A stretch of DNA of 64,000 nt, from positions 124,001 through 188,000 of the IMG/VR virus record IMGVR_UViG_3300042350_004191. The stretch is one strand, 5' to 3'. The notes beneath the pieces were generated by a model. That model made no database searches, was not told the DNA's origin, and worked only from the letters and a program-made list of their open reading frames with translations. Below are positions 1 to 64,000 of the stretch, piece by piece (position 1 is the stretch's first letter; the number at the start of each line of letters is the position of its first letter). A program made the position numbers and the translations under genes.

Positions 1-2
1 CG

Positions 3-3000
3 CTGGCAAACAGATCTTTCGGTATTAATTCAAATACATCCAACATATCTAGTAATTCTGTTGGGATTTATACTACAAATACAAATGTAAACCTTAGTTC
101 ATTCGCAGTCGGTGGTCGGAATAATACTGTGGTGAATAATTCTTTTGGTTTGAATTCTTTAAATTCAAACATATCTGGTAATTCTGTAGGGATAAATGTA
201 AATTCATCTAATTTACTATTGAGTTCATTAGGTATAAACTCTTTAAACAGTTCTATAACTTCAGGCTTTGCTCACAATTCAATTAGCGTACAATCCATAA
301 GCTCTATAGCATTAAACACGACAAATTCTCAATTGAGCAGTTCTGTTATTGTAATAGGTAACAATAATGCAGTGAACAATTCAGTATTGTTTAATGGTAA
401 TAACAATCTTACACAGGACAATTCGGTTGCGATTTCTTCTAATTCAAACAATCTAAGTGCAAATGCATTTTCTACATTATCAAATACTGTAACAGCAAGA
501 AGAAATGCTACTGTTTTTAATTCTACAAACAGCGTAGTATCTTCGAATGCAATACAAATAAATGGTATTAATAACAATGTTGATAATAATAGTATTTCTA
601 TTTTAGGAAGCACAAATACTATAACCTTAACCTCTGTTGGTATTGTTTCTGATGTTAGTAGAATCATTAACAACTCAACAAACATTAACAGTTTAAGAAA
701 TATTGTTTCTGCAAGATCTGTTTCAATAAACACAGGTTCTACAACTTTGATAGATAAAGGAATTGCAATCGGTTCTTTAAATTCAAACGTATCTACTGGT
801 TCTATAAGTTTTAATAGTAATAGCGTAATTTTACAATTAAGTGGTATAGATATATCTGGACGCAGTAATACTGTCCAAAATAGATCCACAAATATAAACG
901 GAAGTAATAACACGGTCCAAAATGACAGTGCTACATTTAATACTATAAACAGTACAGCCTCTGCAAATTCACTAATCTTTGGTGGTGGCTTAAACAGATC
1001 AGTTATCAATTCACTTGTAATGAATTCAAGTGGTAGTAGAGCATCTGATGGTAGTTCTGTCATAGGTGGAAGATCTACTACCGCAAATTTAAGTTCTGCT
1101 GCAATTAATACATTCAATTCTCAAATAAATGGCATTAACTCTTTAGTTTTGGGTGGTAGTGGTCATAATTTTAGATCAGGAAATTCTGTATATTTAGGCG
1201 GTAAAGATAACGAAGCTGCTTCTACATACGGAGGAACTACCATTGGTGATAAATCTATAATTTTAGGTGGTGAAAAGGTTAGAATAGGATCTAATAGTAT
1301 TGCAGTTGGAGGACTAAACAACAATTTACAAAATGGTTCTATTACACTCGGTGGTAGTGGAAATGATACAGCATCTTTCAGTAATGTTGTTATTATAGGA
1401 AGAAACAACGTGACAGCAAACAGGGGTGACATAGTTTATCTTCCTGAAATTAATGCTTTGGGTAACTTAACAATCACAGGTAACGTATCCGCTTCTGGTA
1501 CATTTACAAATGTCAGTACTACCACAGGCACAGTTTCTTCTTTGGAATTAAATAACCTTTTATATCCTTTACATACTCTGGTTGTTAATCAAAACACACA
1601 AGCAGGAAATACTTTTGAAACTGCATTGTTTAGTTTTTACAACAACCCAAGAATGTCTGTTAACAACACTGGCGTTGCAATTAATACATTTGAAAGAACA
1701 ACCAATCCAAATCAAGCATTAACTGTTAAAGGTAATGTGTCTGCATCTGGAGGAATGAACCTTGAAGGAACATTAAATTTGGGTTTTGATACAAACTTGT
1801 ATCGTTCTGATACCAATGTTCTCAAAACAGATGACAATTTAAATGTTGGAATATTAGCAACAGGAAACACAGACAACGTAATAACACACAGTTCAAATAC
1901 ATTACAACAAAGAAATATAAATCCTAGAGCATGGGATACTACAGCGACTTTCTTGAGTGGTAGTCCAACAGTAAATCGTGTTGTTAAACTCACAAATACA
2001 AACACAATAGGTGATACTATTATTACAGATACAGGAACTAATGTCGGTATCAATACAACTACACCTAATGAAAGATTAACAGTTGTTGGTAATATAAGTT
2101 CTAATGCAGCTTTACAGTTGTCCGAAGGTACAACACAAAGTAATGGTATACAATTTGGAACAGATACAAATATATATCGCTCTACTACCAATTTATTAAA
2201 AACTGATGACAGTTTAGAGGTTACATTAAACTTAAGAGTCAGCGGTGATACAATTTTGGGTGACACTAATAACGACACTTTAACTGTACTTGCTGCACCT
2301 ATCAATTTAACCAATGCAACAACAAATACAAAAGCTTTGATATTTGGAACAGACACGAACCTTTACAGACCAAACGCTGATTTGCTCAAAACTGACGATA
2401 GTTTAGAAGTTACATTAAATTTAAGAGTAAGTGGTAATACAATTTTAGGCGATACTAATGATGATACAGTAACAATTTTAGCTGGTCCAATTAATTTGAC
2501 TAATGCAACTCAAGCATCTGATGCTTTAATTTTTGGAACTGATACGAATCTTTATCGTTCAACAACCGACACCTTAAGAACAGATGATAATTTTGTTATA
2601 GGAACATTAACAACAAATACAAACGGTAATAGTATAATAGTTGAAAACTCTGGAAAATTAGAAAAAAGAACAGTAAATCCAGATATTTGGGATACTAATG
2701 CAAATTTTGTAAGTGCTGTTTCTTTAAATTCTTTTATTCAAAATCGTGTATTAAAAGCAGATAATGCTGCTGGTATTACAAACAGTATTATTACAGATAA
2801 TGGAACTAGAATAGGAATCAATACTGCTGTTCCTTCTGGGACGTTTCATGTTTCTGGTAATACGCCTACTGGTGGTAGTAGTATTTGGGTATCTGGTCAG
2901 ATTCCCCATCTTACAATAAGTGAGTCAGACGCATCAACCGATAATAAAAATTGGGATATTACAACAGATATTGAAAATATTTATTTTAGAGCAGTAAATG

Positions 3001-5384
3001 ATGCTTATAACGCAGCAAACAATTATTTAATCGCTAATAGAACAGGCATTAATATTGATAGTGTTGTATTTCCTAATGGTAATATTGGTATAGGGACAGG
3101 TACAGGTACGCCTAACGAAAAATTAACAGTCATTGGATATATAAGTGCTAGTAGACCAAGTGGTGGAATAGGAAATATGGCCTTTGTCAATCCATATGAG
3201 GCTGGTGTTTCATTTATAAACACAACCACAAATCAACAATGGGACATTTTAAATAGTGCTCCATCCTCTCCTTTATTGGGAGGAACCTTGGCTTTTTATA
3301 ATAGGAATTTACCAGCTTCTGTGATGACTCTTTCTGGATTTAATGTTGGTATAGGGACATCATCACCAAATGAAAGATTAACAGTTAATGGAAATATAAG
3401 TGCTAATGGTGGTTTATACTTAAATTCAAACAATACTGATGCCACAGGAATTCGTTTTGGATCAGATGCTAACTTATATCGTTCCAATACAAACACATTA
3501 CAAACCGATGATACGTTTGTTATAGGTCAAAGTGCAGTTATACTCGGTACATTTTTACAAAATGCAAATACATCAAATGCTGTAGCAGTTAGAGATACCA
3601 ATACAGGCACATTAGTTGGTAAAACTATAAATTCCAGAATGTGGGACACTAATGCTACTTTCTTAAGTGCGGATTCTAGTCCAACATTAAATTCTGTACA
3701 AAAATATACGGGTCCTAATAGTCTAGGTGATACGGCTATTATAGACGATGGTTCTAATATATTTCTTAATAATAATACAATAGTTGATGATAGGCTTTTT
3801 ACAATACAAGACGATGCCTTTCCACAAATCCAATTACAAGATAGAACATATGTAAGCAACTTACCTACCAACAGATGGGCAATGTGGGTTAATATGGCAG
3901 ATATTAATAGCGGTCTTAATAAACCACTAATAATAGGGCCGTTGAATCAAGCTGGTTCTGGTAATGGATTATTAACATTAACTAGACCGTCTAGTACTAC
4001 AAATGCAATCGGTAGCGTTGGTATAGGTACGTTTGGACCATTAGCAACATTAGATGTCAATGGTACTGTGAGGGTTGGTACATTAAATATCGGCACAACA
4101 AATAACGTAGTAACACATAATAGCAATATTCTTCAAACAAGAAATATCAATCCTAGAGCATGGGATACTACTGCAAGTTTCTTGAGCGGTTCTGTTACTA
4201 ACAACACAATCCTTAAAGGTTCTGGACCAAATGCTGCTCAAAACAGTAATATTACTGACAGTGGAACAACTGTAAGTGTTGCAGGAAACGAATTTGAACT
4301 TAAAAAAGCTTCTGGAGCAGTCAACTTTAGATTATTTAATGGGACCACAAACAACTGGCTTATTGACCATAATACAACTGCTGGTGTATTAAATTTTGCA
4401 TATGGTGCAGGTGGTTCTAATACTAATAGACTTATATTAGATGCTACTAACCAACTTGTTAATGTACCTAATCGTTTACTGGTTAATGGTGCTGCTAATA
4501 ACGGGTCTTATAGTGCTATTGTAAATGGTAATATTCTAGCAGAAGATGCAGATGTTTTTGGTAATAATATATATGCAAGAACACTAACAAATACCATTAG
4601 TAGTCAGGTTGGATTAATAGCTGGTACTACTAATGCGGCGGGTTACATTGCATGGAACAGGCCAGATGGTCAAAGAATGGCATACATGGGTTGGAACACA
4701 AGTGGTAAAAATAATTTACATTTACAATTAGAGCGCACTGCATCATTTTATATTGGTGGTGGTAAAGTGGGTATCAATACATCTCATGAGAATTTACCAT
4801 CTAACCTTACCGTAAATGGGACGGTATCGGCTACGCAGTTTTATGGTGAAGGTGTAGTTCCTGTTGGAATGATTATGGCATACACTGCCACAACAGCCCC
4901 TGATGGATGGTTACACTGTAATGGTGAAACTATTCCCGCAACCGGAACTTCTATTCAAAATGTGGCTGTTACTAAATTACAAGCATTAAGAGCACATTTA
5001 TCAACTAGATTTGGTGTTGCTGGTCAATTGCCAGACCTTCGTGGTGAATTTATAAGAGGATGGTCAAGTACTAGAACAGGTGTTGGAGACGATAGTAGAG
5101 TATTTGGATCCGCACAAAGTGATGCTATAAGGAATATTTCAGGTTCTTTTGGTGGTGTAAATGGTGGAGCTAGTGTTGCTTATCAATGGGGATTTAGGCC
5201 CGGATCAGGTACTGGTCCATTTTCTGTACCTTATTCAAGAGGTGAATATAACAAATACAACGGTCTGTATTATCCAGCCGCTGGTGTAGCAGATTCAGTT
5301 TTCTTTAATGCTGCTCTTCAAGTTCCTACTGCTGCTGATAACCGTCCTAGAAACATAGCATTAATGTATTGTATTAAATACTAA
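3..5384 (+). CDS. Long tail fibre protein, 5'-truncated; Asn/Ser beta-solenoid, repeated shaft modules, C-terminal tail-collar domain
   Basis: Frame is open from nt 3, so the GTG at 129 is not the true start. N-terminal ~14-aa Asn/Ser repeats; repeated NVGINTTTPNERLTVVGN and FGTDTNLYRS...LKTDD modules; C-terminal collar signature PVGMIMAY...APDGWLHCNG...LPDLRGEFIRGW...RPRNIALMYCIKY. Confidence 0.9.
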   Translation: MANRSFGINSNTSNISSNSVGIYTTNTNVNLSSFAVGGRNNTVVNNSFGLNSLNSNISGNSVGINVNSSNLLLSSLGINSLNSSITSGFAHNSISVQSISSIALNTTNSQLSSSVIVIGNNNAVNNSVLFNGNNNLTQDNSVAISSNSNNLSANAFSTLSNTVTARRNATVFNSTNSVVSSNAIQINGINNNVDNNSISILGSTNTITLTSVGIVSDVSRIINNSTNINSLRNIVSARSVSINTGSTTLIDKGIAIGSLNSNVSTGSISFNSNSVILQLSGIDISGRSNTVQNRSTNINGSNNTVQNDSATFNTINSTASANSLIFGGGLNRSVINSLVMNSSGSRASDGSSVIGGRSTTANLSSAAINTFNSQINGINSLVLGGSGHNFRSGNSVYLGGKDNEAASTYGGTTIGDKSIILGGEKVRIGSNSIAVGGLNNNLQNGSITLGGSGNDTASFSNVVIIGRNNVTANRGDIVYLPEINALGNLTITGNVSASGTFTNVSTTTGTVSSLELNNLLYPLHTLVVNQNTQAGNTFETALFSFYNNPRMSVNNTGVAINTFERTTNPNQALTVKGNVSASGGMNLEGTLNLGFDTNLYRSDTNVLKTDDNLNVGILATGNTDNVITHSSNTLQQRNINPRAWDTTATFLSGSPTVNRVVKLTNTNTIGDTIITDTGTNVGINTTTPNERLTVVGNISSNAALQLSEGTTQSNGIQFGTDTNIYRSTTNLLKTDDSLEVTLNLRVSGDTILGDTNNDTLTVLAAPINLTNATTNTKALIFGTDTNLYRPNADLLKTDDSLEVTLNLRVSGNTILGDTNDDTVTILAGPINLTNATQASDALIFGTDTNLYRSTTDTLRTDDNFVIGTLTTNTNGNSIIVENSGKLEKRTVNPDIWDTNANFVSAVSLNSFIQNRVLKADNAAGITNSIITDNGTRIGINTAVPSGTFHVSGNTPTGGSSIWVSGQIPHLTISESDASTDNKNWDITTDIENIYFRAVNDAYNAANNYLIANRTGINIDSVVFPNGNIGIGTGTGTPNEKLTVIGYISASRPSGGIGNMAFVNPYEAGVSFINTTTNQQWDILNSAPSSPLLGGTLAFYNRNLPASVMTLSGFNVGIGTSSPNERLTVNGNISANGGLYLNSNNTDATGIRFGSDANLYRSNTNTLQTDDTFVIGQSAVILGTFLQNANTSNAVAVRDTNTGTLVGKTINSRMWDTNATFLSADSSPTLNSVQKYTGPNSLGDTAIIDDGSNIFLNNNTIVDDRLFTIQDDAFPQIQLQDRTYVSNLPTNRWAMWVNMADINSGLNKPLIIGPLNQAGSGNGLLTLTRPSSTTNAIGSVGIGTFGPLATLDVNGTVRVGTLNIGTTNNVVTHNSNILQTRNINPRAWDTTASFLSGSVTNNTILKGSGPNAAQNSNITDSGTTVSVAGNEFELKKASGAVNFRLFNGTTNNWLIDHNTTAGVLNFAYGAGGSNTNRLILDATNQLVNVPNRLLVNGAANNGSYSAIVNGNILAEDADVFGNNIYARTLTNTISSQVGLIAGTTNAAGYIAWNRPDGQRMAYMGWNTSGKNNLHLQLERTASFYIGGGKVGINTSHENLPSNLTVNGTVSATQFYGEGVVPVGMIMAYTATTAPDGWLHCNGETIPATGTSIQNVAVTKLQALRAHLSTRFGVAGQLPDLRGEFIRGWSSTRTGVGDDSRVFGSAQSDAIRNISGSFGGVNGGASVAYQWGFRPGSGTGPFSVPYSRGEYNKYNGLYYPAAGVADSVFFNAALQVPTAADNRPRNIALMYCIKY
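2150..2600 (+). repeat. Tandem ~63-codon (189 bp) repeat in tail fibre shaft
   Basis: FGTDTN(I/L)YR...LLKTDDSLEVTLNLRVSG(D/N)TILGDTN(N/D)DT...PINLTNAT occurs twice plus a partial third copy, similar at DNA level. Confidence 0.85.
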
Positions 5385-5420
5385 TTTATTGATTATTTAA
5401 AATATTGTTTAAATACACAT

Positions 5421-5576
5421 ATGGAATCAAATGATCAAAAAATAGATAAAGATCATGCAGAGATTTTAATTGCTCGTTTACAAGCTCAAAGAAATGATGC
5501 TTTAAATCAGGTTGTTACTCTAGAAACAGAACTTATAAAAGCCCAAAAGCTTATAGGAGAATTGCAAAAAAAATAA
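5421..5576 (+). CDS. Small coiled-coil protein (51 aa), possible fibre assembly factor
   Basis: Not in ORF track. MESNDQKIDKDHAEILIARLQAQRNDALNQVVTLETELIKAQKLIGELQKK; TAAATA motif 5 nt upstream of ATG. Confidence 0.65.
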   Translation: MESNDQKIDKDHAEILIARLQAQRNDALNQVVTLETELIKAQKLIGELQKK

Positions 5577-5596
5577 AATATCCATAGGTATTTCAG

Positions 5597-5603
5597 ATAA
5601 ATA
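5597..5603 (+). promoter_or_regulatory. T4-type late promoter (ATAAATA) for lysis cassette
   Basis: Matches gp55-dependent TATAAATA core; 5 nt before ATG 5609. Confidence 0.6.
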
Positions 5604-5608
5604 CCTAT

Positions 5609-5878
5609 ATGAATAAATTGTTGTTTTTGACTGTTTTTTTGACTGGTTGTGTTTGTTTAAATCCAGAACACAAAAAAAGTGCTCCTCCTATTGCCAGTAC
5701 AGGTGAGGTTATTGAGTCTTTAGAAAAAACCAAAACTGAATTAGAGAAAGCTGGCGAATCTAATACTATTGTCGGTGACAAAGTAGAAAAAGCATTAACT
5801 TTGGCTGAAAGACTTGAAAATCTTTTAGAACAAATTGAAGAGACAAACTCTAAAATTGTAAAGGAACCAATTAAATGA
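5609..5878 (+). CDS. Lipoprotein, candidate outer-membrane spanin subunit
   Basis: Lipobox MNKLLFLTVFLTG-C followed by coiled coil; first gene of lysis cassette. Confidence 0.6.
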   Translation: MNKLLFLTVFLTGCVCLNPEHKKSAPPIASTGEVIESLEKTKTELEKAGESNTIVGDKVEKALTLAERLENLLEQIEETNSKIVKEPIK

Positions 5879-6390
5879 AAAAAATAATTCCATTAATTAT
5901 ATTATTAACATTAAGCACTACAAGTTTCGGTCAATTTTGGAAACCAAAACCAAAAGCTACACCAAAGCCTACTCCTGTAGTTGTTGAAAAAACAAAAACG
6001 CCTGTTCAAGATGCTAAATTAATTGTCAAAGAATTAAAAAATGAATTAAATTTAGCAAAAACAGAAAATACAAAGTTAAAAGAAAATTTAACAAAAGCAA
6101 AATCTGATTTAAATAACAGTTTTGTTCAAATTGACAAACTTAAAAAAGACATTGATACATTAAAAGAATGGGGTGTTGTCCAACAAGCAGAAGCTCAAAA
6201 GTGGCTACAAAAATATACCGATGCAGTTAAAAGATATCATAGATTAAAGTTAATCGCTGCAATCATAGCCGCTGCTGGTGGTGTATTATTGGGTTTACAG
6301 TTTATGAACATGGTTCCTCCACCATATAATTTATTAGTACCTATCGGTGGTGCTAGTTTATTTGCAATATTAGTCTGGTTATTTTTATAA
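5875..6390 (+). CDS. Membrane-anchored coiled-coil protein, candidate inner-membrane spanin subunit
   Basis: N-terminal signal/TM segment, Pro/Lys linker, long heptad region, two C-terminal hydrophobic helices; ATGA-type overlap with lipoprotein gene. Confidence 0.5.
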   Translation: MKKIIPLIILLTLSTTSFGQFWKPKPKATPKPTPVVVEKTKTPVQDAKLIVKELKNELNLAKTENTKLKENLTKAKSDLNNSFVQIDKLKKDIDTLKEWGVVQQAEAQKWLQKYTDAVKRYHRLKLIAAIIAAAGGVLLGLQFMNMVPPPYNLLVPIGGASLFAILVWLFL

Positions 6391-6391
6391 A

Positions 6392-6868
6392 ATGATAGCA
6401 GGAATTAATAATGCAATAAAAAGTGCCTTGGCTTTTTTAAGTAGTACAAAAGCTCCTCCTAATGCATCTATAGAATTAAGAGATGCAATGAAAAGAGAAA
6501 ATCATTTTGCTTCTAAAAAGTTTTTTATCGCAGTTACTTCTTTTGTAGGTCTTCTTTTATTTTATTTTAGTAGTGTAGTAATACTATTTTTCTTGCCACC
6601 GGATAATAATGGTGTGGTTTCAGGTTATATAACAATTTTCACTAAAACTATTGAGGTATTGGCAATTATAATTGCTGCATATTTGGGTGTACAGGCTGCT
6701 GTTGATTTGAAATATAATAGTTCATCAAATCAAACTTTCGAATCTATTAAAAGTGTAGAACAAATAGATGAAAAAATTATAACTGAACAGACAATCAAGT
6801 ATGCTGAAGTTTACAAAAACGATCCTTCATATGCCCCTATTGAATGGGCAATGAAATATGATGAATAA
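6392..6868 (+). CDS. Holin-like membrane protein
   Basis: Two TM segments (FFIAVTSFVGLLLFYFSSVVILFFL; LAIIIAAYLGVQAAV); immediately upstream of endolysin. Confidence 0.55.
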   Translation: MIAGINNAIKSALAFLSSTKAPPNASIELRDAMKRENHFASKKFFIAVTSFVGLLLFYFSSVVILFFLPPDNNGVVSGYITIFTKTIEVLAIIIAAYLGVQAAVDLKYNSSSNQTFESIKSVEQIDEKIITEQTIKYAEVYKNDPSYAPIEWAMKYDE

Positions 6869-6869
6869 T

Positions 6870-7568
6870 ATGAAAGAATCATTAAAAAAAGGAAGTTTTG
6901 GAGAAGAAGTAAAACAATGGCAACTTTTTTTACAAAGTGCAGGTTATAAAATACCTTATGTTGATGGTGCTTTTGGTCCTACAACAGAAAGAGAAACATT
7001 AAAGTTTCAAACAGCTAATGGTTTAAAACCTGATGGTGTTGTTGGACCCAAAACATGGAAGTTTGTCACTACAGTCAGTAATAATACACCTTTATCTCAG
7101 AAGTGGCCCAAACAAAATTATACTTCTATGGTTAATTTTTATGGTCCAGTTGGAGAAAACCAAACAAAAATTAATTTACCTTATAAATTAAAAATTGCAT
7201 GGGACAAAGGAACGACATTAAACAAAATTACTTGTCATCAAAAAGTTGCTAAGTCTCTTTATACTATTTTCGAGAATACATTAAACACTTATGGTGAGAA
7301 AGAGATTGCCAGATTAAAACTTGATGTATTTGGTGGCTGTTTAAATGTTCGTAAAATGCGCGGAGGCTCTGCGTGGTCTATTCATTCTTGGGGTGCTGCT
7401 ATAGATTTAGATCCAGACAACAATCAACTTAAATGGACCAAAGATAAAGCTACATTTGGTAAAAAAGAATATGTTCCTTTTTGGGAAATTGTTGAAAAAG
7501 AAGGCTGGATTAGTTTGGGTAGAGAACGTAATTATGACTGGATGCATTTCCAAGCAGCATTACTATAA
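6870..7568 (+). CDS. Endolysin: PG-binding domain plus M15-family Zn peptidase
   Basis: LKKGSFGEEVKQWQLFL...VDGAFG...FQTANGLKPDGVVGPKTW (PG_binding_1); R...SIHSWGAAIDLD...DWMHFQ (M15). Alternative start 6858. Confidence 0.9.
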   Translation: MKESLKKGSFGEEVKQWQLFLQSAGYKIPYVDGAFGPTTERETLKFQTANGLKPDGVVGPKTWKFVTTVSNNTPLSQKWPKQNYTSMVNFYGPVGENQTKINLPYKLKIAWDKGTTLNKITCHQKVAKSLYTIFENTLNTYGEKEIARLKLDVFGGCLNVRKMRGGSAWSIHSWGAAIDLDPDNNQLKWTKDKATFGKKEYVPFWEIVEKEGWISLGRERNYDWMHFQAALL

Positions 7569-7874
7569 ATGAAGGACGATTTAGACAGAATTTATCAAAC
7601 ACATGTACAGGGCAAACAAACATTGCCTTTAGCTCATTTATCAAGTGGTCCAGAATTTGTTCCCCAATTTCAAAGAGATCCAGAAAGTCTTAAATTTGAG
7701 CAAAATTGTCTTTCACAATTAATTAATATATCAAAGGAGGACGATATTGAGAAAAATATTCAACCAGTTAACAATTCTCCCACAGAAACAATTAAGAGAT
7801 ATAGCTTTGAGGACGCTTTAAGAGAATTAAAAGAATTTGAAGATAATTTAAATAAGTTAAAATCTTCTTCTTAA
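7569..7874 (+). CDS. Hypothetical protein
   Basis: 101-aa ORF abutting endolysin stop. Confidence 0.65.
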   Translation: MKDDLDRIYQTHVQGKQTLPLAHLSSGPEFVPQFQRDPESLKFEQNCLSQLINISKEDDIEKNIQPVNNSPTETIKRYSFEDALRELKEFEDNLNKLKSSS

Positions 7875-7891
7875 ATTATAATCACCTTATA

Positions 7892-8353
7892 TTAATAAGT
7901 CAAATTATTTTTTTGTAAAAACTCAATTTCTTCACCGTTTAAGTCTATTGAGCGATAATTTAAGTATAAACCAATAGTAGTATTAAACTGTAAGTCTGTA
8001 AAATGTGTGTTTTTGTATAATTTTTTTATTATACTTTTAATTTTACCTGTAAACTTAATATAATTCTCGAATTTACAAGTAAAGACAGAGTTTACACATG
8101 GGTTATAAATTATAATACCCTTAGAAGATAATAATTTTTGAGCTTTCTTAAATAAGAAAACTTGTTCTTTGATTGAACTAATGAGATAATCTTCAAAATA
8201 ACTTATTTTATCGGGTATTTTAAAGTTTTCTGTTAAAAGACCCCATTCATCTATATATTTGAATAGGTTTTCTTCAATTACATTTGTGTAATTGTTTAAT
8301 TTAAAAATCAATAAACGATGTTTTACTGAATAAACTGCAAAATCATTGATCAT
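7892..8353 (-). CDS. Hypothetical protein
   Basis: 153-aa ORF, last of an overlapping - strand gene run. Confidence 0.65.
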   Translation of the reverse strand: MINDFAVYSVKHRLLIFKLNNYTNVIEENLFKYIDEWGLLTENFKIPDKISYFEDYLISSIKEQVFLFKKAQKLLSSKGIIIYNPCVNSVFTCKFENYIKFTGKIKSIIKKLYKNTHFTDLQFNTTIGLYLNYRSIDLNGEEIEFLQKNNLTY

Positions 8354-8618
8354 CAGAAGATATTATAACATCTTTTATAATATCTTCCAGCATAATATTT
8401 TCACTTTGTTCACTTAATCTATTGAGATATTCGGGTCCTCTAACATGTATTTTACCGTAGGGGTTAAATAAACAACCACTGCCTACAGATTTAGAACCAC
8501 AATAAATACAAACGGTAGGATCACCTGTATGGACATGAATTTTAGTAGGAGAAAATAAACATCCACTACCATAACTCCTTGAACCACAGTATATACATTC
8601 TGTTCTTTTATTGCTCAT
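8343..8618 (-). CDS. Tandem Cys/His zinc-finger-like protein
   Basis: Two copies of CIYCGSxSxGSGCLFxPxxxIHV (C-x2-C-x8-C-x7/8-H). Confidence 0.7.
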   Translation of the reverse strand: MSNKRTECIYCGSRSYGSGCLFSPTKIHVHTGDPTVCIYCGSKSVGSGCLFNPYGKIHVRGPEYLNRLSEQSENIMLEDIIKDVIISSDDQ

Positions 8619-9099
8619 ACAATCTTTCTTTGTTTTTTTCTAAAAATTCTTCTAATGATTGGATTAAATAACGGTTTTGATATATATGGTAATTTTCTTT
8701 ATATAAATCTGAAGAAAATTTGGTCATATCATAAACAACAAATATTCCTTTATTATTTATTTTAAAATATAACAACCACTTAGATTTTTGGGTTTCCGAT
8801 GCTTGTTTAATCCATCCATCCAACAAAGCATTTTGACCCAAAAACAAACCACTAAACGAGAAATCTTTATAGGATTTACATTCCATAGAGATGTGACTTA
8901 ATTCTGATGGAACGATAATATCACCATCAGCCAAAAGTTTTTGCTCCTCTGTCAGGGTTTCATACCGAAAAGCGTTTTTACCGCCCACATAGGCTCCAGA
9001 ATTGGGTATTCTTTGAAAGTTTAGACCAAAGGTTTTACTTAATATTTCACAAATCTGTCTTTCGAATGCTTTCCCTTTATTTTTGTTTTTGTTTGCCAT
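8608..9099 (-). CDS. Holliday junction resolvase-like PD-(D/E)XK nuclease
   Basis: KGKAFERQI...FQRIPNSGA...GDIIVP...MECKSY, Hjc-type motif order. Confidence 0.75.
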   Translation of the reverse strand: MANKNKNKGKAFERQICEILSKTFGLNFQRIPNSGAYVGGKNAFRYETLTEEQKLLADGDIIVPSELSHISMECKSYKDFSFSGLFLGQNALLDGWIKQASETQKSKWLLYFKINNKGIFVVYDMTKFSSDLYKENYHIYQNRYLIQSLEEFLEKNKERLYEQ

Positions 9100-9361
9100 T
9101 TTTCTTTTTCTTTAATTTGTTTTTTGATAGCTTTGGTAGTTTTAAATTTTTATTGGATAAAGATTGTTGATTAATAAGTTCAGGAAAGTTTCTTTTCTGT
9201 ATAGCACCCTTAAAAGGTAATCCATGGTAGCCCGTAGAATAAGAATCTTGATTTTGTAATTGATTACCAGTTTGTATAGAAGCTGATGGTAATGAACCAT
9301 AAACACCAGCAACATCCATTTCTTCTATAACACTTAAAATAATTTGTTGTAATTCATTCAT
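9077..9361 (-). CDS. Hypothetical protein with basic C-terminus
   Basis: 94-aa ORF divergent from uvsY; TATAAT 6 nt upstream. Confidence 0.6.
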   Translation of the reverse strand: MNELQQIILSVIEEMDVAGVYGSLPSASIQTGNQLQNQDSYSTGYHGLPFKGAIQKRNFPELINQQSLSNKNLKLPKLSKNKLKKKKNGKQKQK

Positions 9362-9381
9362 AACTGTATTATAATATATTT
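9347..9381. promoter_or_regulatory. Bidirectional promoter with palindromic -10 (TATTATAATA)
   Basis: + strand TTGTAA(9347)-17-TATAAT(9370)-6-ATG(9382); - strand TATAAT(9373-9368)-6-ATG(9361). Confidence 0.7.
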
Positions 9382-9777
9382 ATGGATAATTTGTTCGAAG
9401 AGTATGAAAAAGAAATATTTTCTGATACAAAAATTGACGAATTAAATCTTTTAGAAAAACAATTACAGTTACCAGCCATAAAACATAAATGGGTTGCAAG
9501 ATTAATTACCCACAAAAGGAAAGTAAACAATCTTGAGAAAAAAAGAAAAGAGATTAAAGAAATAGTTTTATCTAAAATGAGCGATATCCCCAAAGGAATA
9601 CCAAAAAAATTATTAGATGCTAAAATTGACACAACCGAAGAGATTCAAAAGATAGACGAAGAAATAGAAAAACATAGTATAATGATAGAATATTTGGAAA
9701 AAGTTGAACAAATATTTAAATCTATGAGTTACGATCTTAAAAATATTATAGATATTAATAAATTAGAAACTACATGA
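9382..9777 (+). CDS. uvsY: UvsY-like recombination mediator
   Basis: 131-aa helical protein, D.KIDELNL...QLPAIKHKW...IEYLEKV...MSYDLKNIID; directly upstream of uvsW. Confidence 0.75.
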   Translation: MDNLFEEYEKEIFSDTKIDELNLLEKQLQLPAIKHKWVARLITHKRKVNNLEKKRKEIKEIVLSKMSDIPKGIPKKLLDAKIDTTEEIQKIDEEIEKHSIMIEYLEKVEQIFKSMSYDLKNIIDINKLETT

Positions 9778-11201
9778 TAAAAATTAAATTTAGCGGTAAA
9801 AAGAAAAACCTCCTGCAATTAGAAGGAGATCCTTCTTTTATAGCATTATTAAGAGAAAGATTTTCTGTTCAGAATCCAGCATATCGTAGCAATAATCCAT
9901 TTGTACAACCTAGATTATATTGTATAACTCCATCAGGTAAATTTGAGATAGGTCTTCTTAAAGAAATATCTAATGCAATAGCAAACGAAGGTTTTGGTGT
10001 AGAAATTGAAGACGATATTAAAAAAGTATTCAGTCCTATAAATGTTGAAACTTGTTTTAATTTAATTCCATTAAATATGGATTATAGAGATTATCAAGAA
10101 CAAGCAATTAAGCAAACTATTGCACATGGAAGGGGTGTTATTATTTTACCTACAGCAAGTGGTAAAACTTATGTTATGGCAGGATTGATTAAAAACATCA
10201 AACTTATGTTGAATAATCCAGATGCCAAAACTTTAGTATTAGTTCCTTCGATACAATTAGTGGAACAGACGTATAAAGATTTTTTAGATTACGGATTAAC
10301 TGATATAACAAAATGGTCTGGTAAAAATAAACCAGACTTTGAAAATTCTAAAATTATTATAGCTGGTACACAAATATTATTAAGCAAAACCACTGACTTA
10401 TCTATTCTATCACAAATTGACCTGTTCTTATGTGATGAGGTTCACGGAATTAGGAAAGGAAACAGTATTAATAAGATTTTTAATTTGTTAGATACACCAT
10501 ATACGTTTGGATTTACAGGCACAATGCCCCCTTCTCTCATAGATCAATGGAATATAATTGGAAAATTCGGACCCATAAATTATGAAGAAAAAACCAAAAC
10601 ATTAGAACAAAAAGATTATATTGCAACATTTAAGATCATAATTTTAAGAATAAAACACGATAGCTTACCATCACATATCGCAGTTCCTGATCGATCATTG
10701 GAGTCTTTTCAAAGAGAATTAGAATTTTTATTACAAAATAAAAAAAGAAATGAAATGATCTGTAATTTAGCTAATAAACTACAAAATAATACTATCATAA
10801 TGGTTGATAGAATTGACCATGGAGTAGTTTTGACTAATATACTGCGTAATATTACAAAAAGACCCCATTATTTCATTCAAGGATCTACAGAAATTGAAGA
10901 AAGAGAGAATATAAGAAAACTCATGAATGAAAAAAACGATGTAATTGTTGTGGCTATGTCAAAAATATTTAGTACGGGTATTAATATACCTAATTTACAT
11001 AATATAATTTTTGCTTCTGCTGGTAAAGCTAAAATTAAAATTATGCAATCTATTGGAAGAGCACTAAGACTACATCCCAATAAAAAAGTTGCAAATATCT
11101 TTGATATAAGCGATAATACAATATATAGTCGTAAACATTTAAAACAAAGATTAGACTTATATGATAAAGAAAATTATTTATATGAAATAAAAGACCTATG
11201 A
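9774..11201 (+). CDS. uvsW: UvsW SF2 DNA helicase
   Basis: RDYQ, PTASGKT, DEVH, GFTGT, FSTGINIPNL, QSIGRALR. Confidence 0.92.
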   Translation: MIKIKFSGKKKNLLQLEGDPSFIALLRERFSVQNPAYRSNNPFVQPRLYCITPSGKFEIGLLKEISNAIANEGFGVEIEDDIKKVFSPINVETCFNLIPLNMDYRDYQEQAIKQTIAHGRGVIILPTASGKTYVMAGLIKNIKLMLNNPDAKTLVLVPSIQLVEQTYKDFLDYGLTDITKWSGKNKPDFENSKIIIAGTQILLSKTTDLSILSQIDLFLCDEVHGIRKGNSINKIFNLLDTPYTFGFTGTMPPSLIDQWNIIGKFGPINYEEKTKTLEQKDYIATFKIIILRIKHDSLPSHIAVPDRSLESFQRELEFLLQNKKRNEMICNLANKLQNNTIIMVDRIDHGVVLTNILRNITKRPHYFIQGSTEIEERENIRKLMNEKNDVIVVAMSKIFSTGINIPNLHNIIFASAGKAKIKIMQSIGRALRLHPNKKVANIFDISDNTIYSRKHLKQRLDLYDKENYLYEIKDL

Positions 11202-11977
11202 AAAAGAAAACTAAAGACAAAACCCCTAAGAAAAAAAATATAATAAAAAAAACTATTAAAAAAAACATTTCTAAAAGCAAAGAACTCAACGAAGTTAAAA
11301 CAAAACCTATAGTAAATAAAAAACCAAAAAAAAGAAGAAGAAAATTAGAAGAAAACATAGACGAACTTGCGGAATATGAAGATCATCTTCTCACAGAAGA
11401 AGATTTTGAACAAGAATTAGAATTAAGTTTAAAAAAACGTCTTGGATATAGCGAAGAAGATGAATTAGAAGAAACAGAAGAAGTAGAAGAACCCGAAGAA
11501 GTAGAGGAAGTAGAAATTTTAGGGGTTCCTTATAAAAACAAAAGACCAAAGGTTCCAAAAGAAAAATTTTATGTTGATCCCAAACATTTTGATGATGAAA
11601 TTGTGAAATATTATGAATCTGGTGTTATATCAAATGATTTAGCTGAAATGGTTAGTAAGATTGCCAACAAATTAAGCTTTTCATCAAATTTTGCGGGTTA
11701 TACGTATAGAGAAGAAATGGTGGGAGATGGTATTGTTCGTATGTTTAAAGCACTAATGTCAAAAAAATACGACAGAGAAAAAGGAACCAACCCATTTTCT
11801 TACTTTACAAGAATCGCCTTCAATGCTTTTAGAAATAGAATTAAAAAAGAAAAACACATTCACGAAGCACAAGAAAGATATCAACAAGAATATATGATGG
11901 TATCCGAAGGATATACTAATTTACTAAAAAATAACCAAATTAGTATAACAAAAGATTTATTAGATAGATATGATTGA
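11198..11977 (+). CDS. 55: Late-transcription sigma factor gp55 with long charged N-terminal extension
   Basis: FYVD...KIANKLS...NFAGYTYREEMVGDG...NPFSYFTRIAFNAFRNRIKKEK; precedes gp47 as in T4-like phages. Confidence 0.88.
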   Translation: MKKKTKDKTPKKKNIIKKTIKKNISKSKELNEVKTKPIVNKKPKKRRRKLEENIDELAEYEDHLLTEEDFEQELELSLKKRLGYSEEDELEETEEVEEPEEVEEVEILGVPYKNKRPKVPKEKFYVDPKHFDDEIVKYYESGVISNDLAEMVSKIANKLSFSSNFAGYTYREEMVGDGIVRMFKALMSKKYDREKGTNPFSYFTRIAFNAFRNRIKKEKHIHEAQERYQQEYMMVSEGYTNLLKNNQISITKDLLDRYD

Positions 11978-13001
11978 TTGTGTTAATGCTAAAATAGGAA
12001 GTTTTTCTGATATTCATATAGGGTTATATCAAGATAACCCTATATGGCACGATATATCTTTAAAATTCGCAGAAAATGTATCAACCTTTTATAAAAAAGA
12101 AGGTATTAAAGACATAATCATACCTGGTGATATATTTCATAACAGATCAGAGATATCAGTAAGAACAATACATACTGCAAAACGTTTTTTTGACTATTTT
12201 AAAGATTTTAATATCATAATATCTGCTGGTAATCATGATTCTTTCTTAAAAGAAAAAGCAGAAATAAATTCTATATGTATATTTGATGGTTGGTCAAATA
12301 TAACTATTGTTGATAAACAACCCCATGTTATAGAAACATCTAACGGCACAACAATTTCGCTGGTACCATGGGGTACACCAGTAGAAAGCATCCCCCATAC
12401 CGATATATGTTTTGGTCATTTTGAAATTAATACGTTTTACATGAACACTTACAGAGCTTGTGAAAAGGGTGAAGACTCTACTAATTTATTAAGTAAAAGT
12501 CCGTTTATTATATCAGGCCATTTTCACAAAAAAGACCATAGAACGTATAAAAAAGGTCAAATTTTATACTTGGGAAGTCCATATCAACACAATTTTGGCG
12601 ATTATGGTGATGACAGAGGTTATTATATAATAAATTTGGATACTAAAACGTTTAATTATTATTCAAATACTTTTTCGCCTAAATTTATAAAAATTAACAA
12701 AGAAAATTTAGAAGAAAAAACAATTAAAAATGTTTTAGAAAATAATTTTGTACATTTATCTTTAGATTCGTCTGTTAAAAATGATGAAATTAATAAAATA
12801 ATAACTCAATTAAAAACATATAAACCGAATGATATAAAAATTGAATATCAAAACACAGAAGAAGAGAAAAACACAGAAAAAACTTACGATTCTATAGATA
12901 TATTAGAAAATATTTATGAATATGTTCAAACTTTAGATATTGAAAGCAAAAATGAAGTTGTTAATTATCTAACAGATGTGTATAATAGTATAAACAAATG
13001 A
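11970..13001 (+). CDS. 47: Recombination endonuclease subunit gp47 (Mre11/SbcD-like)
   Basis: SDIHIG, GDIFHNR, GNHD, GHFE, SGHFH, YLGSPY metallophosphoesterase motifs. Confidence 0.92.
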   Translation: MIDCVNAKIGSFSDIHIGLYQDNPIWHDISLKFAENVSTFYKKEGIKDIIIPGDIFHNRSEISVRTIHTAKRFFDYFKDFNIIISAGNHDSFLKEKAEINSICIFDGWSNITIVDKQPHVIETSNGTTISLVPWGTPVESIPHTDICFGHFEINTFYMNTYRACEKGEDSTNLLSKSPFIISGHFHKKDHRTYKKGQILYLGSPYQHNFGDYGDDRGYYIINLDTKTFNYYSNTFSPKFIKINKENLEEKTIKNVLENNFVHLSLDSSVKNDEINKIITQLKTYKPNDIKIEYQNTEEEKNTEKTYDSIDILENIYEYVQTLDIESKNEVVNYLTDVYNSINK

Positions 13002-13744
13002 AAACCGGAATTGGAATATTAGATCTATATGATGATGAAAGTCTTAAAGACCTTTTATCAAAGGTACCACAAGATGCTTATATATCAGTTATAAGCAATC
13101 GCAAAAATCCTTATAAACCAGAAGTAGACAATTATATAAGCGTAGGAGATTCGTCCTTGGCTAATATGAAAAATTTACTTTTATACGATTTTAGGATTAA
13201 AAATCTTGATTATTATTATTTAATACACACTGATCAAGTATTAAATGATGCCGATGATTTTAATAAAATTAAAAAGATTTCCGAAACTTTTGGAACATGG
13301 TTTTTAACTGGTAATATAGGAGATAAAACACTCGATATTGAAGATGATAATGGTTCAGTTTTAAAATTATCACAAAAATTAAACTCAAAATTTCTTTTTA
13401 CATTTAAAGGAATATTAAAAAATGTTGGATTCTTTGATGAAAGATTTATTAATACACAAAACTTAGATGTCTTGGATTATATTATTCGTTTAAAACAAAA
13501 AAACTTATATGTAGCAGATGGTTATTATCCAACAATTTCATTACCAATTGTTGAAAACAGAAAAACAATGAGCAATGCTTATATACAAGATTTTCCTAGT
13601 GAAGAAATGTCAGTAAGACATTCTTATGGGTTGTTTGTACATTTACACAAATACATTCCTAATCATAGTGATCCTCAACCTAAAAAAGAAGAAGAGGTTT
13701 TAAACTCTGTTGAAAATTTACAAAAAAATTATTCTAAAAAATAA
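12998..13744 (+). CDS. Divergent GT2-like glycosyltransferase
   Basis: KNVGFFDERF...LDYIIRL resembles the GT2 C-terminal motif of the next gene; DxD degenerate (HTD). Confidence 0.5.
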   Translation: MKTGIGILDLYDDESLKDLLSKVPQDAYISVISNRKNPYKPEVDNYISVGDSSLANMKNLLLYDFRIKNLDYYYLIHTDQVLNDADDFNKIKKISETFGTWFLTGNIGDKTLDIEDDNGSVLKLSQKLNSKFLFTFKGILKNVGFFDERFINTQNLDVLDYIIRLKQKNLYVADGYYPTISLPIVENRKTMSNAYIQDFPSEEMSVRHSYGLFVHLHKYIPNHSDPQPKKEEEVLNSVENLQKNYSKK

Positions 13745-13749
13745 ATTAT

Positions 13750-15186
13750 ATGATTTTCGTAGGTATAGTTACATGTAATCGACCAGATTATTTTAATAAA
13801 TGTTATGAGTCTGTTAAAAATGCTAATAACGTAGACGTTATTGCTGTATGTAATGACGGAAAAGACGAAGTTCTTTTAGACTCAAATTCTTTATACATAA
13901 AACATAAAGAAAATAAAGGTGTAGGTATTAGCAAAAATGATTTATTGAGGTTAGCATTGGAAAATCCTAAAATAGAACACATCTTTTTATTAGAAGATGA
14001 TATGATTGTCAAAGATCCTGATGTTTTTAATGTATATGTTAAAGCTGCTAAAAAATCAGGAATATATCATTTAAATTTTGGACCAGGATCTCCTTTTAAT
14101 AGAAAACAAAACTTTAATTTTGATTTACATAATAGACATTTGTGTAAAAATGATTCAGAATTAAATCCTAAGTTAAAAGTAGAGTATAGCGAAGACGTAG
14201 AAGTTTGGTTTTATGAGCATACGGTTGCTATGCTGTCTTATTTTCACAGGTCTGTATTAGAGGATGTAGGATTACACGATGAAAGGTTTTATAATGCATG
14301 GGAACATGTAGACTTAACATACAGAATAATAAAAGCAGGATATCATCCTCCTTTTTGGTGGTTTGCTGATGTTGCTAATAGCGATAAATTGATCGATGTT
14401 GCTCCTGAAGCTATAGAAAAAAGTTCAATTGCTAAAGATACCGAACAGTGGCAAAAAAATGTATATGGTGGTAGAGAAGTATATAAAGAAAAACATAATC
14501 ACTACCCAAACAACCCACCGTATCTTTCCAAAGAAGACGTTATACGTATAATTAAGCGTCTAAAAAGAAAGAGTGATCTTTTAGAAAAAGAAAAATCTAA
14601 TAATTTAACAGATAAGTTGCCAGATATATCTCAGATACCAGAAGAATTTGAAGAATTAATAAATGTTTATAAAACATTAAAACCTAAAAATGTATTAGAA
14701 ATTGGATCTTTGTTAGGTTGGTCTTTAAAAAGGTTTATTAAAAATGCAGAAGATAGTGCTAATATTATTTCTATCGATTATCCTGTAAGAGACTTTGTAG
14801 GACCCAATGATCAACGTGTTGACCAACAAGAGTATGGTCATATGATTCTTTGGAAAAAATGGGCTAAAGAAAAAAACATAAATTTGACAGTTTTACCTTA
14901 CTCGTCTTTTCAACAAAGCACACTTGAACAAGTAAAAAGTGTAACAAAAGAGTTAGATTTTCTTTTTATAGACGGAGATCATAGATATGAGGCAATAAAA
15001 AATGATTTTTATATGTATTATCCTTTAGTAAGGAAAGGAGGTATTATTGCTCTCCATGATATTGCAGAAAACGAAGAGGGTGGTGGTCATAAATTTTGGA
15101 ATGAGATAAAAAATAAATTTAAACACAAAGAATTTTTATTATCCGATAAAAAAGATAAAGGTATTGGAGTAGTATATGTCGAATAA
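13750..15186 (+). CDS. GT2 glycosyltransferase fused to class I SAM methyltransferase
   Basis: IVTCNRP, CNDG, LEDD, VGLHDERF...EHVDLTYR; C-terminal VLEIGS.LGWS, DFLFIDGDHRY, GGIIALHD. Confidence 0.85.
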   Translation: MIFVGIVTCNRPDYFNKCYESVKNANNVDVIAVCNDGKDEVLLDSNSLYIKHKENKGVGISKNDLLRLALENPKIEHIFLLEDDMIVKDPDVFNVYVKAAKKSGIYHLNFGPGSPFNRKQNFNFDLHNRHLCKNDSELNPKLKVEYSEDVEVWFYEHTVAMLSYFHRSVLEDVGLHDERFYNAWEHVDLTYRIIKAGYHPPFWWFADVANSDKLIDVAPEAIEKSSIAKDTEQWQKNVYGGREVYKEKHNHYPNNPPYLSKEDVIRIIKRLKRKSDLLEKEKSNNLTDKLPDISQIPEEFEELINVYKTLKPKNVLEIGSLLGWSLKRFIKNAEDSANIISIDYPVRDFVGPNDQRVDQQEYGHMILWKKWAKEKNINLTVLPYSSFQQSTLEQVKSVTKELDFLFIDGDHRYEAIKNDFYMYYPLVRKGGIIALHDIAENEEGGGHKFWNEIKNKFKHKEFLLSDKKDKGIGVVYVE

Positions 15187-16003
15187 TATAACATTTGTTA
15201 CACATTTAAGGTACGATAATCCAGACAGAATAAGCAATCTTCAAACAATGATTGATTATTACAGTCAAAATTTTCCAGAATCAAAATTTATTTTCGTGGA
15301 AGACGATTATGAACATAATAAAAATTTTGATAAAGTTAAATGGAAAAAAGGATCAACTTCTTATTATTTTTTAAAAAATACAGGGACATATCATAGAACC
15401 AAAGCATTAAATTATGGGTTTAATGAGGCAAAAACACCTATAGTTGTTTCCATGGATACTGATTGTATTGTTTCTAATAAATCTATATTAGAATGCGAAC
15501 AAGAATTGTTGAATGGTGCTACTGCCGCATGGCCTTATAATGGTTATTTTATCGATGTAGATTATAATCTAAAAAACTTCTTCACTCAAAATTCTTTAGA
15601 TTATAATATATTATTATCCAATCTTGATGGATGTTTAGAGTTGCCTATATGTGCATCTTACAAAAATTATTCTGTAAGGTGTACAAGTACAGTTCATTTA
15701 GGTGTAGGTGGAATTGTTATGTTCAACAAAGAACTATTTTTGAAAATAGGAGGTTACAATGAAAATTTTGTAGGTTGGGGCTGTGAAGATAATGAAGTAG
15801 AATATAGGTTAAAAACCTTGAATCAATTATATTATAGAGATAAAGATAAATCGTCTATATGTTTTCATTTATATCATGCACAAGCACAAAGGGCAGAGAA
15901 TCCATTCTATGATAGAAATGGTAAATTGTTAAACGAAATACAAGGAATGGATGAAGCTAATCTTTTGAAACATATATTAACTTGGAAAAATGATAACGTT
16001 TAG
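15176..16003 (+). CDS. GT-A glycosyltransferase (GT2 with GT7 C-terminal-like domain), putative galactosyltransferase
   Basis: RTKALNYG, MDTD (DxD), GGIVMF...IGGYNENFVGWGCEDNE...FHLYH. Confidence 0.82.
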   Translation: MSNNITFVTHLRYDNPDRISNLQTMIDYYSQNFPESKFIFVEDDYEHNKNFDKVKWKKGSTSYYFLKNTGTYHRTKALNYGFNEAKTPIVVSMDTDCIVSNKSILECEQELLNGATAAWPYNGYFIDVDYNLKNFFTQNSLDYNILLSNLDGCLELPICASYKNYSVRCTSTVHLGVGGIVMFNKELFLKIGGYNENFVGWGCEDNEVEYRLKTLNQLYYRDKDKSSICFHLYHAQAQRAENPFYDRNGKLLNEIQGMDEANLLKHILTWKNDNV

Positions 16004-16805
16004 AAATTTAGGAAAACATGGAGAATTCGGAAACCAGCTATTTCAAATAGCTGCTGTTATAGGTACTGCCATCAAAAACAATACAGTTTTTAATTTTCCG
16101 AAATGGCAAGGTTTAATATCTGGAACAGAGTATTCAACATATTTTAAAAATCCAATTCCAGAATCAGTAAACATTAATGACCATTTTGATGTTTATATGG
16201 AGCCATCTTTTTCGTATAACGAGATACCATATCAGATGAATCAAAAATTAGACTTGTTTGGTTATTTTCAAAGCGAAAAGTACTTCTTACACTGTAAAAA
16301 TGAAATTATAAATTTTTTCGAACCTTCAGAATTAATTTTTAAAAAAATAAAAAACTTAGATTATAAAAACTCTGTGAGTTTACAATTAAGGTTTTATGAT
16401 AATAAAAGACAATATTCAAATCACCTTGTTATGAACGATCCTTCGTATGGTGATTTATATTATACAGTTGAAGAGAATATTCCATATTTACAACAAGCTA
16501 TAAATTTTTTTGGGAAAGATAAAAATTATTTTGTAACTACAAATAACTTTGAAAAGGCTAAACAAATGTTTGGTGCTTATAGTAATTTTTATTTTTTGGA
16601 AAAATATTCATATTTAGAACAGTTTTTTATACAAAGTTTGTGCGAGCACAATATTATTACAAATTCGTCTTTTGGGTGGTGGGGTGCTTGGTTAAATAAA
16701 AATTTACATAAAATAGTTTTTGCGCCTTGCTTATGGTTTAAGCCAAATCATAAATCCAAAGAAGAAAGTAAAGATTTATATCCTGAAACTTGGAAAGTTT
16801 TATAA
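15990..16805 (+). CDS. GT11 alpha-1,2-fucosyltransferase-like protein
   Basis: GEFGNQLFQ, GYFQSEKYF, CEHNIITNSSFGWWGAWLN, DLYPETW; HxRRxD replaced by QLRFYD. Confidence 0.85.
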   Translation: MITFRNLGKHGEFGNQLFQIAAVIGTAIKNNTVFNFPKWQGLISGTEYSTYFKNPIPESVNINDHFDVYMEPSFSYNEIPYQMNQKLDLFGYFQSEKYFLHCKNEIINFFEPSELIFKKIKNLDYKNSVSLQLRFYDNKRQYSNHLVMNDPSYGDLYYTVEENIPYLQQAINFFGKDKNYFVTTNNFEKAKQMFGAYSNFYFLEKYSYLEQFFIQSLCEHNIITNSSFGWWGAWLNKNLHKIVFAPCLWFKPNHKSKEESKDLYPETWKVL

Positions 16806-17704
16806 TGAGAAGTTTAGTAACAGGTGGACAAGGATTTATTGGAAGCGTTTTAGTAAAAAAGCTACTAAACGAATGTAAAGATGATGTGATTGTTATTGAT
16901 AATAACAGTTCAAATAACAAAAATAATTTTAATGTTAAAGGAGCCAAATATTACAATGTAGATTTAAATAATTTTGACAAAATATTTCCTTTATTTAAAG
17001 ACGTTGACAGGGTATTTCATTTAGCAGCAGACGTTTCTATAGAGTTTTGTAATAAAAATCCCAGAATATCAGGTATTAATAACTCTAACATAACTCTTAA
17101 TACACTAGAATGTTGTCGATTAAATAAAGTTAAAAAATACATTTATTCGTCAACTTCTGCTGTATATGAACAAAAAAATACTAAATTGAAAGAAACCGAC
17201 AATGTTCGTCCTTTAAATTTATATTCAGCATCCAAATTATTTGGAGAAAATTTATGTAAAATATATTACGACCTTTATGGTGTAGAAACAATTTGTTTGC
17301 GCTATTTTAATGTTTTCGGTTCTTCAATGAAGAAAAGTCCATATTCTTCTGTTTTAGTTAATTTTTTAAATAATGAGTCAGAAAATAAACCATTAATTGT
17401 ACATGGTAATGGTAAACAAACAAGAGATTTTGTATTTGTTGAAGATGTAGCACAAGCAAACATCATAGCATCAACACTAAAATTGAAAAAATATGGTAAG
17501 ATTTACAATATAGGTTCTGGTAAAAGCATGTCTATAATAGACTTAGCAAAAAAAATTTCAAATAATATTACTTTTGTAAAATCACGAAGTGGTGATATAA
17601 AGAATAGTTGTTCTGATATTAAAAGATTAAAAAAAGACTTTAATTGGAAACCTGAAGTGAAAATTGAAAAATGGTTAAATAAAATAATTAAAACAAATGT
17701 ATAA
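16805..17704 (+). CDS. NAD-dependent nucleotide-sugar epimerase/dehydratase (extended SDR, GalE/WbpP-like)
   Basis: VTGGQGFIG, FHLAA, SSTSAVY, YSASK, LRYFNVFG, GNGKQTRDFVFVEDVA; TAATG coupling to GT11 gene. Confidence 0.9.
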   Translation: MRSLVTGGQGFIGSVLVKKLLNECKDDVIVIDNNSSNNKNNFNVKGAKYYNVDLNNFDKIFPLFKDVDRVFHLAADVSIEFCNKNPRISGINNSNITLNTLECCRLNKVKKYIYSSTSAVYEQKNTKLKETDNVRPLNLYSASKLFGENLCKIYYDLYGVETICLRYFNVFGSSMKKSPYSSVLVNFLNNESENKPLIVHGNGKQTRDFVFVEDVAQANIIASTLKLKKYGKIYNIGSGKSMSIIDLAKKISNNITFVKSRSGDIKNSCSDIKRLKKDFNWKPEVKIEKWLNKIIKTNV

Positions 17705-18380
17705 TATAGGTTTATTAATAATAGCGACAAATAAATACATAGATTTTTTAAATCCTTTAATAAAAAGTACAGATAATTATTTTTTAAAAAATCAAAATGT
17801 GAAATATTTTATCTTTACGGATAAAGATATTTCTTTTTTAAAAAGTGAAAGAGAAATTGTAAAAATTCAAACTGAACACAAAGACTGGCCTTGGATGACT
17901 TTAGGTAGATATAAAATTTTTTGTGATAGTAAAAATTTATTATCTAAAATGGATTATCTTTATTATTGTGATGTAGATATGAAATTTGTAGACGAGGTTG
18001 GTGACGAAATTTTAGAACAAATAGTAGCTACACAACATCCAGCTTTACGAGAAACAAGAGGAACTCCAGAAACTAACACAAGTTCTTTAGCGTGTGTTTA
18101 TCCTCACGAAAATATGGAATATTTTGCTGGTGGATTTAATGGCGGTTCTGCTGAACAATTTTTAAAAATGTCTAGTATTTTGTCTAAAAATATAGAAATC
18201 GATTATTTAAATGGAATTATTGCTTTGTGGCATGATGAAAGTCATTTAAATAGATATTTAATAGATAATCCTCCTACAAAAATATTAAGTCCAAGTTATT
18301 GTTACGGGGAAAACATGGAACTACCTTTCCCTAAAAAAATTCTAGCTTTAGACAAAAATCATTTTAAAATAAGATCATGA
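17697..18380 (+). CDS. GT6 alpha-1,3-glycosyltransferase (ABO-transferase family)
   Basis: IATNKY, YFIFTD, YCDVDMKF (DxD), YFAGGFNGG, ALWHDESHLNRYL, KILSPSY. Confidence 0.92.
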   Translation: MYNIGLLIIATNKYIDFLNPLIKSTDNYFLKNQNVKYFIFTDKDISFLKSEREIVKIQTEHKDWPWMTLGRYKIFCDSKNLLSKMDYLYYCDVDMKFVDEVGDEILEQIVATQHPALRETRGTPETNTSSLACVYPHENMEYFAGGFNGGSAEQFLKMSSILSKNIEIDYLNGIIALWHDESHLNRYLIDNPPTKILSPSYCYGENMELPFPKKILALDKNHFKIRS

Positions 18381-19039
18381 AAAAAGGAGTTATACTATAC
18401 CATAACAACATACAAAAATTGTATGATAATAGATGGATTGATAAATGTATACATTCCATGGTAAATCAAACGGATAATGATTTTACTTTTTATGAATTAA
18501 ATTATAACGGAGATTCTAATTCAGTTGTTAAAAACAATTCACAAAAATTAAAATTTTGGTCAAAAAAAATGTCAAATTATGCAGAAGCTATGAATTTTTT
18601 ATTGGATAAATCGTTTAATGATGGGTGTGATTATGTTTTTAATACAAACTTGGACGATTATTATGCATTAAACAGAATATCATCACAATTAGATATGATG
18701 TTAGAACAAGATTTAGATATAGTGAGTAGCGATTTTTCTTACATACAAGAAAGAAAAGAAAATGGTATTTCAGAAGATGTCGTAATTTTATTTAAAAATA
18801 TTGAAAAAAATAATATTAAAGACAATTTAATGAAAAGACATAATGTTATTGCTCATCCATCCGTTTGTTATAATAAAAGATTTTGGTTAGATAATAATAA
18901 CAGATATGATATTAATAAGGTTCCGCAAGAAGATCTAGACTTATGGATTCGCTCAATAAATAATGGTTATAAGTTTGGAATACATGAAAAAGTGTTATTG
19001 TATTATAGAATACATGAAAAACAAAGCAGTCAATCATGA
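18377..19039 (+). CDS. GT2-family glycosyltransferase
   Basis: CIHSMVNQT, NLDDY...RISSQL, IAHPSV, EDLDLWIR, LLYYRIH. Confidence 0.8.
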   Translation: MKKGVILYHNNIQKLYDNRWIDKCIHSMVNQTDNDFTFYELNYNGDSNSVVKNNSQKLKFWSKKMSNYAEAMNFLLDKSFNDGCDYVFNTNLDDYYALNRISSQLDMMLEQDLDIVSSDFSYIQERKENGISEDVVILFKNIEKNNIKDNLMKRHNVIAHPSVCYNKRFWLDNNNRYDINKVPQEDLDLWIRSINNGYKFGIHEKVLLYYRIHEKQSSQS

Positions 19040-19707
19040 ATATATACAATTTTATCGAAAGTAATATAAACAAAAATTCAATTTTTTTTGAAATAGGATC
19101 TCATTTTGGTTCGGATACTCAAAAATTTTCTAAAATAACAAACAAATTACATTGTTTTGAACCAGATCCTAGAAATATAAAAATTTTTAAACATTTGAAT
19201 TCAAATGTACAATTAAACGAGTTTGCAATTTCTGATAAAGACGGTGTATCACAATTTTTTCTTTCTAGTGGCAATGTGTACGAATCAATGTATGGACCTA
19301 CAGAAAATGAATTAATAAACCAAAACGATTGGTCAGCCTCTTCGTCATTAATTTCTCCTAAAAATCATTTTAAAAAAACACCATGGGTTAAATTTGATAA
19401 TACTATAGAAGTCAAAACAAAACGCCTAGATACATATTGTATAGAAAACGATATTAACAATATAGATTTTCTTTGGATGGACGTTCAAGGAGCAGAACTA
19501 AGCGTTATAAAAAGTATGGGAGCCTTCAAAGATAAAATACATTACATTTATACAGAATACAGCAATGAAGAATTGTATGAAAACCAAGGAACTAAAGAAC
19601 AAATTATAGAATTATTGGGCAATTCTTGGAAAGTTTTGTGTGATTTTGGAGGCGATATTTTATTAGAAAACCAAAATTATGATATCAATTACAATACCAG
19701 CATATGA
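19036..19707 (+). CDS. FkbM-family methyltransferase
   Basis: FEIGSHFG, FEPDPRN, AISD, TKRLD, IDFLWMDVQGAEL, IYTE. Confidence 0.88.
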   Translation: MNIYNFIESNINKNSIFFEIGSHFGSDTQKFSKITNKLHCFEPDPRNIKIFKHLNSNVQLNEFAISDKDGVSQFFLSSGNVYESMYGPTENELINQNDWSASSSLISPKNHFKKTPWVKFDNTIEVKTKRLDTYCIENDINNIDFLWMDVQGAELSVIKSMGAFKDKIHYIYTEYSNEELYENQGTKEQIIELLGNSWKVLCDFGGDILLENQNYDINYNTSI

Positions 19708-20350
19708 AATGTGTGGAGTTGGTAGTTCTTTTTTAGAAAAAAATTTACAATTTTTAAGAGATCAAACTTTTAAAAATTTTGAAGTAGTTATATCAGATCA
19801 TAGTATTTCCGATGATATAAAAAATGTTTGTTCTTTATTTAAAGACTTGGACATAAAATATATTAGAAATGAAAAAGATCGTGGAAGTTCTTCGGCTAAT
19901 TTAAACAATGCAATACTTAATTCAAAATATGATATTATTAAATTTTTAATGCAAGACGAATATATTTTTGAGAAAAATACTCTGTTGGATATTAAAAATG
20001 CTTTTCAAAGTGAAAATGTTAATTGGGTTGCTGTAGGTTTTTATAATGGAAATATAGAAGACAAAAGAATACCTTATTATAATGATGCAGTTATATATGG
20101 AAACAATACAATCGGAAGTCCTAGTATTGTTTCCATAAGAAAAACCAAAGATTTAGAGTTATTTAATCCTGAATTGATATGGTTAATGGATTGTGATTAT
20201 TATAAGAGAATTTACAATAAATGGGGTCATCCATTTATTGTAAAAGATTATAAAATTTTCATAAATCACCACCAAAATCAAGTTACTAATATTATAGATA
20301 ATATAAGAAAAGAAAAAGAACATGTTTTTTTAAAAACAATATATAAATAA
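19679..20350 (+). CDS. GT2-family glycosyltransferase
   Basis: ISITIPAYE, QTFKNFEVVISDHS, NLNNAI, FLMQDE, IGSPS, LMDCDYY. Confidence 0.85.
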   Translation: MISITIPAYEMCGVGSSFLEKNLQFLRDQTFKNFEVVISDHSISDDIKNVCSLFKDLDIKYIRNEKDRGSSSANLNNAILNSKYDIIKFLMQDEYIFEKNTLLDIKNAFQSENVNWVAVGFYNGNIEDKRIPYYNDAVIYGNNTIGSPSIVSIRKTKDLELFNPELIWLMDCDYYKRIYNKWGHPFIVKDYKIFINHHQNQVTNIIDNIRKEKEHVFLKTIYK

Positions 20351-20355
20351 GCGAT

Positions 20356-20952
20356 ATGACAAGAACACAGATAATAAACGGATTAATTAAAAAAAATAAC
20401 TATAAAAGTTATTTAGAGATCGGTGTTAATACACCTGAACAACCTGGATATAACTGGTCCAGTGTACAAATAGATTTAAAACACGGTGTTGATCCATTTG
20501 TAGACACGACATTTAAAACTACATCTGATGATTTTTTTAAAAATTACATAAATCAAAAATATGATATTATTTTTGTAGATGGGTTACATTTGTTTGAACA
20601 AGCATATAAAGATATAATAAATTCTTTAAATAATTTAAACGAAAATGGGACTATTGTAGTTCATGACTGTAATCCAATTACTGAAATAACACAACGAAGG
20701 ATCAGGGAATCGAATGAATGGCATGGTGATGTTTGGAAAGCTATTTTAAAGTTAAGATTAGAAAATCCCGATGTTGATATTTCCACAGTAAATGCTGATG
20801 AGGGGTGTGCTATCATTAAAAAAGGTCAACAAACACTATTAGAAGTATCGGAAAATATAGCTGAAGTCTATGATTATTCTTTTTTAGAAAAAAATAGAAA
20901 TAAAATATTAAATTTGATATCTACTGATGAATTTATAAAAAAATATCTTTAA
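20356..20952 (+). CDS. Class I SAM-dependent methyltransferase (Methyltransf_24-like)
   Basis: YLEIGV, GVDP, TSDDFF, YDIIFVDGLH, GTIVVHDCNP, WHGDVWK. Confidence 0.85.
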   Translation: MTRTQIINGLIKKNNYKSYLEIGVNTPEQPGYNWSSVQIDLKHGVDPFVDTTFKTTSDDFFKNYINQKYDIIFVDGLHLFEQAYKDIINSLNNLNENGTIVVHDCNPITEITQRRIRESNEWHGDVWKAILKLRLENPDVDISTVNADEGCAIIKKGQQTLLEVSENIAEVYDYSFLEKNRNKILNLISTDEFIKKYL

Positions 20953-20985
20953 TTTTTTAAAAAATCTGATATAATAATTTGTTTA

Positions 20986-22785
20986 ATGAAAAAAATTCAA
21001 TTTAAACACCTTTTTATACAAAATTTTTTATCTGTAGGTGAAGAAAAATTGCATATTAATTTTGATAGTGGTGTTAATTTCATAACAGGTATAAACAAGG
21101 ATAAAAACAGCAAAAATGGGTGCGGTAAAACTACTATTTTAGATGCTTTATATTGGTGTATATTTGGAAATACTATAAGAGACATTAAAAAAGATAAAAT
21201 TATTCATAATCACTCAGATGTTAGATGTAAAGTTGTATTAGAATTTGATCTTATTAATAATAATACCGAATCTTATAAAATAGAAAGAACTATTAATCCT
21301 AGTAAAGTCCATTTATACAAAAAACAAGAGGATACAACATATTCTACTATACAAAAAACAGATGAAGCTATTAAAAATTTATTAGGAGCTAATGAGGAAC
21401 TGTTTAGAAATTCTGTAATAATGTCATTGGATAATACCTTACCTTTCATGGCACAAAAAAAGGTAGAAAAAAGAAAATTTATTGAAGGAATTCTTCAGAT
21501 TAATATTTTTAGTGAAATGTTATCTAAAGTTAGACAGGATTATAACGAATCTAAAAAAACTCATGAAATAAATACAAATACATTTATTGAAAAACAAAAA
21601 ATGTTAAAATTTTTAGAAGATCAAAAAGAAAAAAACGAACAGAATAAAAAAGAAAAAATAAAATCCATCAATAATAAAATTAAAGAAAACATAGAAAAAA
21701 TAAAAAACAATAAAACGGAAAATTTTGATGAAAAATTAAAAAAATTTAAAGATTCTTTAACTAAAACTGAAAATATTGCAAGTAAAATAGATGAAAAAGT
21801 TGAAAACTCAAGAAATTCCATTTTAGAAGAAACAAAGAAAGAGTCTAAAATTCAAGCGGAGATTGAAAGTTTAGAAAAACAAATCAAATCTTTGCAAAAT
21901 AAAACAGGAACATGTCCCACTTGTAAAAGAAAATTAATTGAAGAAGATGATAATTCTATAAATTCACATATCGAGAAGATAAAGATCGATATTAAAGAAA
22001 AAGAACAACAACACAACTCGATTCTTTCAGTTAAAAACAAAATTAATCTAGAAAAAAATACTTTTATATCAAAAAAAGATGAATTAGTAAAAATTATTAA
22101 AGAAATTAATTTAAAAATTACAGCTTTACAGACTTTATCAAAAGAATCACAAACATTAAAAGACAGAAATGAAGAATTGTTGGTTGAAATAGAAAATATT
22201 AAAAATCAAAAAGACGAAATTAGCGAAAAATATGAAGAAATTAAAAAAGAAATATTAAACTTAGAGAAAAATATAGAAGAACAAATTAAAAATTTAACAA
22301 TTTTAGAAAATTGTAAGTCTATTGTTTCTGAAGAGGGTGTTAAAACTTATATAGTCAAAAAACTTCTGGTTTTATTTAATAATAAATTAAATTTATATCT
22401 TAAAAAGTTAGAAGCACCATGTAATTGTATTTTTGATGAGTACTTTGATGAAATTATAACTAATGAATCAGGGAAAGAGTGTTCGTACTTTAACTTTAGT
22501 GGTGGAGAAAGGAAAAGAATAGACTTAGCCATACTCTTCACATTTCAAGACATTTTAAAATCACAAACAGGAATACATTATTCACTCAGTATGTACGATG
22601 AACTATTTGATTCTGCATTAGATGATGCTGGTTCTGCTAAAGTGTTGGAAATTTTAAAAGAAAATACAGAAAAACATCAAGAATCTGTTTATATTATATC
22701 TCATAGTTCTTCCATCAATAAAAATGATGTTAATAAAGTTATTGAATTAGAAAAAATTAACGGCCAAACCAAGATAGTTAATTGA
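20986..22785 (+). CDS. 46: Recombination endonuclease subunit gp46 (Rad50/SbcC-like ATPase)
   Basis: NFLSVG, NGCGKTT, coiled coil with CPTC zinc hook, FSGGE, YDELFD, ISH. Confidence 0.93.
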   Translation: MKKIQFKHLFIQNFLSVGEEKLHINFDSGVNFITGINKDKNSKNGCGKTTILDALYWCIFGNTIRDIKKDKIIHNHSDVRCKVVLEFDLINNNTESYKIERTINPSKVHLYKKQEDTTYSTIQKTDEAIKNLLGANEELFRNSVIMSLDNTLPFMAQKKVEKRKFIEGILQINIFSEMLSKVRQDYNESKKTHEINTNTFIEKQKMLKFLEDQKEKNEQNKKEKIKSINNKIKENIEKIKNNKTENFDEKLKKFKDSLTKTENIASKIDEKVENSRNSILEETKKESKIQAEIESLEKQIKSLQNKTGTCPTCKRKLIEEDDNSINSHIEKIKIDIKEKEQQHNSILSVKNKINLEKNTFISKKDELVKIIKEINLKITALQTLSKESQTLKDRNEELLVEIENIKNQKDEISEKYEEIKKEILNLEKNIEEQIKNLTILENCKSIVSEEGVKTYIVKKLLVLFNNKLNLYLKKLEAPCNCIFDEYFDEIITNESGKECSYFNFSGGERKRIDLAILFTFQDILKSQTGIHYSLSMYDELFDSALDDAGSAKVLEILKENTEKHQESVYIISHSSSINKNDVNKVIELEKINGQTKIVN

Positions 22786-22809
22786 TTTTTAGTATTTTAG
22801 TGATATAAT
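22782..22809 (+). promoter_or_regulatory. Sigma70-type promoter
   Basis: TTGATT-16-TATAAT with TG extension, 11 nt before ATG 22821. Confidence 0.6.
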
Positions 22810-22820
22810 ATTATACAAAC

Positions 22821-24125
22821 ATGGCTTTAAAAATTAAACAAAACACCGAACAAAACGACAGAAAAACCGTTTATGAATTTTCATGTGTTAGAAGAGCTAT
22901 CCCATTCCCACCACTAGGAACAACTACTAATTTACTGAATTTTAATTATATTGCCTTAAATGCAATAAAAATACCGCCACCACTACCAGTAGAAATGCCT
23001 GAAACCTCATTACCGAGAGTTTTAAATTATTATGCAGACTATGGTGGTTGTGGTTTTTGGCGAATGATATGGCCTGAATTTCTTTTAAATTTCTATCAGA
23101 AGATGGTTTGTACTGGAATGACACAAATGGTCTTAGATACCCGTTTTTATTCCACTATAAGGGCTATAAGGTTCCAAAGACAAGCTACAGATCATCAAAT
23201 GATGTTTATTAAAGAGCTTAATAAGGTTAAGAAAGACCTTAACCTAAGATTATTGTATGAAGTAGATGATGTAGTCTTCAAAGAAGATATTCCAGAATAT
23301 AATCGTTGTAGAGATGCATTTAATGATGATAAAATTGTCAAAAATATTTTAGAAATCATAGAAATGATGGATGAAATGACAGTAACTTGTCAATTCATGA
23401 AAGATTATTATATCGAAAAAACTGGAAATAAAAAAATTACAGTTATTCCAAATTATGCCCCCAAATTTTGGCTGGATAGATTTTATAATCCTGAAAAACT
23501 AGAAGAGAATTTTGAAAAAAACAAAAAACGCCCAAGAATATTATATTCTGGTTCTGGAACTCATATAGATGTTCTTAATAGAACGGGTATGAAAGATGAT
23601 TTTAGTCATGTAATTGACCAAATTATAAAAGCTAGAAAGAAATTTAAGTTTGTTTGGAAGGGTTGTTATCCATTAGCACTAAGACCCTTCATTGATAGCG
23701 GTGAAATGGAATATGTTGATTGGTCGCCTTTACCTGATTACCCTAAAGGTTTGATGGATACAAATTGCAATGCAACTTTTGCACCTTTAATTGATAATAT
23801 TTTCAATAAATCAAAAAGTAACATTAAAATGGTTGAATCTGGTGCATTAGGTATGCCCGGTGCATATCAAAATTTATGCACTTATGAAATGGCCGAACAC
23901 AGATTTGATAAAGGTACAGATTTAATTGAAAAACTTGAATACATTACCTCTGATGTCGATAGATATATGAAAGAATCACAAAAAGCACGAAAATTCGCAG
24001 AAGGTCTTTGGTTAGAAGATCATATAAACGAATATGAGGGTCTATATTTGACTGCATGGGGTTCAAAAGAACGTAATGAGAAATATCCGAGCTTGATTTC
24101 TCTCAATAAAGATCAGATAATATAG
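22821..24125 (+). CDS. GT-B fold glycosyltransferase
   Basis: ADYGGCGFWRMIWP, FQRQ, YEVDD, VIPNY, YSGSGTH, APLIDNIFNKSKSNIKMVESGALG. Confidence 0.75.
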   Translation: MALKIKQNTEQNDRKTVYEFSCVRRAIPFPPLGTTTNLLNFNYIALNAIKIPPPLPVEMPETSLPRVLNYYADYGGCGFWRMIWPEFLLNFYQKMVCTGMTQMVLDTRFYSTIRAIRFQRQATDHQMMFIKELNKVKKDLNLRLLYEVDDVVFKEDIPEYNRCRDAFNDDKIVKNILEIIEMMDEMTVTCQFMKDYYIEKTGNKKITVIPNYAPKFWLDRFYNPEKLEENFEKNKKRPRILYSGSGTHIDVLNRTGMKDDFSHVIDQIIKARKKFKFVWKGCYPLALRPFIDSGEMEYVDWSPLPDYPKGLMDTNCNATFAPLIDNIFNKSKSNIKMVESGALGMPGAYQNLCTYEMAEHRFDKGTDLIEKLEYITSDVDRYMKESQKARKFAEGLWLEDHINEYEGLYLTAWGSKERNEKYPSLISLNKDQII

Positions 24126-24132
24126 GCCAATC

Positions 24133-26706
24133 ATGGCATATCGAAATATCGCATACGACAACAATAACTGTTGTATCCATCTCTGGACATGGGACGAGGA
24201 TGGACAGCGTGTTAAGTTAGAAACCTCCTATGAACCTAGTTTGTATGTAGAAAGCGCATCATCCAATGATGCTTTGTCGATATATAATACCAATTTAAAG
24301 AAAATATCGTTTAAAAACAATTATTACCGATCAAAGTATGTTAATGAAACTCCGATTAAGCGTATTTTCCAAAATTTATCTGTTGAACAAGATTTTTTGT
24401 TAAATACCTACCGTGACGATTTAAAAGATCCAGATTTTGGTAAACACCCACTAAAGATTTTTTTCTGGGACATAGAAACATATAGTCCAAACTCTTTTCC
24501 AGAACCCAGTAAAGCAGCAGATCCTATTAATCTGATTACACTTTATGACAGTTTATCCAAAAAATATTATAGTTGGGGATTGAAAGAATATGTTTCTGAT
24601 GATGAGAATGTAATTTATACACATTGTAAGAGTGAATATTATATAATAGAAAAGTTTTTAACATTTTGGCAACAAGATCCACCAGATATTATGTGTGGTT
24701 GGAATACAGAATCCTTCGACGTACCTTATTTGATCAATAGAATAAAAAATTTAAAAGGTGAAGACGAATATAAAAGACTTTCTCCTATAGAAAACGTCTA
24801 TTGTAGAGAAGGTGTTGTTATAAACAAGTACAACAAACCAATAGATAAATGGTACATCAGTGGAATTTCTAACCTCGACTACATGATCATCTATAAAGCC
24901 TTCTCCAGAGGAGATTCAGAATCATATAGCTTAAACTTTATAGCTGAAAAGGAACTTAAGGAAGGTAAAATTGATTTTGGTGGCAGTAATTTGGCTATGT
25001 TAGCAGATAAAGATTGGGATACCTTTGTAAAGTATAATATTCAAGATGTAAAACTTCTTGTAAAATTGGAAGACACCTTAAAATATTTGAAGCTAGTACG
25101 CAATTTATCATATAAGGGATTCATTCCTTTTGAAAAGGCTACAGGAAAAGTTTCGATGATTACTGGAGCGGTTGCACACGAAGCCTTGTTACAAGGCAAA
25201 ATGATCCCCACATTCAAAACGGACAACAACAAAACAGAATTTACAGGCGGTTATGTCCACGAACCTGAAAGAGGCATTCATAATGCATTAGTAAGCTATG
25301 ATGCTAATAGTCTATATCCAAATACGATTATATCCTTGAACATCTCACCAGAAACAAAGATTGGAAAGATTGTAAACAAAGAAGAAAATGTTTATTCCCT
25401 AAGATTAATAAACGGAAAAGTTGTAACTTTGGATAAGGATAAATTTGAAAAGCTTATACACAAAGAAAAATTATGTATATCAGACTATGATGTGTTATAT
25501 ACGCAAAAATTTAAAGGCGTAGTTCCGTGTTTGATTGATAAACTTTATAAAGAACGTGTTGATACCAAAAAAGAAATGCAAAAGTATCAAACAATCTTAA
25601 ACAAGGAAAAAGATTTTAAAGTAAAACAACAGATTGAAGAAAAAATACAAGACTTGGATACACAACAAAACGTTTATAAGCTTGTTTTAAATTCAATATA
25701 TGGAACCTTTGCTCAAAGATTTTCTCCTTTGTTTGATATTGACCATTCTGCGAGTGTAACATTAACGGGACAGTCAGTGGTTAAAAAAGCATCCGATATT
25801 GTTTATGAATATGCTGTTCAGAAAGGTTTTGTTGGTGACAAAAAAAATATTTATATATACGGTGATACTGACAGCATTTATATAACTATAAATCCTATAT
25901 TAAAAATAACGGGTAAACAGTTTTTAGTGGACAATAAAATAACCGACGAGGCTTCAAAGGTTGTTGATGAGATAGATAATAAATTAAATACAGATATAAT
26001 TGAATGGTCGAAACAGAAACACAATTCAATAGACCCAAGATTTGTTTTTAAACGTGAAACTATTTGTGACAAGGCACTTTTCTTGGAAAAGAAAATGTAC
26101 ATTCTTCATATTATTGATAAAGAAGGTTATAAACCAAAAGATCCATTTGTTTATAAAGGGATAGAACTAGCTCGTTCAACTTTATCCAAAGAAGTTAAAG
26201 ATCTTATTAAAAATGTTGTTGAGTCTGTTATTTTATCAGAAGATAAAACTGAAAGTGATAGAATTTTTTTCGATTCTTATAGCAGATTTAAAGATATGGA
26301 CGTAGTAACCATATCTAAACGAGCAAAAGTTTCTGATATAGAAAAATATCAAAGTAGAAGTGATGGCTTTAAAATCTATAAAGGAACGCCCATGCATGTT
26401 AAAGGATCGATTTATTACAACAATCTACTTAAAAAGTACAGTGTTGATCATTTGTATGAAAGAATAACAAACGGAACCAAAGTTAAGATTTTTTATGCAA
26501 ATAAAAACAAATATAATATACAAGTTTTTTCTTTTTTAGATGAAATGCCTGAAGAAATTATAAAAGATGTAGCACCGGATTACGATAAAATGTTTCAAAA
26601 GAACGTGTTTCCACCATTAGAAAGAATTTATAAATGTATTGGTTGGGATACACCTTCTCTTGTGCAAAACTATTGCACTGATTTAACTGAATTATTTAAA
26701 GATTAA
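24133..26706 (+). CDS. 43: Family B DNA polymerase gp43
   Basis: ExoI DIET, GWNTESFD, YNIQDV; polymerase YDANSLYP, KLVLNSIYG, YGDTDS. Confidence 0.96.
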   Translation: MAYRNIAYDNNNCCIHLWTWDEDGQRVKLETSYEPSLYVESASSNDALSIYNTNLKKISFKNNYYRSKYVNETPIKRIFQNLSVEQDFLLNTYRDDLKDPDFGKHPLKIFFWDIETYSPNSFPEPSKAADPINLITLYDSLSKKYYSWGLKEYVSDDENVIYTHCKSEYYIIEKFLTFWQQDPPDIMCGWNTESFDVPYLINRIKNLKGEDEYKRLSPIENVYCREGVVINKYNKPIDKWYISGISNLDYMIIYKAFSRGDSESYSLNFIAEKELKEGKIDFGGSNLAMLADKDWDTFVKYNIQDVKLLVKLEDTLKYLKLVRNLSYKGFIPFEKATGKVSMITGAVAHEALLQGKMIPTFKTDNNKTEFTGGYVHEPERGIHNALVSYDANSLYPNTIISLNISPETKIGKIVNKEENVYSLRLINGKVVTLDKDKFEKLIHKEKLCISDYDVLYTQKFKGVVPCLIDKLYKERVDTKKEMQKYQTILNKEKDFKVKQQIEEKIQDLDTQQNVYKLVLNSIYGTFAQRFSPLFDIDHSASVTLTGQSVVKKASDIVYEYAVQKGFVGDKKNIYIYGDTDSIYITINPILKITGKQFLVDNKITDEASKVVDEIDNKLNTDIIEWSKQKHNSIDPRFVFKRETICDKALFLEKKMYILHIIDKEGYKPKDPFVYKGIELARSTLSKEVKDLIKNVVESVILSEDKTESDRIFFDSYSRFKDMDVVTISKRAKVSDIEKYQSRSDGFKIYKGTPMHVKGSIYYNNLLKKYSVDHLYERITNGTKVKIFYANKNKYNIQVFSFLDEMPEEIIKDVAPDYDKMFQKNVFPPLERIYKCIGWDTPSLVQNYCTDLTELFKD

Positions 26707-26709
26707 TAC

Positions 26710-26737
26710 TTGAAAAAGAAATAGACTGTGATAATAT
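26710..26737 (+). promoter_or_regulatory. Sigma70-type promoter
   Basis: TTGAAA-16-TAATAT, 7 nt before ATG 26745. Confidence 0.6.
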
Positions 26738-26744
26738 ATTAAAT

Positions 26745-27152
26745 ATGAGCGATAAAAATAATAAATTAACCGTGTTTTTAGATTATGTTGGTAGAACAAT
26801 TATTGGAGAAATTGTTGAAGAAAATGATTCACAATTTAAAGTTAAAAATCCAGTTATTCTTTCTACTGTAGCAACTCCTGACAACAGAATGTCAATTCAA
26901 CTGTTTCCTTTGTTGTTCAGAGAATTCTTGGCTGACAAAGAAGCTGATGCTATTTTCCCTTTTAATAAGAGTTATATTACTCCTATTCATGATAATGAAA
27001 ATAAATTTATCTCTTTAGATTTTAGATTACAAGCACAATATTCTCAAATCTTTAATAAGAGTAATTTGTATGTTCCTACACAACAAACTCCTGATGCACC
27101 ACAACAAAACGCTGGAGCAGATGCTAATGTTGTTAAATTGTTCGATGAGTAA
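26745..27152 (+). CDS. Hypothetical protein, possible Sm/SH3-like beta barrel
   Basis: GRTIIGEIVE...FKVKNPVIL pattern; own promoter and terminator. Confidence 0.6.
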   Translation: MSDKNNKLTVFLDYVGRTIIGEIVEENDSQFKVKNPVILSTVATPDNRMSIQLFPLLFREFLADKEADAIFPFNKSYITPIHDNENKFISLDFRLQAQYSQIFNKSNLYVPTQQTPDAPQQNAGADANVVKLFDE

Positions 27153-27168
27153 ACAAAATTAAAACAAG

Positions 27169-27201
27169 AAAAGCCTGAATCGTAAAGATTCAGGCTTTTT
27201 T
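27169..27201 (+). terminator. Rho-independent terminator
   Basis: AAAAGCCTGAATC-gtaaa-GATTCAGGCTTTTTT hairpin with T tract. Confidence 0.85.
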
Positions 27202-27202
27202 A

Positions 27203-27230
27203 TTGCTTTTTTAAAAAAGTATGTTAGACT
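27203..27230 (+). promoter_or_regulatory. Sigma70-type promoter for uvsX
   Basis: TTGCTT-16-TAGACT with TG extension, 6 nt before ATG 27237. Confidence 0.6.
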
Positions 27231-27236
27231 AATTCT

Positions 27237-28379
27237 ATGGCTAAAAATAAAAAAGAAAATATAAACGATGAGACTCTTGCGATCATTGATGATGCATTTA
27301 AGGTATTGGATGATTTAAATCCTGATGCAGCCTATCTTAATGAAAATACATTATCTTCCGTAAAAGAATGGATTGATACAGGTTGTATGGCATTAAATGC
27401 TATTATTTCAGGCTCTTTATATGGTGGCGTTCCTATGGGGCGAATTACAGGCTTTGTTGGACCACAGGCATGTGGAAAAACTATGATTGTTAATAAAATC
27501 ATGGCAAATGCTCAAAAGAAAGGTATGCATATTGCATATTTTGATACAGAAAATGCATTAGATCCAGATACAGCAACTAATCTTGGTTGTGATACCAAAA
27601 AAATTAAACATTGTCCTATTGAAGTTATTGAAGATTGTAGAAATCAGATTGTTAAATTTTTAAAAAGCGTTATTGAACACAATCTTCATGGTAAGGTTGT
27701 TCTTGTGATCGATTCTTTGGGGAATTTGATCTCCGCGAGAGAAGCAAAAGTAATCGAAGATGGAAAAGATTCAGCAGATATGGGTGCAAGAGCAGTTTCT
27801 TTAAAGAGTATGCTTCGCGCAATCACACATACAGCAGCAAAAGCTAACGTTCCTGTTTTGTTTACTAATCATATATACGATAATCCTGGTGCAATGTACC
27901 CAACATTGGTAAAAAGCCAATCTGGAGGTTCTGGACCACTTTATATGAGTTCTGTCTTGGTTCAAATGGCAACTAAACAAGAAAGAGTTAGTAGATCAGA
28001 TAATAAGAACGCTAATGATGACAGTACTCCTCTATCAAAGGATGTGAACGGTTTAACAATTCGCGCATTAACAACTAAAAATCGTTTTATCCCACCATTT
28101 TTAGAGTGTGAAATGTATTTAAATTTCAAACAAGGCTTATCAAAGTATGCTGGTTTGCTTGAAATGGCAGAGGGTTATGGTGTAATAACCAAACAGGGTC
28201 ATAGATACGTCATAGGAGAAGATGTTTTAGGTTTCTATAAAGATTGGAGAGAAGACGAGACTGTTTGGGCTAAAGTTCTACCAGCATTAGAGAATAAATT
28301 AAAAGAACAATTGAAATTTAATAACGAATCTTTAAAGACTTTTACCCCAAAGTCTGAACAAGTGTTATTAAATGAGTAA
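27237..28379 (+). CDS. uvsX: UvsX RecA-like recombinase
   Basis: IDTGCMALNAIISG, GPQACGKT, FDTENA, VIDSLGNL, FTNHIY, SGGSG. Confidence 0.93.
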   Translation: MAKNKKENINDETLAIIDDAFKVLDDLNPDAAYLNENTLSSVKEWIDTGCMALNAIISGSLYGGVPMGRITGFVGPQACGKTMIVNKIMANAQKKGMHIAYFDTENALDPDTATNLGCDTKKIKHCPIEVIEDCRNQIVKFLKSVIEHNLHGKVVLVIDSLGNLISAREAKVIEDGKDSADMGARAVSLKSMLRAITHTAAKANVPVLFTNHIYDNPGAMYPTLVKSQSGGSGPLYMSSVLVQMATKQERVSRSDNKNANDDSTPLSKDVNGLTIRALTTKNRFIPPFLECEMYLNFKQGLSKYAGLLEMAEGYGVITKQGHRYVIGEDVLGFYKDWREDETVWAKVLPALENKLKEQLKFNNESLKTFTPKSEQVLLNE

Positions 28380-28396
28380 ATTGTTATTCATACAAC

Positions 28397-28426
28397 AAGG
28401 GGATAGGGCAACCTATCCCCTTTTTT
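28397..28426 (+). terminator. Rho-independent terminator
   Basis: AAGGGGATAGG-gcaa-CCTATCCCCTT plus T tract; GNRA loop. Confidence 0.88.
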
Positions 28427-28427
28427 A

Positions 28428-28456
28428 TTGACTTTATAGGTAAAAAAGGATAATAT
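28428..28456 (+). promoter_or_regulatory. Sigma70-type promoter for helicase
   Basis: TTGACT-17-TAATAT, 6 nt before ATG 28463. Confidence 0.7.
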
Positions 28457-28462
28457 TTCTAT

Positions 28463-29842
28463 ATGGGAAAATCTCTCGATTTCGATTACGAACTTTTTGA
28501 AAAAATTATTGTATACAATTATCTGACTGATGCGAATTATTTTGAAACTGTATATGAATATATAAATTCATCATTTTTTACAAACGAAAATCATAAAACT
28601 GTAGTCAAAATTTTAAAAGAATATTATAGAAACAACCAAAAATTTCCAAACCCAACAGAATTAAAATTAAATTTTACTAGTCCAAGTGATAGACAGGCTC
28701 TAAAAGAGGTTTTGTTGAGCTTTAAAGATATTGATAAAAAATATGATAAAGAATTACTTTTAAAAAACACCGAAAGATTTTTTAAAGAGAAAGCGGTTCA
28801 TAATACAGTCATTAATACATATGTTAATATTCAAGCTGGTGATATAAACTCGTCAGAAATCTTAAAGTCTTTTGAAAAAGCTTGTTCTATTTCTTTAGTA
28901 GAAAATAAAGGATTTGATTATTTGGAAAAAATTGATGAACATTGCGATGAACTGCAAAAAGTTTTCAAATACATACCTTCTGGTTGGAAATGGTTAGATG
29001 AAAGAATAGGTGGCGGGTTTCTTGCTACAGGAAGAGCTATTTATGTGTTTTATGGTGTAACAAACGTAGGTAAATCGATTTTTCTTGGTAATATTGCAAC
29101 AAATATTCTTAGTCAGAATAAAACGGTGGTATTGATTTCAATGGAAATGCCTGAACAAGTGTATGCAAAAAGAATAAGTGCTCAACTTACTCAGATTCCT
29201 ATGGATGATTTATCATCAGAAATTCAATTATTAAAGACTAAATTAAATTCTTACAAATTAAAAAACAAAGAAGCAAAATTAATCATTAAGGAATTTCCCC
29301 CAAAGACCGTTTCGACTCTCCACATAAAAACATATATTGAAAAATTAAAAAATTCTGGAATAAATCCTGATATAATAATCTTAGATTATTTAAACTTAAT
29401 TGCTCCAGCAGACAAAGGACAATCTTCTTATGATTCGGTGAAACAAATCACTGAGGCGGTAAGGGCCATGTCATACCAGTTTGAATGTCCTATAATAACC
29501 GCTACACAAGCTAATAGAAGCGCATACAATGAGGCTAATCCGGGTCTTGAGACTACCAGCGAGTCTATGGGCTTGTCTCATACAGCCGATGCACAATTTT
29601 CTATATGGACGGAAAAAGAAGAAATGGATTTAAATTTAATTCATTTAGGTATAACTAAAAACCGCTTCGGTCCTAGAGATTGTCAAACTGTATTGGAAAT
29701 AGATTATCCCACGTTGTCATTAAAAGATCCAGAATCTGATTCAATTGTCTCGACATTTTCTTCATCAAAATCTAGTAAATCAAATTCAATTAATGATACT
29801 GTATCATTATTAGAATCTTTAGGGGATGATGTTGATAATTAA
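28463..29842 (+). CDS. 41: Replicative DnaB-family helicase gp41
   Basis: GVTNVGKS, ISMEM, IIKEFP, ILDYLNL, ATQANR, SESMGLSHTAD, KNRFG. Confidence 0.92.
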   Translation: MGKSLDFDYELFEKIIVYNYLTDANYFETVYEYINSSFFTNENHKTVVKILKEYYRNNQKFPNPTELKLNFTSPSDRQALKEVLLSFKDIDKKYDKELLLKNTERFFKEKAVHNTVINTYVNIQAGDINSSEILKSFEKACSISLVENKGFDYLEKIDEHCDELQKVFKYIPSGWKWLDERIGGGFLATGRAIYVFYGVTNVGKSIFLGNIATNILSQNKTVVLISMEMPEQVYAKRISAQLTQIPMDDLSSEIQLLKTKLNSYKLKNKEAKLIIKEFPPKTVSTLHIKTYIEKLKNSGINPDIIILDYLNLIAPADKGQSSYDSVKQITEAVRAMSYQFECPIITATQANRSAYNEANPGLETTSESMGLSHTADAQFSIWTEKEEMDLNLIHLGITKNRFGPRDCQTVLEIDYPTLSLKDPESDSIVSTFSSSKSSKSNSINDTVSLLESLGDDVDN

Positions 29843-29864
29843 AAAATTATATATAAGTACTTGA

Positions 29865-30755
29865 ATGACTAATAAATTATATAAAGTTTTTACCCATGGC
29901 GACTTAGATGGTGCCGTGAGTTTATTATGTTTATTATGGTCGAAACCAGAAGCCACAATAGAATACGAAGAGCTTTATAATAATACAATTGAAGAACGAT
30001 TAATAAGTTATAATCAAAAAACAATTAATAAACCAACAACTATAGTAATGGATTTCTCTTTAAGAGAATCATTTTTAAATTTCGACTCAAATGAATATGT
30101 TTTTATTGATCATCATAAAACTTCAGAAAAATTTGTAGAAAAATTTAAAAACGCTAAAATAATTTATAAAAATAACAATTCAAATACAGGGTTAATATAT
30201 AGCACATTTAATAAATCTCTTAGTTCAATATCAAAAGAACAAAAATATCTTATAGCATTAGCCGATGACTTCGACTCTTATACTTTAAGACTCCCCCATT
30301 CTTATGATTTGAATATTTTATTCTGGACAGAGTACAGAGGTCAGTTTTCTAAGTTTGTTAAGGATTATTCAAACGGATTTAAACCATTTACCGAAAAACA
30401 AATAAAATTGATCAATTTTGAAAAGAACAGTGCTTGTGAACAATCTCATAAACTTCAAAAGTATGAAGGATCTGTAACTATTAAAGGAGAAAAATATAAA
30501 ACACTAGCAGTTATAGGAGAAAAATATAATAATTTAGTGATCGATTGCTTAATAAGAGAGAATGATCCAGATTTATTTTTTTACATAAACACAAAATCGG
30601 AAAAAGTTAATCTTAGAAAAAAATCTTCGATAACATCTTTTGATTTAGGAACATTTGCAGAGAAAATATGTGAAGGTGGTGGTAACACCAACTCTGCTGG
30701 TGGAAAACTAACACCGTTATTTATGGAGTTGACAAAAAATTTAAAACCTGTATGA
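29865..30755 (+). CDS. DHH-family phosphoesterase
   Basis: THGDLDG, MDFS, FIDHH, C-terminal GGGNTNSAGG (DHHA1-like). Confidence 0.82.
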   Translation: MTNKLYKVFTHGDLDGAVSLLCLLWSKPEATIEYEELYNNTIEERLISYNQKTINKPTTIVMDFSLRESFLNFDSNEYVFIDHHKTSEKFVEKFKNAKIIYKNNNSNTGLIYSTFNKSLSSISKEQKYLIALADDFDSYTLRLPHSYDLNILFWTEYRGQFSKFVKDYSNGFKPFTEKQIKLINFEKNSACEQSHKLQKYEGSVTIKGEKYKTLAVIGEKYNNLVIDCLIRENDPDLFFYINTKSEKVNLRKKSSITSFDLGTFAEKICEGGGNTNSAGGKLTPLFMELTKNLKPV

Positions 30756-31042
30756 TTATAACATCATATCAACAAATCGAAAAATTGATAAATCCTTCAA
30801 ACTCGTTGGATGTAAATGAATTTGAAGAAATCACTTTAAAATTTGGTTCTTTTATGTGTATATGTTATAACAAAAAATTTAACTTTTTAAATCTTTTAAA
30901 AATAATTTTAGAGGACAAAAAAGTACAAAAATTGTATTGTGATTTGTTGGGAGAATACAATTTACAATATGTTATCAAGACATACATAGATAATATACCA
31001 GGTTTTTATAAGAAAATTTTTCGATCAAAATTCAACAGGTAA
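30752..31042 (+). CDS. Hypothetical protein (at the syntenic position of gp33)
   Basis: 96-aa ORF with ATGA overlap; identity suggested by position only. Confidence 0.55.
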   Translation: MIITSYQQIEKLINPSNSLDVNEFEEITLKFGSFMCICYNKKFNFLNLLKIILEDKKVQKLYCDLLGEYNLQYVIKTYIDNIPGFYKKIFRSKFNR

Positions 31043-31047
31043 TAAAC

Positions 31048-31698
31048 TTGAATATAACCGAAAAACAAAAACAGATATATAATTGCTACCTTAAACATTT
31101 ACGTAAAGGTCAGCCATACAATCCTAGAAAAAATTTTGATGACCTCAATGGTCAAACAAAAATAGATCTGTATAAACTTCAAAACTTTTTTAATAAATTT
31201 AAACAAATTAGAATGGATTTCTTTTTTGAAGCATTTGCATTTGTTTACCCGAATGACGATTATCCTCAATTGTCTTTTTTTTGTACCAGAAAAGCATTAA
31301 AGTGTTATTCCTTGTATAAGGAGCATAAAGAAAACCAATCACCAGATACGATGTTGGACGATATTAAGAAGAGCGTAATTTTTATTGGCTCATTTTGTAT
31401 GAGAAATAACATTCTTATGCAGAAGTATTTGAAACATAAAACATTATGTATTCCTACATGGATTAAACACTATAAAGAAGGAAACATAAACATATATGCA
31501 GTAATAGCATTGGGATATTCTAATGAATTGAATTCTTTACAAGAAGATGAAAGAGAACTATGGGTCCCAAACCTGTTACAAAATATAACATCTTATAAAA
31601 TAAGATATAGTAATTGTAAATCTAAAGTTAAGATTATCAAATGGTTAGAAACTACTGAAAATTTTGTCAAAAAGAATTTGACTTTCGTTGCAGACTGA
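31048..31698 (+). CDS. gp59-like helicase loader
   Basis: 216 aa, immediately upstream of gp32; IYNCYLKH, ALKCYSLY, LDDIKKSVIF, WIKHYKEGNIN resemble gp59 blocks; TTG start. Confidence 0.55.
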   Translation: MNITEKQKQIYNCYLKHLRKGQPYNPRKNFDDLNGQTKIDLYKLQNFFNKFKQIRMDFFFEAFAFVYPNDDYPQLSFFCTRKALKCYSLYKEHKENQSPDTMLDDIKKSVIFIGSFCMRNNILMQKYLKHKTLCIPTWIKHYKEGNINIYAVIALGYSNELNSLQEDERELWVPNLLQNITSYKIRYSNCKSKVKIIKWLETTENFVKKNLTFVAD

Positions 31699-31706
31699 TT
31701 TAATAT
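31678..31706 (+). promoter_or_regulatory. Sigma70-type promoter for gp32
   Basis: TTGACT-17-TAATAT, 11 nt before ATG 31718. Confidence 0.65.
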
Positions 31707-31717
31707 ATAACAAAATT

Positions 31718-32605
31718 ATGAACAAATACTCAAACAACCTATTCGAATCCATCAAAGACGCACTCAATAAGAAAACAACTAACACAGAGAGCAGTTTTAA
31801 GGATTTTATGAAGACAGAAATGAACAAAACATATATTGTTCGTTTACTTCCAAATGTGGAATCTCCAGACAGAACATTTTTCCATTATTTTCATCATATG
31901 TGGAAAAGCGTATTAACAAATAATATGATTTCTTTTCTTTGTCCCACAACCTATGGGGAAAAATGTCCTCTCGAAGAATATAGAGGAAAGGCATATCGCA
32001 GTAAAAATGAAGCAGAGATTGAGAAAACAAGACCAATCAAAAGAAACGAATCTTGGCTTGCCAATGTTTATGTTATTAAAGATCCAACAAATCCTGAAAA
32101 TGAGGGTAAAGTAAAAATCCTCCGTTTCGGTAAGCAACTTAATAAAATTATCACTGATGCTATTTCCGGTGATGAAAGCGAAGAATTTGGTCCAAAAATC
32201 TTTGATTTATCTGAAAATGGTTGTAATTTTAAGATTAAAGTAGATTCAAATGAAGGCGGTTATCCAACATATGTTAGTTCAAAGTTTATGACACCTTCAA
32301 AACTCGAAGAGATCACTAATCCAGATGAAGTATATGCACAAGTTAAACAACTTGATAAAATCTTCACTCAAAAATCTTATGAAGAGATTAAAGAATTGTT
32401 GGATGTTCACTTCCTTGGCTTAGAGAAGGAAGAAAAGCCTTCTATTAATCAGCAGAAACCAGTCCATGAAGAAATTCCTGAAATTAATTCGATGGTTGAA
32501 GTAGAGTCTACTGATAACTCAAATAAATCAGAAGCCAAAGTAGATTCTATAGGAGATATTGATGATGCTGATGCAAAGATTGAAGAAATTCTTAAAGGTT
32601 TGTAA
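31718..32605 (+). CDS. 32: Single-stranded DNA-binding protein gp32
   Basis: VRLLP, CPTTYGEKCP, ANVYVIKDPTNPENEGKVKILRFGK, FDLSENGCNFKIK, YPTYVSSKF, acidic tail. Confidence 0.92.
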   Translation: MNKYSNNLFESIKDALNKKTTNTESSFKDFMKTEMNKTYIVRLLPNVESPDRTFFHYFHHMWKSVLTNNMISFLCPTTYGEKCPLEEYRGKAYRSKNEAEIEKTRPIKRNESWLANVYVIKDPTNPENEGKVKILRFGKQLNKIITDAISGDESEEFGPKIFDLSENGCNFKIKVDSNEGGYPTYVSSKFMTPSKLEEITNPDEVYAQVKQLDKIFTQKSYEEIKELLDVHFLGLEKEEKPSINQQKPVHEEIPEINSMVEVESTDNSNKSEAKVDSIGDIDDADAKIEEILKGL

Positions 32606-32609
32606 GAAT

Positions 32610-33428
32610 ATGCCTGTCAAAAAATCCAAAGAAGACATTCTTTATACTGAAAAGAACGTTTCGAAAAACACACCACATCTTATACAAATAGGATGTGGTG
32701 ATGTTCATATACCAATTTCTGTTTTAAGAAAAGACGGTTCTACTAATTTTTCACAGGCTATTGTTAATGTGATGGTAGATTTGAATCCATCAGTAAATGG
32801 ATCTAATATTTCAAAAATTTTAAAGATCCTTAATAAGGACGATCATTATACATTCGAAACATTAATTGATTCTTTATTAAGAAACATCGATGAATTTAAA
32901 ATTTATGATAAACAAATCAAAATCAATCTTGATTTTATGTATTTCTTAAGAAAGAAAGCATTAGTTTCTAAAAAAGAGTCTTGGGTTGGATTTAAAACTA
33001 CATTCACAGTCCAAAAAATAGAGGAAAACATCAATTATTTTCTTAAAGTATACGTTCCATATGCATCTGTGTGTCCTACATCTAAAGAAATATCTGATTA
33101 TGGAGCACACAATCAAAGATCATTAGCTGAAATTGAAGTTCAATTAACTAACTTGGATGATAAAAAAGAATTTTGGGTCGAGGATATTGTATATTTGATA
33201 GATCATTGTGTATCTTGTCCTGTTTTTAATGTCATTGAACTTGAGGATGAAGCGTTCCAAACAGAGATGATGTATGAAAACCCAATGTTTGTCGAGGAAG
33301 TTGCAACAAAAATAGCAAAAAGCCTAGATAAACACAAAGACAAACACATTAAAAGCTATAATTTTGTCTTAAATCATTATGAAAGCATAAATGATTATAC
33401 GGTAAAGGCTATTTTACAAAACAATTAA
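32610..33428 (+). CDS. folE2: Divergent FolE2 (GTP cyclohydrolase IB)-like T-fold protein
   Basis: YFLRKKALVS, SVCPTSKEISDYGAHNQRS, WVEDIV, YENPMFVEE, HYESI; several conserved residues substituted. Confidence 0.8.
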   Translation: MPVKKSKEDILYTEKNVSKNTPHLIQIGCGDVHIPISVLRKDGSTNFSQAIVNVMVDLNPSVNGSNISKILKILNKDDHYTFETLIDSLLRNIDEFKIYDKQIKINLDFMYFLRKKALVSKKESWVGFKTTFTVQKIEENINYFLKVYVPYASVCPTSKEISDYGAHNQRSLAEIEVQLTNLDDKKEFWVEDIVYLIDHCVSCPVFNVIELEDEAFQTEMMYENPMFVEEVATKIAKSLDKHKDKHIKSYNFVLNHYESINDYTVKAILQNN

Positions 33429-33432
33429 CAAT

Positions 33433-33816
33433 ATGAATACAGAAACAAACGATTTAGCTATGTTAGCAGGTATGGTGAAGGGTAATATGAGAAAAATAGA
33501 CTCTTTAATGGCCGATAGACCTGATCGACCAGCAGACAATATTGATATTAGAAACTTTATCAATGAACCTAGAGTCGAAACATTACCGACAATCACAACA
33601 AATTTACCGCAACAACAGGTTTATGTAGAACAATCTGCTATTCACACACCACAACCACAAATATCACAAATTACACACCATAATGATGACCAAATTAAGC
33701 AAGATATTGAATCTATTAAGTTGACTTTGGAGAAGATTAATGTTAATCTTACAAAACTCACAGGAATGTTTGGAAAAGTGTTTCAGAGTTTAACCAAGGG
33801 CAATAAAAATGGATAA
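33433..33816 (+). CDS. Hypothetical protein with C-terminal coiled coil
   Basis: 127-aa ORF within operon. Confidence 0.65.
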   Translation: MNTETNDLAMLAGMVKGNMRKIDSLMADRPDRPADNIDIRNFINEPRVETLPTITTNLPQQQVYVEQSAIHTPQPQISQITHHNDDQIKQDIESIKLTLEKINVNLTKLTGMFGKVFQSLTKGNKNG

Positions 33817-34555
33817 AATATGTTTTGAAAAGGATTTTTTAGTTAAAATACTTAAAACAATCAATAGATTGTGTGATAGTTGTGTTCTTAAAATAGAGAA
33901 CAATCGAATATATTCAGTTACATCATCAAGTGACAATGTAATTGTACTGTATATTAATGGTGAATTAGTAGAAAATACTAATTTTACTGGTAAAATCAAT
34001 ATCATTGATATTAAAAGATTTTTGTGTGGCTTGGATTGTTTAGATAGTCAAAAAATTGAAATACAATTTAATGATAACTATATTAAATGTGTAACAAAAG
34101 ATAGTAATGATCCAACTCATGTAAAATATCATCTTGTTGATGATAGTGTAATGAGCAAATCTACTTTTAATATTAAGAAAATAACACAACTAACGTTTGA
34201 TACAGAATTTTCTATACCTTTAAGTGTCCAGAAAAAAATTATAACAGCTTACTCTTTCTCTGCTGACTGTCAGAAGGTTTATTTAAAGGAAAGTGAAGGT
34301 AGTATTTACGCAGAAATTAATGATCTAACTCAACACAATAAAGATAGTGTAGAGTTAAAAATTACAGATGAATACAAAGGAGATTTAATAAAGCAACCAA
34401 TTCCTATAAACATTGAAATATTCAAAAATTTGATGTACACAAAAAATAGCAATATACAAGTAAAAATAAATAACGAATATAAAGTATTAATTTTTAATGT
34501 AAAAGAAGATGATACAATAGACGTAAAATATATCATATCAGCACTTGTTAAATAA
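33809..34555 (+). CDS. 45: DNA polymerase sliding clamp gp45-like
   Basis: 248 aa with two-fold alpha/beta clamp pattern (LKTINRL..SCVLK, NIIDIKRFL, KYHLVD, VKYIISALV) in replication module. Confidence 0.65.
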   Translation: MDKICFEKDFLVKILKTINRLCDSCVLKIENNRIYSVTSSSDNVIVLYINGELVENTNFTGKINIIDIKRFLCGLDCLDSQKIEIQFNDNYIKCVTKDSNDPTHVKYHLVDDSVMSKSTFNIKKITQLTFDTEFSIPLSVQKKIITAYSFSADCQKVYLKESEGSIYAEINDLTQHNKDSVELKITDEYKGDLIKQPIPINIEIFKNLMYTKNSNIQVKINNEYKVLIFNVKEDDTIDVKYIISALVK

Positions 34556-34576
34556 AAAAATTTAATAATTAATATT

Positions 34577-34900
34577 ATGGCTAAAACAAAAATTACTACA
34601 GTTAGTTATTTCTTAAAAAGACTGAGAGATAGTGGATATGTTGCTGATAAACTTTATACTAAATACAGTGATGTTGATCCTAGAAGCTGGACTATAATAG
34701 TAGATCCAGAAAATACATCAATTTTTATAACTTGTTTTAACAATAAAAATTTTTTTGGTGAAGAATTTTTTGAAATTTATGATGGTGGACAATACATACC
34801 TGAAAACTTTAGAATAAAGACTTCTTCAATTGAAGTTATTGTAGAATATTTAGTAAAGTTTAACATAAATAATAAGGCACACACTTATAAAGGAAAATAA
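34577..34900 (+). CDS. Hypothetical protein
   Basis: 107-aa ORF. Confidence 0.7.
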   Translation: MAKTKITTVSYFLKRLRDSGYVADKLYTKYSDVDPRSWTIIVDPENTSIFITCFNNKNFFGEEFFEIYDGGQYIPENFRIKTSSIEVIVEYLVKFNINNKAHTYKGK

Positions 34901-34901
34901 G

Positions 34902-35285
34902 ATGTCAACAAACAAAAAATCAAAAAAGAAAGTTGTTTTAGATGCAACTACGGGTATTAATAGTTTGTCTGCCTCAAATCAAGTTCAAATAACTGAAGAT
35001 TTAGAACAAAAATTATTTGATACTTTAAATGCAGCAGAATTAAAAAAAAGCATGGATAAGTGGCTTCGTACCGCTGAAGGAAAAAATGCAACAATTTTTA
35101 GAGATTTATCTATTTTAAAAAGCATTAACGAAGAATATTTAAATAGTTTTATTACTTTAGGTTATACAATGGATGGTGAACGTGTAATTCTTCAAAGTTA
35201 TTCATGTCCAAAAGATAAGGATGCTTTAATGGAATTCTTAAAAGTCATTTTTATTCAAAATCATCAACATTCTTCTGAGGATTAA
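34902..35285 (+). CDS. Hypothetical protein
   Basis: 127-aa ORF. Confidence 0.7.
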   Translation: MSTNKKSKKKVVLDATTGINSLSASNQVQITEDLEQKLFDTLNAAELKKSMDKWLRTAEGKNATIFRDLSILKSINEEYLNSFITLGYTMDGERVILQSYSCPKDKDALMEFLKVIFIQNHQHSSED

Positions 35286-35292
35286 TTCGATT

Positions 35293-36090
35293 ATGGATTT
35301 TATTAGAAACCCAAGCAATCCAGATATATGTGAATTGCCTAAAGTCTTACCTGATTTTTCTAAGTTTCCAGGTATTACCTCAAATTTAAATAACTTAAGC
35401 GCAAGTATAGAACCTTGGCTTTGCGAAATATTAAAGATTGCAGGAGATGAAAGTAAAGACCCTGTATTAAGACCGGGTAATGAACCGGATTACAGTCCGT
35501 TCTTTGATTCATTAACTGGAATGAAGGGAGTTGGAGATCCTAGAGTTGATTTAGGATTTGTCATGACAAAAACTTTGGAAAAATATTTGCCACTATTAGA
35601 TGTTAAATTGAAAGTTCTCCAAGAGGGTTGTCAAATTATAGAAGAAACCTTGTGCGATAGTGACGGAAAACCTGTATATAAATTAAAGAGTGACTGTGAT
35701 TATGGCGAGGAAATAACATTTGATAGCGTTGCACAGTTTACTCAAAATATTTGGGAAGAAGAAACAACTAAAGCAGCCAATTCTTTTGCTGATTTTATTA
35801 AAAGAACATATGTAGACAAAAACTGGAGCGTAGAGCTTTATGCTATGGGTGATGGTAATCTACTAAAAATTGCTAGAGGACAAAGTATACCGATCTTTTA
35901 TGTGAGAGCATCATCAGGTAATCAGATAAAGTTTCACAAATATTATTTTGATGCTAGAGAAAAAGTATCTAAAGCTCTCAATATTAAATTGAATATAAAA
36001 GATTATAATTTGTTTAACAACGTTAACAATTTTCAAGAAAATACACAATTAATGCAAGTTTTAAGTGGCCCTTATTGGCCTGAGAACTAA
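35293..36090 (+). CDS. Hypothetical protein
   Basis: 265-aa ORF, convergent with gp5. Confidence 0.7.
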   Translation: MDFIRNPSNPDICELPKVLPDFSKFPGITSNLNNLSASIEPWLCEILKIAGDESKDPVLRPGNEPDYSPFFDSLTGMKGVGDPRVDLGFVMTKTLEKYLPLLDVKLKVLQEGCQIIEETLCDSDGKPVYKLKSDCDYGEEITFDSVAQFTQNIWEEETTKAANSFADFIKRTYVDKNWSVELYAMGDGNLLKIARGQSIPIFYVRASSGNQIKFHKYYFDAREKVSKALNIKLNIKDYNLFNNVNNFQENTQLMQVLSGPYWPEN

Positions 36091-39000
36091 CATTTTGTAT
36101 CATCGACTATAATATCAATATTACCATCTGGTAAGCGTTTAAATCTGATATTGCTGCTTTGTAAACGTGTATTTGTAAAACCGGGTACTTTATCTCCGAT
36201 TCCGAAGGAATTCATTTTGTTATAATTGAAACGGCGACCACCAGAACCACCACCCCAACCACCAAATCCACCGCAACCAGCCAATGTTTTAGGACCACCA
36301 TCAGGCCCCTGACCATTGCTTCTTGCTTTGGTTGGAATAGGTCCCGGTTCTACCGCAGAATTCCTTACACCCTGAACATCATCATAATAATTCCCCTTTG
36401 GTTGAGTGTAATCATGATGGTGAGGTTTTGGATCTTCTAATTGATTATGATGCCAGTTCCAGATCCAGCCCCAAGAAACACCCGGTCCTGCTGCATTACA
36501 ACAAAAACCCAAATACAATCCAGTAGGCACTGGTTCAATTACTGTATTGATATAAATTGTATTATAAATTTGCATAACAGCTTTAACAATGTTTGTGAGG
36601 TTTAGCATAGCACCCGGCATTGCATAGTGTGTTAAAGCTGTCCTTACAGTATTTAAAATATCATTAGTCTGTGCAGGGCCAGTTGCCCAAGTTGTAAAAG
36701 GTATTCTTTGATCTGGTGAACTTCCTTGGTCTGATTGGGTTCGTTGTCCAACTGTATTTAAAAACGGCACAGACAACTCTCCATCCAATCTCATCCCACC
36801 AACAACACCTACGTTTCCGGTTGCACTAAATCCTTTGCAAACCATAGTGGGTGAATTTATTTCCACACCACCTTTATTAGTCCTATCATTTGCGTCTATG
36901 GTAACTACTCTACCTTTTAAAGTAGTATGATTTTTTGATCCGAAAACCATTTCACCGTCTGAAGCTAAAAGTTCAACAGAACCACAATTTAATTTTAATC
37001 TTCCTTTAGTATTTAATTCTATGCCAGCAGCACCAGCAACTATTTGTACAGAATTTCCGCCACGCAACATAAGATTACCGGGTAAATTGATCGGTGGGGT
37101 ATAAACAACGTTTTTTATTTCAGCAGATTTATGCCTTTGTGCAATGGTTTGTCCATCATTTGATTTTGTTTGTGTACCAACAGAAACTGACTTATTAACA
37201 GTTTCTGCATAACATGGCGCATCGTTCATTCCTCCGGGTAATCCAGCAGAAATCACAACATCTTTTGATGCTGTAACTGTAAAACTTCCACCATTTCCTA
37301 ACTGTTGTTCTGCATCAGCAATTTCTTTTTGTTTACTTGATAACTTTTTAGCCGCTTCTTTATTTGCATTTTCTATGGGTTTTTGTGGTGAAGGTATTTC
37401 GCCTTTATCACAATCAGGATTACCACATTTACCTAAGACATGCCCCGGTACAACCGAAGTAAATGGAACTAATATTAATCCCAATAAAAATTGGAAAACG
37501 TCTATAGCATACGAAAAATAAGGTGGTAATAAATTTCTTAAAAAGTTAAATGCTCTTTTTGCAAAACTTGATGCTCTGTCCACAGCATATGATGTGGAAC
37601 ATAAAGGACACGGAACTTTTTCTCCGCTTTTTGCTGTATTTTTTATCTGTTCTACTTTTTCTTTTTGAACAGTTTCGGTTATAGTTTTTAATTTTTCTAT
37701 AGCAGCTATTTCTTTATCCGTCATTCTACCAGCATTTATAAAAATATCTGACTCAACATCTGTATGAGATGTTGTGCCTATTCTTGCATTATAAGAGCCT
37801 CCTAATGATGTAAAAGCATCTGCTCTAGATTGAATATTTAAAGTATCTTGAGCTACCAATGACGTACCAGCACCATGAACCATTAAACCAGATCCTCTAG
37901 CCAACACTTCAAAAGAACTTGTATCTGTTATTAAATTTCCATCTTTTAATTTTGTATCGGTCATTGACATTTTAACTGGGCCTGATGCAAAAACGTTACC
38001 AACTCTAGCTGAATCTACATCAAGACCAATAACCGAATCAGAACCTGTTTGTATCATTTTTTTCATTGTTTCGGGTTCCAATGAATTTGCAAAATATATA
38101 GGTTTTTGAATGTCACCAGCTAAAAAGAATACAAATACTTTTGCACCAGGAAATGGTATCGATATCATTCCTGATGCTTGATCACCAGCAAGACCAGGAT
38201 CCGTTATCGGAGCATGAAAATTCGGGTTTGGAGAAGTTTGTGATCCTCCTCTAGCAGCAGCATAACCTGTTTTACCCTCTAATACATCACCCTTCCCTGC
38301 TGCTATTAAATCTTCAGCGGCAGATGCACCGGGTGGCACAGTACCATATTTTGCAAGCTGTGCTTTGACATCTTCAGCACTTTTACCTATCGTAGATTCT
38401 CTCCCTAAAACTTCAAAATTTACATTACTTACAGTATTATTAACGTTATACGTACTTCGATCAACATACATGTCTATTGTAGATCCTTGATTTGAATTTC
38501 CGTGTACGTCTGAAACTATATATACATAATTTGTTCTAGTATCTCGAATCACAGTTCCTACTGGTAAAAATTTATTATTTTGTGGAACTGCAATGATGCC
38601 TGGTGTTAGATTTTGTCCTTGAGAAGAATATCCTTTAGAAGTCCAAGAATCTGTTGTTTCATCGCCTACTGTTGTATATTGAAATACTTTGTCAGCAACA
38701 AAACTTCCTTGAACTTCTGGAGATTCTGTTGTTGTTGCGTCTTTTACTTCCAGACTTCCTTCGGTTGCTGTACTATGTGGATTTACTGTTGTTCCAGCAA
38801 CACTTTCGGATGGTTGCGTTATATCACCTCCATAATTCGGATCGAATTTGCCGTGTAAAATCTCAAATCGTCTACCATCGGGTAATTCAAATGTAGCTCT
38901 ATCTCCTACTTCTCCATTTTTAAATGTCATAGAAGAATTGTCTACCCATCTAGCTCCATTACTAAGAGTTAATGCTGCCTGTCTATTACCAAAAGCAAAA

Positions 39001-39548
39001 TCCCATCCACTGTGAGTACGTGTTCCCCCGTCCCTAGATGCATAAAAAGTTCCACCTGATGTAGTGGTTCCAGATGAAAGAGGGCTACCATCTACTTGTA
39101 CATATTGGTCTAAATCAGTTCTTTCAAAAAATCCTCTACCAACTTGTTTAATATCATAATGGCCTATTTTATTACGGGGTGATCCTATTTTTCCTTGTAT
39201 ATAAGCACCTTTTTGTGGATCTGTTACAGGAAAAGTTCTACCAGCATATGTGTCAGTTATACCTGTATTTGGATTATATGTCGCAGAAGTACCTCCACCA
39301 AATATAGGACTAGCACATTCAGCCCAAGGTAAAACAGTTTTTAATTCTTCTACTAATTCAGGAGTTAATGAACCAGAATCATGAATATGTTTGAAATTTT
39401 TGTTACTTAAATCTTTATTCCAACCAGCATGTAAAGTATTTGTTAAATAAGGAATCCATATTTGTACACGGCCTCTGAATTCTGGATCTTTATTATTAAC
39501 AACAATTCCTAAATGATTACCATAAATTGGTTCTTTTGAGAGACTCAT
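36087..39548 (-). CDS. 5: Baseplate central spike gp5-like protein with inserted peptidoglycan-active domains
   Basis: Gp5 OB fold GIVVNNKDPEFRGRVQIWIP...LPWAE...IPFPGAKVFVFFLAGDIQKPIYF; beta-helix-like repeats; M23-like HSGWD and 3D-like IAVP...SD..G...IDMY inserts. Confidence 0.82.
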   Translation of the reverse strand: MSLSKEPIYGNHLGIVVNNKDPEFRGRVQIWIPYLTNTLHAGWNKDLSNKNFKHIHDSGSLTPELVEELKTVLPWAECASPIFGGGTSATYNPNTGITDTYAGRTFPVTDPQKGAYIQGKIGSPRNKIGHYDIKQVGRGFFERTDLDQYVQVDGSPLSSGTTTSGGTFYASRDGGTRTHSGWDFAFGNRQAALTLSNGARWVDNSSMTFKNGEVGDRATFELPDGRRFEILHGKFDPNYGGDITQPSESVAGTTVNPHSTATEGSLEVKDATTTESPEVQGSFVADKVFQYTTVGDETTDSWTSKGYSSQGQNLTPGIIAVPQNNKFLPVGTVIRDTRTNYVYIVSDVHGNSNQGSTIDMYVDRSTYNVNNTVSNVNFEVLGRESTIGKSAEDVKAQLAKYGTVPPGASAAEDLIAAGKGDVLEGKTGYAAARGGSQTSPNPNFHAPITDPGLAGDQASGMISIPFPGAKVFVFFLAGDIQKPIYFANSLEPETMKKMIQTGSDSVIGLDVDSARVGNVFASGPVKMSMTDTKLKDGNLITDTSSFEVLARGSGLMVHGAGTSLVAQDTLNIQSRADAFTSLGGSYNARIGTTSHTDVESDIFINAGRMTDKEIAAIEKLKTITETVQKEKVEQIKNTAKSGEKVPCPLCSTSYAVDRASSFAKRAFNFLRNLLPPYFSYAIDVFQFLLGLILVPFTSVVPGHVLGKCGNPDCDKGEIPSPQKPIENANKEAAKKLSSKQKEIADAEQQLGNGGSFTVTASKDVVISAGLPGGMNDAPCYAETVNKSVSVGTQTKSNDGQTIAQRHKSAEIKNVVYTPPINLPGNLMLRGGNSVQIVAGAAGIELNTKGRLKLNCGSVELLASDGEMVFGSKNHTTLKGRVVTIDANDRTNKGGVEINSPTMVCKGFSATGNVGVVGGMRLDGELSVPFLNTVGQRTQSDQGSSPDQRIPFTTWATGPAQTNDILNTVRTALTHYAMPGAMLNLTNIVKAVMQIYNTIYINTVIEPVPTGLYLGFCCNAAGPGVSWGWIWNWHHNQLEDPKPHHHDYTQPKGNYYDDVQGVRNSAVEPGPIPTKARSNGQGPDGGPKTLAGCGGFGGWGGGSGGRRFNYNKMNSFGIGDKVPGFTNTRLQSSNIRFKRLPDGNIDIIVDDTKC

Positions 39549-39552
39549 AATA

Positions 39553-41259
39553 TTATGTTCCAGTTGTATTGGAATCTAATCCAAAATTATTTGTAGGTGT
39601 ACCAAAATCACTCGGAGAACCAGCTAATGTTTTTGCGACATTATAAACACCTTCATTTATATAATTTTTACCTTTAACTAAATCTCTACCCATATTATCC
39701 AACGATCTTTGAACATTACCTCTAAATTCTGTTAAAAATTCTGGCATTACTACATTTCTGGAGGGGGAATTTGGGTCGAATAATTGTACTTGTCCAGTTA
39801 TTCCATATTTTCTAAATACCGCTGCTAAAGGATATAAAACAGGTGCTTGTGAACCAAACTGGTTTAAAAGACCGCCCATAACATCGCCTTTTAGATAATA
39901 AGCCATGTATGTATATCCATACTCCGATAAAACAGAACCCAAATAACCTAAAGGATCATTTCCTACACTGTTAACAATATTCATTATATTTTGTACTTCT
40001 TCAGGCAAGTAAGATGTCAAACTTCCGACTGGATCTGATAAAAATTCAGTTATTTCTGGGGCAATACCAAATTCTTCCAAAATGTCTGATATTTTAAGAG
40101 AACTTGAAAACCATTGCGTAAACATAGTTAAATCTCCAGCGAAAATAGATATAATATCCAAAATGAAACATATAATTTCCAAAGGTATAATTCTATCCAG
40201 TAAAGTTAATAACCATTGCATAATAACACCAGCAATTGAATCTAGTGCAGCAACAAATTCTTTCACTAATTTTAATGCTCCTTGATAAATTTCATTTATC
40301 ATTTGAGCTATGTATGCCACCACTCCTGTTATATAGTTAATAGCATATTGAATAGAACCTAATACACCAGCAGGAAGTGCTAAATATGCTTTTCCTTTTA
40401 AAACATTTATATATTTTTCTAATTCTTCTGTAAATTTTGGATGAATTTTATTTAATGCTTGTTCTAGTAAAGACGGAACTTGTTTTTCAGAACCAGTCAT
40501 TGGATTGTTAGGTAAATTATCAGTACTAGAAACAAGAGTGTTTCCTATTGCTCCTATGTCTTCGAAAAATTTATTTTTATATGCTGGTGTTTTTTTAAAA
40601 ATAGCTTGTAAGGTTGGATTATAATATCCTTTAGTGATAGCATTACCTCTATACCACATGTACATTAACATGTTACCTTCTATTGATACTGGCTGATCTT
40701 TTAAATTTCGATTTACACTACTTTGAATTGTTTTACCCGCTGCTGCTGCACCATTTAACAAAAGATAAACCCATGCTGACAATAAATTATAATTCGTACC
40801 AGTTAATGATGATGCTAATACACAAAGATCGTTTAATGTCAATCCCGCCGCTCTACCTACAGTATCATAATCTATAGATATTATTTCTCCCGTAGTACCT
40901 GTTTTGGTTTCAAATTGTGTTCTTGTTCCTTGATTTAAAGATTTAGCAGTTTCGGGTGTAACTCCCCTAGGAGCATCTGGATCTTCAGGACCCGGCGCAG
41001 ACCCCACTGCCAATCTACCACCACCAGATACTGCATCAAAGTCATCTTGTGAGATCAATTCATTAGACCAGTCCATAGGAGATTCAAAACCACCGCTTGA
41101 ACTAGATCCTGATGTATCTACAGTAGGCCCTGTTGAGGCCGAAGTTTGGGTTATTCCACGACCATATTGTGATCGATCCCCTGATGTAACAATAGGACCT
41201 CCTTGCGAAGTTACATCTTCAGCAGTAGTTGGTAATGGAATTATTTTATTATCGCCCAT
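39553..41259 (-). CDS. Putative virion protein with long hydrophobic helical region
   Basis: 568 aa; Gly/Ser/Thr-rich N-terminus; hydrophobic aa ~295-385; exact TATAAATA 7 nt upstream. Confidence 0.6.
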   Translation of the reverse strand: MGDNKIIPLPTTAEDVTSQGGPIVTSGDRSQYGRGITQTSASTGPTVDTSGSSSSGGFESPMDWSNELISQDDFDAVSGGGRLAVGSAPGPEDPDAPRGVTPETAKSLNQGTRTQFETKTGTTGEIISIDYDTVGRAAGLTLNDLCVLASSLTGTNYNLLSAWVYLLLNGAAAAGKTIQSSVNRNLKDQPVSIEGNMLMYMWYRGNAITKGYYNPTLQAIFKKTPAYKNKFFEDIGAIGNTLVSSTDNLPNNPMTGSEKQVPSLLEQALNKIHPKFTEELEKYINVLKGKAYLALPAGVLGSIQYAINYITGVVAYIAQMINEIYQGALKLVKEFVAALDSIAGVIMQWLLTLLDRIIPLEIICFILDIISIFAGDLTMFTQWFSSSLKISDILEEFGIAPEITEFLSDPVGSLTSYLPEEVQNIMNIVNSVGNDPLGYLGSVLSEYGYTYMAYYLKGDVMGGLLNQFGSQAPVLYPLAAVFRKYGITGQVQLFDPNSPSRNVVMPEFLTEFRGNVQRSLDNMGRDLVKGKNYINEGVYNVAKTLAGSPSDFGTPTNNFGLDSNTTGT

Positions 41260-41266
41260 TTAAGAA

Positions 41267-41274
41267 TATTTATA
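41267..41274 (-). promoter_or_regulatory. T4-type late promoter TATAAATA
   Basis: Exact consensus on - strand, 7 nt from ATG 41259. Confidence 0.7.
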
Positions 41275-41288
41275 ATATAAAAATGGGA

Positions 41289-41600
41289 TTACCACTTACC
41301 AACAGGACACTTTTCAGCTTTCAAATAAGTTTTAACAGACAAATAACAACCACATTTTTGACATCTTTGTGCTTCAGCAGAAAAAAATTCACAACCTTGA
41401 CAAATTGATAATCTTCTATTAGCCTCTGCTGGATCTATTCTTAAAGCATTTCCTTGAGCAACGCTTGCTGCATTTCTAACAACGCTTTGAGCAGCATTAG
41501 CAGCCATTCTACCTAAAGAAGGCATCTGTGGCTTATTGGAAGACTGTAATTGTCTTAATCTCGTCTGTTCTAATCTTTGTTTTAAATAATCAGGATTCAT
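41289..41600 (-). CDS. Small Cys-rich protein (DUF6171-like)
   Basis: RRLSICQGC...RCQKCGCYLSVKT...CPVGKW. Confidence 0.7.
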   Translation of the reverse strand: MNPDYLKQRLEQTRLRQLQSSNKPQMPSLGRMAANAAQSVVRNAASVAQGNALRIDPAEANRRLSICQGCEFFSAEAQRCQKCGCYLSVKTYLKAEKCPVGKW

Positions 41601-41603
41601 AAA

Positions 41604-43229
41604 TTACCAATTTTTATCGTCTAAAACAGACCAATGGTTATGTAAACCATCGATTTTATTTGCATAAACGTCTGTAATGTATTTACTACTATCGAAATAA
41701 TGTACAACTTTATTAATGAGCCATTGTCCCAAAAACTTATCATCAAATGCATTTTTATCGGATGAGTCTGATCTGTCGATAAACAAAAATGTACCGGGTT
41801 GTCTTAGCGTCAATCCTTCTGTTTGAAAATATAATGCTTGATTTAAAAATATTGCATCTTTTAACATTTTTACCATCATCATGTCAGGTGGACCTTGTGT
41901 GTAAAATGCATTTTCTACACTCAAACCTTCCAATTTAGTTTTGTTTATATTTAACCAAATCTGATTTGGTCCATTTGTATTGTTCAAGAAAGAATACAAT
42001 CCTTTTTTTCCTAATGTCTCTAAATTTTCAAATATTTTTTCGGCTTTATTTTCTTCAAAATGAATACTGTATGTTCCCGTATTAAAATCCATTGTATGTG
42101 TTGGTCTATTAATTAAACGCATATCATCCACAGGAGCCATAGCTGCAAATTTATAGTTTTTCATCACAGATGTTCTTCCAGAAAAAATATTTAAAATCTT
42201 TTCATTATTATCATCAAATAAAGCAGCCCTAGCAATATAGGCTAATGTTTGTGGTTCCAGTCCGTCTTGAAGAGTCATTCTTTCAATTTGTTTGGCTTTT
42301 GAAAAAATATCACTTAATGATATTAATGACCATTTTTTATTATATCTATCTAATCTTAAAAACACTGGATCATTATCGAACCCTTTAGCATAAGACATCA
42401 TAAATTTTATGTCATCTATTGTTTTTGCGTTTGCTGGTGACGTATAAAACACAAGATTATTAGGGTCGTTAGTATTTGTTATATTCCAATTATCCTCATC
42501 AATATTATCAAAAGGTAAATTTGGGTTGTCAATAGAACCGCCGCTATCAAAACCTACTTTTAATTCACTAGTTTGTTCTTTTCCTAGAGTAAAATCGTTA
42601 CATGCGGCAGTTTTTATAATAGATTTAATTGATTCGTTAGGATTCCACTTTCTTTCTATGTCTGTAAGATAAGAAACAGAAACATTCCTCTGCTTTGCAA
42701 TATCGTTTGCTGGTCCATGAGTAGACGTTGACCATGGAATATTTCTTTCTGATAAAATTTGATATCTTTCATCTATAAAATAAATTTTTTTAAGTTTGGC
42801 TGTAGCTGAATTAGTTTCAATATCTTCAACATCATATACAACAAAATCATAATCCATTGTCCATGTTTCAGGTTTTATTAAAGGATTTCCATTAGATAAT
42901 GTTTCTATTTTGATATTAATACGGTTTCTACCATCGTGTCTAAAAACAAAAAAAGCATCTGTGCTTGTAGTATTTTGATTTTTCTCGGTATCTGATACTG
43001 TTTTAGCTGTGGTAGATCTTTCTATTACTTCAAAATCGTTTTTTAATATAATCCAACCTTTTGTCCACCAATTTGTTAAACTTTCTTCTATAACCAAACT
43101 ATCTACAATCTTGAACGGAAGGCTTAAAGGTTTTTTTGTTACAGTATTGAAAAAAACAATTCTTATGAGATAATATTGGTCTTTTATTAAGACAATATCA
43201 CCTTTATTTTTATTTAATTCTCCAGCCAT
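41604..43229 (-). CDS. Baseplate hub protein, gp27-like
   Basis: LVIEESL..W.KGWIIL at N-terminus, GLTLRQPG...FLGQWLINKVVHYF at C-terminus; near gp5. Confidence 0.6.
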   Translation of the reverse strand: MAGELNKNKGDIVLIKDQYYLIRIVFFNTVTKKPLSLPFKIVDSLVIEESLTNWWTKGWIILKNDFEVIERSTTAKTVSDTEKNQNTTSTDAFFVFRHDGRNRINIKIETLSNGNPLIKPETWTMDYDFVVYDVEDIETNSATAKLKKIYFIDERYQILSERNIPWSTSTHGPANDIAKQRNVSVSYLTDIERKWNPNESIKSIIKTAACNDFTLGKEQTSELKVGFDSGGSIDNPNLPFDNIDEDNWNITNTNDPNNLVFYTSPANAKTIDDIKFMMSYAKGFDNDPVFLRLDRYNKKWSLISLSDIFSKAKQIERMTLQDGLEPQTLAYIARAALFDDNNEKILNIFSGRTSVMKNYKFAAMAPVDDMRLINRPTHTMDFNTGTYSIHFEENKAEKIFENLETLGKKGLYSFLNNTNGPNQIWLNINKTKLEGLSVENAFYTQGPPDMMMVKMLKDAIFLNQALYFQTEGLTLRQPGTFLFIDRSDSSDKNAFDDKFLGQWLINKVVHYFDSSKYITDVYANKIDGLHNHWSVLDDKNW

Positions 43230-43232
43230 ATT

Positions 43233-43838
43233 TTATTTGCATACATTTTCATTCACATTAGACTCCAAGCTAACATTGATTTGATTATAACTGAAAGATG
43301 CTGTGCTTGTAATTTCGACACCATCTTGATGTGAATAATTAATTCCACCCAAAGAAGTTATAAATGCTCCTTCATATTCAAATCTTATAAGTTTTCTATT
43401 ATATTCATCTAATGTTATAATTGTTAATGTCGTAGTATAATCAGGAAATTGATTTTCTAATTCTAACTCTGGATTTGGTGGGACTTCGGCTGATCTTAAA
43501 ATTTCACTAGAAGAATTTCTAGAATCATTAAAAAGATTTAACCAATTCCAAAGAATATAATAATTATGATACCCGTTATCTATAAAAAATCTAATATCCA
43601 TTGATGGATAATCTGGTCTTGAGAAAGAACTGGTTTTATAAGTTTGTCCACCGTATCCTAAACTTATAGACGGAATACTAATATCAGGTACTGACATGTT
43701 GTATATACTCAATTGAACTTTATCGTCATTAAAATCAGATTTTAATTTAGGATCATAAAGATTGTCTAATGCTTTGGGTAAAGCAAAAAGAAATATAAAT
43801 TTATCGTTTCTAGACTTGTTTAAAATAGATTGGTTCAT
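43233..43838 (-). CDS. 3: Tail tube terminator/completion protein gp3-like
   Basis: SVPDISIP, MDIRFFIDNGYHNYYILWNWL, FEYEGAFITSLGGINYS, ASFSY tube fold. Confidence 0.7.
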   Translation of the reverse strand: MNQSILNKSRNDKFIFLFALPKALDNLYDPKLKSDFNDDKVQLSIYNMSVPDISIPSISLGYGGQTYKTSSFSRPDYPSMDIRFFIDNGYHNYYILWNWLNLFNDSRNSSSEILRSAEVPPNPELELENQFPDYTTTLTIITLDEYNRKLIRFEYEGAFITSLGGINYSHQDGVEITSTASFSYNQINVSLESNVNENVCK

Positions 43839-43841
43839 ATA

Positions 43842-45677
43842 TTAAAATAAAATAACAGGAGAATTGTTTTCTTCATTTAAAGAATTTTCCGTTTTTTCTC
43901 CATCTTTATTACTTATATTAGGTTTACCGTCCCAAAGGTTACTAATCCAATTAAATAGTTCCATTTGATCATTTGTTGTTGGTCCAATTTCATCTTGTCC
44001 TATAAAGGATAATGGTCTATAATTGTTTTCTGTTTTTTTATAAAGACTACTTTTACCTAAAAATAAAGAACTCTTTTTTATTAGCTCAGAATTGTTTACA
44101 AATGGTTTAATTTTTAGTGGTCTACCTTGATCATCAACATCATGAATATAAAAATATTTTTCTACTATAGAAGGATCTAAAATGAAAAGACACCAAATTA
44201 AAGCAAAAACTCTGTCATCAAAATCATCATTTGTTCTTTTACTATATGTATAGTTTGGGTGTTGAATAAAGTTATTAATTTCTAAAAGTGTATCTAAATC
44301 ATAAAACTCAACAGCATTTAGAGAATTTATCCAATATCTAAGATTTGCAGTTCCTCTATATTTTGTATTAGTATGACTATGTATTCCTAGTCTATTATCA
44401 TTTTTATAAAATTTGCTCATACCTTCGCTATAGTATGATACAATATTTTCATAATTATGAATTTTACCTAAAACATCTAAAACCTGTTGACCACTATTAT
44501 TGTTTTCAATTAACACAGGAGGTCTTCCCCAATCGTCTAAAATACCCATTAAACGTGTACCGAAATGATATGGACTAATTTCATTATTAGCATAAATGGC
44601 TGCTTGTTTTATGTTGGTCAAATCCGAAACGTTCATAATCTGGACAACAGTATTTGATCTACCTATACCTTCACCTACGTCTACGCCCACTACATAAAAA
44701 TCATTTTCTTTAGGAAAATCGAATATTTTATATGAACCTTCGTCTAAAATTAAAACAGGCTCTTTACATTTAGCTTTTAATTCTTCTAAAAGTTTTGTAT
44801 CAATAACAGCTTTACCTTTTGTAAAAAATTGATTTCCAAATTCTTGTTCAAAATCTTGTTCAGAACCTAATTGAGCTATAGTTGAGCGTTTCCATTCTTC
44901 ATCTCTACCGGGCACATCCCACCAATCAACTCTTTCTAAATTCCAATCATTATTTTCTTTTAATGATTCTTGATATATTTCGTAAAATTTATTATCTGTC
45001 CCGTTAGGTGTACTAATAACAATTATTTGTGAGTTTTTAGAAGATGAAATAATAGGTATTGCAGACTTCCACAATTCTTTCATAACTTCATTTGGACAAT
45101 GTGCCATCTCATCGATAAGAAGAAGATTGCTAGTAGATCCGCGAGGTCCAGCACTTGATGTTGTGCTGACTTGTATAGCAGAACCATTACCTAAAGCAAA
45201 TCCGTTTTTTCTCCAAGACTTAACTGGTGGTTTTAAATATAAAGGCAATTCTTCAAATGCCATTTTAATACGTGCAAAAATTTCTTCAGCAGTATCGGCT
45301 TTGTTTGCAACTATAGTAATTCTTTTGTCATCAAAAAAACAAGTAAGCCATAATGCATAAATTGTTATAGTTGTAGTTTTTCCACTCTGACGGCTTGATA
45401 ATATAATGTTAAATCTATTAGATTTATAAGATTTTAATAATCTTTTTTGGTATTTATAAAGTTCAATTTTTCTTCTACCCTCATCAAGAGTTAATATAAA
45501 AAAATGATTTTCAGCAAAATGGAGAATACTTTTTCTGCATAAACGCAGATCGTCTTCCATTTCTTTTGTCCACTTTAATGTAGCATTTCCTCTTAAAAGG
45601 TTTTCATTACCTTTATAAAATGCTGCATCTACCAAAATGTCATCTGGATCTACAGGTTTTACATTTGTTTTTGGCAT
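43842..45677 (-). CDS. 17: Terminase large subunit gp17
   Basis: LYKYQ, SSRQSGKTT, LLIDEMAH, ISTPNG, WWDVPGRD, FEQEF, GVDVGEG, DDRVFAL. Confidence 0.96.
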   Translation of the reverse strand: MPKTNVKPVDPDDILVDAAFYKGNENLLRGNATLKWTKEMEDDLRLCRKSILHFAENHFFILTLDEGRRKIELYKYQKRLLKSYKSNRFNIILSSRQSGKTTTITIYALWLTCFFDDKRITIVANKADTAEEIFARIKMAFEELPLYLKPPVKSWRKNGFALGNGSAIQVSTTSSAGPRGSTSNLLLIDEMAHCPNEVMKELWKSAIPIISSSKNSQIIVISTPNGTDNKFYEIYQESLKENNDWNLERVDWWDVPGRDEEWKRSTIAQLGSEQDFEQEFGNQFFTKGKAVIDTKLLEELKAKCKEPVLILDEGSYKIFDFPKENDFYVVGVDVGEGIGRSNTVVQIMNVSDLTNIKQAAIYANNEISPYHFGTRLMGILDDWGRPPVLIENNNSGQQVLDVLGKIHNYENIVSYYSEGMSKFYKNDNRLGIHSHTNTKYRGTANLRYWINSLNAVEFYDLDTLLEINNFIQHPNYTYSKRTNDDFDDRVFALIWCLFILDPSIVEKYFYIHDVDDQGRPLKIKPFVNNSELIKKSSLFLGKSSLYKKTENNYRPLSFIGQDEIGPTTNDQMELFNWISNLWDGKPNISNKDGEKTENSLNEENNSPVILF

Positions 45678-45682
45678 GATTT

Positions 45683-46036
45683 TTATTTATTAATTTGTTT
45701 TGATATTTCAGCCAGAACTACCCCAACGTAATTGGGTCTTAAATATTTTATAAGCGTTTTTGATTTTATTTTCTCAAAGGGGTCTAAAACACTATTATAT
45801 AAACATATTAACCACCACAAATTCATATTACCATAAATTCTATGAGATATGGAGTACCATGTATCAGTGTAGTCTGATATATATTCTCCTTCCAATTCAC
45901 TGTTATTTGACGGGAAAATTGATATATTTTTTAATAAATTAAAAAAACGAAACCCTTGGTCATTTTCGTATATATTAAAAAAATTTTCGTAACTAAAAGA
46001 ACTACTATTAATTTCTGGTATATCTGTTTTTCTCAT
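45683..46036 (-). CDS. 53: Baseplate wedge gp53-like (LysM-like)
   Basis: DTWYSISHRIYGNMNLWWLICLYNSVLDPF. Confidence 0.75.
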   Translation of the reverse strand: MRKTDIPEINSSSFSYENFFNIYENDQGFRFFNLLKNISIFPSNNSELEGEYISDYTDTWYSISHRIYGNMNLWWLICLYNSVLDPFEKIKSKTLIKYLRPNYVGVVLAEISKQINK

Positions 46037-46050
46037 TTTAATTATTAACC

Positions 46051-47109
46051 TTATTCAGGTCCACCTCTTGTATTTGGTCCACCCCCAAAAGGATTAGTTC
46101 CAACTACTTCCACTTTAGCACCACCAACAGCCCCTTGGAAAATATTGGTACTTTGTGGTAACATTTCCTGTAATGTTATATTAACATCATATGCCTCTGG
46201 TACTAGTACGGTTTTACCGGGTATTATATCATCGGTGATTTGTCTAACAGTTCCTATATTATTAATTTTTAATTCTCTCATATATGCTATAGGCATATAT
46301 ACACCATTCATACCTTCACAAGATACTGTATATACTGATGGTGGAACATATGTAACAAGGGATGTTCTGTTTTTTAGATTTTGATAAGTCAATAGTATGG
46401 TAAAGTAAAAATTATCTATTGTAGATTGAATATTAAAAGTATTATATAAAGGAAATCTTATATTAAGTGTCATACAATTGGTAGTAGAAAAGGTATAGAT
46501 GGGATCTACTTCTATACCTGGTGTTAGAAAACCAGCCGCACCACCTATTGCTCCACCAAAAAATTGAGAAAGTTTAGAATTAGGTGCTCCGGTACTACTG
46601 CTACTACTTCTCGGTGAAAACCCCTTATTATCATTCCAAGTATTTGTTATACTTCTCAAATTACTACCGCTATTTAACAACCATGGTATTCTGTATTTGA
46701 ATGGACTGTTATTTTGTTCTATAACATACAATTGAGCATATGGCTCAGACATAGCTGCTTCAAAAGATTCGTTTTGTGCAGTGTCGATAACATTTCTAAA
46801 AGTATTAATAACATTAGATATTGTTGCAGCTATTCCTCTCATGGCTAAAGTTTTTTCTTCTAAAATCAAGGACGGAACTTCATTTAGTACGGAATCATCT
46901 TGTGCTTCTGAAGAATTTCTCCATTTAAAACCATTTCTAATGTCTACCATGTTACCATTAGATCTTAGTCTAATTCTTTTTAAAAAATTAGTTACTGCTG
47001 TATCACCTGATCCAGCAAGTGTTTCTGAATATTTTTCTAAAGTAAACAAATTATTTTGTTGACTTACAGCACTTTCAAACAAGGAATAATCTTTATCAAA
47101 ATCTGCCAT
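46051..47109 (-). CDS. Baseplate/tail tube junction protein, gp48-like
   Basis: FPLYNT, YVPPSVYTV, PEAYDVNITLQE; between tape measure and gp53. Confidence 0.55.
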   Translation of the reverse strand: MADFDKDYSLFESAVSQQNNLFTLEKYSETLAGSGDTAVTNFLKRIRLRSNGNMVDIRNGFKWRNSSEAQDDSVLNEVPSLILEEKTLAMRGIAATISNVINTFRNVIDTAQNESFEAAMSEPYAQLYVIEQNNSPFKYRIPWLLNSGSNLRSITNTWNDNKGFSPRSSSSSTGAPNSKLSQFFGGAIGGAAGFLTPGIEVDPIYTFSTTNCMTLNIRFPLYNTFNIQSTIDNFYFTILLTYQNLKNRTSLVTYVPPSVYTVSCEGMNGVYMPIAYMRELKINNIGTVRQITDDIIPGKTVLVPEAYDVNITLQEMLPQSTNIFQGAVGGAKVEVVGTNPFGGGPNTRGGPE

Positions 47110-50100
47110 ATGTATTACTCCTTAGAAACTCTGTTCTTGATAAATATATTTCGTCTCTGCCACCGCTTATTTTTACTTTTTCTGAAGCATTTTCCATACT
47201 ACCGTTATTATTATTTATAATAATAGGTTCTGTTGGGGTGTTATCTATTTCTGGATTTCTTCTTTGATTTAACATATCGATCTCTTTAGACATTAATAGT
47301 CTTTCCATTTTTTTAGATAAATTTTCTACACTATTGGTTAAATTAATAAATGTTTTGTCTACAGCATCTCCTTTTTTAGATGCAAAAATAGTGTCATCAG
47401 AAGACAGTTGAATAGCATTACCACTTCTGTCTAATATTATTTTTCCGTCTTTTGAATCAAATCTTTTTTCTATAAATGAAGATTTTGAAGGACCTTCAAA
47501 AGCAGTGTCTTCTAATAACATATTTGAAAGTTTTTTATCATCGGTATAAAAATTAGCTTTTTCTGGTTCAATAACTTCTTTGTTTTTTTTATCCATCAAT
47601 TCTTGAAGCTCTTGTCTCAACAAGTTTAATTTTTGTCCTTTGGTTCTGTCCCTAGATTGACTGATTTTTTCAATTTTTTCTTCTATCAATGAAATTTGTT
47701 TGTCTAATTCAGTCTCTGGCAATACCCCTAAATCTTCAGCAGTCGTAACTTGTTTACCTTCCTTCAGTTCTTCATATCTTTTGAGTTTGTAATTTAATGC
47801 TTTTTGAGATTCTAATATATTCTCTCTTTGTCTTTCTAACATTTCTATTTTTCTATCATCTCTTGATATAAAATTTTTGTTTTTTTCTTCTTCAATAGAA
47901 GCTTCTAATTCTTTTCGGTTGGAGATTAATCCTTTTGCATTATCTTTTAATTCAGTCTCATCTTTTTCATTGTATTCGGTTGGAAGATTTCTTATAACAT
48001 TCTTTTCAACTCCAGACATTTTTGGTTGTTTAATCTCAGATATTGGAGCATTATTTTCTACAAGTTCTTTTGTCTTTTCATCGTATGTATATCCAAACAT
48101 ACTAGCAAACCAAGATTTTATACCGAATCCTTCTGGGAAAAAATTTACTAAATTTTTATACAAGTTCTTTTTTAAATTGTCTGCTAATTTAGTAAATGAA
48201 AATTTTGTAGTAGTTACGCCTGTTTTTGAATCGGTTGTGGTTTCAAATGCATCTAATATTGATAAAAATGTTCCTGCTACAGAACCGAAAAATGGTAATT
48301 CATTGATCAATTCTAAACCCTCACGTATATTGCCTGTAAACAAAGAATATAGACCTTCACCAGCTTTGATTAAGGTTCCTACCAAATAACTTTCTCTGAG
48401 ATATTTGTAAAAAGAACCAAACCAGTTTCCCATAATAGAAGCTTTACCAGTAGATGTATCTGAACCTTGTTGGTAATCTAAAACGCTGTTTAATATATCT
48501 ATACCTATAGCCAACGTTGTACCTACACCGGGAACAAACGCAGCAATGCCTGATACTATATCCAAAACACCGCCTAAGATATCGTTTTGTTGAAACCTTC
48601 CCCATGCTAAACCAAAACTTAAAAGAGAACCAATAACAGGTATAAATTTTAATTTACTTCCTATTTTAGCTACCCAACCTACGGCTTTCATTAGCATCGC
48701 TGTTATGCTCAATCCTGTCTCGGCCTTTTGTTCTTTTTCTTCACCGCCCTTTAAGTCGATAAAGGTATTTAAAAGGCTTAAACCTATAGACAGAGCAGTT
48801 CCTACACCGGGAACCAAACCAGTGACTCCAGCGGCTATGTCTATCAAACCTTGCATATATTCACCTTCACGAAACCTTGCCCAAGCCTGACCAAAGCTAA
48901 TAACTGTGCCTATTAATGGAATGGCTTTTAATGCGGTCAAAGATACACCTTTCAAAAGTAAACCAGCACCTCTAGCTAAAAGACCTTTTAAATTACGTCC
49001 CACAGTAGATCCAGCCACTTTTCCACCAACTTCAGCACTTTCACCTATGATATTATCAAACACACCAGAAAACATTTGAGTAGCATATGTTGCCAGCTTT
49101 TCACTAATACTACCAAAGAATGTACCAACGGTCTTAAAAGCATTCCCAAAGGTCATTTGGAGTCCACCCATAGTAAAAAATTTACTCATGGCATTCACTA
49201 CTCCTTGAAATTTATCAAAAGTTTCAGCAGCCTTATCGCCAAATTTCTCACTAATGTAATTTTTAATTTCAGGCCAATAAAAGGATGTAATAGCTCCTAT
49301 GCCACCTATAGCCGCCATAGCACCTCCAATCAAACCAGCAACGCCACCTAGACCATTTAATAAACCACCAAACAAACCACCAAACAAACCACCACCTTGT
49401 TGTATTGTAACATTCGATGTTTCTTCGGATTTTTCTTTTAAAATTTTATCTACTAATTTAGATAAAAAATCACTTGTCTGAGTAGAAAAAGTTATAATTG
49501 TTTCTGTTGGTTTGTTTTCAAATAATTTTTGTTCTTCTGAAGTTGTTTGTGTGTTATTTGTTGGATTTTCGTTATTGGCTTTAATGAATTCTAGCGTGTT
49601 ATTTTTTTGTAAATCTAAAACATTTACTAAATTACCAATCAGATTATTGTTGTTTTCGTTGTTTAAATTGAAAATATTTTTAATATCAAAAATAAAACTT
49701 TTAAGAGTATCACTTAAATCGAATTTTTGATTTTTTAAAATATTTTTGTTATTGAGTGTTTCAACATCTGTCGTTTCTTCCGTATTTTTTTTCTGATAAG
49801 CTTCTTTTATTTTAGAAAAAATATCTGAAAATATATTTTGATAGTCGGTTAAGAAATTAAAATCTGTTTGAACATTTGTATCTTTTACGGGTTGTTTAGG
49901 CTGTTCAACTAATCTCGGAGACTCTTTGGATGATTTAGCTTGAATGTCGGTTACTTCTTTGTCTTTGGTTTGAACTTTTTGAATTAATGTGTTCAGCTTT
50001 TCATATATCTCAGTAGCCCTTTCAGAAGAATTTTCAACATTATCTGTTAAAGTTTTCCATTTTTTGACCAACTTTTCTAATATATTCCGTTTAAAATCTC

Positions 50101-50224
50101 TTCGAATTAACTGTAAATCTTGATCGTTGACAAATATCTTTACAAGAACATCTAAAGGATTTTCCTTTAATCCCTTTTCTGTAAATTCTTTTATAAAGCT
50201 TTCTATGTCAGGATTCGCTACCAT
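47096..50224 (-). CDS. Tape measure protein (gp29-like)
   Basis: 1042 aa, helical, Gly/Ala-rich hydrophobic repeats (IPxIG...VPGVGT), IIINNNN near C-terminus; follows gp26-like genes. Confidence 0.75.
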   Translation of the reverse strand: MVANPDIESFIKEFTEKGLKENPLDVLVKIFVNDQDLQLIRRDFKRNILEKLVKKWKTLTDNVENSSERATEIYEKLNTLIQKVQTKDKEVTDIQAKSSKESPRLVEQPKQPVKDTNVQTDFNFLTDYQNIFSDIFSKIKEAYQKKNTEETTDVETLNNKNILKNQKFDLSDTLKSFIFDIKNIFNLNNENNNNLIGNLVNVLDLQKNNTLEFIKANNENPTNNTQTTSEEQKLFENKPTETIITFSTQTSDFLSKLVDKILKEKSEETSNVTIQQGGGLFGGLFGGLLNGLGGVAGLIGGAMAAIGGIGAITSFYWPEIKNYISEKFGDKAAETFDKFQGVVNAMSKFFTMGGLQMTFGNAFKTVGTFFGSISEKLATYATQMFSGVFDNIIGESAEVGGKVAGSTVGRNLKGLLARGAGLLLKGVSLTALKAIPLIGTVISFGQAWARFREGEYMQGLIDIAAGVTGLVPGVGTALSIGLSLLNTFIDLKGGEEKEQKAETGLSITAMLMKAVGWVAKIGSKLKFIPVIGSLLSFGLAWGRFQQNDILGGVLDIVSGIAAFVPGVGTTLAIGIDILNSVLDYQQGSDTSTGKASIMGNWFGSFYKYLRESYLVGTLIKAGEGLYSLFTGNIREGLELINELPFFGSVAGTFLSILDAFETTTDSKTGVTTTKFSFTKLADNLKKNLYKNLVNFFPEGFGIKSWFASMFGYTYDEKTKELVENNAPISEIKQPKMSGVEKNVIRNLPTEYNEKDETELKDNAKGLISNRKELEASIEEEKNKNFISRDDRKIEMLERQRENILESQKALNYKLKRYEELKEGKQVTTAEDLGVLPETELDKQISLIEEKIEKISQSRDRTKGQKLNLLRQELQELMDKKNKEVIEPEKANFYTDDKKLSNMLLEDTAFEGPSKSSFIEKRFDSKDGKIILDRSGNAIQLSSDDTIFASKKGDAVDKTFINLTNSVENLSKKMERLLMSKEIDMLNQRRNPEIDNTPTEPIIINNNNGSMENASEKVKISGGRDEIYLSRTEFLRSNTYGRF

Positions 50225-50229
50225 AATAA

Positions 50230-50236
50230 TATTTAT
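50230..50236 (-). promoter_or_regulatory. T4-type late promoter (ATAAATA)
   Basis: 5 nt upstream of tape measure ATG. Confidence 0.6.
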
Positions 50237-50256
50237 GGCCGATTACTGTTATAGTG

Positions 50257-51069
50257 CTACATTAGGAACAAAAGATTATCTAATGTTAGAGTCTTTTTAT
50301 ACTCTCCATTCTTAGAAGAAACTGTTAAAAAAGAATCTAATTCGGTTTTCCAGTCTGCAATTTTTTGTAGTACTTTTTGAGTCAAATCAGCAGTCAAAAG
50401 TTCTGTTAATTTTATTCTCTGGTTTATAGTAAGTCCTTCTAAACTAATGACTTTATCATCGAATGCTATTTTACTTATAAATTTAGATACTTCACCAATA
50501 AATGCATCTGACAAAAGTGTTCCCATGTCATTTACATTTTTAACATCATCTATTTTTTTATAAGTTTTTGATAATTCTAATTCATATTTCGATTCCAAAG
50601 TTATTGTCGGGATTAAAACTTCGACGTTTATAGATACTCCATCTTTTACAATATTGATACTTTCAGTAGAAGGGTGATTATACTTTAAGCTGTTATCAAT
50701 TATTGGCTGCAATTCTACAGATTCAGAGTAAACGGGATTTTCATTAAAAACCACATTTAAGTTATTAGATATTTTTGATCTTAAAAATAAACCTATATAA
50801 ACTTTATCGTAGATTGTTAGTTTTTCTACTTCTACACCTTCGGTAATTAAATTCTCTTTAATAATTTTTAAAAAATTTTGGGTGAATTTACTTTTATATA
50901 TTGATGTATCAGTTACCGTTTCCAATAAATCTTTTTGTTGTTTTGTATTAAGTTCTTTAAACTCAACGTTTTTCTTAAGAGAAGGTATATATACAGATAA
51001 ACTAAAAGTATTTGATATATCTGTTAATGATTTTAAAATATCATTAAAATTTTGTGTATTATCGCTCAT
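50257..51069 (-). CDS. Baseplate hub assembly protein gp26-like
   Basis: VYIPSLKKNVEFKELNTKQQKDLL, LTIYDKVYIGLFLRSKI, C-terminal LTLDNLLF. Confidence 0.65.
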   Translation of the reverse strand: MSDNTQNFNDILKSLTDISNTFSLSVYIPSLKKNVEFKELNTKQQKDLLETVTDTSIYKSKFTQNFLKIIKENLITEGVEVEKLTIYDKVYIGLFLRSKISNNLNVVFNENPVYSESVELQPIIDNSLKYNHPSTESINIVKDGVSINVEVLIPTITLESKYELELSKTYKKIDDVKNVNDMGTLLSDAFIGEVSKFISKIAFDDKVISLEGLTINQRIKLTELLTADLTQKVLQKIADWKTELDSFLTVSSKNGEYKKTLTLDNLLFLM

Positions 51070-51081
51070 TTATTAAAATAA

Positions 51082-51987
51082 TTATAAATTCACGTTAGAA
51101 TTCAAGTCAGAATTTTGATTAGACTTGGTTATTTGCTCAACATATTCATGAATATAGTCAGCCTTCTCTAATGGTGTTAAATTATTAATTTCTTCCAATG
51201 AAAAATTATATTTTTTCAAAAAAATATTTTCTTGTAAAATAGATCTTTCATCACCAGAAAATATAAATCTAATTAAATCTTGCATTGTTGCATTAAAAAA
51301 TTCTAATTTATATTCATTAAATTCTTTTATTTCAAAAAGAGGTATAACAGAAATTTCTTTGAGTAAAGAAAGAACATTTGTTTGAATAATTTGTTTTATT
51401 GATAACGGTATAGATTCTAACAAAGTATTTTTTTGTTTTGCATCAAATTTTTTAAATTCAAAGTTTTTATCTTTGATAATTATTTTTTCAATAAACAACG
51501 GTAAAGATTTTAAAAATTTATCTAATTGATCATTTGTTAAATTTTCTAAAAAGAACTCTTCGTCTTTTAACATCGGCCAATTTAAGTGTATTTCTATATT
51601 TTCGTCTTTTATAATTTTATATTTTTTGATATTTTCAGCTATATCATAAACAGATTTTAATAAATCAAAAAAGTTTATAATAATTTTAGTATTTTTTGTT
51701 TCTTCGTTTTTTATGGAAAGTTCTACTGTATGTCCAACAGATATTGTTCTTAGACGAATACAAAACATTAAAAATTCTACAATATTTAAATCAAAAATTT
51801 TTTCTTTATCCTTTAAACATTCAGATAAAATATTTATAATGGTATAATGATAATCTATTCTGTAGTCTGCTTCTGGTGGTAAATTAGTATTACTCTTTAT
51901 TAGATTATGATATTGCTTATTATTAAATTCTTTAAAATGTAAAACTGTATTAGTATATGGAAACTGTAATGCGTGTGTATAAAACAT
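51082..51987 (-). CDS. Baseplate hub assembly protein gp26-like, possibly with gp51-like C-terminus
   Basis: LNIVEFLMFCIRLRTISVGHTVEL; C-terminal KKYNFSLEEINNLTPLEKADYI. Confidence 0.6.
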   Translation of the reverse strand: MFYTHALQFPYTNTVLHFKEFNNKQYHNLIKSNTNLPPEADYRIDYHYTIINILSECLKDKEKIFDLNIVEFLMFCIRLRTISVGHTVELSIKNEETKNTKIIINFFDLLKSVYDIAENIKKYKIIKDENIEIHLNWPMLKDEEFFLENLTNDQLDKFLKSLPLFIEKIIIKDKNFEFKKFDAKQKNTLLESIPLSIKQIIQTNVLSLLKEISVIPLFEIKEFNEYKLEFFNATMQDLIRFIFSGDERSILQENIFLKKYNFSLEEINNLTPLEKADYIHEYVEQITKSNQNSDLNSNVNL

Positions 51988-52035
51988 TATATTATAGCTT
52001 ATTCTACAAAGCTTGAAAATAAAGGCTTTTGTTTA

Positions 52036-52749
52036 CTATCTTGTTAAATTTAATAAATTTGGTGTGTTTTGATCTCTTACGTAATATTGATCATATACAA
52101 AATCTACAGAGGTATATTTCATATCATCGGCCATATATGAATATTGTTCTCCATCAATACCCACCGGAACAATATTGTTAAATCTATAAGTTTTTCGTAT
52201 GGCTTGTTTATTACCACTACCTACTCTTGCCATTAAGTTAACATCACAGTATGAACACTTTACGTTTCTTGTGCTATCAAAATCTCTAGATATTAAACCA
52301 TAATACGAAGACAATACCATCCAAGGTCTTATTACTAGATCAACAAAAGACGCATTTGTTTCCAAGAAAGTTATTCTTAATTTTGAATATTTTGTTCTAG
52401 TATTAGATGTTGCTGGTGGTAAAAATCCACCATATTCTAATCCAGTATTTCCAGCATCAATACCATCATTTGGAAGATTTACTTGTCTTGCAAATACACA
52501 GCCAACGCCATATTGTGTATTATATTCCCAATCAGTTAATTTAGTAATACTGTCTTGTTTAACATGCCAACCAGCCTGACCAAAATTTGACTCAATTGCA
52601 TTTAATCTCTTAGTTACGTCTCCTTGCAAAGCAGGTACACTGTCTATATCGAATATTAGCCACCATTGACTAGCAGACGCAAGAGCAGTAGGCCACGCAG
52701 CTAAAGACTTGAAATAATTTTCATAAGGATAAGGATCTTCACTAGCCAT
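52036..52749 (-). CDS. Tail tube initiator gp54-like
   Basis: ARQVNLP, LRITFLET, RPW, YRFNNIVPVGI, VDFVY tube fold; follows tube gene. Confidence 0.6.
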   Translation of the reverse strand: MASEDPYPYENYFKSLAAWPTALASASQWWLIFDIDSVPALQGDVTKRLNAIESNFGQAGWHVKQDSITKLTDWEYNTQYGVGCVFARQVNLPNDGIDAGNTGLEYGGFLPPATSNTRTKYSKLRITFLETNASFVDLVIRPWMVLSSYYGLISRDFDSTRNVKCSYCDVNLMARVGSGNKQAIRKTYRFNNIVPVGIDGEQYSYMADDMKYTSVDFVYDQYYVRDQNTPNLLNLTR

Positions 52750-52781
52750 ATGCTATATGAATTACTTATCCTTAAGTAAAA

Positions 52782-53321
52782 TTATTCTACTCTCCAGTAT
52801 TGGTAAGCAATAGTAGCTGGAACTGTGACAATATCACCAGCAGTGCCAACATTCAGTGTCATTTCTCCCAAATTAGTAATATAGCAACCATAGAGATGAT
52901 ATCTTCTAAGTCTGTTACCATTTTTACCAATCAAGTCGAGAGTTGTAACACCTTCATCACCAGCGGGAATAGAATATTCTCCGGTGCTGGTTTCATCATC
53001 AAAGATGCTCTTCATCCAATCTTCAAGTTTGTCACGGACATCAAGCTCTGCATCCATTCTCATAGTAACCTGCCATGCGTTACTATTTGGATACTGAACC
53101 GTACCGGGAACATTGAATTGAAGTCCCATATAAGGAACTTGAATGTTGTTTATTGTCTTGCTAGGGAGTGTTGTTGATTCGATGTAAAGCAAATCATCAT
53201 CGTTGAAGAAGTTTGCTCCACCGAATGCAATTACTCTAAAAAGATTTTGTCTGAAGAAATCTTTTCTACCAGCAACTTCGTGGAAGTTTCTAATGCCTTG
53301 TTGATCTAATATTCCTGCCAT
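52782..53321 (-). CDS. 19: Tail tube protein gp19
   Basis: RQNLFRV, STTLPS, VPYMG..FNVPG, WQVT, LEDW, YHLYGCY, TIAYQYW. Confidence 0.88.
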   Translation of the reverse strand: MAGILDQQGIRNFHEVAGRKDFFRQNLFRVIAFGGANFFNDDDLLYIESTTLPSKTINNIQVPYMGLQFNVPGTVQYPNSNAWQVTMRMDAELDVRDKLEDWMKSIFDDETSTGEYSIPAGDEGVTTLDLIGKNGNRLRRYHLYGCYITNLGEMTLNVGTAGDIVTVPATIAYQYWRVE

Positions 53322-53326
53322 AATTT

Positions 53327-53333
53327 TATTTAT
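53327..53333 (-). promoter_or_regulatory. T4-type late promoter (ATAAATA)
   Basis: 5 nt upstream of tube ATG. Confidence 0.6.
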
Positions 53334-53348
53334 CCTTTTATTCTATAA

Positions 53349-56045
53349 TTAGTTGATTAATGCATCTAAGTCTGTACCAGTTCTGGTAGCAACGAAGTCA
53401 GCCAAGATAAATTCAGCGGCTCTAACAGGTTGAATATATATTGCAACTCTGAGTTCGTTTCTATCGATTGTGTCTGGTGTGTTATTTCTTTCATCACAGA
53501 TAATTCTGTAATCATAGATGCCTTCTCTTGTCTTTGCTCTTTCGAATAAAGGTGTTAATCTAAGAACAACTCTGTTTCTTGTTGTGATTGTATTTGGTTC
53601 AAATACAAATCTATTTAAGATAGTTGTTGTGCTCTTTTCTAACCATAAGAAGAGGTTTCTTACATTCAATCTATCGAATGCTGTTTGATAATTTATGAAT
53701 GTTTTTTGACCATAAACTACCATACCTTCTCTTGGGAAGTTAACGATAGGATTGTAGGAATGTCTATAAAGAAGATCTCTTTGTCTTTGATTTGGGTTGA
53801 GTGCTAGATCTACAACGCCAGTCAATCTTCCATAATTAAATCCTGCTGGAGCTAACCATGGTGCTCTTCTTCTGGTATTGAGGAGAACTCTACCAGCAAA
53901 GCCTGATGGTGGCAACCAAACAAATTCGTCTGAGGCTGCATCATAACGTCTCATCCAGTTTGCATATGTTGCCATGTATGTTGAGCGACCAATTTTTGCA
54001 TAAAGCACATTCAGAGGTCTTAAAACATCATCAACGAAGTTGAATGTTCTTGAATCGGCTATTTTAGCGTTTTTGCCTTTGACAAAAACATACCTCAATG
54101 GATCAGAAATAAATACGTGATTTTTTCTATTTTGTGCATAATTTCTGAATTTTCTCTGAACATCAACGTAAGCTTCTCTTACGACATCAAACTCTTGGTA
54201 ATAAGCTCTCCAGTTCTTAGGAATGACTTTAAGATTGTTGACATCGACATCTCTTGTGTCATCAAAGTGACCCGCGAGATCTGAACCAACATATGGGTTA
54301 AATCTTGCAGCACTTAATGCTACGTTTATTGTGCCTAAACCAGCTTCACAAACAATGTCTATGAATGTACTTTCATTTTCAGTTAATTCATATGTTTGGA
54401 AAACTCTGTCTAATTTAAGACTGAGATCACCAATATTTTTGTTTTTATTATCAACTGATGTAGGTGAGAACAGACTGTGACACCAAATAGCTTTGGTTCC
54501 TTCAGCAACTCTTACCTTCTTGACAGGTCTACCAAATTGATCGATCCATACGCCTGTTTCAGATATGTTAGGATTAGTTACAAATTTAATTCTAGAATTG
54601 AGATTATTTTCAATTCTATTTTCGATGTTGAAGCTAACTAATCTTCCACCGCGAGGGTCATTTTGCTTTCTCTTGGCATACAATGAACCAGCATATGCTT
54701 CCACTGTGCTATAATCTAAAGTTATAGCATCCTGAAGGAAAGGTGAAGTGTTTAATCTGTATACAAACAGTTTCAAGGAATCATTGAATGCATCATCTGA
54801 GAAATCATAAGCAGGGAATCTTGACATTCTTTCAGAAACACTTTGGAATGTTACACTTGAATAAGACTCTGTTAATGTGAAGTTTAATCTTTCATCAGGA
54901 ATTCTATAGAAAGACTGACCGACATTATTTCCAGAATTAACTGCGAAAATTGATGTTACAGAACTAAAATCTGTATAAGGAGTATCATCTGAATTATCTG
55001 CAAGGGCAATGTAAAACCCTTCAAACATATCATTAACCCCTAATTTATCACTGTTGATGATAACAATACCAGCCTTACTTAAATCTTCTGGGCCATTGAT
55101 TGTTAATGCGTTTAATGATCTCTTATCATGATAGTTAAGATCATATGATATTACAGTTCCTACACCATTACTGTTACTTGAAACATAATTTGTCCAAGAA
55201 CTTAATGTGTTTAAATCTGTGTTTACTGTTGCCCAAGCAATAGGAGCACCGCCAACCAAGTTTTTATCTAACTTGTTGGCATCATTTATAAGCCCATTGT
55301 CAGCAGCAACAATTCCATCAATATAATCTTGAACTCTTTGATTAAAGTATGCTTGGATATTGAATGCTGTTAAAGGTCTTTGTACTACTTGTTGGTTTGG
55401 TAAAACAGCAGGACCTTGATATGCATTAGGAGCATATGGGAAATATTTATTGACTTCAGAAACATCACTAACTCTTAAATCATTAACTACGTCTAAGAAT
55501 AAAGCACTAGCTACTGTTCTGTTTAAAGTGAAGGTTTGGTTTGCTACTGTTGATACAGAACTTACTTGTGTACTCCATGTTACACTTCCTTCTCTGATGT
55601 ATTTATCGTATTGATTTTGGTCAAATTTAACAGATTTAGGAGGAAGAATGTAATATGCTTCTGCATCAGAATAAGTTTTACCGTGTGGTAAAACTGGAAA
55701 TACTAAGGCACTATAATGATTCTGAGGATCTTCTTCTCCTCCATTGGCACCATAGGGCATTCTTGTTACATGAACATCAGAACCAGTACTAACCAATTGT
55801 TCTACAGTATGGGAGAGATAACGCTCTGCGGCTGTTTCAGGTAAGCCGAAAACGGTATTAAATTGAGCCATGCTTGTGATTCTAACAACTTGTTCAGTAG
55901 GACCCTGTGAAGCGAAACCAGTAACAACTGCGGCTGGTCTAATTGCTGCACCTCCTCCACTAGGTAGTCTTGTTAAGTCAGTTTCAGTAATTTGAACTCC
56001 GGGTGATTCAATTCTTCTTGGTGTTTGTATAATTCTTGTTGCCAT
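53349..56045 (-). CDS. 18: Contractile tail sheath protein gp18
   Basis: SPGVQITETDLT, GFASQGP, PWLAPAGFNYG, YGQKT, FDRLNVRNLF, FEPN, CDERNNT, IQPVRAAEFI. Confidence 0.95.
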   Translation of the reverse strand: MATRIIQTPRRIESPGVQITETDLTRLPSGGGAAIRPAAVVTGFASQGPTEQVVRITSMAQFNTVFGLPETAAERYLSHTVEQLVSTGSDVHVTRMPYGANGGEEDPQNHYSALVFPVLPHGKTYSDAEAYYILPPKSVKFDQNQYDKYIREGSVTWSTQVSSVSTVANQTFTLNRTVASALFLDVVNDLRVSDVSEVNKYFPYAPNAYQGPAVLPNQQVVQRPLTAFNIQAYFNQRVQDYIDGIVAADNGLINDANKLDKNLVGGAPIAWATVNTDLNTLSSWTNYVSSNSNGVGTVISYDLNYHDKRSLNALTINGPEDLSKAGIVIINSDKLGVNDMFEGFYIALADNSDDTPYTDFSSVTSIFAVNSGNNVGQSFYRIPDERLNFTLTESYSSVTFQSVSERMSRFPAYDFSDDAFNDSLKLFVYRLNTSPFLQDAITLDYSTVEAYAGSLYAKRKQNDPRGGRLVSFNIENRIENNLNSRIKFVTNPNISETGVWIDQFGRPVKKVRVAEGTKAIWCHSLFSPTSVDNKNKNIGDLSLKLDRVFQTYELTENESTFIDIVCEAGLGTINVALSAARFNPYVGSDLAGHFDDTRDVDVNNLKVIPKNWRAYYQEFDVVREAYVDVQRKFRNYAQNRKNHVFISDPLRYVFVKGKNAKIADSRTFNFVDDVLRPLNVLYAKIGRSTYMATYANWMRRYDAASDEFVWLPPSGFAGRVLLNTRRRAPWLAPAGFNYGRLTGVVDLALNPNQRQRDLLYRHSYNPIVNFPREGMVVYGQKTFINYQTAFDRLNVRNLFLWLEKSTTTILNRFVFEPNTITTRNRVVLRLTPLFERAKTREGIYDYRIICDERNNTPDTIDRNELRVAIYIQPVRAAEFILADFVATRTGTDLDALIN

Positions 56046-56057
56046 ATGTTATGAAAA

Positions 56058-56110
56058 TATTTATCTTATTTAAGTACCAATTTACGTAAAATTATAAAAA
56101 AATGTAAATA
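56058..56110. promoter_or_regulatory. Divergent late promoters
   Basis: - strand ATAAATA (56064-56058) 12 nt before sheath ATG; + strand TAAATA (56105-56110) 7 nt before ATG 56118. Confidence 0.6.
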
Positions 56111-56117
56111 GTAGTAT

Positions 56118-56441
56118 ATGAAATCATATAATGAACTTTATACACAGTTACTTAGTGAATATCAAAATACAAATACGGATGTCCAAAATCCCAATTTTTT
56201 AAAATTACAAAATTATTTTAAGCAACTTGGCCAAAATATCGATCCTAAAACTATAGAAGGAATTCTAAAAACATTGGAAGATAAATCTGAAAATGTTACG
56301 CAAAATACAAATGCAACAGAAAACGAAGAAGACCAAAATCAACCAGAAGTTCCAAAAGAAAAACAAACTTCCCCTAATGTTAGTCCAGTAATGAATAACC
56401 CATTGAACCCTTTCAATAAAAATCAACAAGCAACAGTATAA
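56118..56441 (+). CDS. Hypothetical late protein
   Basis: 107 aa, Asn/Gln-rich; late motif upstream. Confidence 0.65.
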   Translation: MKSYNELYTQLLSEYQNTNTDVQNPNFLKLQNYFKQLGQNIDPKTIEGILKTLEDKSENVTQNTNATENEEDQNQPEVPKEKQTSPNVSPVMNNPLNPFNKNQQATV

Positions 56442-56444
56442 ATA
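56437..56444 (+). promoter_or_regulatory. T4-type late promoter TATAAATA
   Basis: Exact consensus 6 nt before ATG 56451. Confidence 0.7.
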
Positions 56445-56450
56445 TAATAT

Positions 56451-56735
56451 ATGTTACCAGAAAATTTCGATAATTTAGTAACTGAGCTTTTGGAAGAAGC
56501 CAAATGCACAGGACCAACGAAAAAAGCTTCATCTACAGCCAAGGGTAAAAAGTGGATGAAGTGTGTAAAAAACCCAAGTGGTGGTGGATATAAAAGAATA
56601 CATTGGGGTCAAAAAGGTGTTCGTGTAACTGGTAAATCCGGTAACACAAAACGTAAAAAATCATTTCGTGCAAGACATAAATGCTCTGGAGCAAAGGCTG
56701 GCACACCACGTTACCAAGCGTGTAAAGATTGGTAA
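56451..56735 (+). CDS. Small basic Cys-containing protein
   Basis: GKKWMKCV...KRIHWG...KKSFRARHKC...RYQACKDW. Confidence 0.7.
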   Translation: MLPENFDNLVTELLEEAKCTGPTKKASSTAKGKKWMKCVKNPSGGGYKRIHWGQKGVRVTGKSGNTKRKKSFRARHKCSGAKAGTPRYQACKDW

Positions 56736-56743
56736 CTTCTTCA

Positions 56744-57544
56744 ATGAAGTCAAAAAAAAGTAAAAAGAAACAGACAGACTCTGTTCAAAAAAGCCATTCT
56801 CAAAACCGTGAGGATACTTCTCCTTATGTATACCAAAGAGAAAAAATTAATTTTGAATTTGGTATTAGGGAACTACCGTGGACAAATAAACAAAAAGAAC
56901 TAATTGAAGCTATTTTAGATAAACATACAAGATGTGTTTTTATTGAAGGGCCAGCAGGTACATCAAAGACATTAACTGCTGTTTATGCCGCACTGAACCT
57001 TTTGAAAAATAAAAAAATTTCTGACATAATCTTTGTAAGAAGTGCTGTTGAAAGTGCTGATTCTAAAATAGGTTATTTACCCGGTTCTATTGATGAAAAA
57101 TTTGAAGCGTATATGGTTCCCTTTATGGAAAAACTTGAAGAACTTTTAGATAAAGGTGCATTGAATAGATTAAGACATGACGAAAGATTTAGTGCAACGC
57201 CTGTGAATTATATCCGAGGTTTACATTGGGCAGCAAAAACGATCATCGTTGACGAAGCACAAAACATCACATTCAGAGAATTGGTAACAACTATTACTAG
57301 AATGGGTGAATTTTCAAAAATTATTTTTTGTGGAGATCCTATGCAATCAGATTTACCAGAAGCAAAAGCTGGTGGTTTTTCTAAAATGTGTGATTTATTT
57401 TCAGATGATGAATGTAAAAAATACGGTATTCATCATTTTAGATTTACAAATGAAGACGTTGTACGATCTGAGTTTGTGAAATTTATTGTTAATCGCCTTG
57501 AAAATGAAAAAGACACTTGGAAACCAAAAAATGTAAGTAAATAA
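56744..57544 (+). CDS. phoH: PhoH-family ATPase
   Basis: GPAGTSKT, RSAVE, IGYLPG, YIRG, IVDEAQN, TRMGE, GDPMQSD, DVVRS. Confidence 0.93.
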   Translation: MKSKKSKKKQTDSVQKSHSQNREDTSPYVYQREKINFEFGIRELPWTNKQKELIEAILDKHTRCVFIEGPAGTSKTLTAVYAALNLLKNKKISDIIFVRSAVESADSKIGYLPGSIDEKFEAYMVPFMEKLEELLDKGALNRLRHDERFSATPVNYIRGLHWAAKTIIVDEAQNITFRELVTTITRMGEFSKIIFCGDPMQSDLPEAKAGGFSKMCDLFSDDECKKYGIHHFRFTNEDVVRSEFVKFIVNRLENEKDTWKPKNVSK

Positions 57545-57548
57545 TAGA

Positions 57549-57719
57549 ATGGATCAAAATCAACAAAAAGTAGATTATAACAAAGTATCAAACAGACCAG
57601 TTACATGTATTTATTGTGGTGCTACAGTTGTAGGAAGAGTTCAAAAAACACCACAAGGAGAACAAATAAAGTGGATTTGTGATAGATGTAATCAACTAGT
57701 AAAAGTAGGAAATGTATGA
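57549..57719 (+). CDS. Small zinc-ribbon protein (56 aa)
   Basis: Not in ORF track. MDQNQQKVDYNKVSNRPVTCIYCGATVVGRVQKTPQGEQIKWICDRCNQLVKVGNV; TAAATA 5 nt upstream; ATGA overlap downstream. Confidence 0.75.
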   Translation: MDQNQQKVDYNKVSNRPVTCIYCGATVVGRVQKTPQGEQIKWICDRCNQLVKVGNV

Positions 57720-58120
57720 ATTTAAAGGATATTATTGAAGAAACTATTACGAATGCGGGTAGCATGAAAGCATATTCTGCTTATGAACAACCTGCTCGTA
57801 AAGACTTCATTCCTTTAAATCAATCAGATTATAATTTTCAATACAATCAAAATGTAAGACCCGGTGGAGAAAGACTTCCAGAACCACCTATACAAGGAGC
57901 CGTTCCTTGGCCTTTAGAGGGTGTTGTAGACGATTTTACTAGTAGTTATGTAAATCTCTACACCGCTGGTCAAAAAATCAATGCTTCAATAAAAGCTAAT
58001 AAGGCATTATCTGATAATCAAAAAGAAGAATTAAAAAAGTTTTTAAAAGATATTAAAACTATTTTAAATCATATAAAAACACTTGGGTCTAAAATAGTAG
58101 ACGTTTCCAAGATCAATTAA
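57716..58120 (+). CDS. Hypothetical protein
   Basis: 134-aa ORF. Confidence 0.7.
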   Translation: MNLKDIIEETITNAGSMKAYSAYEQPARKDFIPLNQSDYNFQYNQNVRPGGERLPEPPIQGAVPWPLEGVVDDFTSSYVNLYTAGQKINASIKANKALSDNQKEELKKFLKDIKTILNHIKTLGSKIVDVSKIN

Positions 58121-58128
58121 AAATTTTC

Positions 58129-58157
58129 TTGACCTTACAAGAAAATTCTAGTAATCT
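58129..58157 (+). promoter_or_regulatory. Sigma70-type promoter
   Basis: TTGACC-17-TAATCT, 8 nt before ATG 58166. Confidence 0.6.
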
Positions 58158-58165
58158 CGTTATAG

Positions 58166-58567
58166 ATGAAAAATCTTATAAGATCTATCTCTATTAATTT
58201 AATAGTTTCTGCTTTATTCGGATTGGCCAATGTACTGTTTGGTGGTAATTTTCTTTACGTATTTGCGTTTGCTTTTTTAATTCAATACGTACTTTACTCT
58301 GTAATAGCAACTATCATAATAAACTATTATAGAGAAAAAACAAAACAAATAGAATTAAATAAATTAGAAAATTTATCGACTATTCTTGAGTGTGCTTATT
58401 GTAAGCAAAAAAATTTATTAACATTTATACCTGAACAAAATGAAAGAACAGAGTTTATCTGTACTTCTTGTAATAAAGAAAACGCTGTGATTATTAATTT
58501 TACAGTTGCCAGAATCACAGATTCTTTGCCAATCAATTCACTTTTAACTGATGAAGACAAAAAATAA
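58166..58567 (+). CDS. Membrane protein with C-terminal zinc ribbon
   Basis: Two N-terminal TM helices; CAYC...CTSC. Confidence 0.7.
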   Translation: MKNLIRSISINLIVSALFGLANVLFGGNFLYVFAFAFLIQYVLYSVIATIIINYYREKTKQIELNKLENLSTILECAYCKQKNLLTFIPEQNERTEFICTSCNKENAVIINFTVARITDSLPINSLLTDEDKK

Positions 58568-58844
58568 AACTAAACAAACTAACATTGACCTGTCCGGTAA
58601 AAATATATACGAAGAAACTATGTATTATGCTAGATGGATAGCTTTATACGAAGCAATCAACATGATTGCTGAAGAAGCAAAACAGAGAAAAAAAGAGTTT
58701 GATGTTCTCAAACTTAGTCCAGTTAAGATTAAAAAATACATTTCTAGTGTAGAAGATCATATTCAAAAAAGACTTTTACAAGAAAAATTAGGTGTTGATT
58801 TTTATATTAAAGACAAAGATAAAGAAAAGACCTATTCTGTCTAA
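58551..58844 (+). CDS. Hypothetical protein
   Basis: 97-aa ORF. Confidence 0.65.
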   Translation: MKTKNKTKQTNIDLSGKNIYEETMYYARWIALYEAINMIAEEAKQRKKEFDVLKLSPVKIKKYISSVEDHIQKRLLQEKLGVDFYIKDKDKEKTYSV

Positions 58845-59470
58845 TAATCACCATAGACATTATCATTACTACAGGGGTTCTGTAGGTATGAAAAATTTTC
58901 TTGGGAGTCTTGTTCGATAGTATCATTGTCACTGACATTGGTATTATTTCCAACACCAGCACCGGGACCACCTGTTTCGTGGCTGTAATCATACCTACGA
59001 CCCTTGAAGAACCAAAGATAATGTCCAGCTATAGGATTTATTTGAAACTCGTCTATAACCTCTGTTAATTCAAATACATTAGCACCACGTTTCGGAAAGT
59101 GTATTCTATCAGCACCAAATTCTGTCAATTCAATAACATCACCAGCTTTGGGTTCACTACCGACACCAAATAATGCTTCAAACATTTCAGGATGAATAAC
59201 ACCATTTATATCACTATCGGCTACAATACCAAATTTAGAAAGAAGATATGAATCATTGTTAAGATTTAATAGAACAACAAGTTCTTTCCCTTCACCAAAA
59301 CCCGAAACCGTATCTTCACCATATAAATCGTCAGCAGAAGATAAAGAAGTTAAATTAGAAAAAAACTTAACTTCTTGACCAAACATTTCAATTTGTTCTT
59401 TGTTCCAACGATTGAAGTTTGACCTTTCGTTAGCATTAATTTTTTTATTTAAAAATCTAACCTTTTCCAT
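58841..59470 (-). CDS. 14: Neck protein gp14-like
   Basis: EQIEMFGQEV, DDLYGED, LLSKFGI, PKAGDVI, FELTEV, YDYSHE, NVYGDY. Confidence 0.75.
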   Translation of the reverse strand: MEKVRFLNKKINANERSNFNRWNKEQIEMFGQEVKFFSNLTSLSSADDLYGEDTVSGFGEGKELVVLLNLNNDSYLLSKFGIVADSDINGVIHPEMFEALFGVGSEPKAGDVIELTEFGADRIHFPKRGANVFELTEVIDEFQINPIAGHYLWFFKGRRYDYSHETGGPGAGVGNNTNVSDNDTIEQDSQENFSYLQNPCSNDNVYGDY

Positions 59471-59473
59471 ATT

Positions 59474-59827
59474 TTATTTTTTACGTACAACAAAATATTT
59501 TGTACCCTTTCTTACTAAAAATAAATCTGTTCTTCCTAGAGATTTTTTAAAATCACCAGTTTCTTTTTCTATATTTCGTCTAAAAATTTTTGCTAACTCT
59601 TTTGCTACTGTAAGTGGAATTTTATCAAATTTTAAATTTTTATTCATTTTAAATCTTTTGATAATATAATGTGATCGTTTAATATTATCAGAATCAGGAA
59701 CAAAATTTAAACCTTTTTTACGGTCTATCGTATTTCTATTTAAAGACTGTGTGTGTTTTCTAGAATTTTTTGTAGGTTTTACAATATCAGATTTTTGGTT
59801 ATAAAAATTTTTAAAGCTAGAAATCAT
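59474..59827 (-). CDS. Basic hypothetical late protein
   Basis: 117 aa Lys/Arg-rich; exact TATAAATA (59840-59833) 5 nt upstream. Confidence 0.65.
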   Translation of the reverse strand: MISSFKNFYNQKSDIVKPTKNSRKHTQSLNRNTIDRKKGLNFVPDSDNIKRSHYIIKRFKMNKNLKFDKIPLTVAKELAKIFRRNIEKETGDFKKSLGRTDLFLVRKGTKYFVVRKK

Positions 59828-59839
59828 ATATCTATTTAT

Positions 59840-59870
59840 AAAAAAACTCCATCTTTTCAGATGGAGTTTT
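59840..59870 (-). terminator. Rho-independent terminator, possibly bidirectional
   Basis: - strand AAAACTCCATCT-gaaa-AGATGGAGTTTTTTT. Confidence 0.85.
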
Positions 59871-59893
59871 CTTTTTTAATTTTTATTAATTAA

Positions 59894-60742
59894 TTATTTG
59901 TTGTCAATTATTCCTTTGCCAACATTTACTGCTGCTACTTTGTTATTTTTGTTTTGTAAAGATTTTCCAGCAGAATCACTTTGTTTTGTTAATTCGCCTT
60001 TGAATCCTTTACCAGTAGAAGGAACTTGAGCTTTCTTTTTATGAGCCTTGATTGTGCTCTTAACAACGTTATTAGAAGGTTTGTTCATTCCTTTAAGAAG
60101 TTTTTCTTGGTCAACCAATGCATGACCAACGACTTCTGCATCAACCTCTTCTTTAACGGTTTCTTCTTCGTCTTCAGATTCTTCATTTTCTTCGTCAGAA
60201 GCACCGAAATCAAATTCTTCATCTTCAGATTCTTCATTTTCAGATTCTTCGTCTTCAGATTCACCGCCAATAGCAGTTTGAAGAACGTCGATAAGTTTTT
60301 GGGCAGTTTCTTTATCAAGGGTAAGAGTTACTTCTTCAGATTCTTCTTCTTCTTCTTCAGATTCTTCTTCAGACTCATCAGAATTTTCGAGTGAAGGAAC
60401 TTCATTGTCGATTTCTCCCATACCATTATCACTACCATTTTCAATTTCCCATCCAAAAGCGTCTTCTTGAAGAATTTTGTTATACAAATCTTCAAAAGGA
60501 TTAGCAGCTTCTTTATAGGTAGGAGCTTTTTCTAAAGCACCGTCTTTTTCACCTTTTTCGTCACTAGAATTTCTTTTATCTTCGACAGGTTTATCAAGAT
60601 CAACATTTACATCAGCTTCATCAGCTTTGTTAAGTTTTTCAGTGCCTTCAAACGAATTTCCTGTTTTTAAAGTTGTTTTAACAACACCAGTATCATTGCC
60701 TTCGTTTAAAACTTCTAAGTATTTTTCGGTTAATGGGTCCAT
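59894..60742 (-). CDS. Highly acidic late protein, possible prohead core/scaffold-type protein
   Basis: Glu/Asp tracts with basic C-terminus; TAAATA upstream, terminator downstream. Confidence 0.6.
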   Translation of the reverse strand: MDPLTEKYLEVLNEGNDTGVVKTTLKTGNSFEGTEKLNKADEADVNVDLDKPVEDKRNSSDEKGEKDGALEKAPTYKEAANPFEDLYNKILQEDAFGWEIENGSDNGMGEIDNEVPSLENSDESEEESEEEEEESEEVTLTLDKETAQKLIDVLQTAIGGESEDEESENEESEDEEFDFGASDEENEESEDEEETVKEEVDAEVVGHALVDQEKLLKGMNKPSNNVVKSTIKAHKKKAQVPSTGKGFKGELTKQSDSAGKSLQNKNNKVAAVNVGKGIIDNK

Positions 60743-60768
60743 AATTTTTGTTTGTAATAATATTTACT

Positions 60769-61614
60769 CTATTTAGGTACATTTTCATCAAAAAATGACT
60801 CTTTGTTTAAAATAAACTCTGCTTCCTTTTCCAAATCCAACGGTTTGATTATTTGATAATCTTTATTTTCAGGAAACCATACGATGTATAAGTCATCTAC
60901 TTTATAACCAGAATTTTTTTCGACTATTTTTTTATAAATGTGTAATTGTAAAGAATATTTACTCAACTCACAATCTTGTAAATGAGACAAACCATTTAGC
61001 ATAGTTTTTCCGTTGAATCCTTCAGTTTTGATCGATTGGTTGGTTTTATAATCAAAAATAGATAAGTTTTTTGTTTTTCTATTATATGAAAGATTATCAA
61101 TTGTACCACAAATTTTACTACCAACATCACCTACAACAAATTCTGATCTTATACAATAATATGATTCATCATACCATTTATAAAAATTTAAAAAGTTTTT
61201 AACCATGAAACGCATCGTTTCTCGATACTGTTCTTTCTTTTTTTCAGCATCCAATTCTTGCCCTTCTTGAAAAAGCATATAATGAAACCCGTCCATATCT
61301 AAAGACACAAATTTTTTATTTAAAAAGTTTTCAACATATTTGTGAAAATCAGTTCCTTTAAAACAAGCATATTCTTTTTTGAAATTCCATTCTTTTAAAA
61401 TATCTTCTACAGGTCTTCCTTGTTTAAAGGCTACATTTTTAGCCACACCCGCAGAATCAAATTCTTCTGCATAATTTTTGAGAAGTGTCGTAACCGAATA
61501 TTTGCAAAGTTCTCCATTTATTTTATATTTGTGATCTTTCTCGTAAAATTTTACTTTTTTAAAAGTCTCTTCGAGAAGTAAAAGGTCATCAAAAGTTTTT
61601 ATTGCTTTTAGCAT
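60769..61614 (-). CDS. PD-(D/E)XK exonuclease (RecB-like)
   Basis: HKY, SVTT, KGTDFHKYVE, CGTIDNL, IFDYKTN, YSLQLHIY. Confidence 0.82.
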   Translation of the reverse strand: MLKAIKTFDDLLLLEETFKKVKFYEKDHKYKINGELCKYSVTTLLKNYAEEFDSAGVAKNVAFKQGRPVEDILKEWNFKKEYACFKGTDFHKYVENFLNKKFVSLDMDGFHYMLFQEGQELDAEKKKEQYRETMRFMVKNFLNFYKWYDESYYCIRSEFVVGDVGSKICGTIDNLSYNRKTKNLSIFDYKTNQSIKTEGFNGKTMLNGLSHLQDCELSKYSLQLHIYKKIVEKNSGYKVDDLYIVWFPENKDYQIIKPLDLEKEAEFILNKESFFDENVPK

Positions 61615-61649
61615 CCAAAGAGTCTATCATAATTCGTCAACCAATGCAA
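61602..61649. promoter_or_regulatory. Overlapping divergent sigma70-type promoters
   Basis: + TTGCTT(61602)-17-TATCAT(61625); - TTGCAT(61649)-17-TAGACT(61626), 6 nt before ATG 61614. Confidence 0.6.
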
Positions 61650-62729
61650 ATATATTCACAAGAAAAATGGTCTGAAATTTTAACAAAATATCCTAAACCA
61701 GAAGATCTTATAAAAGAAGATATTTGGATTAAAACCAGAGGATTAGATCTTAAAAAAGAGATAACATTAGACCAAGCTAAAGATGATTTTAATTTATTAA
61801 AGTCGTTAGAAACAAATAATTTAATCAAAGAAAGAAATATCTTTTCAAGATATGATTATAAATGGGAATTGGGAAGCAAATATATAGACTCTTGTAATAT
61901 TGGTAACAAATCTTCGAATTATTTTCATCAAGCTACTCGTTGGAAGTGTGATTCGATTAACTCACCGTCACCAGAAAGAAATTGGAATGAAAAGAAGTTC
62001 TTTTTTACTTTATTAAACTCTCTGTGGTCATTAAAGGTTAAAGAAGTTTCTTTGGATACATTAAGAACATGTATGTCCATGAGAAAATATGTAGCAAGCC
62101 AATTTAGACCATCTGCTGCAAAATGTTTATATGATCATTTTAAAGCTAAAAGAGTTTTAGATTTTAGTTCGGGTTGGGGTGATCGTTTATCAGCAGCAAT
62201 GAGTTCTGAAACTGTAGAACAATATGTGGGTATTGATCCAAACGAAGAGCTTTTTGAGAATTATAAAAGACAAATTAATTATTTTAATACAAATAAAAAT
62301 ATTCAACTTATAACTGCACCAGCAGAAGAAGTGTTTCAAAATTCACTAATAACAAAAGAAGATATCGAACCTGATCTTGTATTCACTTCACCACCATATT
62401 TTATAGTTGAAAGGTATTCAAAGAGCGATACTCAATCATGGGTTAGATATAAAAAAATAGATAAATGGTTAACGGGATTTTTGTTTCCTGTTATAGCTGG
62501 AAGCTTAAATATATTAAAGACCAATGGTATTTTGGCAATAAACATAAGTGATGTTTATTGTAATCATACTGTTAATCAAATTTGCGATCCTATGAATGAT
62601 TATATTCAAAGTCTAGGTCTAGCTGACAAGATTGAAAATATTAATTATAGAATGGCAAAGAGAACAAATAGTAAATCGAACAAACAAGGAATATTTGTAG
62701 AACCTATTTGGATATGGAGAAAAAAATGA
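61644..62729 (+). CDS. Amino (N4-C/N6-A) DNA methyltransferase
   Basis: QFRPSAAK, motif I LDFSSGWGDRL, GIDPN, motif IV FTSPPYF. Confidence 0.82.
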   Translation: MQIYSQEKWSEILTKYPKPEDLIKEDIWIKTRGLDLKKEITLDQAKDDFNLLKSLETNNLIKERNIFSRYDYKWELGSKYIDSCNIGNKSSNYFHQATRWKCDSINSPSPERNWNEKKFFFTLLNSLWSLKVKEVSLDTLRTCMSMRKYVASQFRPSAAKCLYDHFKAKRVLDFSSGWGDRLSAAMSSETVEQYVGIDPNEELFENYKRQINYFNTNKNIQLITAPAEEVFQNSLITKEDIEPDLVFTSPPYFIVERYSKSDTQSWVRYKKIDKWLTGFLFPVIAGSLNILKTNGILAINISDVYCNHTVNQICDPMNDYIQSLGLADKIENINYRMAKRTNSKSNKQGIFVEPIWIWRKK

Positions 62730-63064
62730 AATTTACAACCAGACAATTAAACAAACTTTATTCTGATTGCTTGAATTTATTAAAAAAGCAAAAACCAGAT
62801 TTTTTTCATTTAAGAAAAATGAGAGGTATATGGGGTCTGTGTTATGATGATAAATTAGAATTCGATTACAGATACTCAATAATTCCAACAATGTTTCATG
62901 AGTGTATTCATTTTTTATACCCCAACTGGTCTGAAACAAAGGTTTTACAAGCAGAATCTAGACTTATGAATTTTATTACACCATTACAAGTCGCGGAGTG
63001 TTTAAAAATTTTTGCTAACAAACTTTATCGAAGTGAGCTTAAAAAGTCATTTTTTAATGAGTGA
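62726..63064 (+). CDS. Small HExxH zincin-like protein
   Basis: WGLC...TMFHECIHFLYPNWSE; ATGA overlap with MTase. Confidence 0.65.
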   Translation: MKFTTRQLNKLYSDCLNLLKKQKPDFFHLRKMRGIWGLCYDDKLEFDYRYSIIPTMFHECIHFLYPNWSETKVLQAESRLMNFITPLQVAECLKIFANKLYRSELKKSFFNE

Positions 63065-63802
63065 ATGGAATGGACATTTTTCTATTGAGTAAGACTTCTT
63101 TGCTCTAAAGTTATTTTTATAGATATTAAAAAACGAAGCACTTGCTTTGTACCAACGATAAAGCAAACTGTTATCATACTTTTTAAATCTCAATTTAAAA
63201 TTTTCGCGTTTAAATGGAATTATTTGAGCAATAGGTGTTCCTTTTGGAATTAAACCAACGAAATCTTTTTTCAAAAAGAATGGAAAATTTACCGACAAAG
63301 GAAAATTATCAGTATCTACTAAACCTCCTAATGTTCTAAAAGGTAAGTCTTCATAATAAGAAGGATGTGTGAAGATACAAGACCAATTCGGCGGGGTTTC
63401 TATAATCCAAAAATTATTAAATTTAAATGGCATTTTTTCAAATTCTTTATGTATAGGATAGCCTTTAGATTGAATTTCCATATGAGGCTCGATCAATGGT
63501 AAATTATCCAAGGCCCACCGAAAATTTACACTCTGATTACCGCCATCATCAAATGTTCTTTCAACCCAAACATCACAAGGTAATGGAATATGATAACCAC
63601 ACGATATTAAATCTCTTACAGGCATACAATTTTTAATTGTAGCTGTGGGCATATTAAATTGATCTAAACTTTTTTCTTTTGTGTAATATAAAGAGATATT
63701 TTTTATCCAATCCGGCAATTTTGAATTTGCTGGATATGGTTTTTCTAAAAACTCAGCATATTCGTTTCTAACAGGATAAATTTTTAATCTGATACTAGAC
63801 AT
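63047..63802 (-). CDS. DUF6065-like protein (dUTPase-like fold)
   Basis: LPDW, TIKNCMP, KFNNFWIIETPPNWS, GLVDTD, IPKGTPIAQIIPFKR. Confidence 0.65.
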   Translation of the reverse strand: MSSIRLKIYPVRNEYAEFLEKPYPANSKLPDWIKNISLYYTKEKSLDQFNMPTATIKNCMPVRDLISCGYHIPLPCDVWVERTFDDGGNQSVNFRWALDNLPLIEPHMEIQSKGYPIHKEFEKMPFKFNNFWIIETPPNWSCIFTHPSYYEDLPFRTLGGLVDTDNFPLSVNFPFFLKKDFVGLIPKGTPIAQIIPFKRENFKLRFKKYDNSLLYRWYKASASFFNIYKNNFRAKKSYSIEKCPFHSLIKK

Positions 63803-63809
63803 GTGTGTA

Positions 63810-63838
63810 ATATTAAAACATTTTTATGTAAATGTCAA
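63810..63838 (-). promoter_or_regulatory. Sigma70-type promoter
   Basis: TTGACA-17-TAATAT, 7 nt before ATG 63802. Confidence 0.75.
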
Positions 63839-63877
63839 ATACTTGCTTTCTTAAAAAAAGAAATAATTAAAAACACA

Positions 63878-64000
63878 ATGGAATACGTCTATTTTATTTT
63901 AGCTTATTTCTTTTTTCTTTTAGGTGATATTTGTAGCAAAATTCCAACCCAAACTTTTTTTATTTTATATCAAAGATTTATGAATATTTCGTTAACCCTT
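63878..64000 (+). CDS. Partial hydrophobic ORF, 3'-truncated
   Basis: MEYVYFILAYFFFLLGDICSKIPTQ... open to window end. Confidence 0.45.
   Translation, partial: MEYVYFILAYFFFLLGDICSKIPTQTFFILYQRFMNISLTL

What the first reader, a model, noticed from the sequence alone, without database searches (positions are those of the whole stretch)
5410..63838. Window-wide leaderless or near-leaderless promoter architecture for both promoter classes
Seen: sigma70-type -10 hexamers end 6-8 nt before ATG at 9382, 9361(-), 26745, 27237, 28463, 58166, 61614(-) and 63802(-). Late (A)TAAATA motifs end 5-7 nt before ATG at 5421, 5609, 56118, 56451, 57549, 41259(-), 45677(-), 50224(-), 53321(-) and 59827(-). I saw essentially no Shine-Dalgarno motifs. 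Known: transcription starts about 5-8 nt after these elements, and T4 itself uses SD-led mRNAs. Inference: many mRNAs begin at or next to the AUG, which constrains the host (TTGACA/TATAAT promoters, SD-independent translation) and could bypass host translational control.
Basis: partly seen in the sequence, partly recalled or inferred. Interest (0 to 1): 0.65.

Follow-up and report, generated by a model that had tools for sequence, protein, structure and literature searches.

The report
Promoters abutting start codons, no Shine-Dalgarno
In this uncultured T4-like lake phage both the host-type and the late promoters sit so close to the ATG that many messages should start at or within a few bases of the start codon, and no gene has a ribosome-binding (Shine-Dalgarno) site; this is known from Thermus phages, but I found no report of it for T4-type late promoters.

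Summary
All 18 listed sites are real, with the promoter element ending 5-8 nt before the ATG. Across the 210.6-kb genome, TAAATA ends 5-8 nt before 28 of 215 starts (dinucleotide shuffles: 2.4). TTGnnn-N16-18-TAnnnT ends 5-12 nt before 32 starts (shuffles: 3.3). Sigma70-like matches as such are no more frequent than in shuffles; only their position is significant.

No Shine-Dalgarno signal exists, even at operon-internal genes. Mean pairing energy to the anti-SD is -0.9 kcal/mol against -1.15 for control windows; the same script gives -5.4 for T4.

The spacing is kept in about 40 related lake contigs whose intergenic sequences have diverged. Three promoters fill the whole gap between a terminator hairpin and the ATG. 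A gp55-type late sigma gene lies in the window. Late motifs precede structural genes and -35/-10 promoters precede replication genes.

In controls, T4 has the motif 26-28 nt upstream, known-leaderless phiYS40 peaks at 6 nt, and pelagiphage HTVC008M at exactly 5 nt.

Leaderless or near-leaderless first cistrons are therefore the best reading (about 0.7). No RNA data exist, so start sites remain inferred, and the host is undetermined.

The parts
9347..9384 (+). Sigma70-type promoter TTGTAA(9347-9352)-17-TATAAT(9370-9375)-6 nt-ATG 9382; the gene is UvsY-like.
9359..9373 (-). -10 TATAAT (9373..9368)-6 nt-ATG 9361, with no TTG at -35. It shares the palindrome ATTATAAT (9368-9375) with the divergent 9382 promoter; the intergenic region is only 20 bp.
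11198..11977 (+). gp55-like late sigma factor gene, the presumed reader of the TAAATA motifs.
   Evidence: 37% identity to HTVC008M gp55, E 2e-16; phrog_234, E 3e-25.
20342..20358 (+). Late motif TATAAATA-6 nt-ATG 20356 (methyltransferase-like gene).
22782..22823 (+). TTGATT-16-TG-n-TATAAT(22804-22809)-11 nt-ATG 22821 (glycosyltransferase); predicted leader of about 4-5 nt.
24093..24135 (+). TTGATT-17-GATAAT(24116-24121)-11 nt-ATG 24133 (DNA polymerase).
26710..26747 (+). TTGAAA-16-TAATAT(26732-26737)-7 nt-ATG 26745 (135-aa protein of unknown function).
27167..27239 (+). Terminator hairpin 27167-27201 (15 pairs plus a T run), then directly TTGCTT(27203-27208)-16-TAGACT(27225-27230)-6 nt-ATG 27237 (UvsX).
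28397..28465 (+). Terminator hairpin 28397-28422 (11 pairs, 6 GC, T run), then TTGACT(28428-28433)-17-TAATAT(28451-28456)-6 nt-ATG 28463 (gp41-type helicase). No spare bases are left for a leader.
   Evidence: the spacing is conserved in relatives.
29852..29867 (+). Variant motif TATAAGTA-5 nt-ATG 29865 (DHH phosphoesterase).
   Evidence: the TAAGTA class is enriched, 12 observed against 1.1 in shuffles.
31678..31720 (+). TTGACT-17-TAATAT(31701-31706)-11 nt-ATG 31718 (gp32-type ssDNA-binding protein).
5408..5423 (+). Late motif TTTAAATA-5 nt-ATG 5421.
5596..5611 (+). Late motif GATAAATA-5 nt-ATG 5609.
41257..41274 (-). Late motif TATAAATA-7 nt-ATG 41259 (568-aa protein).
45675..45691 (-). Late motif AATAAATA-6 nt-ATG 45677 (large terminase). 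The motif overlaps the end of the upstream gene.
50222..50237 (-). Late motif CATAAATA-5 nt-ATG 50224 (1042-aa protein).
53319..53334 (-). Late motif GATAAATA-5 nt-ATG 53321 (tail tube).
56043..56065 (-). Late motif GATAAATA-12 nt-ATG 56045 (tail sheath). The predicted leader is about 7 nt, and the 12-nt distance is kept in the six relatives that share its start codon.
56103..56120 (+). Late motif TGTAAATA-7 nt-ATG 56118.
56437..56453 (+). Late motif TATAAATA-6 nt-ATG 56451.
57536..57551 (+). Late motif AGTAAATA-5 nt-ATG 57549.
58129..58168 (+). TTGACC-17-TAATCT(58152-58157)-8 nt-ATG 58166.
59825..59870 (-). Terminator hairpin (59870..59843, 12 pairs) whose T run merges into TATAAATA (59840..59833)-5 nt-ATG 59827.
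61612..61649 (-). TTGCAT(61649..61644)-17-TAGACT(61626..61621)-6 nt-ATG 61614 (exonuclease).
63800..63838 (-). TTGACA(63838..63833)-17-TAATAT(63815..63810)-7 nt-ATG 63802.

Best explanation
**What the window is.** It is part of a 210.6-kb, 32% GC, deep-branching T4-like myovirus from lake water.

**Proposed mechanism.**
- Transcription units start at two kinds of promoter. Both are placed so that the element at the -10 position ends 5-8 nt (a minority 10-12 nt) before the ATG of the first gene.
- The first kind is host-sigma70-type, TTGACw-N17-TAwwwT, in front of replication and recombination genes.
- The second kind is a gp55-type late promoter, n(A/G)TAAATA with no -35 box, in front of virion and packaging genes.
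- RNA polymerase starts about 6-7 nt after such an element. The T4 late box spans -13 to -6.
- The first cistrons are therefore made as leaderless mRNAs (5'-AUG) or with 1-5 nt leaders. They would be translated without any SD pairing, presumably by direct 70S/initiator-tRNA binding to the 5' AUG.
- Downstream cistrons also lack SD. They are mostly overlapping or closely abutting the upstream gene (ATGA overlap in 29 genes) and would be translated by termination-reinitiation or SD-independent entry on A-rich, G-poor sequence.

**Shown:** the motif identity, spacing and enrichment; the absence of SD; the gene-class association; conservation in the clade; the presence of gp55.

**Inferred:** the start sites, the mode of ribosome binding and the coupling.
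For: **Spacing.**
- Sharp spacing peaks against shuffles, shifted windows and the reverse-complement motif.
- In unbiased 6-mer counts, TAAATA is the top hexamer 4-9 nt before gapped starts: 17 of 105, against 2 in each of two control windows.

**Promoter identity.**
- 0 of 28 late sites have a -35-like TTG, as in T4 late promoters.
- A gp55 homologue is present.
- The T4 late box position -13..-6 comes from PMC2988020.
- Late motifs precede tail tube, sheath and terminase. -35/-10 promoters precede UvsY, UvsX, helicase, gp32, polymerase and exonuclease.

**No room for a leader.** Terminator hairpins abut the promoters at 27167-27201, 28397-28422 and 59843-59870.

**Conservation in relatives.**
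- Helicase orthologues at 55-62% amino-acid identity keep TTGCwT-17-TATAAT-6..8-ATG although the spacer sequences differ.
- In 307-308 ORFs of relatives, TAAATA peaks at 5 nt and the composite promoter at 6 nt, with almost none beyond 12 nt.

**Start codons are secure.**
- 77 of 82 promoter-adjacent genes have no upstream alternative start. The in-frame stop is a median 9 nt upstream. The next in-frame ATG is a median 58 codons downstream.
- Orthologues align from residue 1.

**No SD.**

**Method controls.** T4 gives 26-28 nt plus SD. phiYS40, experimentally leaderless, gives a TANNNT peak at 6 nt.

**Start-site dinucleotide.** Position -1 is a pyrimidine in 72% of promoter-adjacent genes, followed by the A of the ATG, which is the usual start-site dinucleotide.
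Against: - There are no RNA data: no public RNA run holds the phage.
- Sigma70-like consensus matches are at background frequency in this AT-rich DNA, so some individual sites, especially those with weak -35 boxes, may be chance.
- With distances of 6-8 nt the T4 geometry predicts 1-3 nt leaders, not strictly 5'-AUG. Whether the host's ribosomes accept these is unknown.
- 49 of 105 genes with an upstream gap have no ATG-proximal element.
- The pyrimidine at -1 is also common at other genes (55-59%).
- Terminators leak, so read-through transcripts with long leaders may contribute.
Confidence: 0.7

Rival explanations
1. The ATG-proximal elements are real promoters, squeezed against the ATG only by genome compaction, because no SD spacer is needed in this host. 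Most protein would still be made from longer read-through or upstream-initiated polycistronic transcripts, through ordinary 30S SD-independent initiation. The 5'-AUG transcripts would be minor or poorly translated.
For: - All genes, including internal ones, lack SD, so SD-independent internal initiation must work in this host.
- Most genes sit in long same-strand arrays with short gaps.
- Distances of 10-12 nt at the polymerase, gp32 and sheath genes show that short leaders are tolerated.
Against: - Strong terminators lie directly before three of the promoters.
- The spacing distribution is sharply cut at 5 nt and peaks at 5-7. This fits selection for start at the AUG rather than mere crowding.
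- The Tenacibaculum phage PTm1 also lacks SD but keeps its promoter-like motifs 10-35 nt upstream.
Confidence: 0.17
2. The A/T-rich motifs next to the ATG are translation signals (AU-rich enhancers, S1 binding, or a Kozak-like context), or a by-product of AT-rich composition, and not promoters.
For: - Upstream regions are A-rich everywhere.
- TAAATA at 4-9 nt also occurs at 11 of 109 operon-internal genes.
- Sigma70-like matches overall are at the shuffle level.
Against: - Dinucleotide shuffles give about 10-fold fewer hits.
- The reverse-complement control is flat.
- A -35 box at exactly 16-18 bp cannot be a translation signal.
- The late motif is the known gp55 target and gp55 is encoded.
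- The motif classes sort by gene function.
Confidence: 0.06
3. The start codons are mis-assigned. The true starts would lie downstream, so the mRNAs would have ordinary leaders.
For: My gene caller prefers the first ATG.
Against: - The next in-frame ATG is a median 58 codons downstream. 77 of 82 genes have no alternative upstream start.
- Helicase and sheath orthologues align from residue 1.
- UvsX matches its family profile from position 1.
Confidence: 0.03

Closest known systems
Thermus phages phiYS40 and Lalka27a (experimentally leaderless middle/late transcripts)
   Same: - These are large AT-rich myoviruses in which most transcripts begin at the A or G of the start codon (bioRxiv 10.64898/2026.04.20.719267; PMC3594737).
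- My script finds the same signature in phiYS40: a TANNNT peak 6 nt before the ATG.
   Different: - The promoters differ (for example a TAGGGT late box) and there is no gp55-type TATAAATA system.
- The host phylum, Deinococcus-Thermus, is itself rich in leaderless genes.
- phiYS40 still shows SD pairing at many genes (dG -4.6 against -1.9). This phage shows none.
T4 late promoters (gp55/gp33/gp45, TATAAATA at -13..-6)
   Same: - The core motif is the same and there is no -35 box.
- A gp55 homologue is encoded.
- The motif is linked to virion genes.
   Different: - In T4 the motif lies 26-28 nt before the ATG, with an SD in between. Here it lies 5-8 nt before the ATG with no SD.
- The consensus is relaxed to n(A/G)TAAATA, and there is a TAAGTA variant.
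- gp45 was not detected by two searches, and gp33 was not searched for.
Pelagibacter myophage HTVC008M (Kyanoviridae)
   Same: - ATAAATAG-N4-ATG, a distance of exactly 5 nt, occurs at 8 genes, mostly late structural, in 100 kb.
- It shares the uvsY-uvsW-gp55-gp47-gp46 gene order and also encodes bS21.
   Different: - It keeps an SD signal at other genes (dG -3.9 against -1.75).
- Polymerase identity to any phage in the collection is at most about 31%.
- The arrangement does not seem to have been described. PMC7029224 reports that the cyanophage late-promoter methods failed on pelagimyophages.
Leaderless gene starts of Actinobacteria, Deinococcus and archaea (GeneMarkS-2 'leaderless' genome classes)
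   Same: A -10 (TANNNT) box ends 6-8 nt before the start codon and no SD is present. This rests on established knowledge and on Lomsadze 2018, as cited.
   Different: Here two different sigma specificities share the geometry in a virus. The non-first cistrons also lack SD, unlike in Actinobacteria.

Membership tests
Leaderless / near-leaderless mRNA architecture | The -10-position promoter element ends about 5-8 nt upstream of the start codon, far more often than chance. | tested here: met
   (28 against 2.4; 32 against 3.3); relatives.
Leaderless / near-leaderless mRNA architecture | The primary transcript 5' end is mapped at the start codon, or less than 5-10 nt upstream of it. | not testable with these tools
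   No RNA run holds the phage.
Leaderless / near-leaderless mRNA architecture | No Shine-Dalgarno sequence lies before the affected genes. | tested here: met
Leaderless / near-leaderless mRNA architecture | The start codon is AUG and is unambiguous. | tested here: met
   Caveat: the gene caller prefers ATG. Three promoter-adjacent GTG starts were seen.
T4-type late promoter system | A TATAAATA-like box at the -10 position without a -35 element. | tested here: met
   core TAAATA, preceded by A in 16 of 28 sites; 0 of 28 sites have a -35 TTG.
T4-type late promoter system | A gp55 late sigma factor is encoded. | tested here: met
   (window 11198-11977).
T4-type late promoter system | The gp33 co-activator and the gp45 sliding clamp are encoded. 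| tested here: inconclusive
   gp45 was not found with the HTVC008M protein or with PF02916. Divergence is likely. gp33 was not searched for.
T4-type late promoter system | The promoters precede late (virion and packaging) genes. | tested here: met
Canonical sigma70 (-35/-10) promoters | TTGACA-like and TATAAT-like hexamers are 16-18 bp apart and enriched before genes. | tested here: met
   Position-specific enrichment. The overall count is not above shuffles.
Bacteroidota-type promoters (TTG ... TAnnTTTG) | A TAnnTTTG box lies upstream of genes. | tested here: not met
   8 of 215 upstream regions, with no positional peak.

The most novel reading that the evidence does not exclude
A whole branch of aquatic T4-superfamily phages (this lake lineage, and independently pelagimyophage HTVC008M) may have moved gp55-dependent late promoters against the start codon, so that virion proteins are made from leaderless mRNAs. 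In this lineage SD has been purged from every gene. The phage-encoded bS21, which sits behind an early-type promoter, would then re-tune host ribosomes toward 5'-AUG/SD-less phage messages and away from SD-led host messages.
Probability: 0.2. Interest if true: 0.8.

Novelty: new variant of a known kind. Interest (0 to 1): 0.6.

Why it matters
- **T4-type regulation.** If start sites are confirmed, this would be the first T4-type regulatory system (gp55 late promoters) wired for leaderless expression.
- **Pelagimyophages.** It would explain why late promoters of pelagimyophages were missed by methods built on cyanophages and T4.
- **Annotation.** It gives a simple sequence rule, a promoter box ending 5-8 nt before the ATG. 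The rule could improve start-codon and operon annotation in a widespread group of uncultured lake phages.
- **Host.** It narrows the host to an organism with a canonical sigma70 whose ribosomes do not need SD.
- **Translation genes.** The phage also carries bS21, a tmRNA and 14 tRNAs. This makes it a candidate system for studying virus-directed selection of mRNAs by ribosomes.

Tried and rejected
- **RNA evidence.** The look-up of sequencing runs found 21 DNA runs, mostly labelled lake water or freshwater, and no RNA run. Read laying was therefore not used, because DNA contigs cannot show 5' ends.
- **Close relatives among cultured phages.** Megablast found nothing. Polymerase and terminase reach at most 31-34% identity.
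- **Host.**
  - A bS21 scan of bacterial genomes found nothing.
  - The nucleotide-sugar epimerase found only hits of 35% identity or less, biased to AT-rich genomes (Terriglobia, Pelagibacteraceae, SAR86). This is not informative.
  - The tmRNA is the ordinary one-piece type. That is weak evidence against an alphaproteobacterial origin, and phage tmRNAs need not match the host.
- **Bacteroidota host.** This was considered because of the missing SD. The TAnnTTTG box is absent. The Flavobacteriia phage PTm1 shows a different upstream architecture.
- **Generic sigma70 and terminator scans.** Total counts equal shuffles, so raw counts were rejected as evidence.
- **gp45.** The clamp was not detected.
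- **Pyrimidine at -1.** This is only weakly discriminating.
- **Higher-GC island.** Pfam on its proteins gave only DUF932.
- **Literature.** The searches found no report of leaderless transcripts in T4-like, cyano- or pelagimyophages. The library is incomplete, for example subscription papers on Syn9 start sites.


Full report
**What the window is.** The window is bases 124,001-188,000 of a 210,586-bp IMG/VR virus record that is estimated to be 99% complete. The genome is 32% GC and carries 14 tRNAs and a tmRNA.

- Its proteins mark it as a distant T4-like myovirus. They include a family-B polymerase, UvsX, a gp41-type helicase, gp46/gp47, UvsY, UvsW, gp32, a gp55 late sigma, a tail sheath, a tail tube and a large terminase.
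- No cultured phage is close. Polymerase and terminase reach at most 31-34% identity.
- The DNA is held only by metagenomes, mostly from lake water or freshwater, and no RNA run holds it.
- About 40 related contigs exist in IMG/VR, with 55-73% identity in the helicase.

**Checking the observation.**

- I read all 18 sites and each is as described. The eight -10 hexamers end 6-8 nt before the ATG. Seven of them have a TTG-type -35 box at 16-17 bp; 9361(-) has none. The ten nnTAAATA motifs end 5-7 nt before the ATG.
- I then called genes on the whole genome with a simple periodic Markov model, giving 215 genes, and asked whether the spacing exceeds chance.
- TAAATA ends 5-8 nt before 28 annotated starts. 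That compares with 2.4 +/- 1.6 (maximum 8) in 300 dinucleotide-preserving shuffles of the same upstream regions, and with 1-6 in shifted windows of the real sequence.
- The composite TTGnnn-N16-18-TAnnnT ends 5-12 nt before 32 starts, against 3.3 in shuffles.
- Within the window alone the figures are 11 against 0.8, and 9 against 1.1.
- A test that uses no annotation gives the same result. TAAATA is followed by an ORF-opening ATG at offsets 5-8 in 29 cases, against about 0.4 per offset in Markov simulations. The reverse-complement motif gives no peak.
- In unbiased hexamer counts, TAAATA is the most enriched word 4-9 nt before starts.
- One caveat matters. The total number of sigma70-like matches in the window equals that of shuffles (95 vs 96.2; 105 vs 104.5). 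Only their placement carries information.

**Shine-Dalgarno.**

- G is depleted (6-16%) at -14 to -6.
- SD-like cores occur in 11% of genes, against 12% in control windows.
- Mean pairing energy to the anti-SD is -0.90 kcal/mol, against -1.15 for control windows. For the 109 operon-internal genes it is -1.22 against -1.56.
- The same script gives -5.40/-1.43 for T4, -3.94/-1.75 for pelagiphage HTVC008M, -3.52/-1.77 for cyanophage P-HM1 and -4.59/-1.92 for phiYS40.

**What the elements are.**

- The TAAATA sites have the T4 late core. The base before it is A in 16 of 28 sites, and 0 of 28 sites have a -35-like TTG.
- A gp55 homologue lies in the window at 11198-11977.
- The late motifs precede the tail tube, sheath, large terminase and other large late-cluster genes. 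The -35/-10 promoters precede UvsY, UvsX, helicase, gp32, polymerase, gp46 and an exonuclease. That is the T4 programme.
- A variant, TAAGTA, is also enriched 5-10 nt before starts: 12 observed against 1.1 in shuffles.
- The T4 late box occupies -13 to -6 (PMC2988020). Distances of 5, 6, 7 and 8 nt (7, 8, 9 and 4 genes) therefore predict leaders of 0-3 nt.
- For sigma70 promoters, a 6-nt spacer puts +1 on the A of the ATG. This rests on established knowledge of start-site selection.

**Three further arguments support real, ATG-abutting promoters.**

1. *Packing.* Strong terminator hairpins at 27167-27201, 28397-28422 and 59843-59870 run directly into the -35 box or the late box. The space from terminator to ATG is exactly one promoter long.
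2. *Conservation.*
   - Many helicase orthologues at 55-62% identity keep TTGCwT-17-TATAAT-6..8-ATG, while the spacer sequences differ.
   - Over 307-308 ORFs of relatives, TAAATA peaks at 5 nt (13, 8, 5 and 4 at 5-8 nt).
   - The composite promoter peaks at 6 nt (11, 5, 3 and 5 at 6-9 nt), with almost nothing beyond 12 nt.
   - The sheath gene keeps a 12-nt distance in the six relatives that share its start codon.
3. *Secure start codons.*
   - 77 of 82 promoter-adjacent genes have no alternative upstream start.
   - The in-frame stop is a median 9 nt upstream, and the next in-frame ATG is a median 58 codons downstream.
   - Orthologues align from residue 1.

**Controls and comparators.**

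- T4 gives TAAATA at 26-28 nt, with SD in 72% of genes.
- phiYS40 has transcripts that are experimentally leaderless. It gives a TANNNT peak at 6 nt, so the method recovers a known case.
- Cyanophage P-HM1 has the late motif mostly at 20-27 nt.
- The cultured pelagiphage HTVC008M has ATAAATAG-N4-ATG, a distance of exactly 5 nt, at 8 genes in 100 kb, mostly late structural ones.
  - I found no description of this. PMC7029224 states that cyanophage methods for late promoters failed on pelagimyophages.
- The Flavobacteriia phage PTm1 also lacks SD, but it has no ATG-abutting boxes. An SD-less host alone therefore does not produce this architecture.

**Limits.**

- No start site is mapped.
- The feature is not universal. 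49 of 105 genes with an upstream gap of at least 18 nt have no element within 13 nt. A second sigma70 mode lies at 10-11 nt, predicting 4-5 nt leaders. Some genes outside the window have CA-rich leaders.
- Half of all genes are operon-internal. Overlaps such as ATGA occur in 29 genes, and most other gaps are under 10 nt. These genes must use coupling or SD-independent entry.

**Host.**

- The -35/-10 boxes are canonical, and the Bacteroidota TAnnTTTG box is absent. Yet translation must be SD-independent.
- Attempts to name a host failed.
- The phage carries bS21 behind an early-type promoter and a one-piece tmRNA.
- bS21 supports the anti-SD region of the ribosome. Its absence favours lambda cI leaderless mRNA in E. 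coli (PMC10491246). Phage bS21 has been proposed to bias ribosomes toward phage messages (PMC9723584).
- Any link to the architecture described here is speculation.

**Verdict.** The leaderless or near-leaderless reading is the best explanation (about 0.7) but remains an inference from geometry. Leaderless phage transcripts are known. Their combination with T4-type late promoters, and the total loss of SD, is a new variant of that kind.

Noticed in passing
G000:C1 9597-9809 (-), outside the window (L065:9597-9809): The phage encodes ribosomal protein bS21 (PF01165, 29.8 bits, above the cut-off). It sits behind TTGCAA-17-TACAAT, 13 nt before the ATG, which is an early-type promoter.
   Followed up: partly
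G000:C1 683-1144 (-), plus 14 tRNA genes outside the window: A one-piece tmRNA (Rfam RF00023, 143 bits; tag ADEEMLLAA) and 14 tRNAs are present. Together with bS21 they form a translation toolkit.
   Followed up: partly
G000:C1 about 14,500-33,200, outside the window: This is a compositional island of 41-46% GC in a 32% GC genome. It contains only small ORFs that my caller mostly rejects. The called genes within and beside it have CA-rich, G-poor upstream regions instead of ATG-abutting promoters. Pfam finds only DUF932.
   Followed up: partly
window 9359-9384: Divergent genes lie 20 bp apart and share one palindrome, ATTATAAT, that serves as the -10 box in both directions. Each copy is 6 nt from its ATG, and each -35 region lies inside the opposite gene.
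   Followed up: yes
Relatives L019, L021, L033, L038-L042, upstream of the helicase gene: An inverted repeat joins the -35 box to the bases just before the -10 box (for example GGTTGCA...TGCAACC, AGATTGCA...TGCAGTCT). The changes between relatives are compensatory. It could be a terminator overlapping the promoter, or an operator.
   Followed up: no
L059 and L060 (Pelagibacter phage HTVC008M, 1-100 kb): ATAAATAG-N4-ATG, with the late box exactly 5 nt before the start, occurs at 8 genes: tape measure, gp2, tail tube cap, baseplate wedge, tail completion and others. This suggests leaderless late mRNAs in a cultured SAR11 phage.
   Followed up: partly
window 29852-29859, 52763-52770 and 12 genome-wide sites: A second motif, (A/T)TAAGTA, lies 5-10 nt before starts (12 observed against 1.1 in shuffles). 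It is either a variant late promoter or a separate class.
   Followed up: partly
window 13750-20350: One same-strand array sits between gp47 and gp46. It holds four glycosyltransferase-like genes, a nucleotide-sugar epimerase and methyltransferase-like genes. It is a possible DNA or cell-surface modification module.
   Followed up: no
L078 (Tenacibaculum phage PTm1, 1-50 kb): A recurrent ATACATA-type motif lies 10-35 nt upstream of many genes. It may be this phage's own promoter. No SD signal is present.
   Followed up: no

What the first reader, a model, noticed from the sequence alone, without database searches (positions are those of the whole stretch)
12998..20952. Ten-gene soluble glycan-assembly island with blood-group-A-like enzyme logic, inserted between gp47 and gp46
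Seen: ten tightly coupled genes encoding seven GT domains (GT2-like x4, GT2/GT7C, GT11, GT6), one SDR epimerase and three SAM methyltransferase domains. They split the normally neighbouring gp47/gp46 pair. None has an evident signal peptide or TM segment, and there is no flippase, polymerase or initiating transferase in the window. Known: GT11 makes Fuc-alpha1,2-Gal (H antigen), GT6 adds alpha1,3-Gal/GalNAc to it, and GalE/WbpP epimerases supply the donor; GT6 and GT11 genes are known individually in cyanophage P-SSM2. Inference: the adjacent order GalT-like, GT11, epimerase, GT6 is a coherent route to an A/B-antigen-like, O-methylated glycan on a cytoplasmic acceptor. Candidates are virion proteins (shielding), phage DNA (anti-restriction) or host lipid-linked O-antigen (receptor masking).
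Basis: partly seen in the sequence, partly recalled or inferred. Interest (0 to 1): 0.85.

Follow-up and report, generated by a model that had tools for sequence, protein, structure and literature searches.

The report
Swappable sugar-chain gene cassette in phage
An uncultured T4-like water phage carries ten co-transcribed genes for building a methylated, probably blood-group-A-like sugar chain; the cluster is real and is swapped between related phages, but it belongs to a kind known in marine phages since 2005 whose target molecule is still unknown.

Summary
Ten overlapping or nearly abutting + strand genes (12998-20952) lie between gp47 (SbcD) and gp46 (Rad50/SbcC). They encode seven GT-A-type glycosyltransferase domains, one SDR 4-epimerase-like enzyme and three SAM methyltransferase domains. 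None has a membrane segment. In about 35 distant relatives gp47 and gp46 are 5-12 bp apart.

The GT6 keeps DXD, the catalytic Glu, small donor-pocket residues and the small residue that admits a 2'-fucose. It belongs to the DXD "minimal" clade, whose one assayed member makes A antigen on fucosylated acceptors only. The block GT7C-like/GT11/epimerase/GT6 is inherited as a unit in five lineages. However, the GT11 has a non-canonical donor motif, the window has no GDP-fucose genes, and the epimerase substrate is unresolved.

"Soluble, so the acceptor is cytoplasmic" does not follow, because LPS/LOS transferases are also soluble.

Novelty is modest. Epimerase-GT11-GT6 triads are annotated in many cultured cyanophages, and in P-SSM2 these genes sit in one cluster.

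New here:
- The gp47/gp46 gap is a fixed hot spot where glycan cassettes are exchanged.
- A conserved GT-B transferase lies just after gp46.

The acceptor remains open. I favour host envelope glycolipid (0.4) over virion protein (0.3) and DNA (0.07).

The parts
11970..13001 (+). gp47 (SbcD-like nuclease subunit), left flank. Its stop overlaps the g1 start by 4 nt.
   Evidence: phrog_100 1e-66; junction
12998..13744 (+). g1: GT-A-fold protein of an unclassified family. It is the first gene after gp47 in all close relatives.
   Evidence: No Pfam/PHROG/NCBIfam/PDB sequence hit. 96 homologues, all unannotated. AF2 pLDDT 92.5. Foldseek matches GT-A GTs, TMq 0.42-0.56. Weak similarity to the g2 N-terminus.
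13750..15186 (+). g2: fusion of a GT2-like glycosyltransferase (about residues 1-265) with a Methyltransf_24/CmcI-like O-methyltransferase (about 294-443). It is split into two genes in L008, L172 and L174.
   Evidence: Pfam; PHROG 2456/1579; split forms
15176..16003 (+). g3: GT-A transferase with a Glyco_transf_7C / GT2_2 C-terminal subdomain (GWGCEDNE motif). First gene of the conserved four-gene module.
   Evidence: Pfam 1.1e-12; weak beta-4-GalT1 and chondroitin synthase hits over residues 177-243; sequence
15990..16805 (+). g4: divergent GT11-type (alpha-1,2-fucosyltransferase family) protein. The N-terminal GNQLFQ and C-terminal NSSFGWWGAW motifs are kept. The HxRRGDY motif is replaced by QLRFYD.
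   Evidence: Pfam PF01531 36.5 bits (cut-off 23.9); PHROG 2644 6.5e-39; alignment; variant conserved in orthologues
16805..17704 (+). g5: extended-SDR nucleotide-sugar 4-epimerase-like enzyme (GxxGxxG at 7-13, YxxxK at 140-144). The ATG at 16805 was used by public gene calls. The mechanical ORF starts at TTG 16790.
   Evidence: Pfam Epimerase 9.6e-51; best solved relative 6dnt, 2e-47; GalE model 150 bits against cut-off 262; motifs; gene call
17697..18380 (+). g6: GT6 retaining transferase of the DXD 'minimal catalytic domain' clade.
   Evidence: Pfam 5.1e-42; human ABO transferase 3.8e-37 with residue mapping; phage alignment
18377..19039 (+). g7: GT2-family glycosyltransferase
   Evidence: Pfam sub-threshold; many of 309 homologues carry PF00535
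19036..19707 (+). g8: FkbM-family SAM methyltransferase
   Evidence: Pfam 1.2e-18; TIGR01444 1e-21, above cut-off; 33% identical to P-SSM2 PSSM2_267
19679..20350 (+). g9: GT2 glycosyltransferase
   Evidence: Pfam PF00535 9.5e-12
20356..20952 (+). g10: Methyltransf_24 SAM methyltransferase. In the 91-96% identical relative L170 it is replaced by an unrelated methyltransferase on the opposite strand.
   Evidence: Pfam 1e-9; L170
20986..22785 (+). gp46 (Rad50/SbcC-like ATPase), right flank
   Evidence: AAA_23, SMC_N, Rad50 zinc hook; cyanophage gp46 at 28% identity
22821..24125 (+). post46: GT-B-fold, GT4-like glycosyltransferase. It is conserved in all 54 relatives, including those without an island.
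   Evidence: phrog_7162 7.7e-18; AF2 pLDDT 86; Foldseek MshA/BshA/PimB' 2e-10; viral GT group 1; conservation

Best explanation
The region is a phage-borne glycan-assembly cassette. It is transcribed together with the recombination and replication genes. It sits at a fixed hot spot (the gp47/gp46 gap), where related phages carry different, exchangeable sets of glycosyltransferases and methyltransferases.

Proposed order of action within the cassette:
- The conserved 5' GT-A enzymes (g1, g2) act first on the acceptor.
- The inherited module g3-g4-g5-g6 adds a hexose (g3).
- g4, a GT11-type enzyme, adds a sugar that is probably fucose.
- g6, a GT6 enzyme, then adds an alpha-1,3 HexNAc, probably GalNAc made from UDP-GlcNAc by g5. 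The result is an A-antigen-like epitope.
- g7 and g9 add further sugars.
- The three methyltransferase domains O-methylate the chain.

Most likely acceptor (inferred, not shown): a host envelope glycolipid at the cytoplasmic face of the inner membrane. This could be lipid A-core (LOS-type assembly) or an undecaprenyl-linked unit, exported by host machinery.

Proposed benefit: infected cells change their surface glycan, which masks receptors against superinfection and against loss of progeny on cell debris.

Status of the steps. Shown: gene content, coupling, modular inheritance, cassette exchange and the GT6 active-site features. Inferred: the sugars, the order of steps, the acceptor and the benefit.
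For: - Domain content and tight coupling.
- The only + strand terminator-like site in the scanned stretch (9000-27500) lies at 27167, downstream of the polymerase gene.
- The hot spot is real: the gp47-gp46 gap is 5-12 bp in one clade and 4.2-9.6 kb in the other.
- At least a dozen different cassette architectures occur among about 30 loci, all glycan-related (GT25, GT10, GT47, GT8, PF03407, FUT8-like, Gmd, DegT, C- and O-methyltransferases).
- Cassette type does not follow flank similarity. L168 is closer in its flanks but has a different cassette, while L173 is more distant but has the same module.
- The module g3-g6 is kept in order in the window, L170, L172, L173 and L008.
- GT6 residues and the assay of a clade member (PMC3516806).
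- GT11-GT6 adjacency in cyanophages and bacteria.
- The enzyme families are those of LPS/LOS loci. The literature reads such phage clusters as host surface modification (PMC9602691; PMC7029224; PMC12801897).
- The cassette lies in the early/middle-type replication module and is not adjacent to any structural gene: the nearest are a tail-fibre-like ORF about 7.6 kb upstream (129-5384) and the opposite-strand structural block about 15 kb downstream.
- None of 209 ORFs in 21 related islands is a multi-TM protein. This fits dependence on host export, or LOS-type assembly that needs none.
Against: - No experiment on any phage shows that such clusters alter host LPS. The host of this phage is unknown.
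- The first transferases (g1, g2-like) are conserved across the phage lineage, which would fit a conserved phage-encoded acceptor just as well.
- The phage GT6 lacks the C-terminal membrane-binding domain of the LPS-making Bacteroides GT6 (PMC3516806).
- The GT11 donor motif is non-canonical, and the window has no GDP-fucose genes.
- In L008 the GT6 has lost its catalytic segment.
- A strictly lytic phage has only hours to profit from surface remodelling.
Confidence: 0.4

Rival explanations
1. Virion glycosylation. The soluble enzymes decorate phage structural proteins (capsid, tail or fibres) in the cytoplasm with a methyl-capped, A-antigen-like glycan. The exchangeable cassettes would then give phage 'serotypes'.
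For: - All ten proteins are soluble, and no export gene occurs in any of 21 related islands.
- The first transferases are conserved in the phage lineage while the distal ones vary, as expected for a conserved phage acceptor.
- The phage GT6 lacks a membrane-binding domain (PMC3516806).
- Virion glycosylation by phage-encoded GTs is proven in mycobacteriophages (Freeman 2023, cited).
- From my own knowledge, chloroviruses and mimiviruses glycosylate capsid or fibrils with their own soluble GTs, including GT-methyltransferase fusions that resemble g2.
- A 1751-aa tail-fibre-like gene lies 7.6 kb upstream.
Against: - The cassette sits in the replication/recombination operon, not with the structural genes.
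- No glycosylated T4-like virion is on record in the papers searched.
- No acceptor motif could be identified.
- The enzyme families are typical of LPS loci.
Confidence: 0.3
2. DNA hypermodification. The transferases build a glycan on a modified base of the phage DNA as anti-restriction armour, possibly starting from the conserved GT-B enzyme next to gp46.
For: - The cassette lies inside the DNA metabolism operon.
- A conserved GT-B transferase sits between gp46 and the DNA polymerase, with weak fold matches to phage DNA alpha-glucosyltransferases.
- Phage GT-A and GT-B enzymes related to LPS enzymes put mono- to trisaccharides on 5hmC (Pyle et al.).
- From memory, T4 keeps its alpha-glucosyltransferase gene between genes 55 and 47.
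Against: - No thymidylate-synthase-like hydroxymethylase, TET-like dioxygenase or C5-methyltransferase was found among the roughly 45 window ORFs scanned.
- Seven to eight transferases plus three methyltransferases far exceed any known DNA glycan.
- GT6 and GT11 act on Gal-terminated glycans.
- About 146 kb of the genome was not seen.
Confidence: 0.07
3. Another acceptor. The cassette makes a free or small-molecule-linked oligosaccharide, or glycosylates a host protein (for example S-layer, pilin or flagellin) to redirect host physiology.
For: - The enzymes are soluble, and no carrier or export genes are present.
- The closest fold matches of the neighbouring GT-B enzyme are small-molecule transferases (MshA, BshA).
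- The nearest cellular GT6 relatives are in Dependentiae and Chlamydiae, mostly without LPS-type neighbours.
Against: There is no positive evidence. Hypervariable cassettes point to an exposed, selected surface structure rather than a metabolite.
Confidence: 0.13
4. Decaying cargo. The island is a passenger acquired by horizontal transfer and no longer functional as a pathway.
For: The GT6 of L008 has lost about 26 residues, including the catalytic Glu. The GT11 motif I is degenerate.
Against: - All ten ORFs are intact and translationally coupled.
- Orthologues are kept at 62-95% identity across five lineages, including the variant GT11 motif.
- GC content equals that of the flanks.
- The catalytic motifs of g5 and g6 are intact.
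Confidence: 0.03

Closest known systems
'LPS / cell-wall' gene clusters of large T4-like cyanophages (P-SSM2 PSSM2_257-271; S-SSM7, S-SCSM1, S-SCSM2R; epimerase-GT11-GT6 triads in S-CAM9, S-PRM1, S-8S55, B3, DSL-LC02)
   Same: - T4-like myovirus.
- A co-oriented cluster of soluble GT2/GT11/GT6/GT25/GT10 enzymes with SDR epimerases and FkbM-type methyltransferases.
- Four of the ten genes have P-SSM2 counterparts (GT11 27%, FkbM 33%, GT6 47%, epimerase 40%).
- GT11 and GT6 are directly adjacent in several isolates.
- The function is unknown there too.
   Different: - A different, uncultured lineage: DNA polymerase about 30% and gp46 28% identical to cyanophages.
- The cassette is inserted between gp47 and gp46 rather than in the distal hypervariable region.
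- There are no nucleotide-sugar de novo genes such as Gmd.
- It has three methyltransferase domains and a variant GT11 motif.
Bacterial blood-group-mimicking O-antigen/LOS loci (E. coli O86 wbnI/wbnK; Bacteroides ovatus GT6a)
   Same: A GT11-type and a GT6 enzyme are encoded side by side with an epimerase. GT6 active-site residues are equivalent (PMC3516806). GT11 lies within 8 kb of GT6 in 20 of 80 cellular loci.
   Different: - The bacterial loci sit with wzx/wzy/initiating transferase genes or use LOS assembly in their own cell.
- Bacteroides-type GT6 is metal-independent (NXN) and has a membrane-binding tail. This one is DXD and minimal.
- The details of E. coli O86 are from my own knowledge and were not tested here.
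DXD 'minimal' GT6 clade (cyanophage P-SSM2 GT6, Parachlamydia PaGT6)
   Same: About 227 aa catalytic domain only, with DVD, WHDES and the Ala-Gly-Gly donor pocket. PaGT6 is a metal-dependent GalNAc transferase that needs a 2'-fucosylated acceptor. The nearest cellular relatives are Dependentiae and Chlamydiae.
   Different: No enzyme of phage origin has been assayed. Identity to the nearest cellular relatives is only about 54%.
Virus-encoded virion glycosylation (mycobacteriophages Che8/Corndog/Myrna; chlorovirus and mimivirus clusters)
   Same: Soluble viral transferases with no use of host secretory glycosylation, methylated sugars, GT-methyltransferase fusions, and clusters that vary between relatives (partly from my own knowledge; Freeman 2023 cited).
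   Different: There the genes lie next to structural genes and the glycan on the virion is demonstrated. Here neither is the case.
Phage DNA sugar-hypermodification gene clusters (Pyle et al. 2023/2024)
   Same: LPS-like GT-A and GT-B enzymes near DNA replication genes.
   Different: Those clusters contain a 5mC dioxygenase or a thymidylate-synthase-like enzyme and add one to three sugars. No such enzyme was found in the window, and this cluster has seven to eight transferases.

Membership tests
CAZy GT6 (g6) | Match to the family profile above the curated threshold | tested here: met
   PF03414 144 bits against cut-off 25; human ABO transferases 3.8e-37 over residues 3-226
CAZy GT6 (g6) | Metal-binding DXD motif and catalytic Glu (GTA E303) | tested here: met
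   DVD aligned to GTA D211-V-D213, and WHDES aligned to W300-E303. Both are invariant in phage homologues except the L008 deletion.
CAZy GT6, A-synthase-like specificity (g6) | Small residues at GTA 266/268 (HexNAc donor) and a small residue at the position that admits the 2'-fucose (GTA Ala343; Trp in alpha-3GalT) | tested here: met
   Ala-Gly-Gly at 266-268 and Ala at the 343 equivalent. The rule comes from PMC3516806 and from established GTA/GTB work. Asp326 is not conserved (Gly-Glu instead).
CAZy GT6, A-synthase-like specificity (g6) | Transfer of GalNAc to a Fuc-alpha-1,2-Gal acceptor | not testable with these tools
   Only the clade member PaGT6 has been assayed.
CAZy GT11 alpha-1,2-fucosyltransferase (g4) | Match to the family profile above threshold | tested here: met
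   PF01531 36.5 bits against cut-off 23.9, covering only residues 158-268. Full-length match to phrog_2644.
CAZy GT11 alpha-1,2-fucosyltransferase (g4) | Motif I HxRRGDY (GDP-fucose binding) | tested here: not met
   QLRFYDN in the window, L008, L170, L172 and L173. The first Arg and the Asp are kept. The motif is canonical in clade-B homologues and in P-SSM2.
CAZy GT11 alpha-1,2-fucosyltransferase (g4) | N-terminal GNQ(L/M)FQ motif and C-terminal SxFSWW motif | tested here: met
   GNQLFQ and NSSFGWWGAW
CAZy GT11 alpha-1,2-fucosyltransferase (g4) | Supply of GDP-L-fucose (Gmd/Fcl) | tested here: not met
   No Gmd/Fcl homologue in the 64 kb window. Gmd is present in other cassettes (L009). The host or the unseen 146 kb may supply it.
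UDP-hexose/HexNAc 4-epimerase, GalE/WbpP type (g5) | Extended SDR with GxxGxxG and YxxxK | tested here: met
   Motifs at residues 7-13 and 140-144; PF01370 9.6e-51
UDP-hexose/HexNAc 4-epimerase, GalE/WbpP type (g5) | Equivalog-level match to a characterised 4-epimerase | tested here: inconclusive
   GalE model 150 bits against cut-off 262. The best solved relatives are 6dnt (which I recall as a UDP-GlcNAc 4-epimerase; the tool lists it only as 'NAD-dependent epimerase/dehydratase'), Pal, and 6zl6 (recalled as a UDP-GlcA 4-epimerase; listed only as 'Epimerase domain-containing protein'). WbpP and WbgU score lower.
Self-sufficient Wzx/Wzy-dependent O-antigen locus | Initiating phosphoglycosyltransferase, flippase and polymerase (multi-TM proteins) | tested here: not met
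   No TM segment in g1-g10 and no multi-TM ORF of that size in the window. None among 209 ORFs of 21 related islands.
Cyanophage-type 'LPS' auxiliary gene cluster | Cluster of GTs, nucleotide-sugar epimerase and methyltransferases in a T4-like myovirus, sharing orthologues with P-SSM2 | tested here: met
   T4-like core genes; shared GT11, FkbM, GT6 and epimerase
Phage virion glycosylation system | Glycan demonstrated on capsid or tail proteins; GT genes adjoining structural genes | tested here: not met
   The gene position is in the replication module. The presence of a glycan is not testable here.
Phage DNA sugar-hypermodification cluster | Neighbouring enzyme that makes a hydroxylated base (ThyS-like hydroxymethylase or 5mYOX plus C5-MTase) | tested here: not met
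   None among the window ORFs scanned. Only an N6/N4 MTase at 61602-62729. The rest of the 210 kb genome was not seen.

The most novel reading that the evidence does not exclude
The gp47/gp46 cassette, perhaps together with the conserved GT-B enzyme after gp46, is a self-contained system by which T4-like freshwater phages glycosylate their own particles (or, less likely, their DNA) with methyl-capped, ABO-like glycans. Exchange of cassettes between relatives would then create phage 'serotypes', a viral counterpart of bacterial O-antigen variation.
Probability: 0.3. Interest if true: 0.8.

Novelty: new member of a known kind. Interest (0 to 1): 0.42.

Why it matters
What the 'LPS genes' of aquatic T4-like phages act on has been an open question since P-SSM2 was sequenced in 2005.

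This locus adds three useful facts:
- A four-gene module (GT7C-like, GT11-type, epimerase, GT6) is inherited as a unit. It is small enough to reconstitute in E. coli.
- The glycan cassettes sit at one fixed site and are exchanged between relatives like serotype loci. This argues for selection on an exposed structure.
- A conserved GT-B transferase lies next to the site.

If the target proved to be the virion or the DNA, it would extend virus-encoded glycosylation to abundant environmental myoviruses. If it is host LPS, it would document receptor editing by lytic phages. As it stands, the finding is a well-supported new example, not a new kind of system.

Tried and rejected
- Nucleotide search of the region against 50,697 phage records found nothing. 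The lineage has no close cultured relative: gp46 is 28% and the polymerase about 30% identical to cyanophages.
- The sigma-70 promoter scan gave no more sites than shuffled sequence (120 against 122.8), so it says nothing about internal promoters.
- The T4 late motif TATAAATA is rarer than chance in the window (9 against 16.5). I did not use it to time expression.
- There are no tRNA genes in the window that could hint at the host.
- g1, g4 and post46 have no sequence-level match in the PDB. Fold prediction was needed for g1 and post46.
- I looked for population variants of the island to estimate selection. All six other assemblies are 100% identical, so there is no information.
- I checked whether the folE2-like gene at 32559 is part of a recognisable 7-deazaguanine operon. 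Its neighbours have no Pfam hits, so I left this open.
- PHROG labels of 'DNA methyltransferase' for g10 and the g2 C-terminus were not adopted. The Pfam matches are to Methyltransf_24/CmcI/O-methyltransferase families.
- I considered a recent transfer from a host and rejected it. The island GC (0.25-0.30) equals that of the flanks, and orthologues diverge in step with the flanks in L008 and L170.

Full report
**What is there.** The window is part of a 210,586 bp viral contig (IMGVR_UViG_3300042350_004191). The phage is T4-like. Its genes include UvsY, UvsW, a gp55-like sigma factor, gp47, gp46, a family B DNA polymerase, UvsX, a gp41-type helicase, gp32, large terminase, tail sheath, tail tube and neck protein. 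It has no close cultured relative. A megablast of the region found nothing. The best protein identities in the phage collection are 28% for gp46 and about 30% for the polymerase, both to cyanophages.

Between gp47 (11970-13001) and gp46 (20986-22785) lie ten + strand ORFs. Their junctions are overlaps of 4-29 nt or gaps of 5 nt. In the scanned stretch (9000-27500) the only + strand terminator-like site is at 27167, downstream of the polymerase gene. The island is therefore most simply read as part of one long replication/recombination transcription unit. GC content does not differ from the flanks. The same DNA, 100% identical, occurs in six other assemblies from different samples, including one NCBI MAG. 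It is not an assembly chimera.

**Domain content.**
- g2: a GT2-like domain fused to a Methyltransf_24/CmcI-like methyltransferase.
- g3: Glyco_transf_7C/GT2_2.
- g4: GT11.
- g5: an extended SDR epimerase with intact GxxGxxG and YxxxK motifs.
- g6: GT6 (5e-42).
- g8: FkbM methyltransferase.
- g9: GT2.
- g10: Methyltransf_24.
- g7: below the Pfam threshold itself, but many of its 309 homologues carry PF00535.
- g1: no sequence-family match at all, and 96 unannotated homologues on large phage contigs. A confident model (pLDDT 92.5) matches GT-A glycosyltransferases such as EXT2, mimivirus R699, WrtF and B4GALNT1 with moderate TM-scores. g1 is also weakly similar to the N-terminus of g2.

So seven GT-A-type domains, one epimerase and three methyltransferase domains is a fair count.

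None of the ten proteins has a hydrophobic segment. No ORF in the window looks like a flippase, polymerase, ligase or initiating phosphoglycosyltransferase.

The 434-aa protein directly after gp46 (22821-24125) is a GT-B-fold, GT4-like transferase (pLDDT 86). Its matches include MshA, BshA and PimB' at 2e-10 and viral 'glycosyl transferases group 1'.

**The split of gp47/gp46 and the nature of the site.** A scan of IMG/VR with gp46 gave 80 loci. They fall into two groups:
- In about 35 loci, whose polymerase is about 38% identical to the window's, gp47 and gp46 are 5-12 bp apart.
- In the loci with polymerase about 47% identical, and in the close relatives (72-76%), the two genes are separated by 4.2-9.6 kb.

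The gap is therefore an old, lineage-wide insertion site. Its content is always glycan-related but differs strongly between loci:
- L008 has the same ten genes plus a GT10 alpha-1,3-fucosyltransferase-like gene.
- L009 has g1, a g2-like GT, DUF5672, GDP-mannose dehydratase, a sugar C-methyltransferase and FkbM.
- L011 has g1, g2, two GT25 genes, DUF3431 and two Methyltransf_24 genes.
- L168 has GT47, PF03407, a GT8-like gene and four methyltransferases.
- L174 and L175 have GT47, PF03407, GT11 or FUT8-like, and GT25.
- The more distant clade has a GT2-like first gene, canonical GT11, GT10-like, GT7C-like, DegT aminotransferase, SDR, a HAD/kinase/RpiB cassette and Methyltransf_24.

None of 209 ORFs from 21 such islands is a multi-TM protein. 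Cassette type does not follow flank similarity. L168 is closer to the window in uvsW, gp47 and gp46 than L172, L173 or L008, yet it has a different cassette. L173 is more distant and has g3-g6 at 69-75% identity. Even the 91-96% identical relative L170 has exchanged g10 for an unrelated methyltransferase on the other strand.

The pattern has three parts: conserved first transferases (g1 and the g2-like GT), variable distal transferases, and several methyltransferases. It is the pattern of a serotype-like locus under diversifying selection.

**The 'blood-group-A logic'.** The GT6 aligns with human GTA/GTB over its whole length.
- It keeps the DVD metal site, the His233 equivalent, and the WHDES segment with the catalytic Glu.
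- It has Ala-Gly-Gly where GTA has Leu-Gly-Gly and GTB has Met-Gly-Ala.
- It has Ala at the position (GTA Ala343, Trp in alpha-3GalT) that decides whether a 2'-fucose fits (rule from PMC3516806).
- These residues are invariant in the phage homologues examined.

The literature places the cyanophage P-SSM2 enzyme and Parachlamydia PaGT6 in a clade of minimal, DXD-type GT6. [quoted passage not shown] The nearest cellular relatives of g6 are indeed Dependentiae and Chlamydiae, at about 54% identity. This is good indirect support for a GalNAc-transferring, fucose-requiring enzyme.

Genomic coupling is also strong:
- GT11 is directly adjacent to GT6, with an epimerase next to it, in S-CAM9, S-8S55 and S-PRM1.
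- GT11 and GT6 are adjacent in B3 and DSL-LC02, and close together in ACG-2014f and P-SSM2.
- A GT11 homologue lies within 8 kb in 20 of 80 cellular GT6 loci, often abutting.
- The block g3-g4-g5-g6 is kept in the same order in the window, L170, L172, L173 and L008.

Four weaknesses remain:
- g4 and all its orthologues in this module have QLRFYD in place of the HxRRGDY motif that is canonical in the distant clade and in P-SSM2. The flanking GT11 motifs are kept. The variant is conserved and so presumably functional, but the donor cannot be taken for granted.
- The window contains no Gmd or Fcl.
- g5 is below the GalE equivalog cut-off. Its best solved relatives are 6dnt, which I recall as an archaeal UDP-GlcNAc 4-epimerase, Pal, and 6zl6, which I recall as a UDP-GlcA 4-epimerase. 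The tool output itself does not name those activities.
- g3 resembles beta-4-galactosyltransferase only over its C-terminal subdomain.

In L008 the GT6 has lost about 26 residues, including WHDES, in frame.

**The acceptor.** That inference is weak. Bacterial O-unit and LOS transferases are themselves TM-less and act at the inner face of the membrane. LOS-type extension of lipid A-core needs none of the missing functions, and a phage can rely on host export (established knowledge).

The three candidate acceptors compare as follows:
- Host envelope glycolipid. The enzyme families are those of LPS/LOS loci (GT25, GT10, GT11, GT6, GT8, CmcI-like methyltransferases). The cassette is co-transcribed with early/middle-type genes, away from the structural module. 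The published reading of such clusters also points this way.
- Virion glycosylation. The first transferases are conserved within the phage lineage. The phage GT6 lacks the membrane-binding tail of the Bacteroides enzyme. There are precedents in mycobacteriophages (cited) and, from my own knowledge, in chloroviruses and mimiviruses.
- DNA. The position in the DNA-metabolism operon, the neighbouring conserved GT-B enzyme and recent work on DNA glycans speak for it. However, no enzyme that makes a hydroxylated base was found in the ORFs scanned, and the number of transferases is far beyond any DNA glycan known.

I commit to host envelope glycolipid as the most likely acceptor at 0.4, virion protein at 0.3, another acceptor at 0.13, DNA at 0.07 and decay at 0.03.

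**Comparison with what is known, and novelty.** Clusters of GT2/GT10/GT11/GT25/GT6 enzymes with epimerases are well known in large T4-like cyanophages and in pelagimyophages. In P-SSM2 the GT11, an FkbM-like gene, GT6 and an epimerase lie within 4 kb of each other.

Four points are new here:
- The lineage itself.
- The fixed gp47/gp46 insertion site.
- The evidence for cassette exchange and for a conserved four-gene module.
- The variant GT11 motif and the conserved GT-B neighbour.

I file it as a new member of a known kind, with moderate interest. The open question, which molecule is glycosylated, is not answered by sequence. It is better attacked in the cultured cyanophages that carry the same triad.

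Noticed in passing
window 22821-24125 (+): A 434-aa protein directly after gp46 is a GT-B-fold, GT4-like glycosyltransferase. It is conserved in all 54 related loci, including those where gp47 and gp46 are adjacent. Its acceptor is unknown. It has weak fold matches to phage DNA alpha-glucosyltransferases.
   Followed up: partly
window 32559-33428 (+): A FolE2-type GTP cyclohydrolase I gene lies right after gp32. Such genes can feed 7-deazaguanine (preQ0) DNA modification or folate synthesis. The five ORFs downstream (33433-36090) have no Pfam match.
   Followed up: partly
L008:5491-6093: The GT6 orthologue of the only IMG/VR relative with all ten genes has an in-frame loss of about 26 residues, including the catalytic WHDES segment. 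The rest of the island is intact there.
   Followed up: partly
L170:17360-17986 (-): In a relative 91-96% identical across the flanks and g1-g4, g6 and g7 (g5, g8 and g9: 86-88%), g10 is replaced by an unrelated class I SAM methyltransferase on the opposite strand. The last methylation step is swapped even between near-identical phages.
   Followed up: partly
LR745206.1 (L001) and LR756502.1; P0111: The closest GT6 in the phage collection (61-64% identical) is in two 635-642 kb megaphage genomes. A g7 homologue lies on a 629,742 bp contig. Glycan genes appear to be shared between this T4-like lineage and megaphages.
   Followed up: no
L088-L167 (genome contigs): The nearest cellular relatives of the phage GT6 (about 45-55% identical) are mostly in Dependentiae and Chlamydiae, which are intracellular symbionts of protists. 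Most have no GT11 nearby. In free-living bacteria (Bacteroidota, Moorena, Rhizobiaceae) GT11 usually abuts GT6.
   Followed up: partly
window 129-5384 (+), 5875-7568 (+): A 1751-aa ORF with a phage tail collar domain (a tail-fibre-like protein) is followed by two small membrane proteins and a PG_binding/Peptidase_M15 endolysin. This lies 7.6 kb upstream of the island. In relatives the big ORF carries a Peptidase_S74 chaperone domain.
   Followed up: no
window 20342-20349 (+); 41267, 47212, 59833 (-): TATAAATA occurs less often than chance in the window overall. Where it does occur, it often sits 5-8 nt before the start codon of a structural gene, and once sits just before g10.
   Followed up: no
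L084 (NCBI GCA_043537205.1, contig JBFDGW010000300.1, 139,654 bp): A 139 kb contig identical to this phage is deposited inside a bacterial MAG. This may be a binning artefact or a hint to the host. The organism name was not available to me.
   Followed up: no
window 61602-62729 (+): An ORF with an N6/N4 DNA methylase domain is the only DNA-modification enzyme recognised in the window.
   Followed up: no

What the first reader, a model, noticed from the sequence alone, without database searches (positions are those of the whole stretch)
17697..18380. GT6 with metal-type DxD motif and A-transferase-like AGG specificity triad
Seen: CDVD and YFAGGFNGG. Known: vertebrate GT6 enzymes use DxD with Mn2+, while most bacterial GT6 use NxN and are metal-independent. 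Human GTA has LGG and GTB has MGA at residues 266-268, and small residues there admit GalNAc. Inference: a metal-dependent, anchorless UDP-GalNAc transferase closer in mechanism to the vertebrate type.
Basis: partly seen in the sequence, partly recalled or inferred. Interest (0 to 1): 0.7.

Follow-up and report, generated by a model that had tools for sequence, protein, structure and literature searches.

The report
Phage blood-group-A-type glycosyltransferase (GT6)
This is an intact gene for a small, soluble relative of the human blood-group A enzyme, carried in a sugar-building gene island of an uncultured freshwater T4-like phage; it belongs to a phage and bacterial branch of the family that was described more than ten years ago, so it is a new member, not a new kind.

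Summary
Window 17697-18380 (+) is a 227-aa ORF that matches Pfam Glyco_transf_6 (E 5e-42). Against human GTA, its DVD aligns with D211-V212-D213 and its AGG with residues 266-268. The catalytic WHDESHLN block, H233, T245, A343, K346 and R352 are all kept. The predicted structure (pLDDT 96) superposes on GTA/GTB and on Bacteroides BoGT6a at TM 0.92-0.95.

The inferred function, a metal-dependent, anchorless GalNAc transferase acting on a fucosylated galactose, is well supported by homology but was not tested. The combination is not unusual. P-SSM2 cyanophage GT6 has the same DVD and AGG. All 159 nearest viral and bacterial relatives have DxD, and 143 of them have AGG. Thiyagarajan et al. 2012 already defined this "minimal, DXD" clade and showed that its Parachlamydia member needs Mg2+/Mn2+ and transfers GalNAc to H antigen. 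By overall sequence the clade is nearer to BoGT6a than to GTA.

The context is new. The host genome is a 210-kb lake-water T4-like phage. The gene sits in a 7.2-kb island of soluble enzymes between gp47 and gp46, which is a variable hotspot in this lineage. The island also holds a β4GalT-like enzyme, a GT11, a 4-epimerase, GT2s and methyltransferases. The GT6 is under purifying selection (dN/dS 0.08).

Verdict: a new member of a known kind, of modest interest.

The parts
17697..18380 (+). GT6 glycosyltransferase, 227 aa, minimal catalytic domain. Key residues: DVD at 92-94, AGG at 144-146, WHDE at 178-181, K220, R226.
   Evidence: Pfam PF03414 E 5e-42. Alignment to GTA. AlphaFold model pLDDT 96.4, TM 0.92-0.95 to GTA/GTB/BoGT6a. 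dN/dS 0.08 against sister phage L255.
16790..17704 (+). GalE-like SDR nucleotide-sugar 4-epimerase, inferred to supply UDP-GalNAc or UDP-Gal. The true start is probably the ATG at 16805.
   Evidence: Pfam Epimerase E 1e-50. NCBIfam GalE at 150 bits, below the 262-bit cut-off. PDB hits are UDP-hexose and UDP-HexNAc 4-epimerases: 6dnt, 4zrm, WbpP, WbgU. The sister phage's gene call has 299 aa.
15990..16805 (+). GT11-like enzyme (α1,2-fucosyltransferase family), inferred maker of the Fucα1-2Gal acceptor. Its motif I reads QLRFYD where the consensus is HxRRGD.
   Evidence: Pfam PF01531 at 36.5 bits against a 23.9-bit cut-off. It is the only GT11 in the genome. GT11 lies within 8 kb of GT6 in 65/80 viral and 34/80 bacterial relatives' loci. 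Motif comparison.
15176..16003 (+). GT2/GT7-like transferase whose C-terminal region resembles β1,4-galactosyltransferase. Candidate donor of the galactose that is then fucosylated.
   Evidence: Pfam Glyco_transf_7C E 1e-12. The weak best PDB hits are β4GalT1, E ~9e-5. It travels with GT11 in most islands at this hotspot.
13750..15186 (+). Fusion of a GT2-like N-terminal domain with a C-terminal methyltransferase of the CmcI / rhamnosyl O-methyltransferase type. First gene of the island.
   Evidence: Pfam Methyltransf_24 E 4e-13 and weak Glycos_transf_2. Present in nearly all islands at the hotspot.
18377..20952 (+). Distal part of the island: GT2-like (18377-19039), FkbM methyltransferase (19036-19707), GT2 (19679-20350), Methyltransf_24 (20356-20952).
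   Evidence: Pfam hits. The genes overlap or lie no more than 5 nt apart, and none has a hydrophobic segment.
11970..13001 (+). gp47-like (Mre11/SbcD) nuclease. Left border of the island hotspot. It is followed by a conserved 248-aa ORF (12998-13744) of unknown function.
   Evidence: Weak NCBIfam SbcD/Mre11 hits. Synteny uvsW-gp55-gp47 in relatives.
20986..22785 (+). gp46-like (Rad50/SbcC) ATPase. Right border of the island hotspot.
   Evidence: Pfam AAA_23, SMC_N and Rad50 zinc hook. Adjacent to gp47 (0-7 nt) in about 25 related phage contigs.

Best explanation
The ORF encodes a soluble, retaining α1,3-glycosyltransferase of CAZy family GT6. It belongs to the already described 'minimal catalytic domain + DXD' clade typified by cyanophage P-SSM2 GT6 and Parachlamydia PaGT6.

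Inferred mechanism:
- A divalent cation (Mg2+ or Mn2+) held by D92/D94 bridges the UDP diphosphate.
- The C-terminal K220 and R226 close over the donor.
- E181 (the E303 equivalent) is the catalytic residue.
- The small A144-G145-G146 pocket admits the N-acetyl group, so the donor is most likely UDP-GalNAc.
- His114, Ala116 and Ala217 (the A1, A2 and A7 positions) leave room for a 2'-fucose, so the acceptor is most likely Fucα1-2Gal-R. The product would be a blood-group-A-like terminal trisaccharide.

The enzyme acts as a late step in a phage-encoded cytoplasmic pathway: β4GalT-like transferase, then GT11, then GT6. A GalE-like epimerase supplies the donor, and further GT2s and sugar O-methyltransferases sit in the same island. 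The island lies in a variable hotspot between gp47 and gp46 of an uncultured freshwater T4-like myovirus.

Shown here: family membership, fold, residue equivalences, gene context, conservation and purifying selection. Inferred: metal dependence, donor, acceptor and order of steps. Unknown: the molecule that carries the glycan (host surface polysaccharide or LPS, or a phage or host protein) and the host.
For: Family and fold.

Residue equivalences to GTA.

Literature:
- Clade definition, and the PaGT6 assay showing GalNAc transfer to H antigen or FAL, inactivity without metal, and inactivity on LacNAc: PMC3516806.
- AGGL is critical for the UDP-GalNAc specificity of BoGT6a, and the A1/A2/A7 acceptor determinants.
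- The DXD-metal link, and the C-terminal Arg conserved in metal-dependent GT6: PMC3961637.

Clade-wide conservation:
- DxD 120/120 and AGG 119/120 in close homologues; DxD 148/152 in 50%-identity cluster representatives.
- DxD 159/159, AGG 143/159 and Ala343 150/159 in the nearest loci; P-SSM2 has DVD + AGG.
- All Parachlamydiaceae-labelled relatives have DAD + AGG.

Phylogeny: the query lies in a supported set (SH-aLRT 96-97) that is almost entirely viral.

Context:
- GT11 within 8 kb in 51/60 fully flanked viral loci, epimerase in 48/60.
- The P-SSM2 island has GT11 + GT6 + epimerases.
- In hotspot variants, GT11 + GT7C is the common core and GT6 an add-on.

Functionality: dN/dS 0.08, similar to gp46 (0.07) and gp47 (0.05).

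Solubility: no hydrophobic segment in any island ORF.
Against: - No biochemical test was done.
- D326 of GTA, which by my recollection of the GTA/GTB structures is a fucose-contacting residue, is Gly here and Pro in most of the wider clade. Acceptor recognition may therefore differ in detail.
- The GT11-like partner has QLRFYD in place of the HxRRGD donor motif. Its activity, or its use of GDP-fucose, is uncertain.
- No gmd or fcl for GDP-fucose was found in the phage.
- The epimerase is below the GalE equivalog cut-off. Its substrate is not established.
- An AGG-type pocket could also accept UDP-Gal, giving dual specificity.
- In the only other lineage with the same long island (L179), the GT6 has lost its catalytic segment. 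The step is therefore dispensable.
Confidence: 0.62

Rival explanations
1. Same enzyme family and same metal dependence, but the donor is UDP-Gal or both sugars. The product would be a B-like or α-Gal-like terminus, and the neighbouring epimerase would act as a UDP-Glc/UDP-Gal 4-epimerase.
For: The epimerase's best named model is GalE (UDP-glucose 4-epimerase), though below cut-off. Residue 235 is Ala, between the Gly of GTA and the Ser of GTB. Donor specificity in GT6 is known to switch with one or two substitutions, as in the cis-AB mutants listed.
Against: Every tested enzyme with small residues at 266 and 268 is a GalNAc transferase: GTA with LGG, BoGT6a with AGG, and the α3GT AGGL mutant. 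The tested clade member PaGT6 uses UDP-GalNAc. Gal-specific enzymes carry bulkier residues: MGA in GTB and HAA in α3GT.
Confidence: 0.15
2. The enzyme adds α-GalNAc or α-Gal to an acceptor that is not an H-type Fucα1-2Gal, for example a methylated or otherwise modified galactoside made by the other island enzymes, or directly to a protein.
For: D326 is replaced by Gly or Pro in this clade. The GT11 partner has a degenerate HxRRGD motif. No GDP-fucose genes are present in the phage. The island is rich in methyltransferases. 15/80 viral and 46/80 bacterial loci show no GT11 within 8 kb.
Against: His233, small residue 235 and Ala343, the three positions that separate fucosylated-acceptor enzymes from α3GT, all match the GTA/BoGT6a state and are conserved in 150-159 of 159 relatives. 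GT11 is strongly linked to GT6 in phage loci. PaGT6 is inactive on LacNAc.
Confidence: 0.15
3. The gene is a decaying or non-functional passenger in a hypervariable island.
For: The L179 homologue carries an in-frame 26-aa deletion that removes the catalytic Glu. The island content varies among relatives.
Against: The ORF is intact and all catalytic and substrate-binding residues are kept. dN/dS is 0.08 against a sister phage at dS 0.47. The model has pLDDT 96. The identical gene occurs in independent lake metagenome runs.
Confidence: 0.03

Closest known systems
Prochlorococcus phage P-SSM2 GT6 (PSSM2_268) and its 'LPS / cell-wall modification' island
   Same: Phage-encoded minimal GT6 of about 230 aa. 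It has DVD, AGG, H233, A343, K346 and R352 and is 47% identical to the query. It lies in an island with GT11, nucleotide-sugar epimerases and GT2s in a T4-like myovirus.
   Different: P-SSM2 is a marine cyanophage with psbA and hli genes, and its island carries its own GDP-mannose dehydratase. This phage comes from lake water, has no psbA and shares only about 30% identity with any cultured phage in DNA polymerase. Its island sits between gp47 and gp46 and carries several methyltransferases. Residue 235 is Tyr in P-SSM2 and Ala here.
Parachlamydia acanthamoebae PaGT6 (clade 1 of Thiyagarajan et al. 2012, PMC3516806)
   Same: Same clade: minimal domain and DXD. Parachlamydiaceae relatives are about 50-53% identical to the query and carry DAD + AGG. 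It is the only clade member that has been assayed. [quoted passage not shown]
   Different: It is a bacterial chromosomal gene of an amoeba endosymbiont, not a phage gene. Its motifs are inferred from family members.
Bacteroides ovatus BoGT6a (PDB 4AYJ, 4CJ8)
   Same: Best structural and profile match: TM 0.93-0.95, rmsd 1.5 Å, and 239.7 bits to the clade profile. Same AGG donor triad and the same acceptor residues. It is an A-antigen synthase.
   Different: BoGT6a has NAN in place of DxD and is metal-independent. It has a C-terminal membrane-binding extension. The Arg equivalent to R352 is not conserved in that clade.
Human GTA (ABO A-transferase, EC 2.4.1.40)
   Same: DVD metal site, small 266/268 residues, the E303 block, K346/R352, and the H233, T245 and A343 acceptor residues. 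TM 0.92.
   Different: Only 32-33% identical. GTA is a type II membrane protein with a stem region and has the 176-195 loop. It has Leu266 (Ala here) and D326 (Gly here).

Membership tests
CAZy GT6 / Pfam PF03414 | Sequence match above the curated family threshold | tested here: met
   144 bits against a 25-bit cut-off, E 5e-42, covering profile positions 76-310 of 313.
CAZy GT6 / Pfam PF03414 | GT-A fold superposable on solved GT6 structures | tested here: met
   AlphaFold model pLDDT 96.4. Foldseek TMq 0.92-0.95 to GTA, GTB and BoGT6a.
CAZy GT6 / Pfam PF03414 | Invariant catalytic Glu (E303 in GTA, E192 in BoGT6a) in the W-H-D-E block | tested here: met
   WHDESHLN is identical to GTA. The Glu is invariant in 159/159 relatives.
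CAZy GT6 / Pfam PF03414 | Retaining α1,3 transfer of Gal or GalNAc | not testable with these tools
   Needs an enzyme assay and linkage analysis.
Clade 1 GT6 (minimal domain + DXD; P-SSM2, marine metagenome, PaGT6; PMC3516806) | Catalytic domain only: no N-terminal anchor or stem, and no C-terminal BHB membrane domain | tested here: met
   227 aa. Residue 3 aligns with GTA residue 115, and the last residue lies one past the R352 equivalent. The maximum 19-residue hydropathy is 1.26.
Clade 1 GT6 (minimal domain + DXD; P-SSM2, marine metagenome, PaGT6; PMC3516806) | D-X-D at the metal site | tested here: met
   D92-V-D94 aligns with D211-V-D213.
Clade 1 GT6 (minimal domain + DXD; P-SSM2, marine metagenome, PaGT6; PMC3516806) | Groups with P-SSM2 and Parachlamydia-type sequences, not with NXN or vertebrate enzymes | tested here: inconclusive
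   47% identity to P-SSM2 and 50-55% to Chlamydiota and Dependentiae genes, against 32-34% to GTA and BoGT6a. In the tree the query sits in a viral subclade among DXD sequences. No vertebrate sequence could be placed in the tree, and only one NXN row (gut phage L173) was in it, so the three-clade topology itself was not re-tested.
Clade 1 GT6 (minimal domain + DXD; P-SSM2, marine metagenome, PaGT6; PMC3516806) | Divalent-metal dependence | not testable with these tools
   Inferred from DXD, the conserved R352 equivalent and the PaGT6 assay.
A-type transferase (UDP-GalNAc:Fucα1-2Gal α1,3-GalNAc-T, EC 2.4.1.40-like) | Small residues at 266 and 268 that admit the N-acetyl group | tested here: met
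   A-G-G aligns with L266-G267-G268. This is the same triad as the AGG of BoGT6a.
A-type transferase (UDP-GalNAc:Fucα1-2Gal α1,3-GalNAc-T, EC 2.4.1.40-like) | Acceptor-site residues that accommodate 2'-fucose: His at A1, a small residue at A2, a small residue at A7 | tested here: met
   H114, A116 and A217 align with H233, G235 and A343. D326 is not conserved (Gly).
A-type transferase (UDP-GalNAc:Fucα1-2Gal α1,3-GalNAc-T, EC 2.4.1.40-like) | Measured preference for UDP-GalNAc and for an H-type acceptor | not testable with these tools
   Requires an assay.

The most novel reading that the evidence does not exclude
An uncultured freshwater T4-like phage carries, as a swappable cassette between gp47 and gp46, the full three-step logic that vertebrates use for the A antigen: β-Gal transferase, then α1,2-Fuc transferase, then metal-dependent α1,3-GalNAc transferase, plus donor epimerase and sugar methyltransferases. 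All of these are soluble. The phage would use the cassette to put a histo-blood-group-A-like, partly methylated glycan directly on a protein, such as its own virion or a host surface protein. This would differ from feeding a Wzx/Wzy-type LPS pathway. GT6 would be the lineage-specific terminal 'cap' that changes the epitope.
Probability: 0.2. Interest if true: 0.55.

Novelty: new member of a known kind. Interest (0 to 1): 0.27.

Why it matters
The motifs themselves add little. DXD-type, minimal, phage-borne GT6 enzymes with an AGG donor pocket have been known since P-SSM2, and one clade member has been assayed.

This locus adds four things:
1. Evidence that the clade is very large: more than 2,400 homologues at 90% clustering, about 450 viral contigs and about 440 bacterial species. 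It is dominated by phages and by protist-associated bacteria (Chlamydiota, Dependentiae). The textbook statement that prokaryotic GT6 are NXN and metal-independent therefore reflects sampling of gut and pathogen isolates.
2. A clean natural experiment: within one phage lineage the gp47|gp46 junction is empty, or carries a GT11 + β4GalT-like core, or carries that core plus GT6.
3. A compact, soluble candidate A-antigen synthase for enzymatic glycan synthesis.
4. If the glycan target were found, it would bear on how aquatic phages remodel host or virion surfaces.

Tried and rejected
- Near-identity DNA search of the island against GenBank phages found no match. The phage has no cultured close relative.
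- tRNA scan of the window found none.
- PDB sequence searches gave no hit for the GT11 ORF and nothing meaningful for the 434-aa conserved GT-like ORF.
- The DNA-glycosylation idea was considered because the island lies among replication and recombination genes. I rejected it as unlikely because the genome has no thymidylate-synthase / dCMP-hydroxymethylase family gene.
- The cyanophage idea is not supported, since there is no psbA.
- σ70-type promoter and terminator scans, and the T4 late-promoter motif TATAAATA, showed no enrichment over shuffles. Expression timing could not be inferred.
- The papers by Tumbale & Brew 2009 and Brew et al. 2010 are not held in the library.
I re-ran it without that row.
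- A phylogeny including vertebrate GT6 was not built. No tool returned vertebrate sequences under an id, and I did not type them in. Bit-score and profile comparisons to PDB chains were used instead.
Full report
**1. What is in the sequence**

Window 17697-18380 (+) is a 227-aa ATG-initiated ORF.
- It matches Pfam Glyco_transf_6 at E 5e-42, 144 bits against a 25-bit cut-off.
- It matches NCBIfam 'family 6 glucosyltransferase' at E 1e-57, at 195 bits, below that model's 250-bit cut-off.
- It matches solved human GTA/GTB (E ~4e-37) and Bacteroides ovatus BoGT6a (E 6e-37).

The HMMER alignment to PDB 1WSZ/1LZ0 can be converted to GTA numbering by adding 62 to the chain index. As a check, DVDM then falls on 211-214. 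On that numbering:
- Query D92-V-D94 equals D211-V212-D213.
- A144-G-G146 equals L266-G267-G268.
- A116 equals G235.
- H114 equals H233 and T123 equals T245.
- W178-H-D-E-S-H-L-N is identical to W300...N307.
- A217 equals A343, K220 equals K346 and R226 equals R352.
- D326 is Gly in the query, and R176 lies in a gap.

The AlphaFold model built on 36 homologues has mean pLDDT 96.4. It superposes on GTA/GTB at TMq 0.92-0.93 and on the closed BoGT6a-UDP-GalNAc complex at TMq 0.95, rmsd 1.5 Å.

**2. Anchorless**

The protein starts at the first β-strand of the catalytic domain (residue 3 aligns with GTA 115). It ends one residue after the R352 equivalent. No 19-residue window exceeds hydropathy 1.26. 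It has no vertebrate stem or transmembrane region and no C-terminal membrane-binding domain like that of the NXN bacterial enzymes.

**3. How unusual the motif combination is**

It is not unusual.
- Among the 120 closest homologues at 90% clustering (63-92% identity), DxD occurs in 120/120 and AGG in 119/120.
- Among the 150 best representatives of 50%-identity clusters, out of 2,556 clusters at E ≤ 1e-3, DxD occurs in 148/152 domains and NxN in 2. The triads are AGG 69, CGG 34, AGA 10 and GGG 8.
- Among the 80 best loci from GTDB genomes and the 80 best from IMG/VR, DxD occurs in 159/159, AGG in 143/159, Ala343 in 150/159 and Glu303 in 159/159.
- P-SSM2 GT6 has DVD, AGG, H233, A343, K346 and R352, the same states as the query except at residues 235 and 245.
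- Synechococcus phages S-CAM9 and ACG-2014f have DAD + QGC. A human-gut phage contig has NAN + CGG.

These samples are the neighbourhood of a DXD query, so they are not an unbiased census of all GT6.

**4. What is already known**

Thiyagarajan et al. [quoted passage not shown] - (3) bacterial enzymes with a C-terminal membrane-binding domain and N-X-N.

They expressed PaGT6. [quoted passage not shown] It is inactive without metal, with Mg2+ better than Mn2+, and inactive on LacNAc.

The same paper reports that A155-G-G-L158 is critical for the UDP-GalNAc specificity of BoGT6a, and that an α3GT variant with AGGL gains GalNAc-transferase activity. It also identifies three positions that separate fucosylated-acceptor enzymes from α3GT: A1 (His against Gln), A2 (Gly/Ser against Trp) and A7 (Ala/Ile against Trp). 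The query has His, Ala and Ala at these positions.

Pham et al. 2014 (PMC3961637) tie DXD to metal dependence. They note that the C-terminal Arg (α3GT R365, GTA R352) is conserved in metal-dependent GT6 but not in the bacterial NXN enzymes. The query keeps it.

All Parachlamydiaceae-labelled relatives found here carry DAD + AGG.

**5. 'Closer to the vertebrate type'?**

This holds only at the metal site and the C-terminal Arg. The single sequence scores GTA and BoGT6a equally, at 131.5 and 130.9 bits. A profile of the clade scores BoGT6a 239.7, GTA 200.7, GTB 196.9 and α3GT 164 bits. The best structural superposition is with BoGT6a.

**6. The genome and the island**

The window is bases 124001-188000 of a 210,586-bp IMG/VR virus record that CheckV rates 99% complete.

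It is a T4-like myovirus:
- The window holds UvsY, UvsW, gp55, gp47-like, gp46-like, gp43 polymerase, UvsX, gp41 helicase, gp32, large terminase, tail sheath and PhoH.
- It is only about 30-34% identical to any cultured phage in polymerase or terminase.
- It has no psbA.
- Its DNA is held almost completely by four lake-water metagenome runs.
- GC content is about 24-37% across the window.
- The host is unknown.

The GT6 lies in a 7.2-kb run of nine genes on one strand that overlap or lie no more than 5 nt apart. In order, with Pfam, NCBIfam and PDB evidence:
- a GT2-methyltransferase fusion (13750);
- a GT2/β4GalT-like transferase (15176; Glyco_transf_7C, best PDB hits β4GalT1);
- a GT11 (15990);
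- a GalE-like 4-epimerase (16790, probably starting at 16805);
- the GT6 (17697);
- a GT2-like protein (18377);
- an FkbM methyltransferase (19036);
- a GT2 (19679);
- a Methyltransf_24 (20356).

None of these proteins has a membrane segment. There is no flippase, polymerase, ligase or priming phosphoglycosyltransferase. The genome has one GT6, one GT11 and one strong SDR epimerase, and no evident GDP-fucose genes.

**7. The island is a cassette in a hotspot**

Relatives of this phage, found through gp46 at 36-64% identity, share the order uvsW-gp55-gp47-[x]-gp46-GT434-gp43.
- In about 25 contigs, gp47 and gp46 are 0-7 nt apart.
- In about 20 contigs, x is an island of 3.2-9.6 kb. It usually holds the GT2-MT fusion + GT11 + the β4GalT-like gene.
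- The extended version with epimerase, GT6, GT2, FkbM, GT2 and MT24 occurs only in the window, its twin contig (L175/L088, 100% identical) and L179.
- A sister phage recovered from Logan assemblies (L255; GT6 92% identical) also has the extended version, but with its last methyltransferase (MT24) replaced by a different methyltransferase.

GT6 is thus an add-on to a GT11 + β-GalT-like core. That fits a terminal step acting on a fucosylated galactose.

In L179 the island is collinear, at 62-75% identity per gene. Its GT6, however, has an in-frame 26-aa deletion that removes WHDESHLN...SPSYCY, including the catalytic Glu. The cap is therefore dispensable.

Between the window and L255, GT6 has dN/dS 0.08 at dS 0.47. 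This is like gp46 (0.07) and gp47 (0.05). The gene is maintained by selection here.

**8. Linkage to GT11 elsewhere**

A GT11 homologue lies within 8 kb of the GT6 gene in 65/80 viral loci, or 51/60 with full flanks. It is nearly always on the same strand, at a median gap of 1.3 kb. The same holds in 34/80 bacterial loci. An SDR epimerase is present in 60/80 viral loci. GT11 is otherwise rare, with 0 of 14 control genomes.

P-SSM2 shows the same trio, and so do unrelated phage-like contigs next to a ClpB-like gene.

One caveat: in this lineage GT11 motif I reads QLRFYD, where the family consensus is HxRRGD. The rest of the family signature is intact, and its dN/dS is 0.084.

**9. Phylogenetic place**

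I built an IQ-TREE (quick, LG+G4) tree of 165 GT6 domains. The query falls in a set of 24-25 rows with SH-aLRT 96-97. The set consists of 21-22 IMG/VR viral contigs, the 635-kb 'huge phage' LR745206 and one 31-kb contig binned as Flavobacterium.

Bacterial relatives at 44-55% identity are mostly Chlamydiota, Dependentiae/Babeliales, Verrucomicrobiota and unclassified MAGs. No vertebrate sequence could be added, so the root and the HGT direction proposed in the literature were not tested.

**10. Conclusion**

The ORF is a functional, soluble member of the DXD-type minimal GT6 clade. It is most likely a Mg2+/Mn2+-dependent UDP-GalNAc:Fucα1-2Gal α1,3-N-acetylgalactosaminyltransferase that caps a glycan built by the neighbouring phage enzymes.

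The carrier of that glycan is unknown. The literature on P-SSM2-type islands suggests host surface polysaccharide. A protein target such as the virion is also possible, which would fit an island made only of soluble enzymes.

The finding is a new member of a known kind.

Noticed in passing
window 13001-20986 (junction of gp47-like 11970-13001 and gp46-like 20986-22785); loci L175-L254: The gp47|gp46 junction is an insertion hotspot in this uncultured T4-like lineage. About 25 related contigs have the two genes 0-7 nt apart. About 20 carry glycan islands of 3.2-9.6 kb with varying gene content.
   Followed up: partly
L179:5491-6093: In the only other lineage with the same long island, the GT6 has an in-frame 26-aa deletion. 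It removes the WHDESHLN...SPSYCY segment, including the catalytic Glu. All neighbouring genes are intact.
   Followed up: partly
window 22821-24125 (+): A 434-aa ORF (phrog_7162 'glycosyltransferase', with no Pfam, NCBIfam or PDB match) is conserved between gp46 and gp43 in every relative examined. It is under very strong constraint (dN/dS 0.026). Its function is unknown.
   Followed up: partly
window 15990-16805 (+): The GT11-like protein keeps the family's N- and C-terminal motifs but has QLRFYD where 110 relatives mostly have HxRRGD. Its donor binding may be altered.
   Followed up: partly
window 32559-33428 (+): A type I GTP cyclohydrolase FolE2 (E 2e-50) lies directly after gp32. It is followed by four small ORFs with no Pfam hits. 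This could be a 7-deazaguanine or folate-related module.
   Followed up: no
loci L008-L087 (GTDB genomes): Bacterial carriers of the DXD-type minimal GT6 are concentrated in protist-associated lineages (Parachlamydiaceae, Simkaniaceae, Rhabdochlamydiaceae, Dependentiae/Babeliales). Verrucomicrobiota, some Pseudomonadota MAGs, a Woesearchaeota MAG and Moorena also carry it.
   Followed up: partly
L255:10661-11287 (-) versus window 20356-20952 (+): A sister phage (GT6 92% identical) has the island's last methyltransferase replaced by an unrelated methyltransferase on the opposite strand. This is gene-level swapping inside the cassette.
   Followed up: no
proteins P0121 (1191 aa) and P0127 (1263 aa): Some metagenomic proteins carry two complete GT6 domains within a much longer polypeptide. 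Many others fuse one GT6 domain to 200-800 extra residues.
   Followed up: no
window 3-5384 (+): A very long ORF (at least 1,793 aa, open at the window start) has a phage tail-collar domain near its C-terminus. It is probably a tail fibre.
   Followed up: no
window 16790-16805: The epimerase ORF as listed starts at TTG 16790. The sister phage's gene call starts at the ATG equivalent to 16805 (299 aa), directly after the GT11 stop. That is the more likely start.
   Followed up: partly
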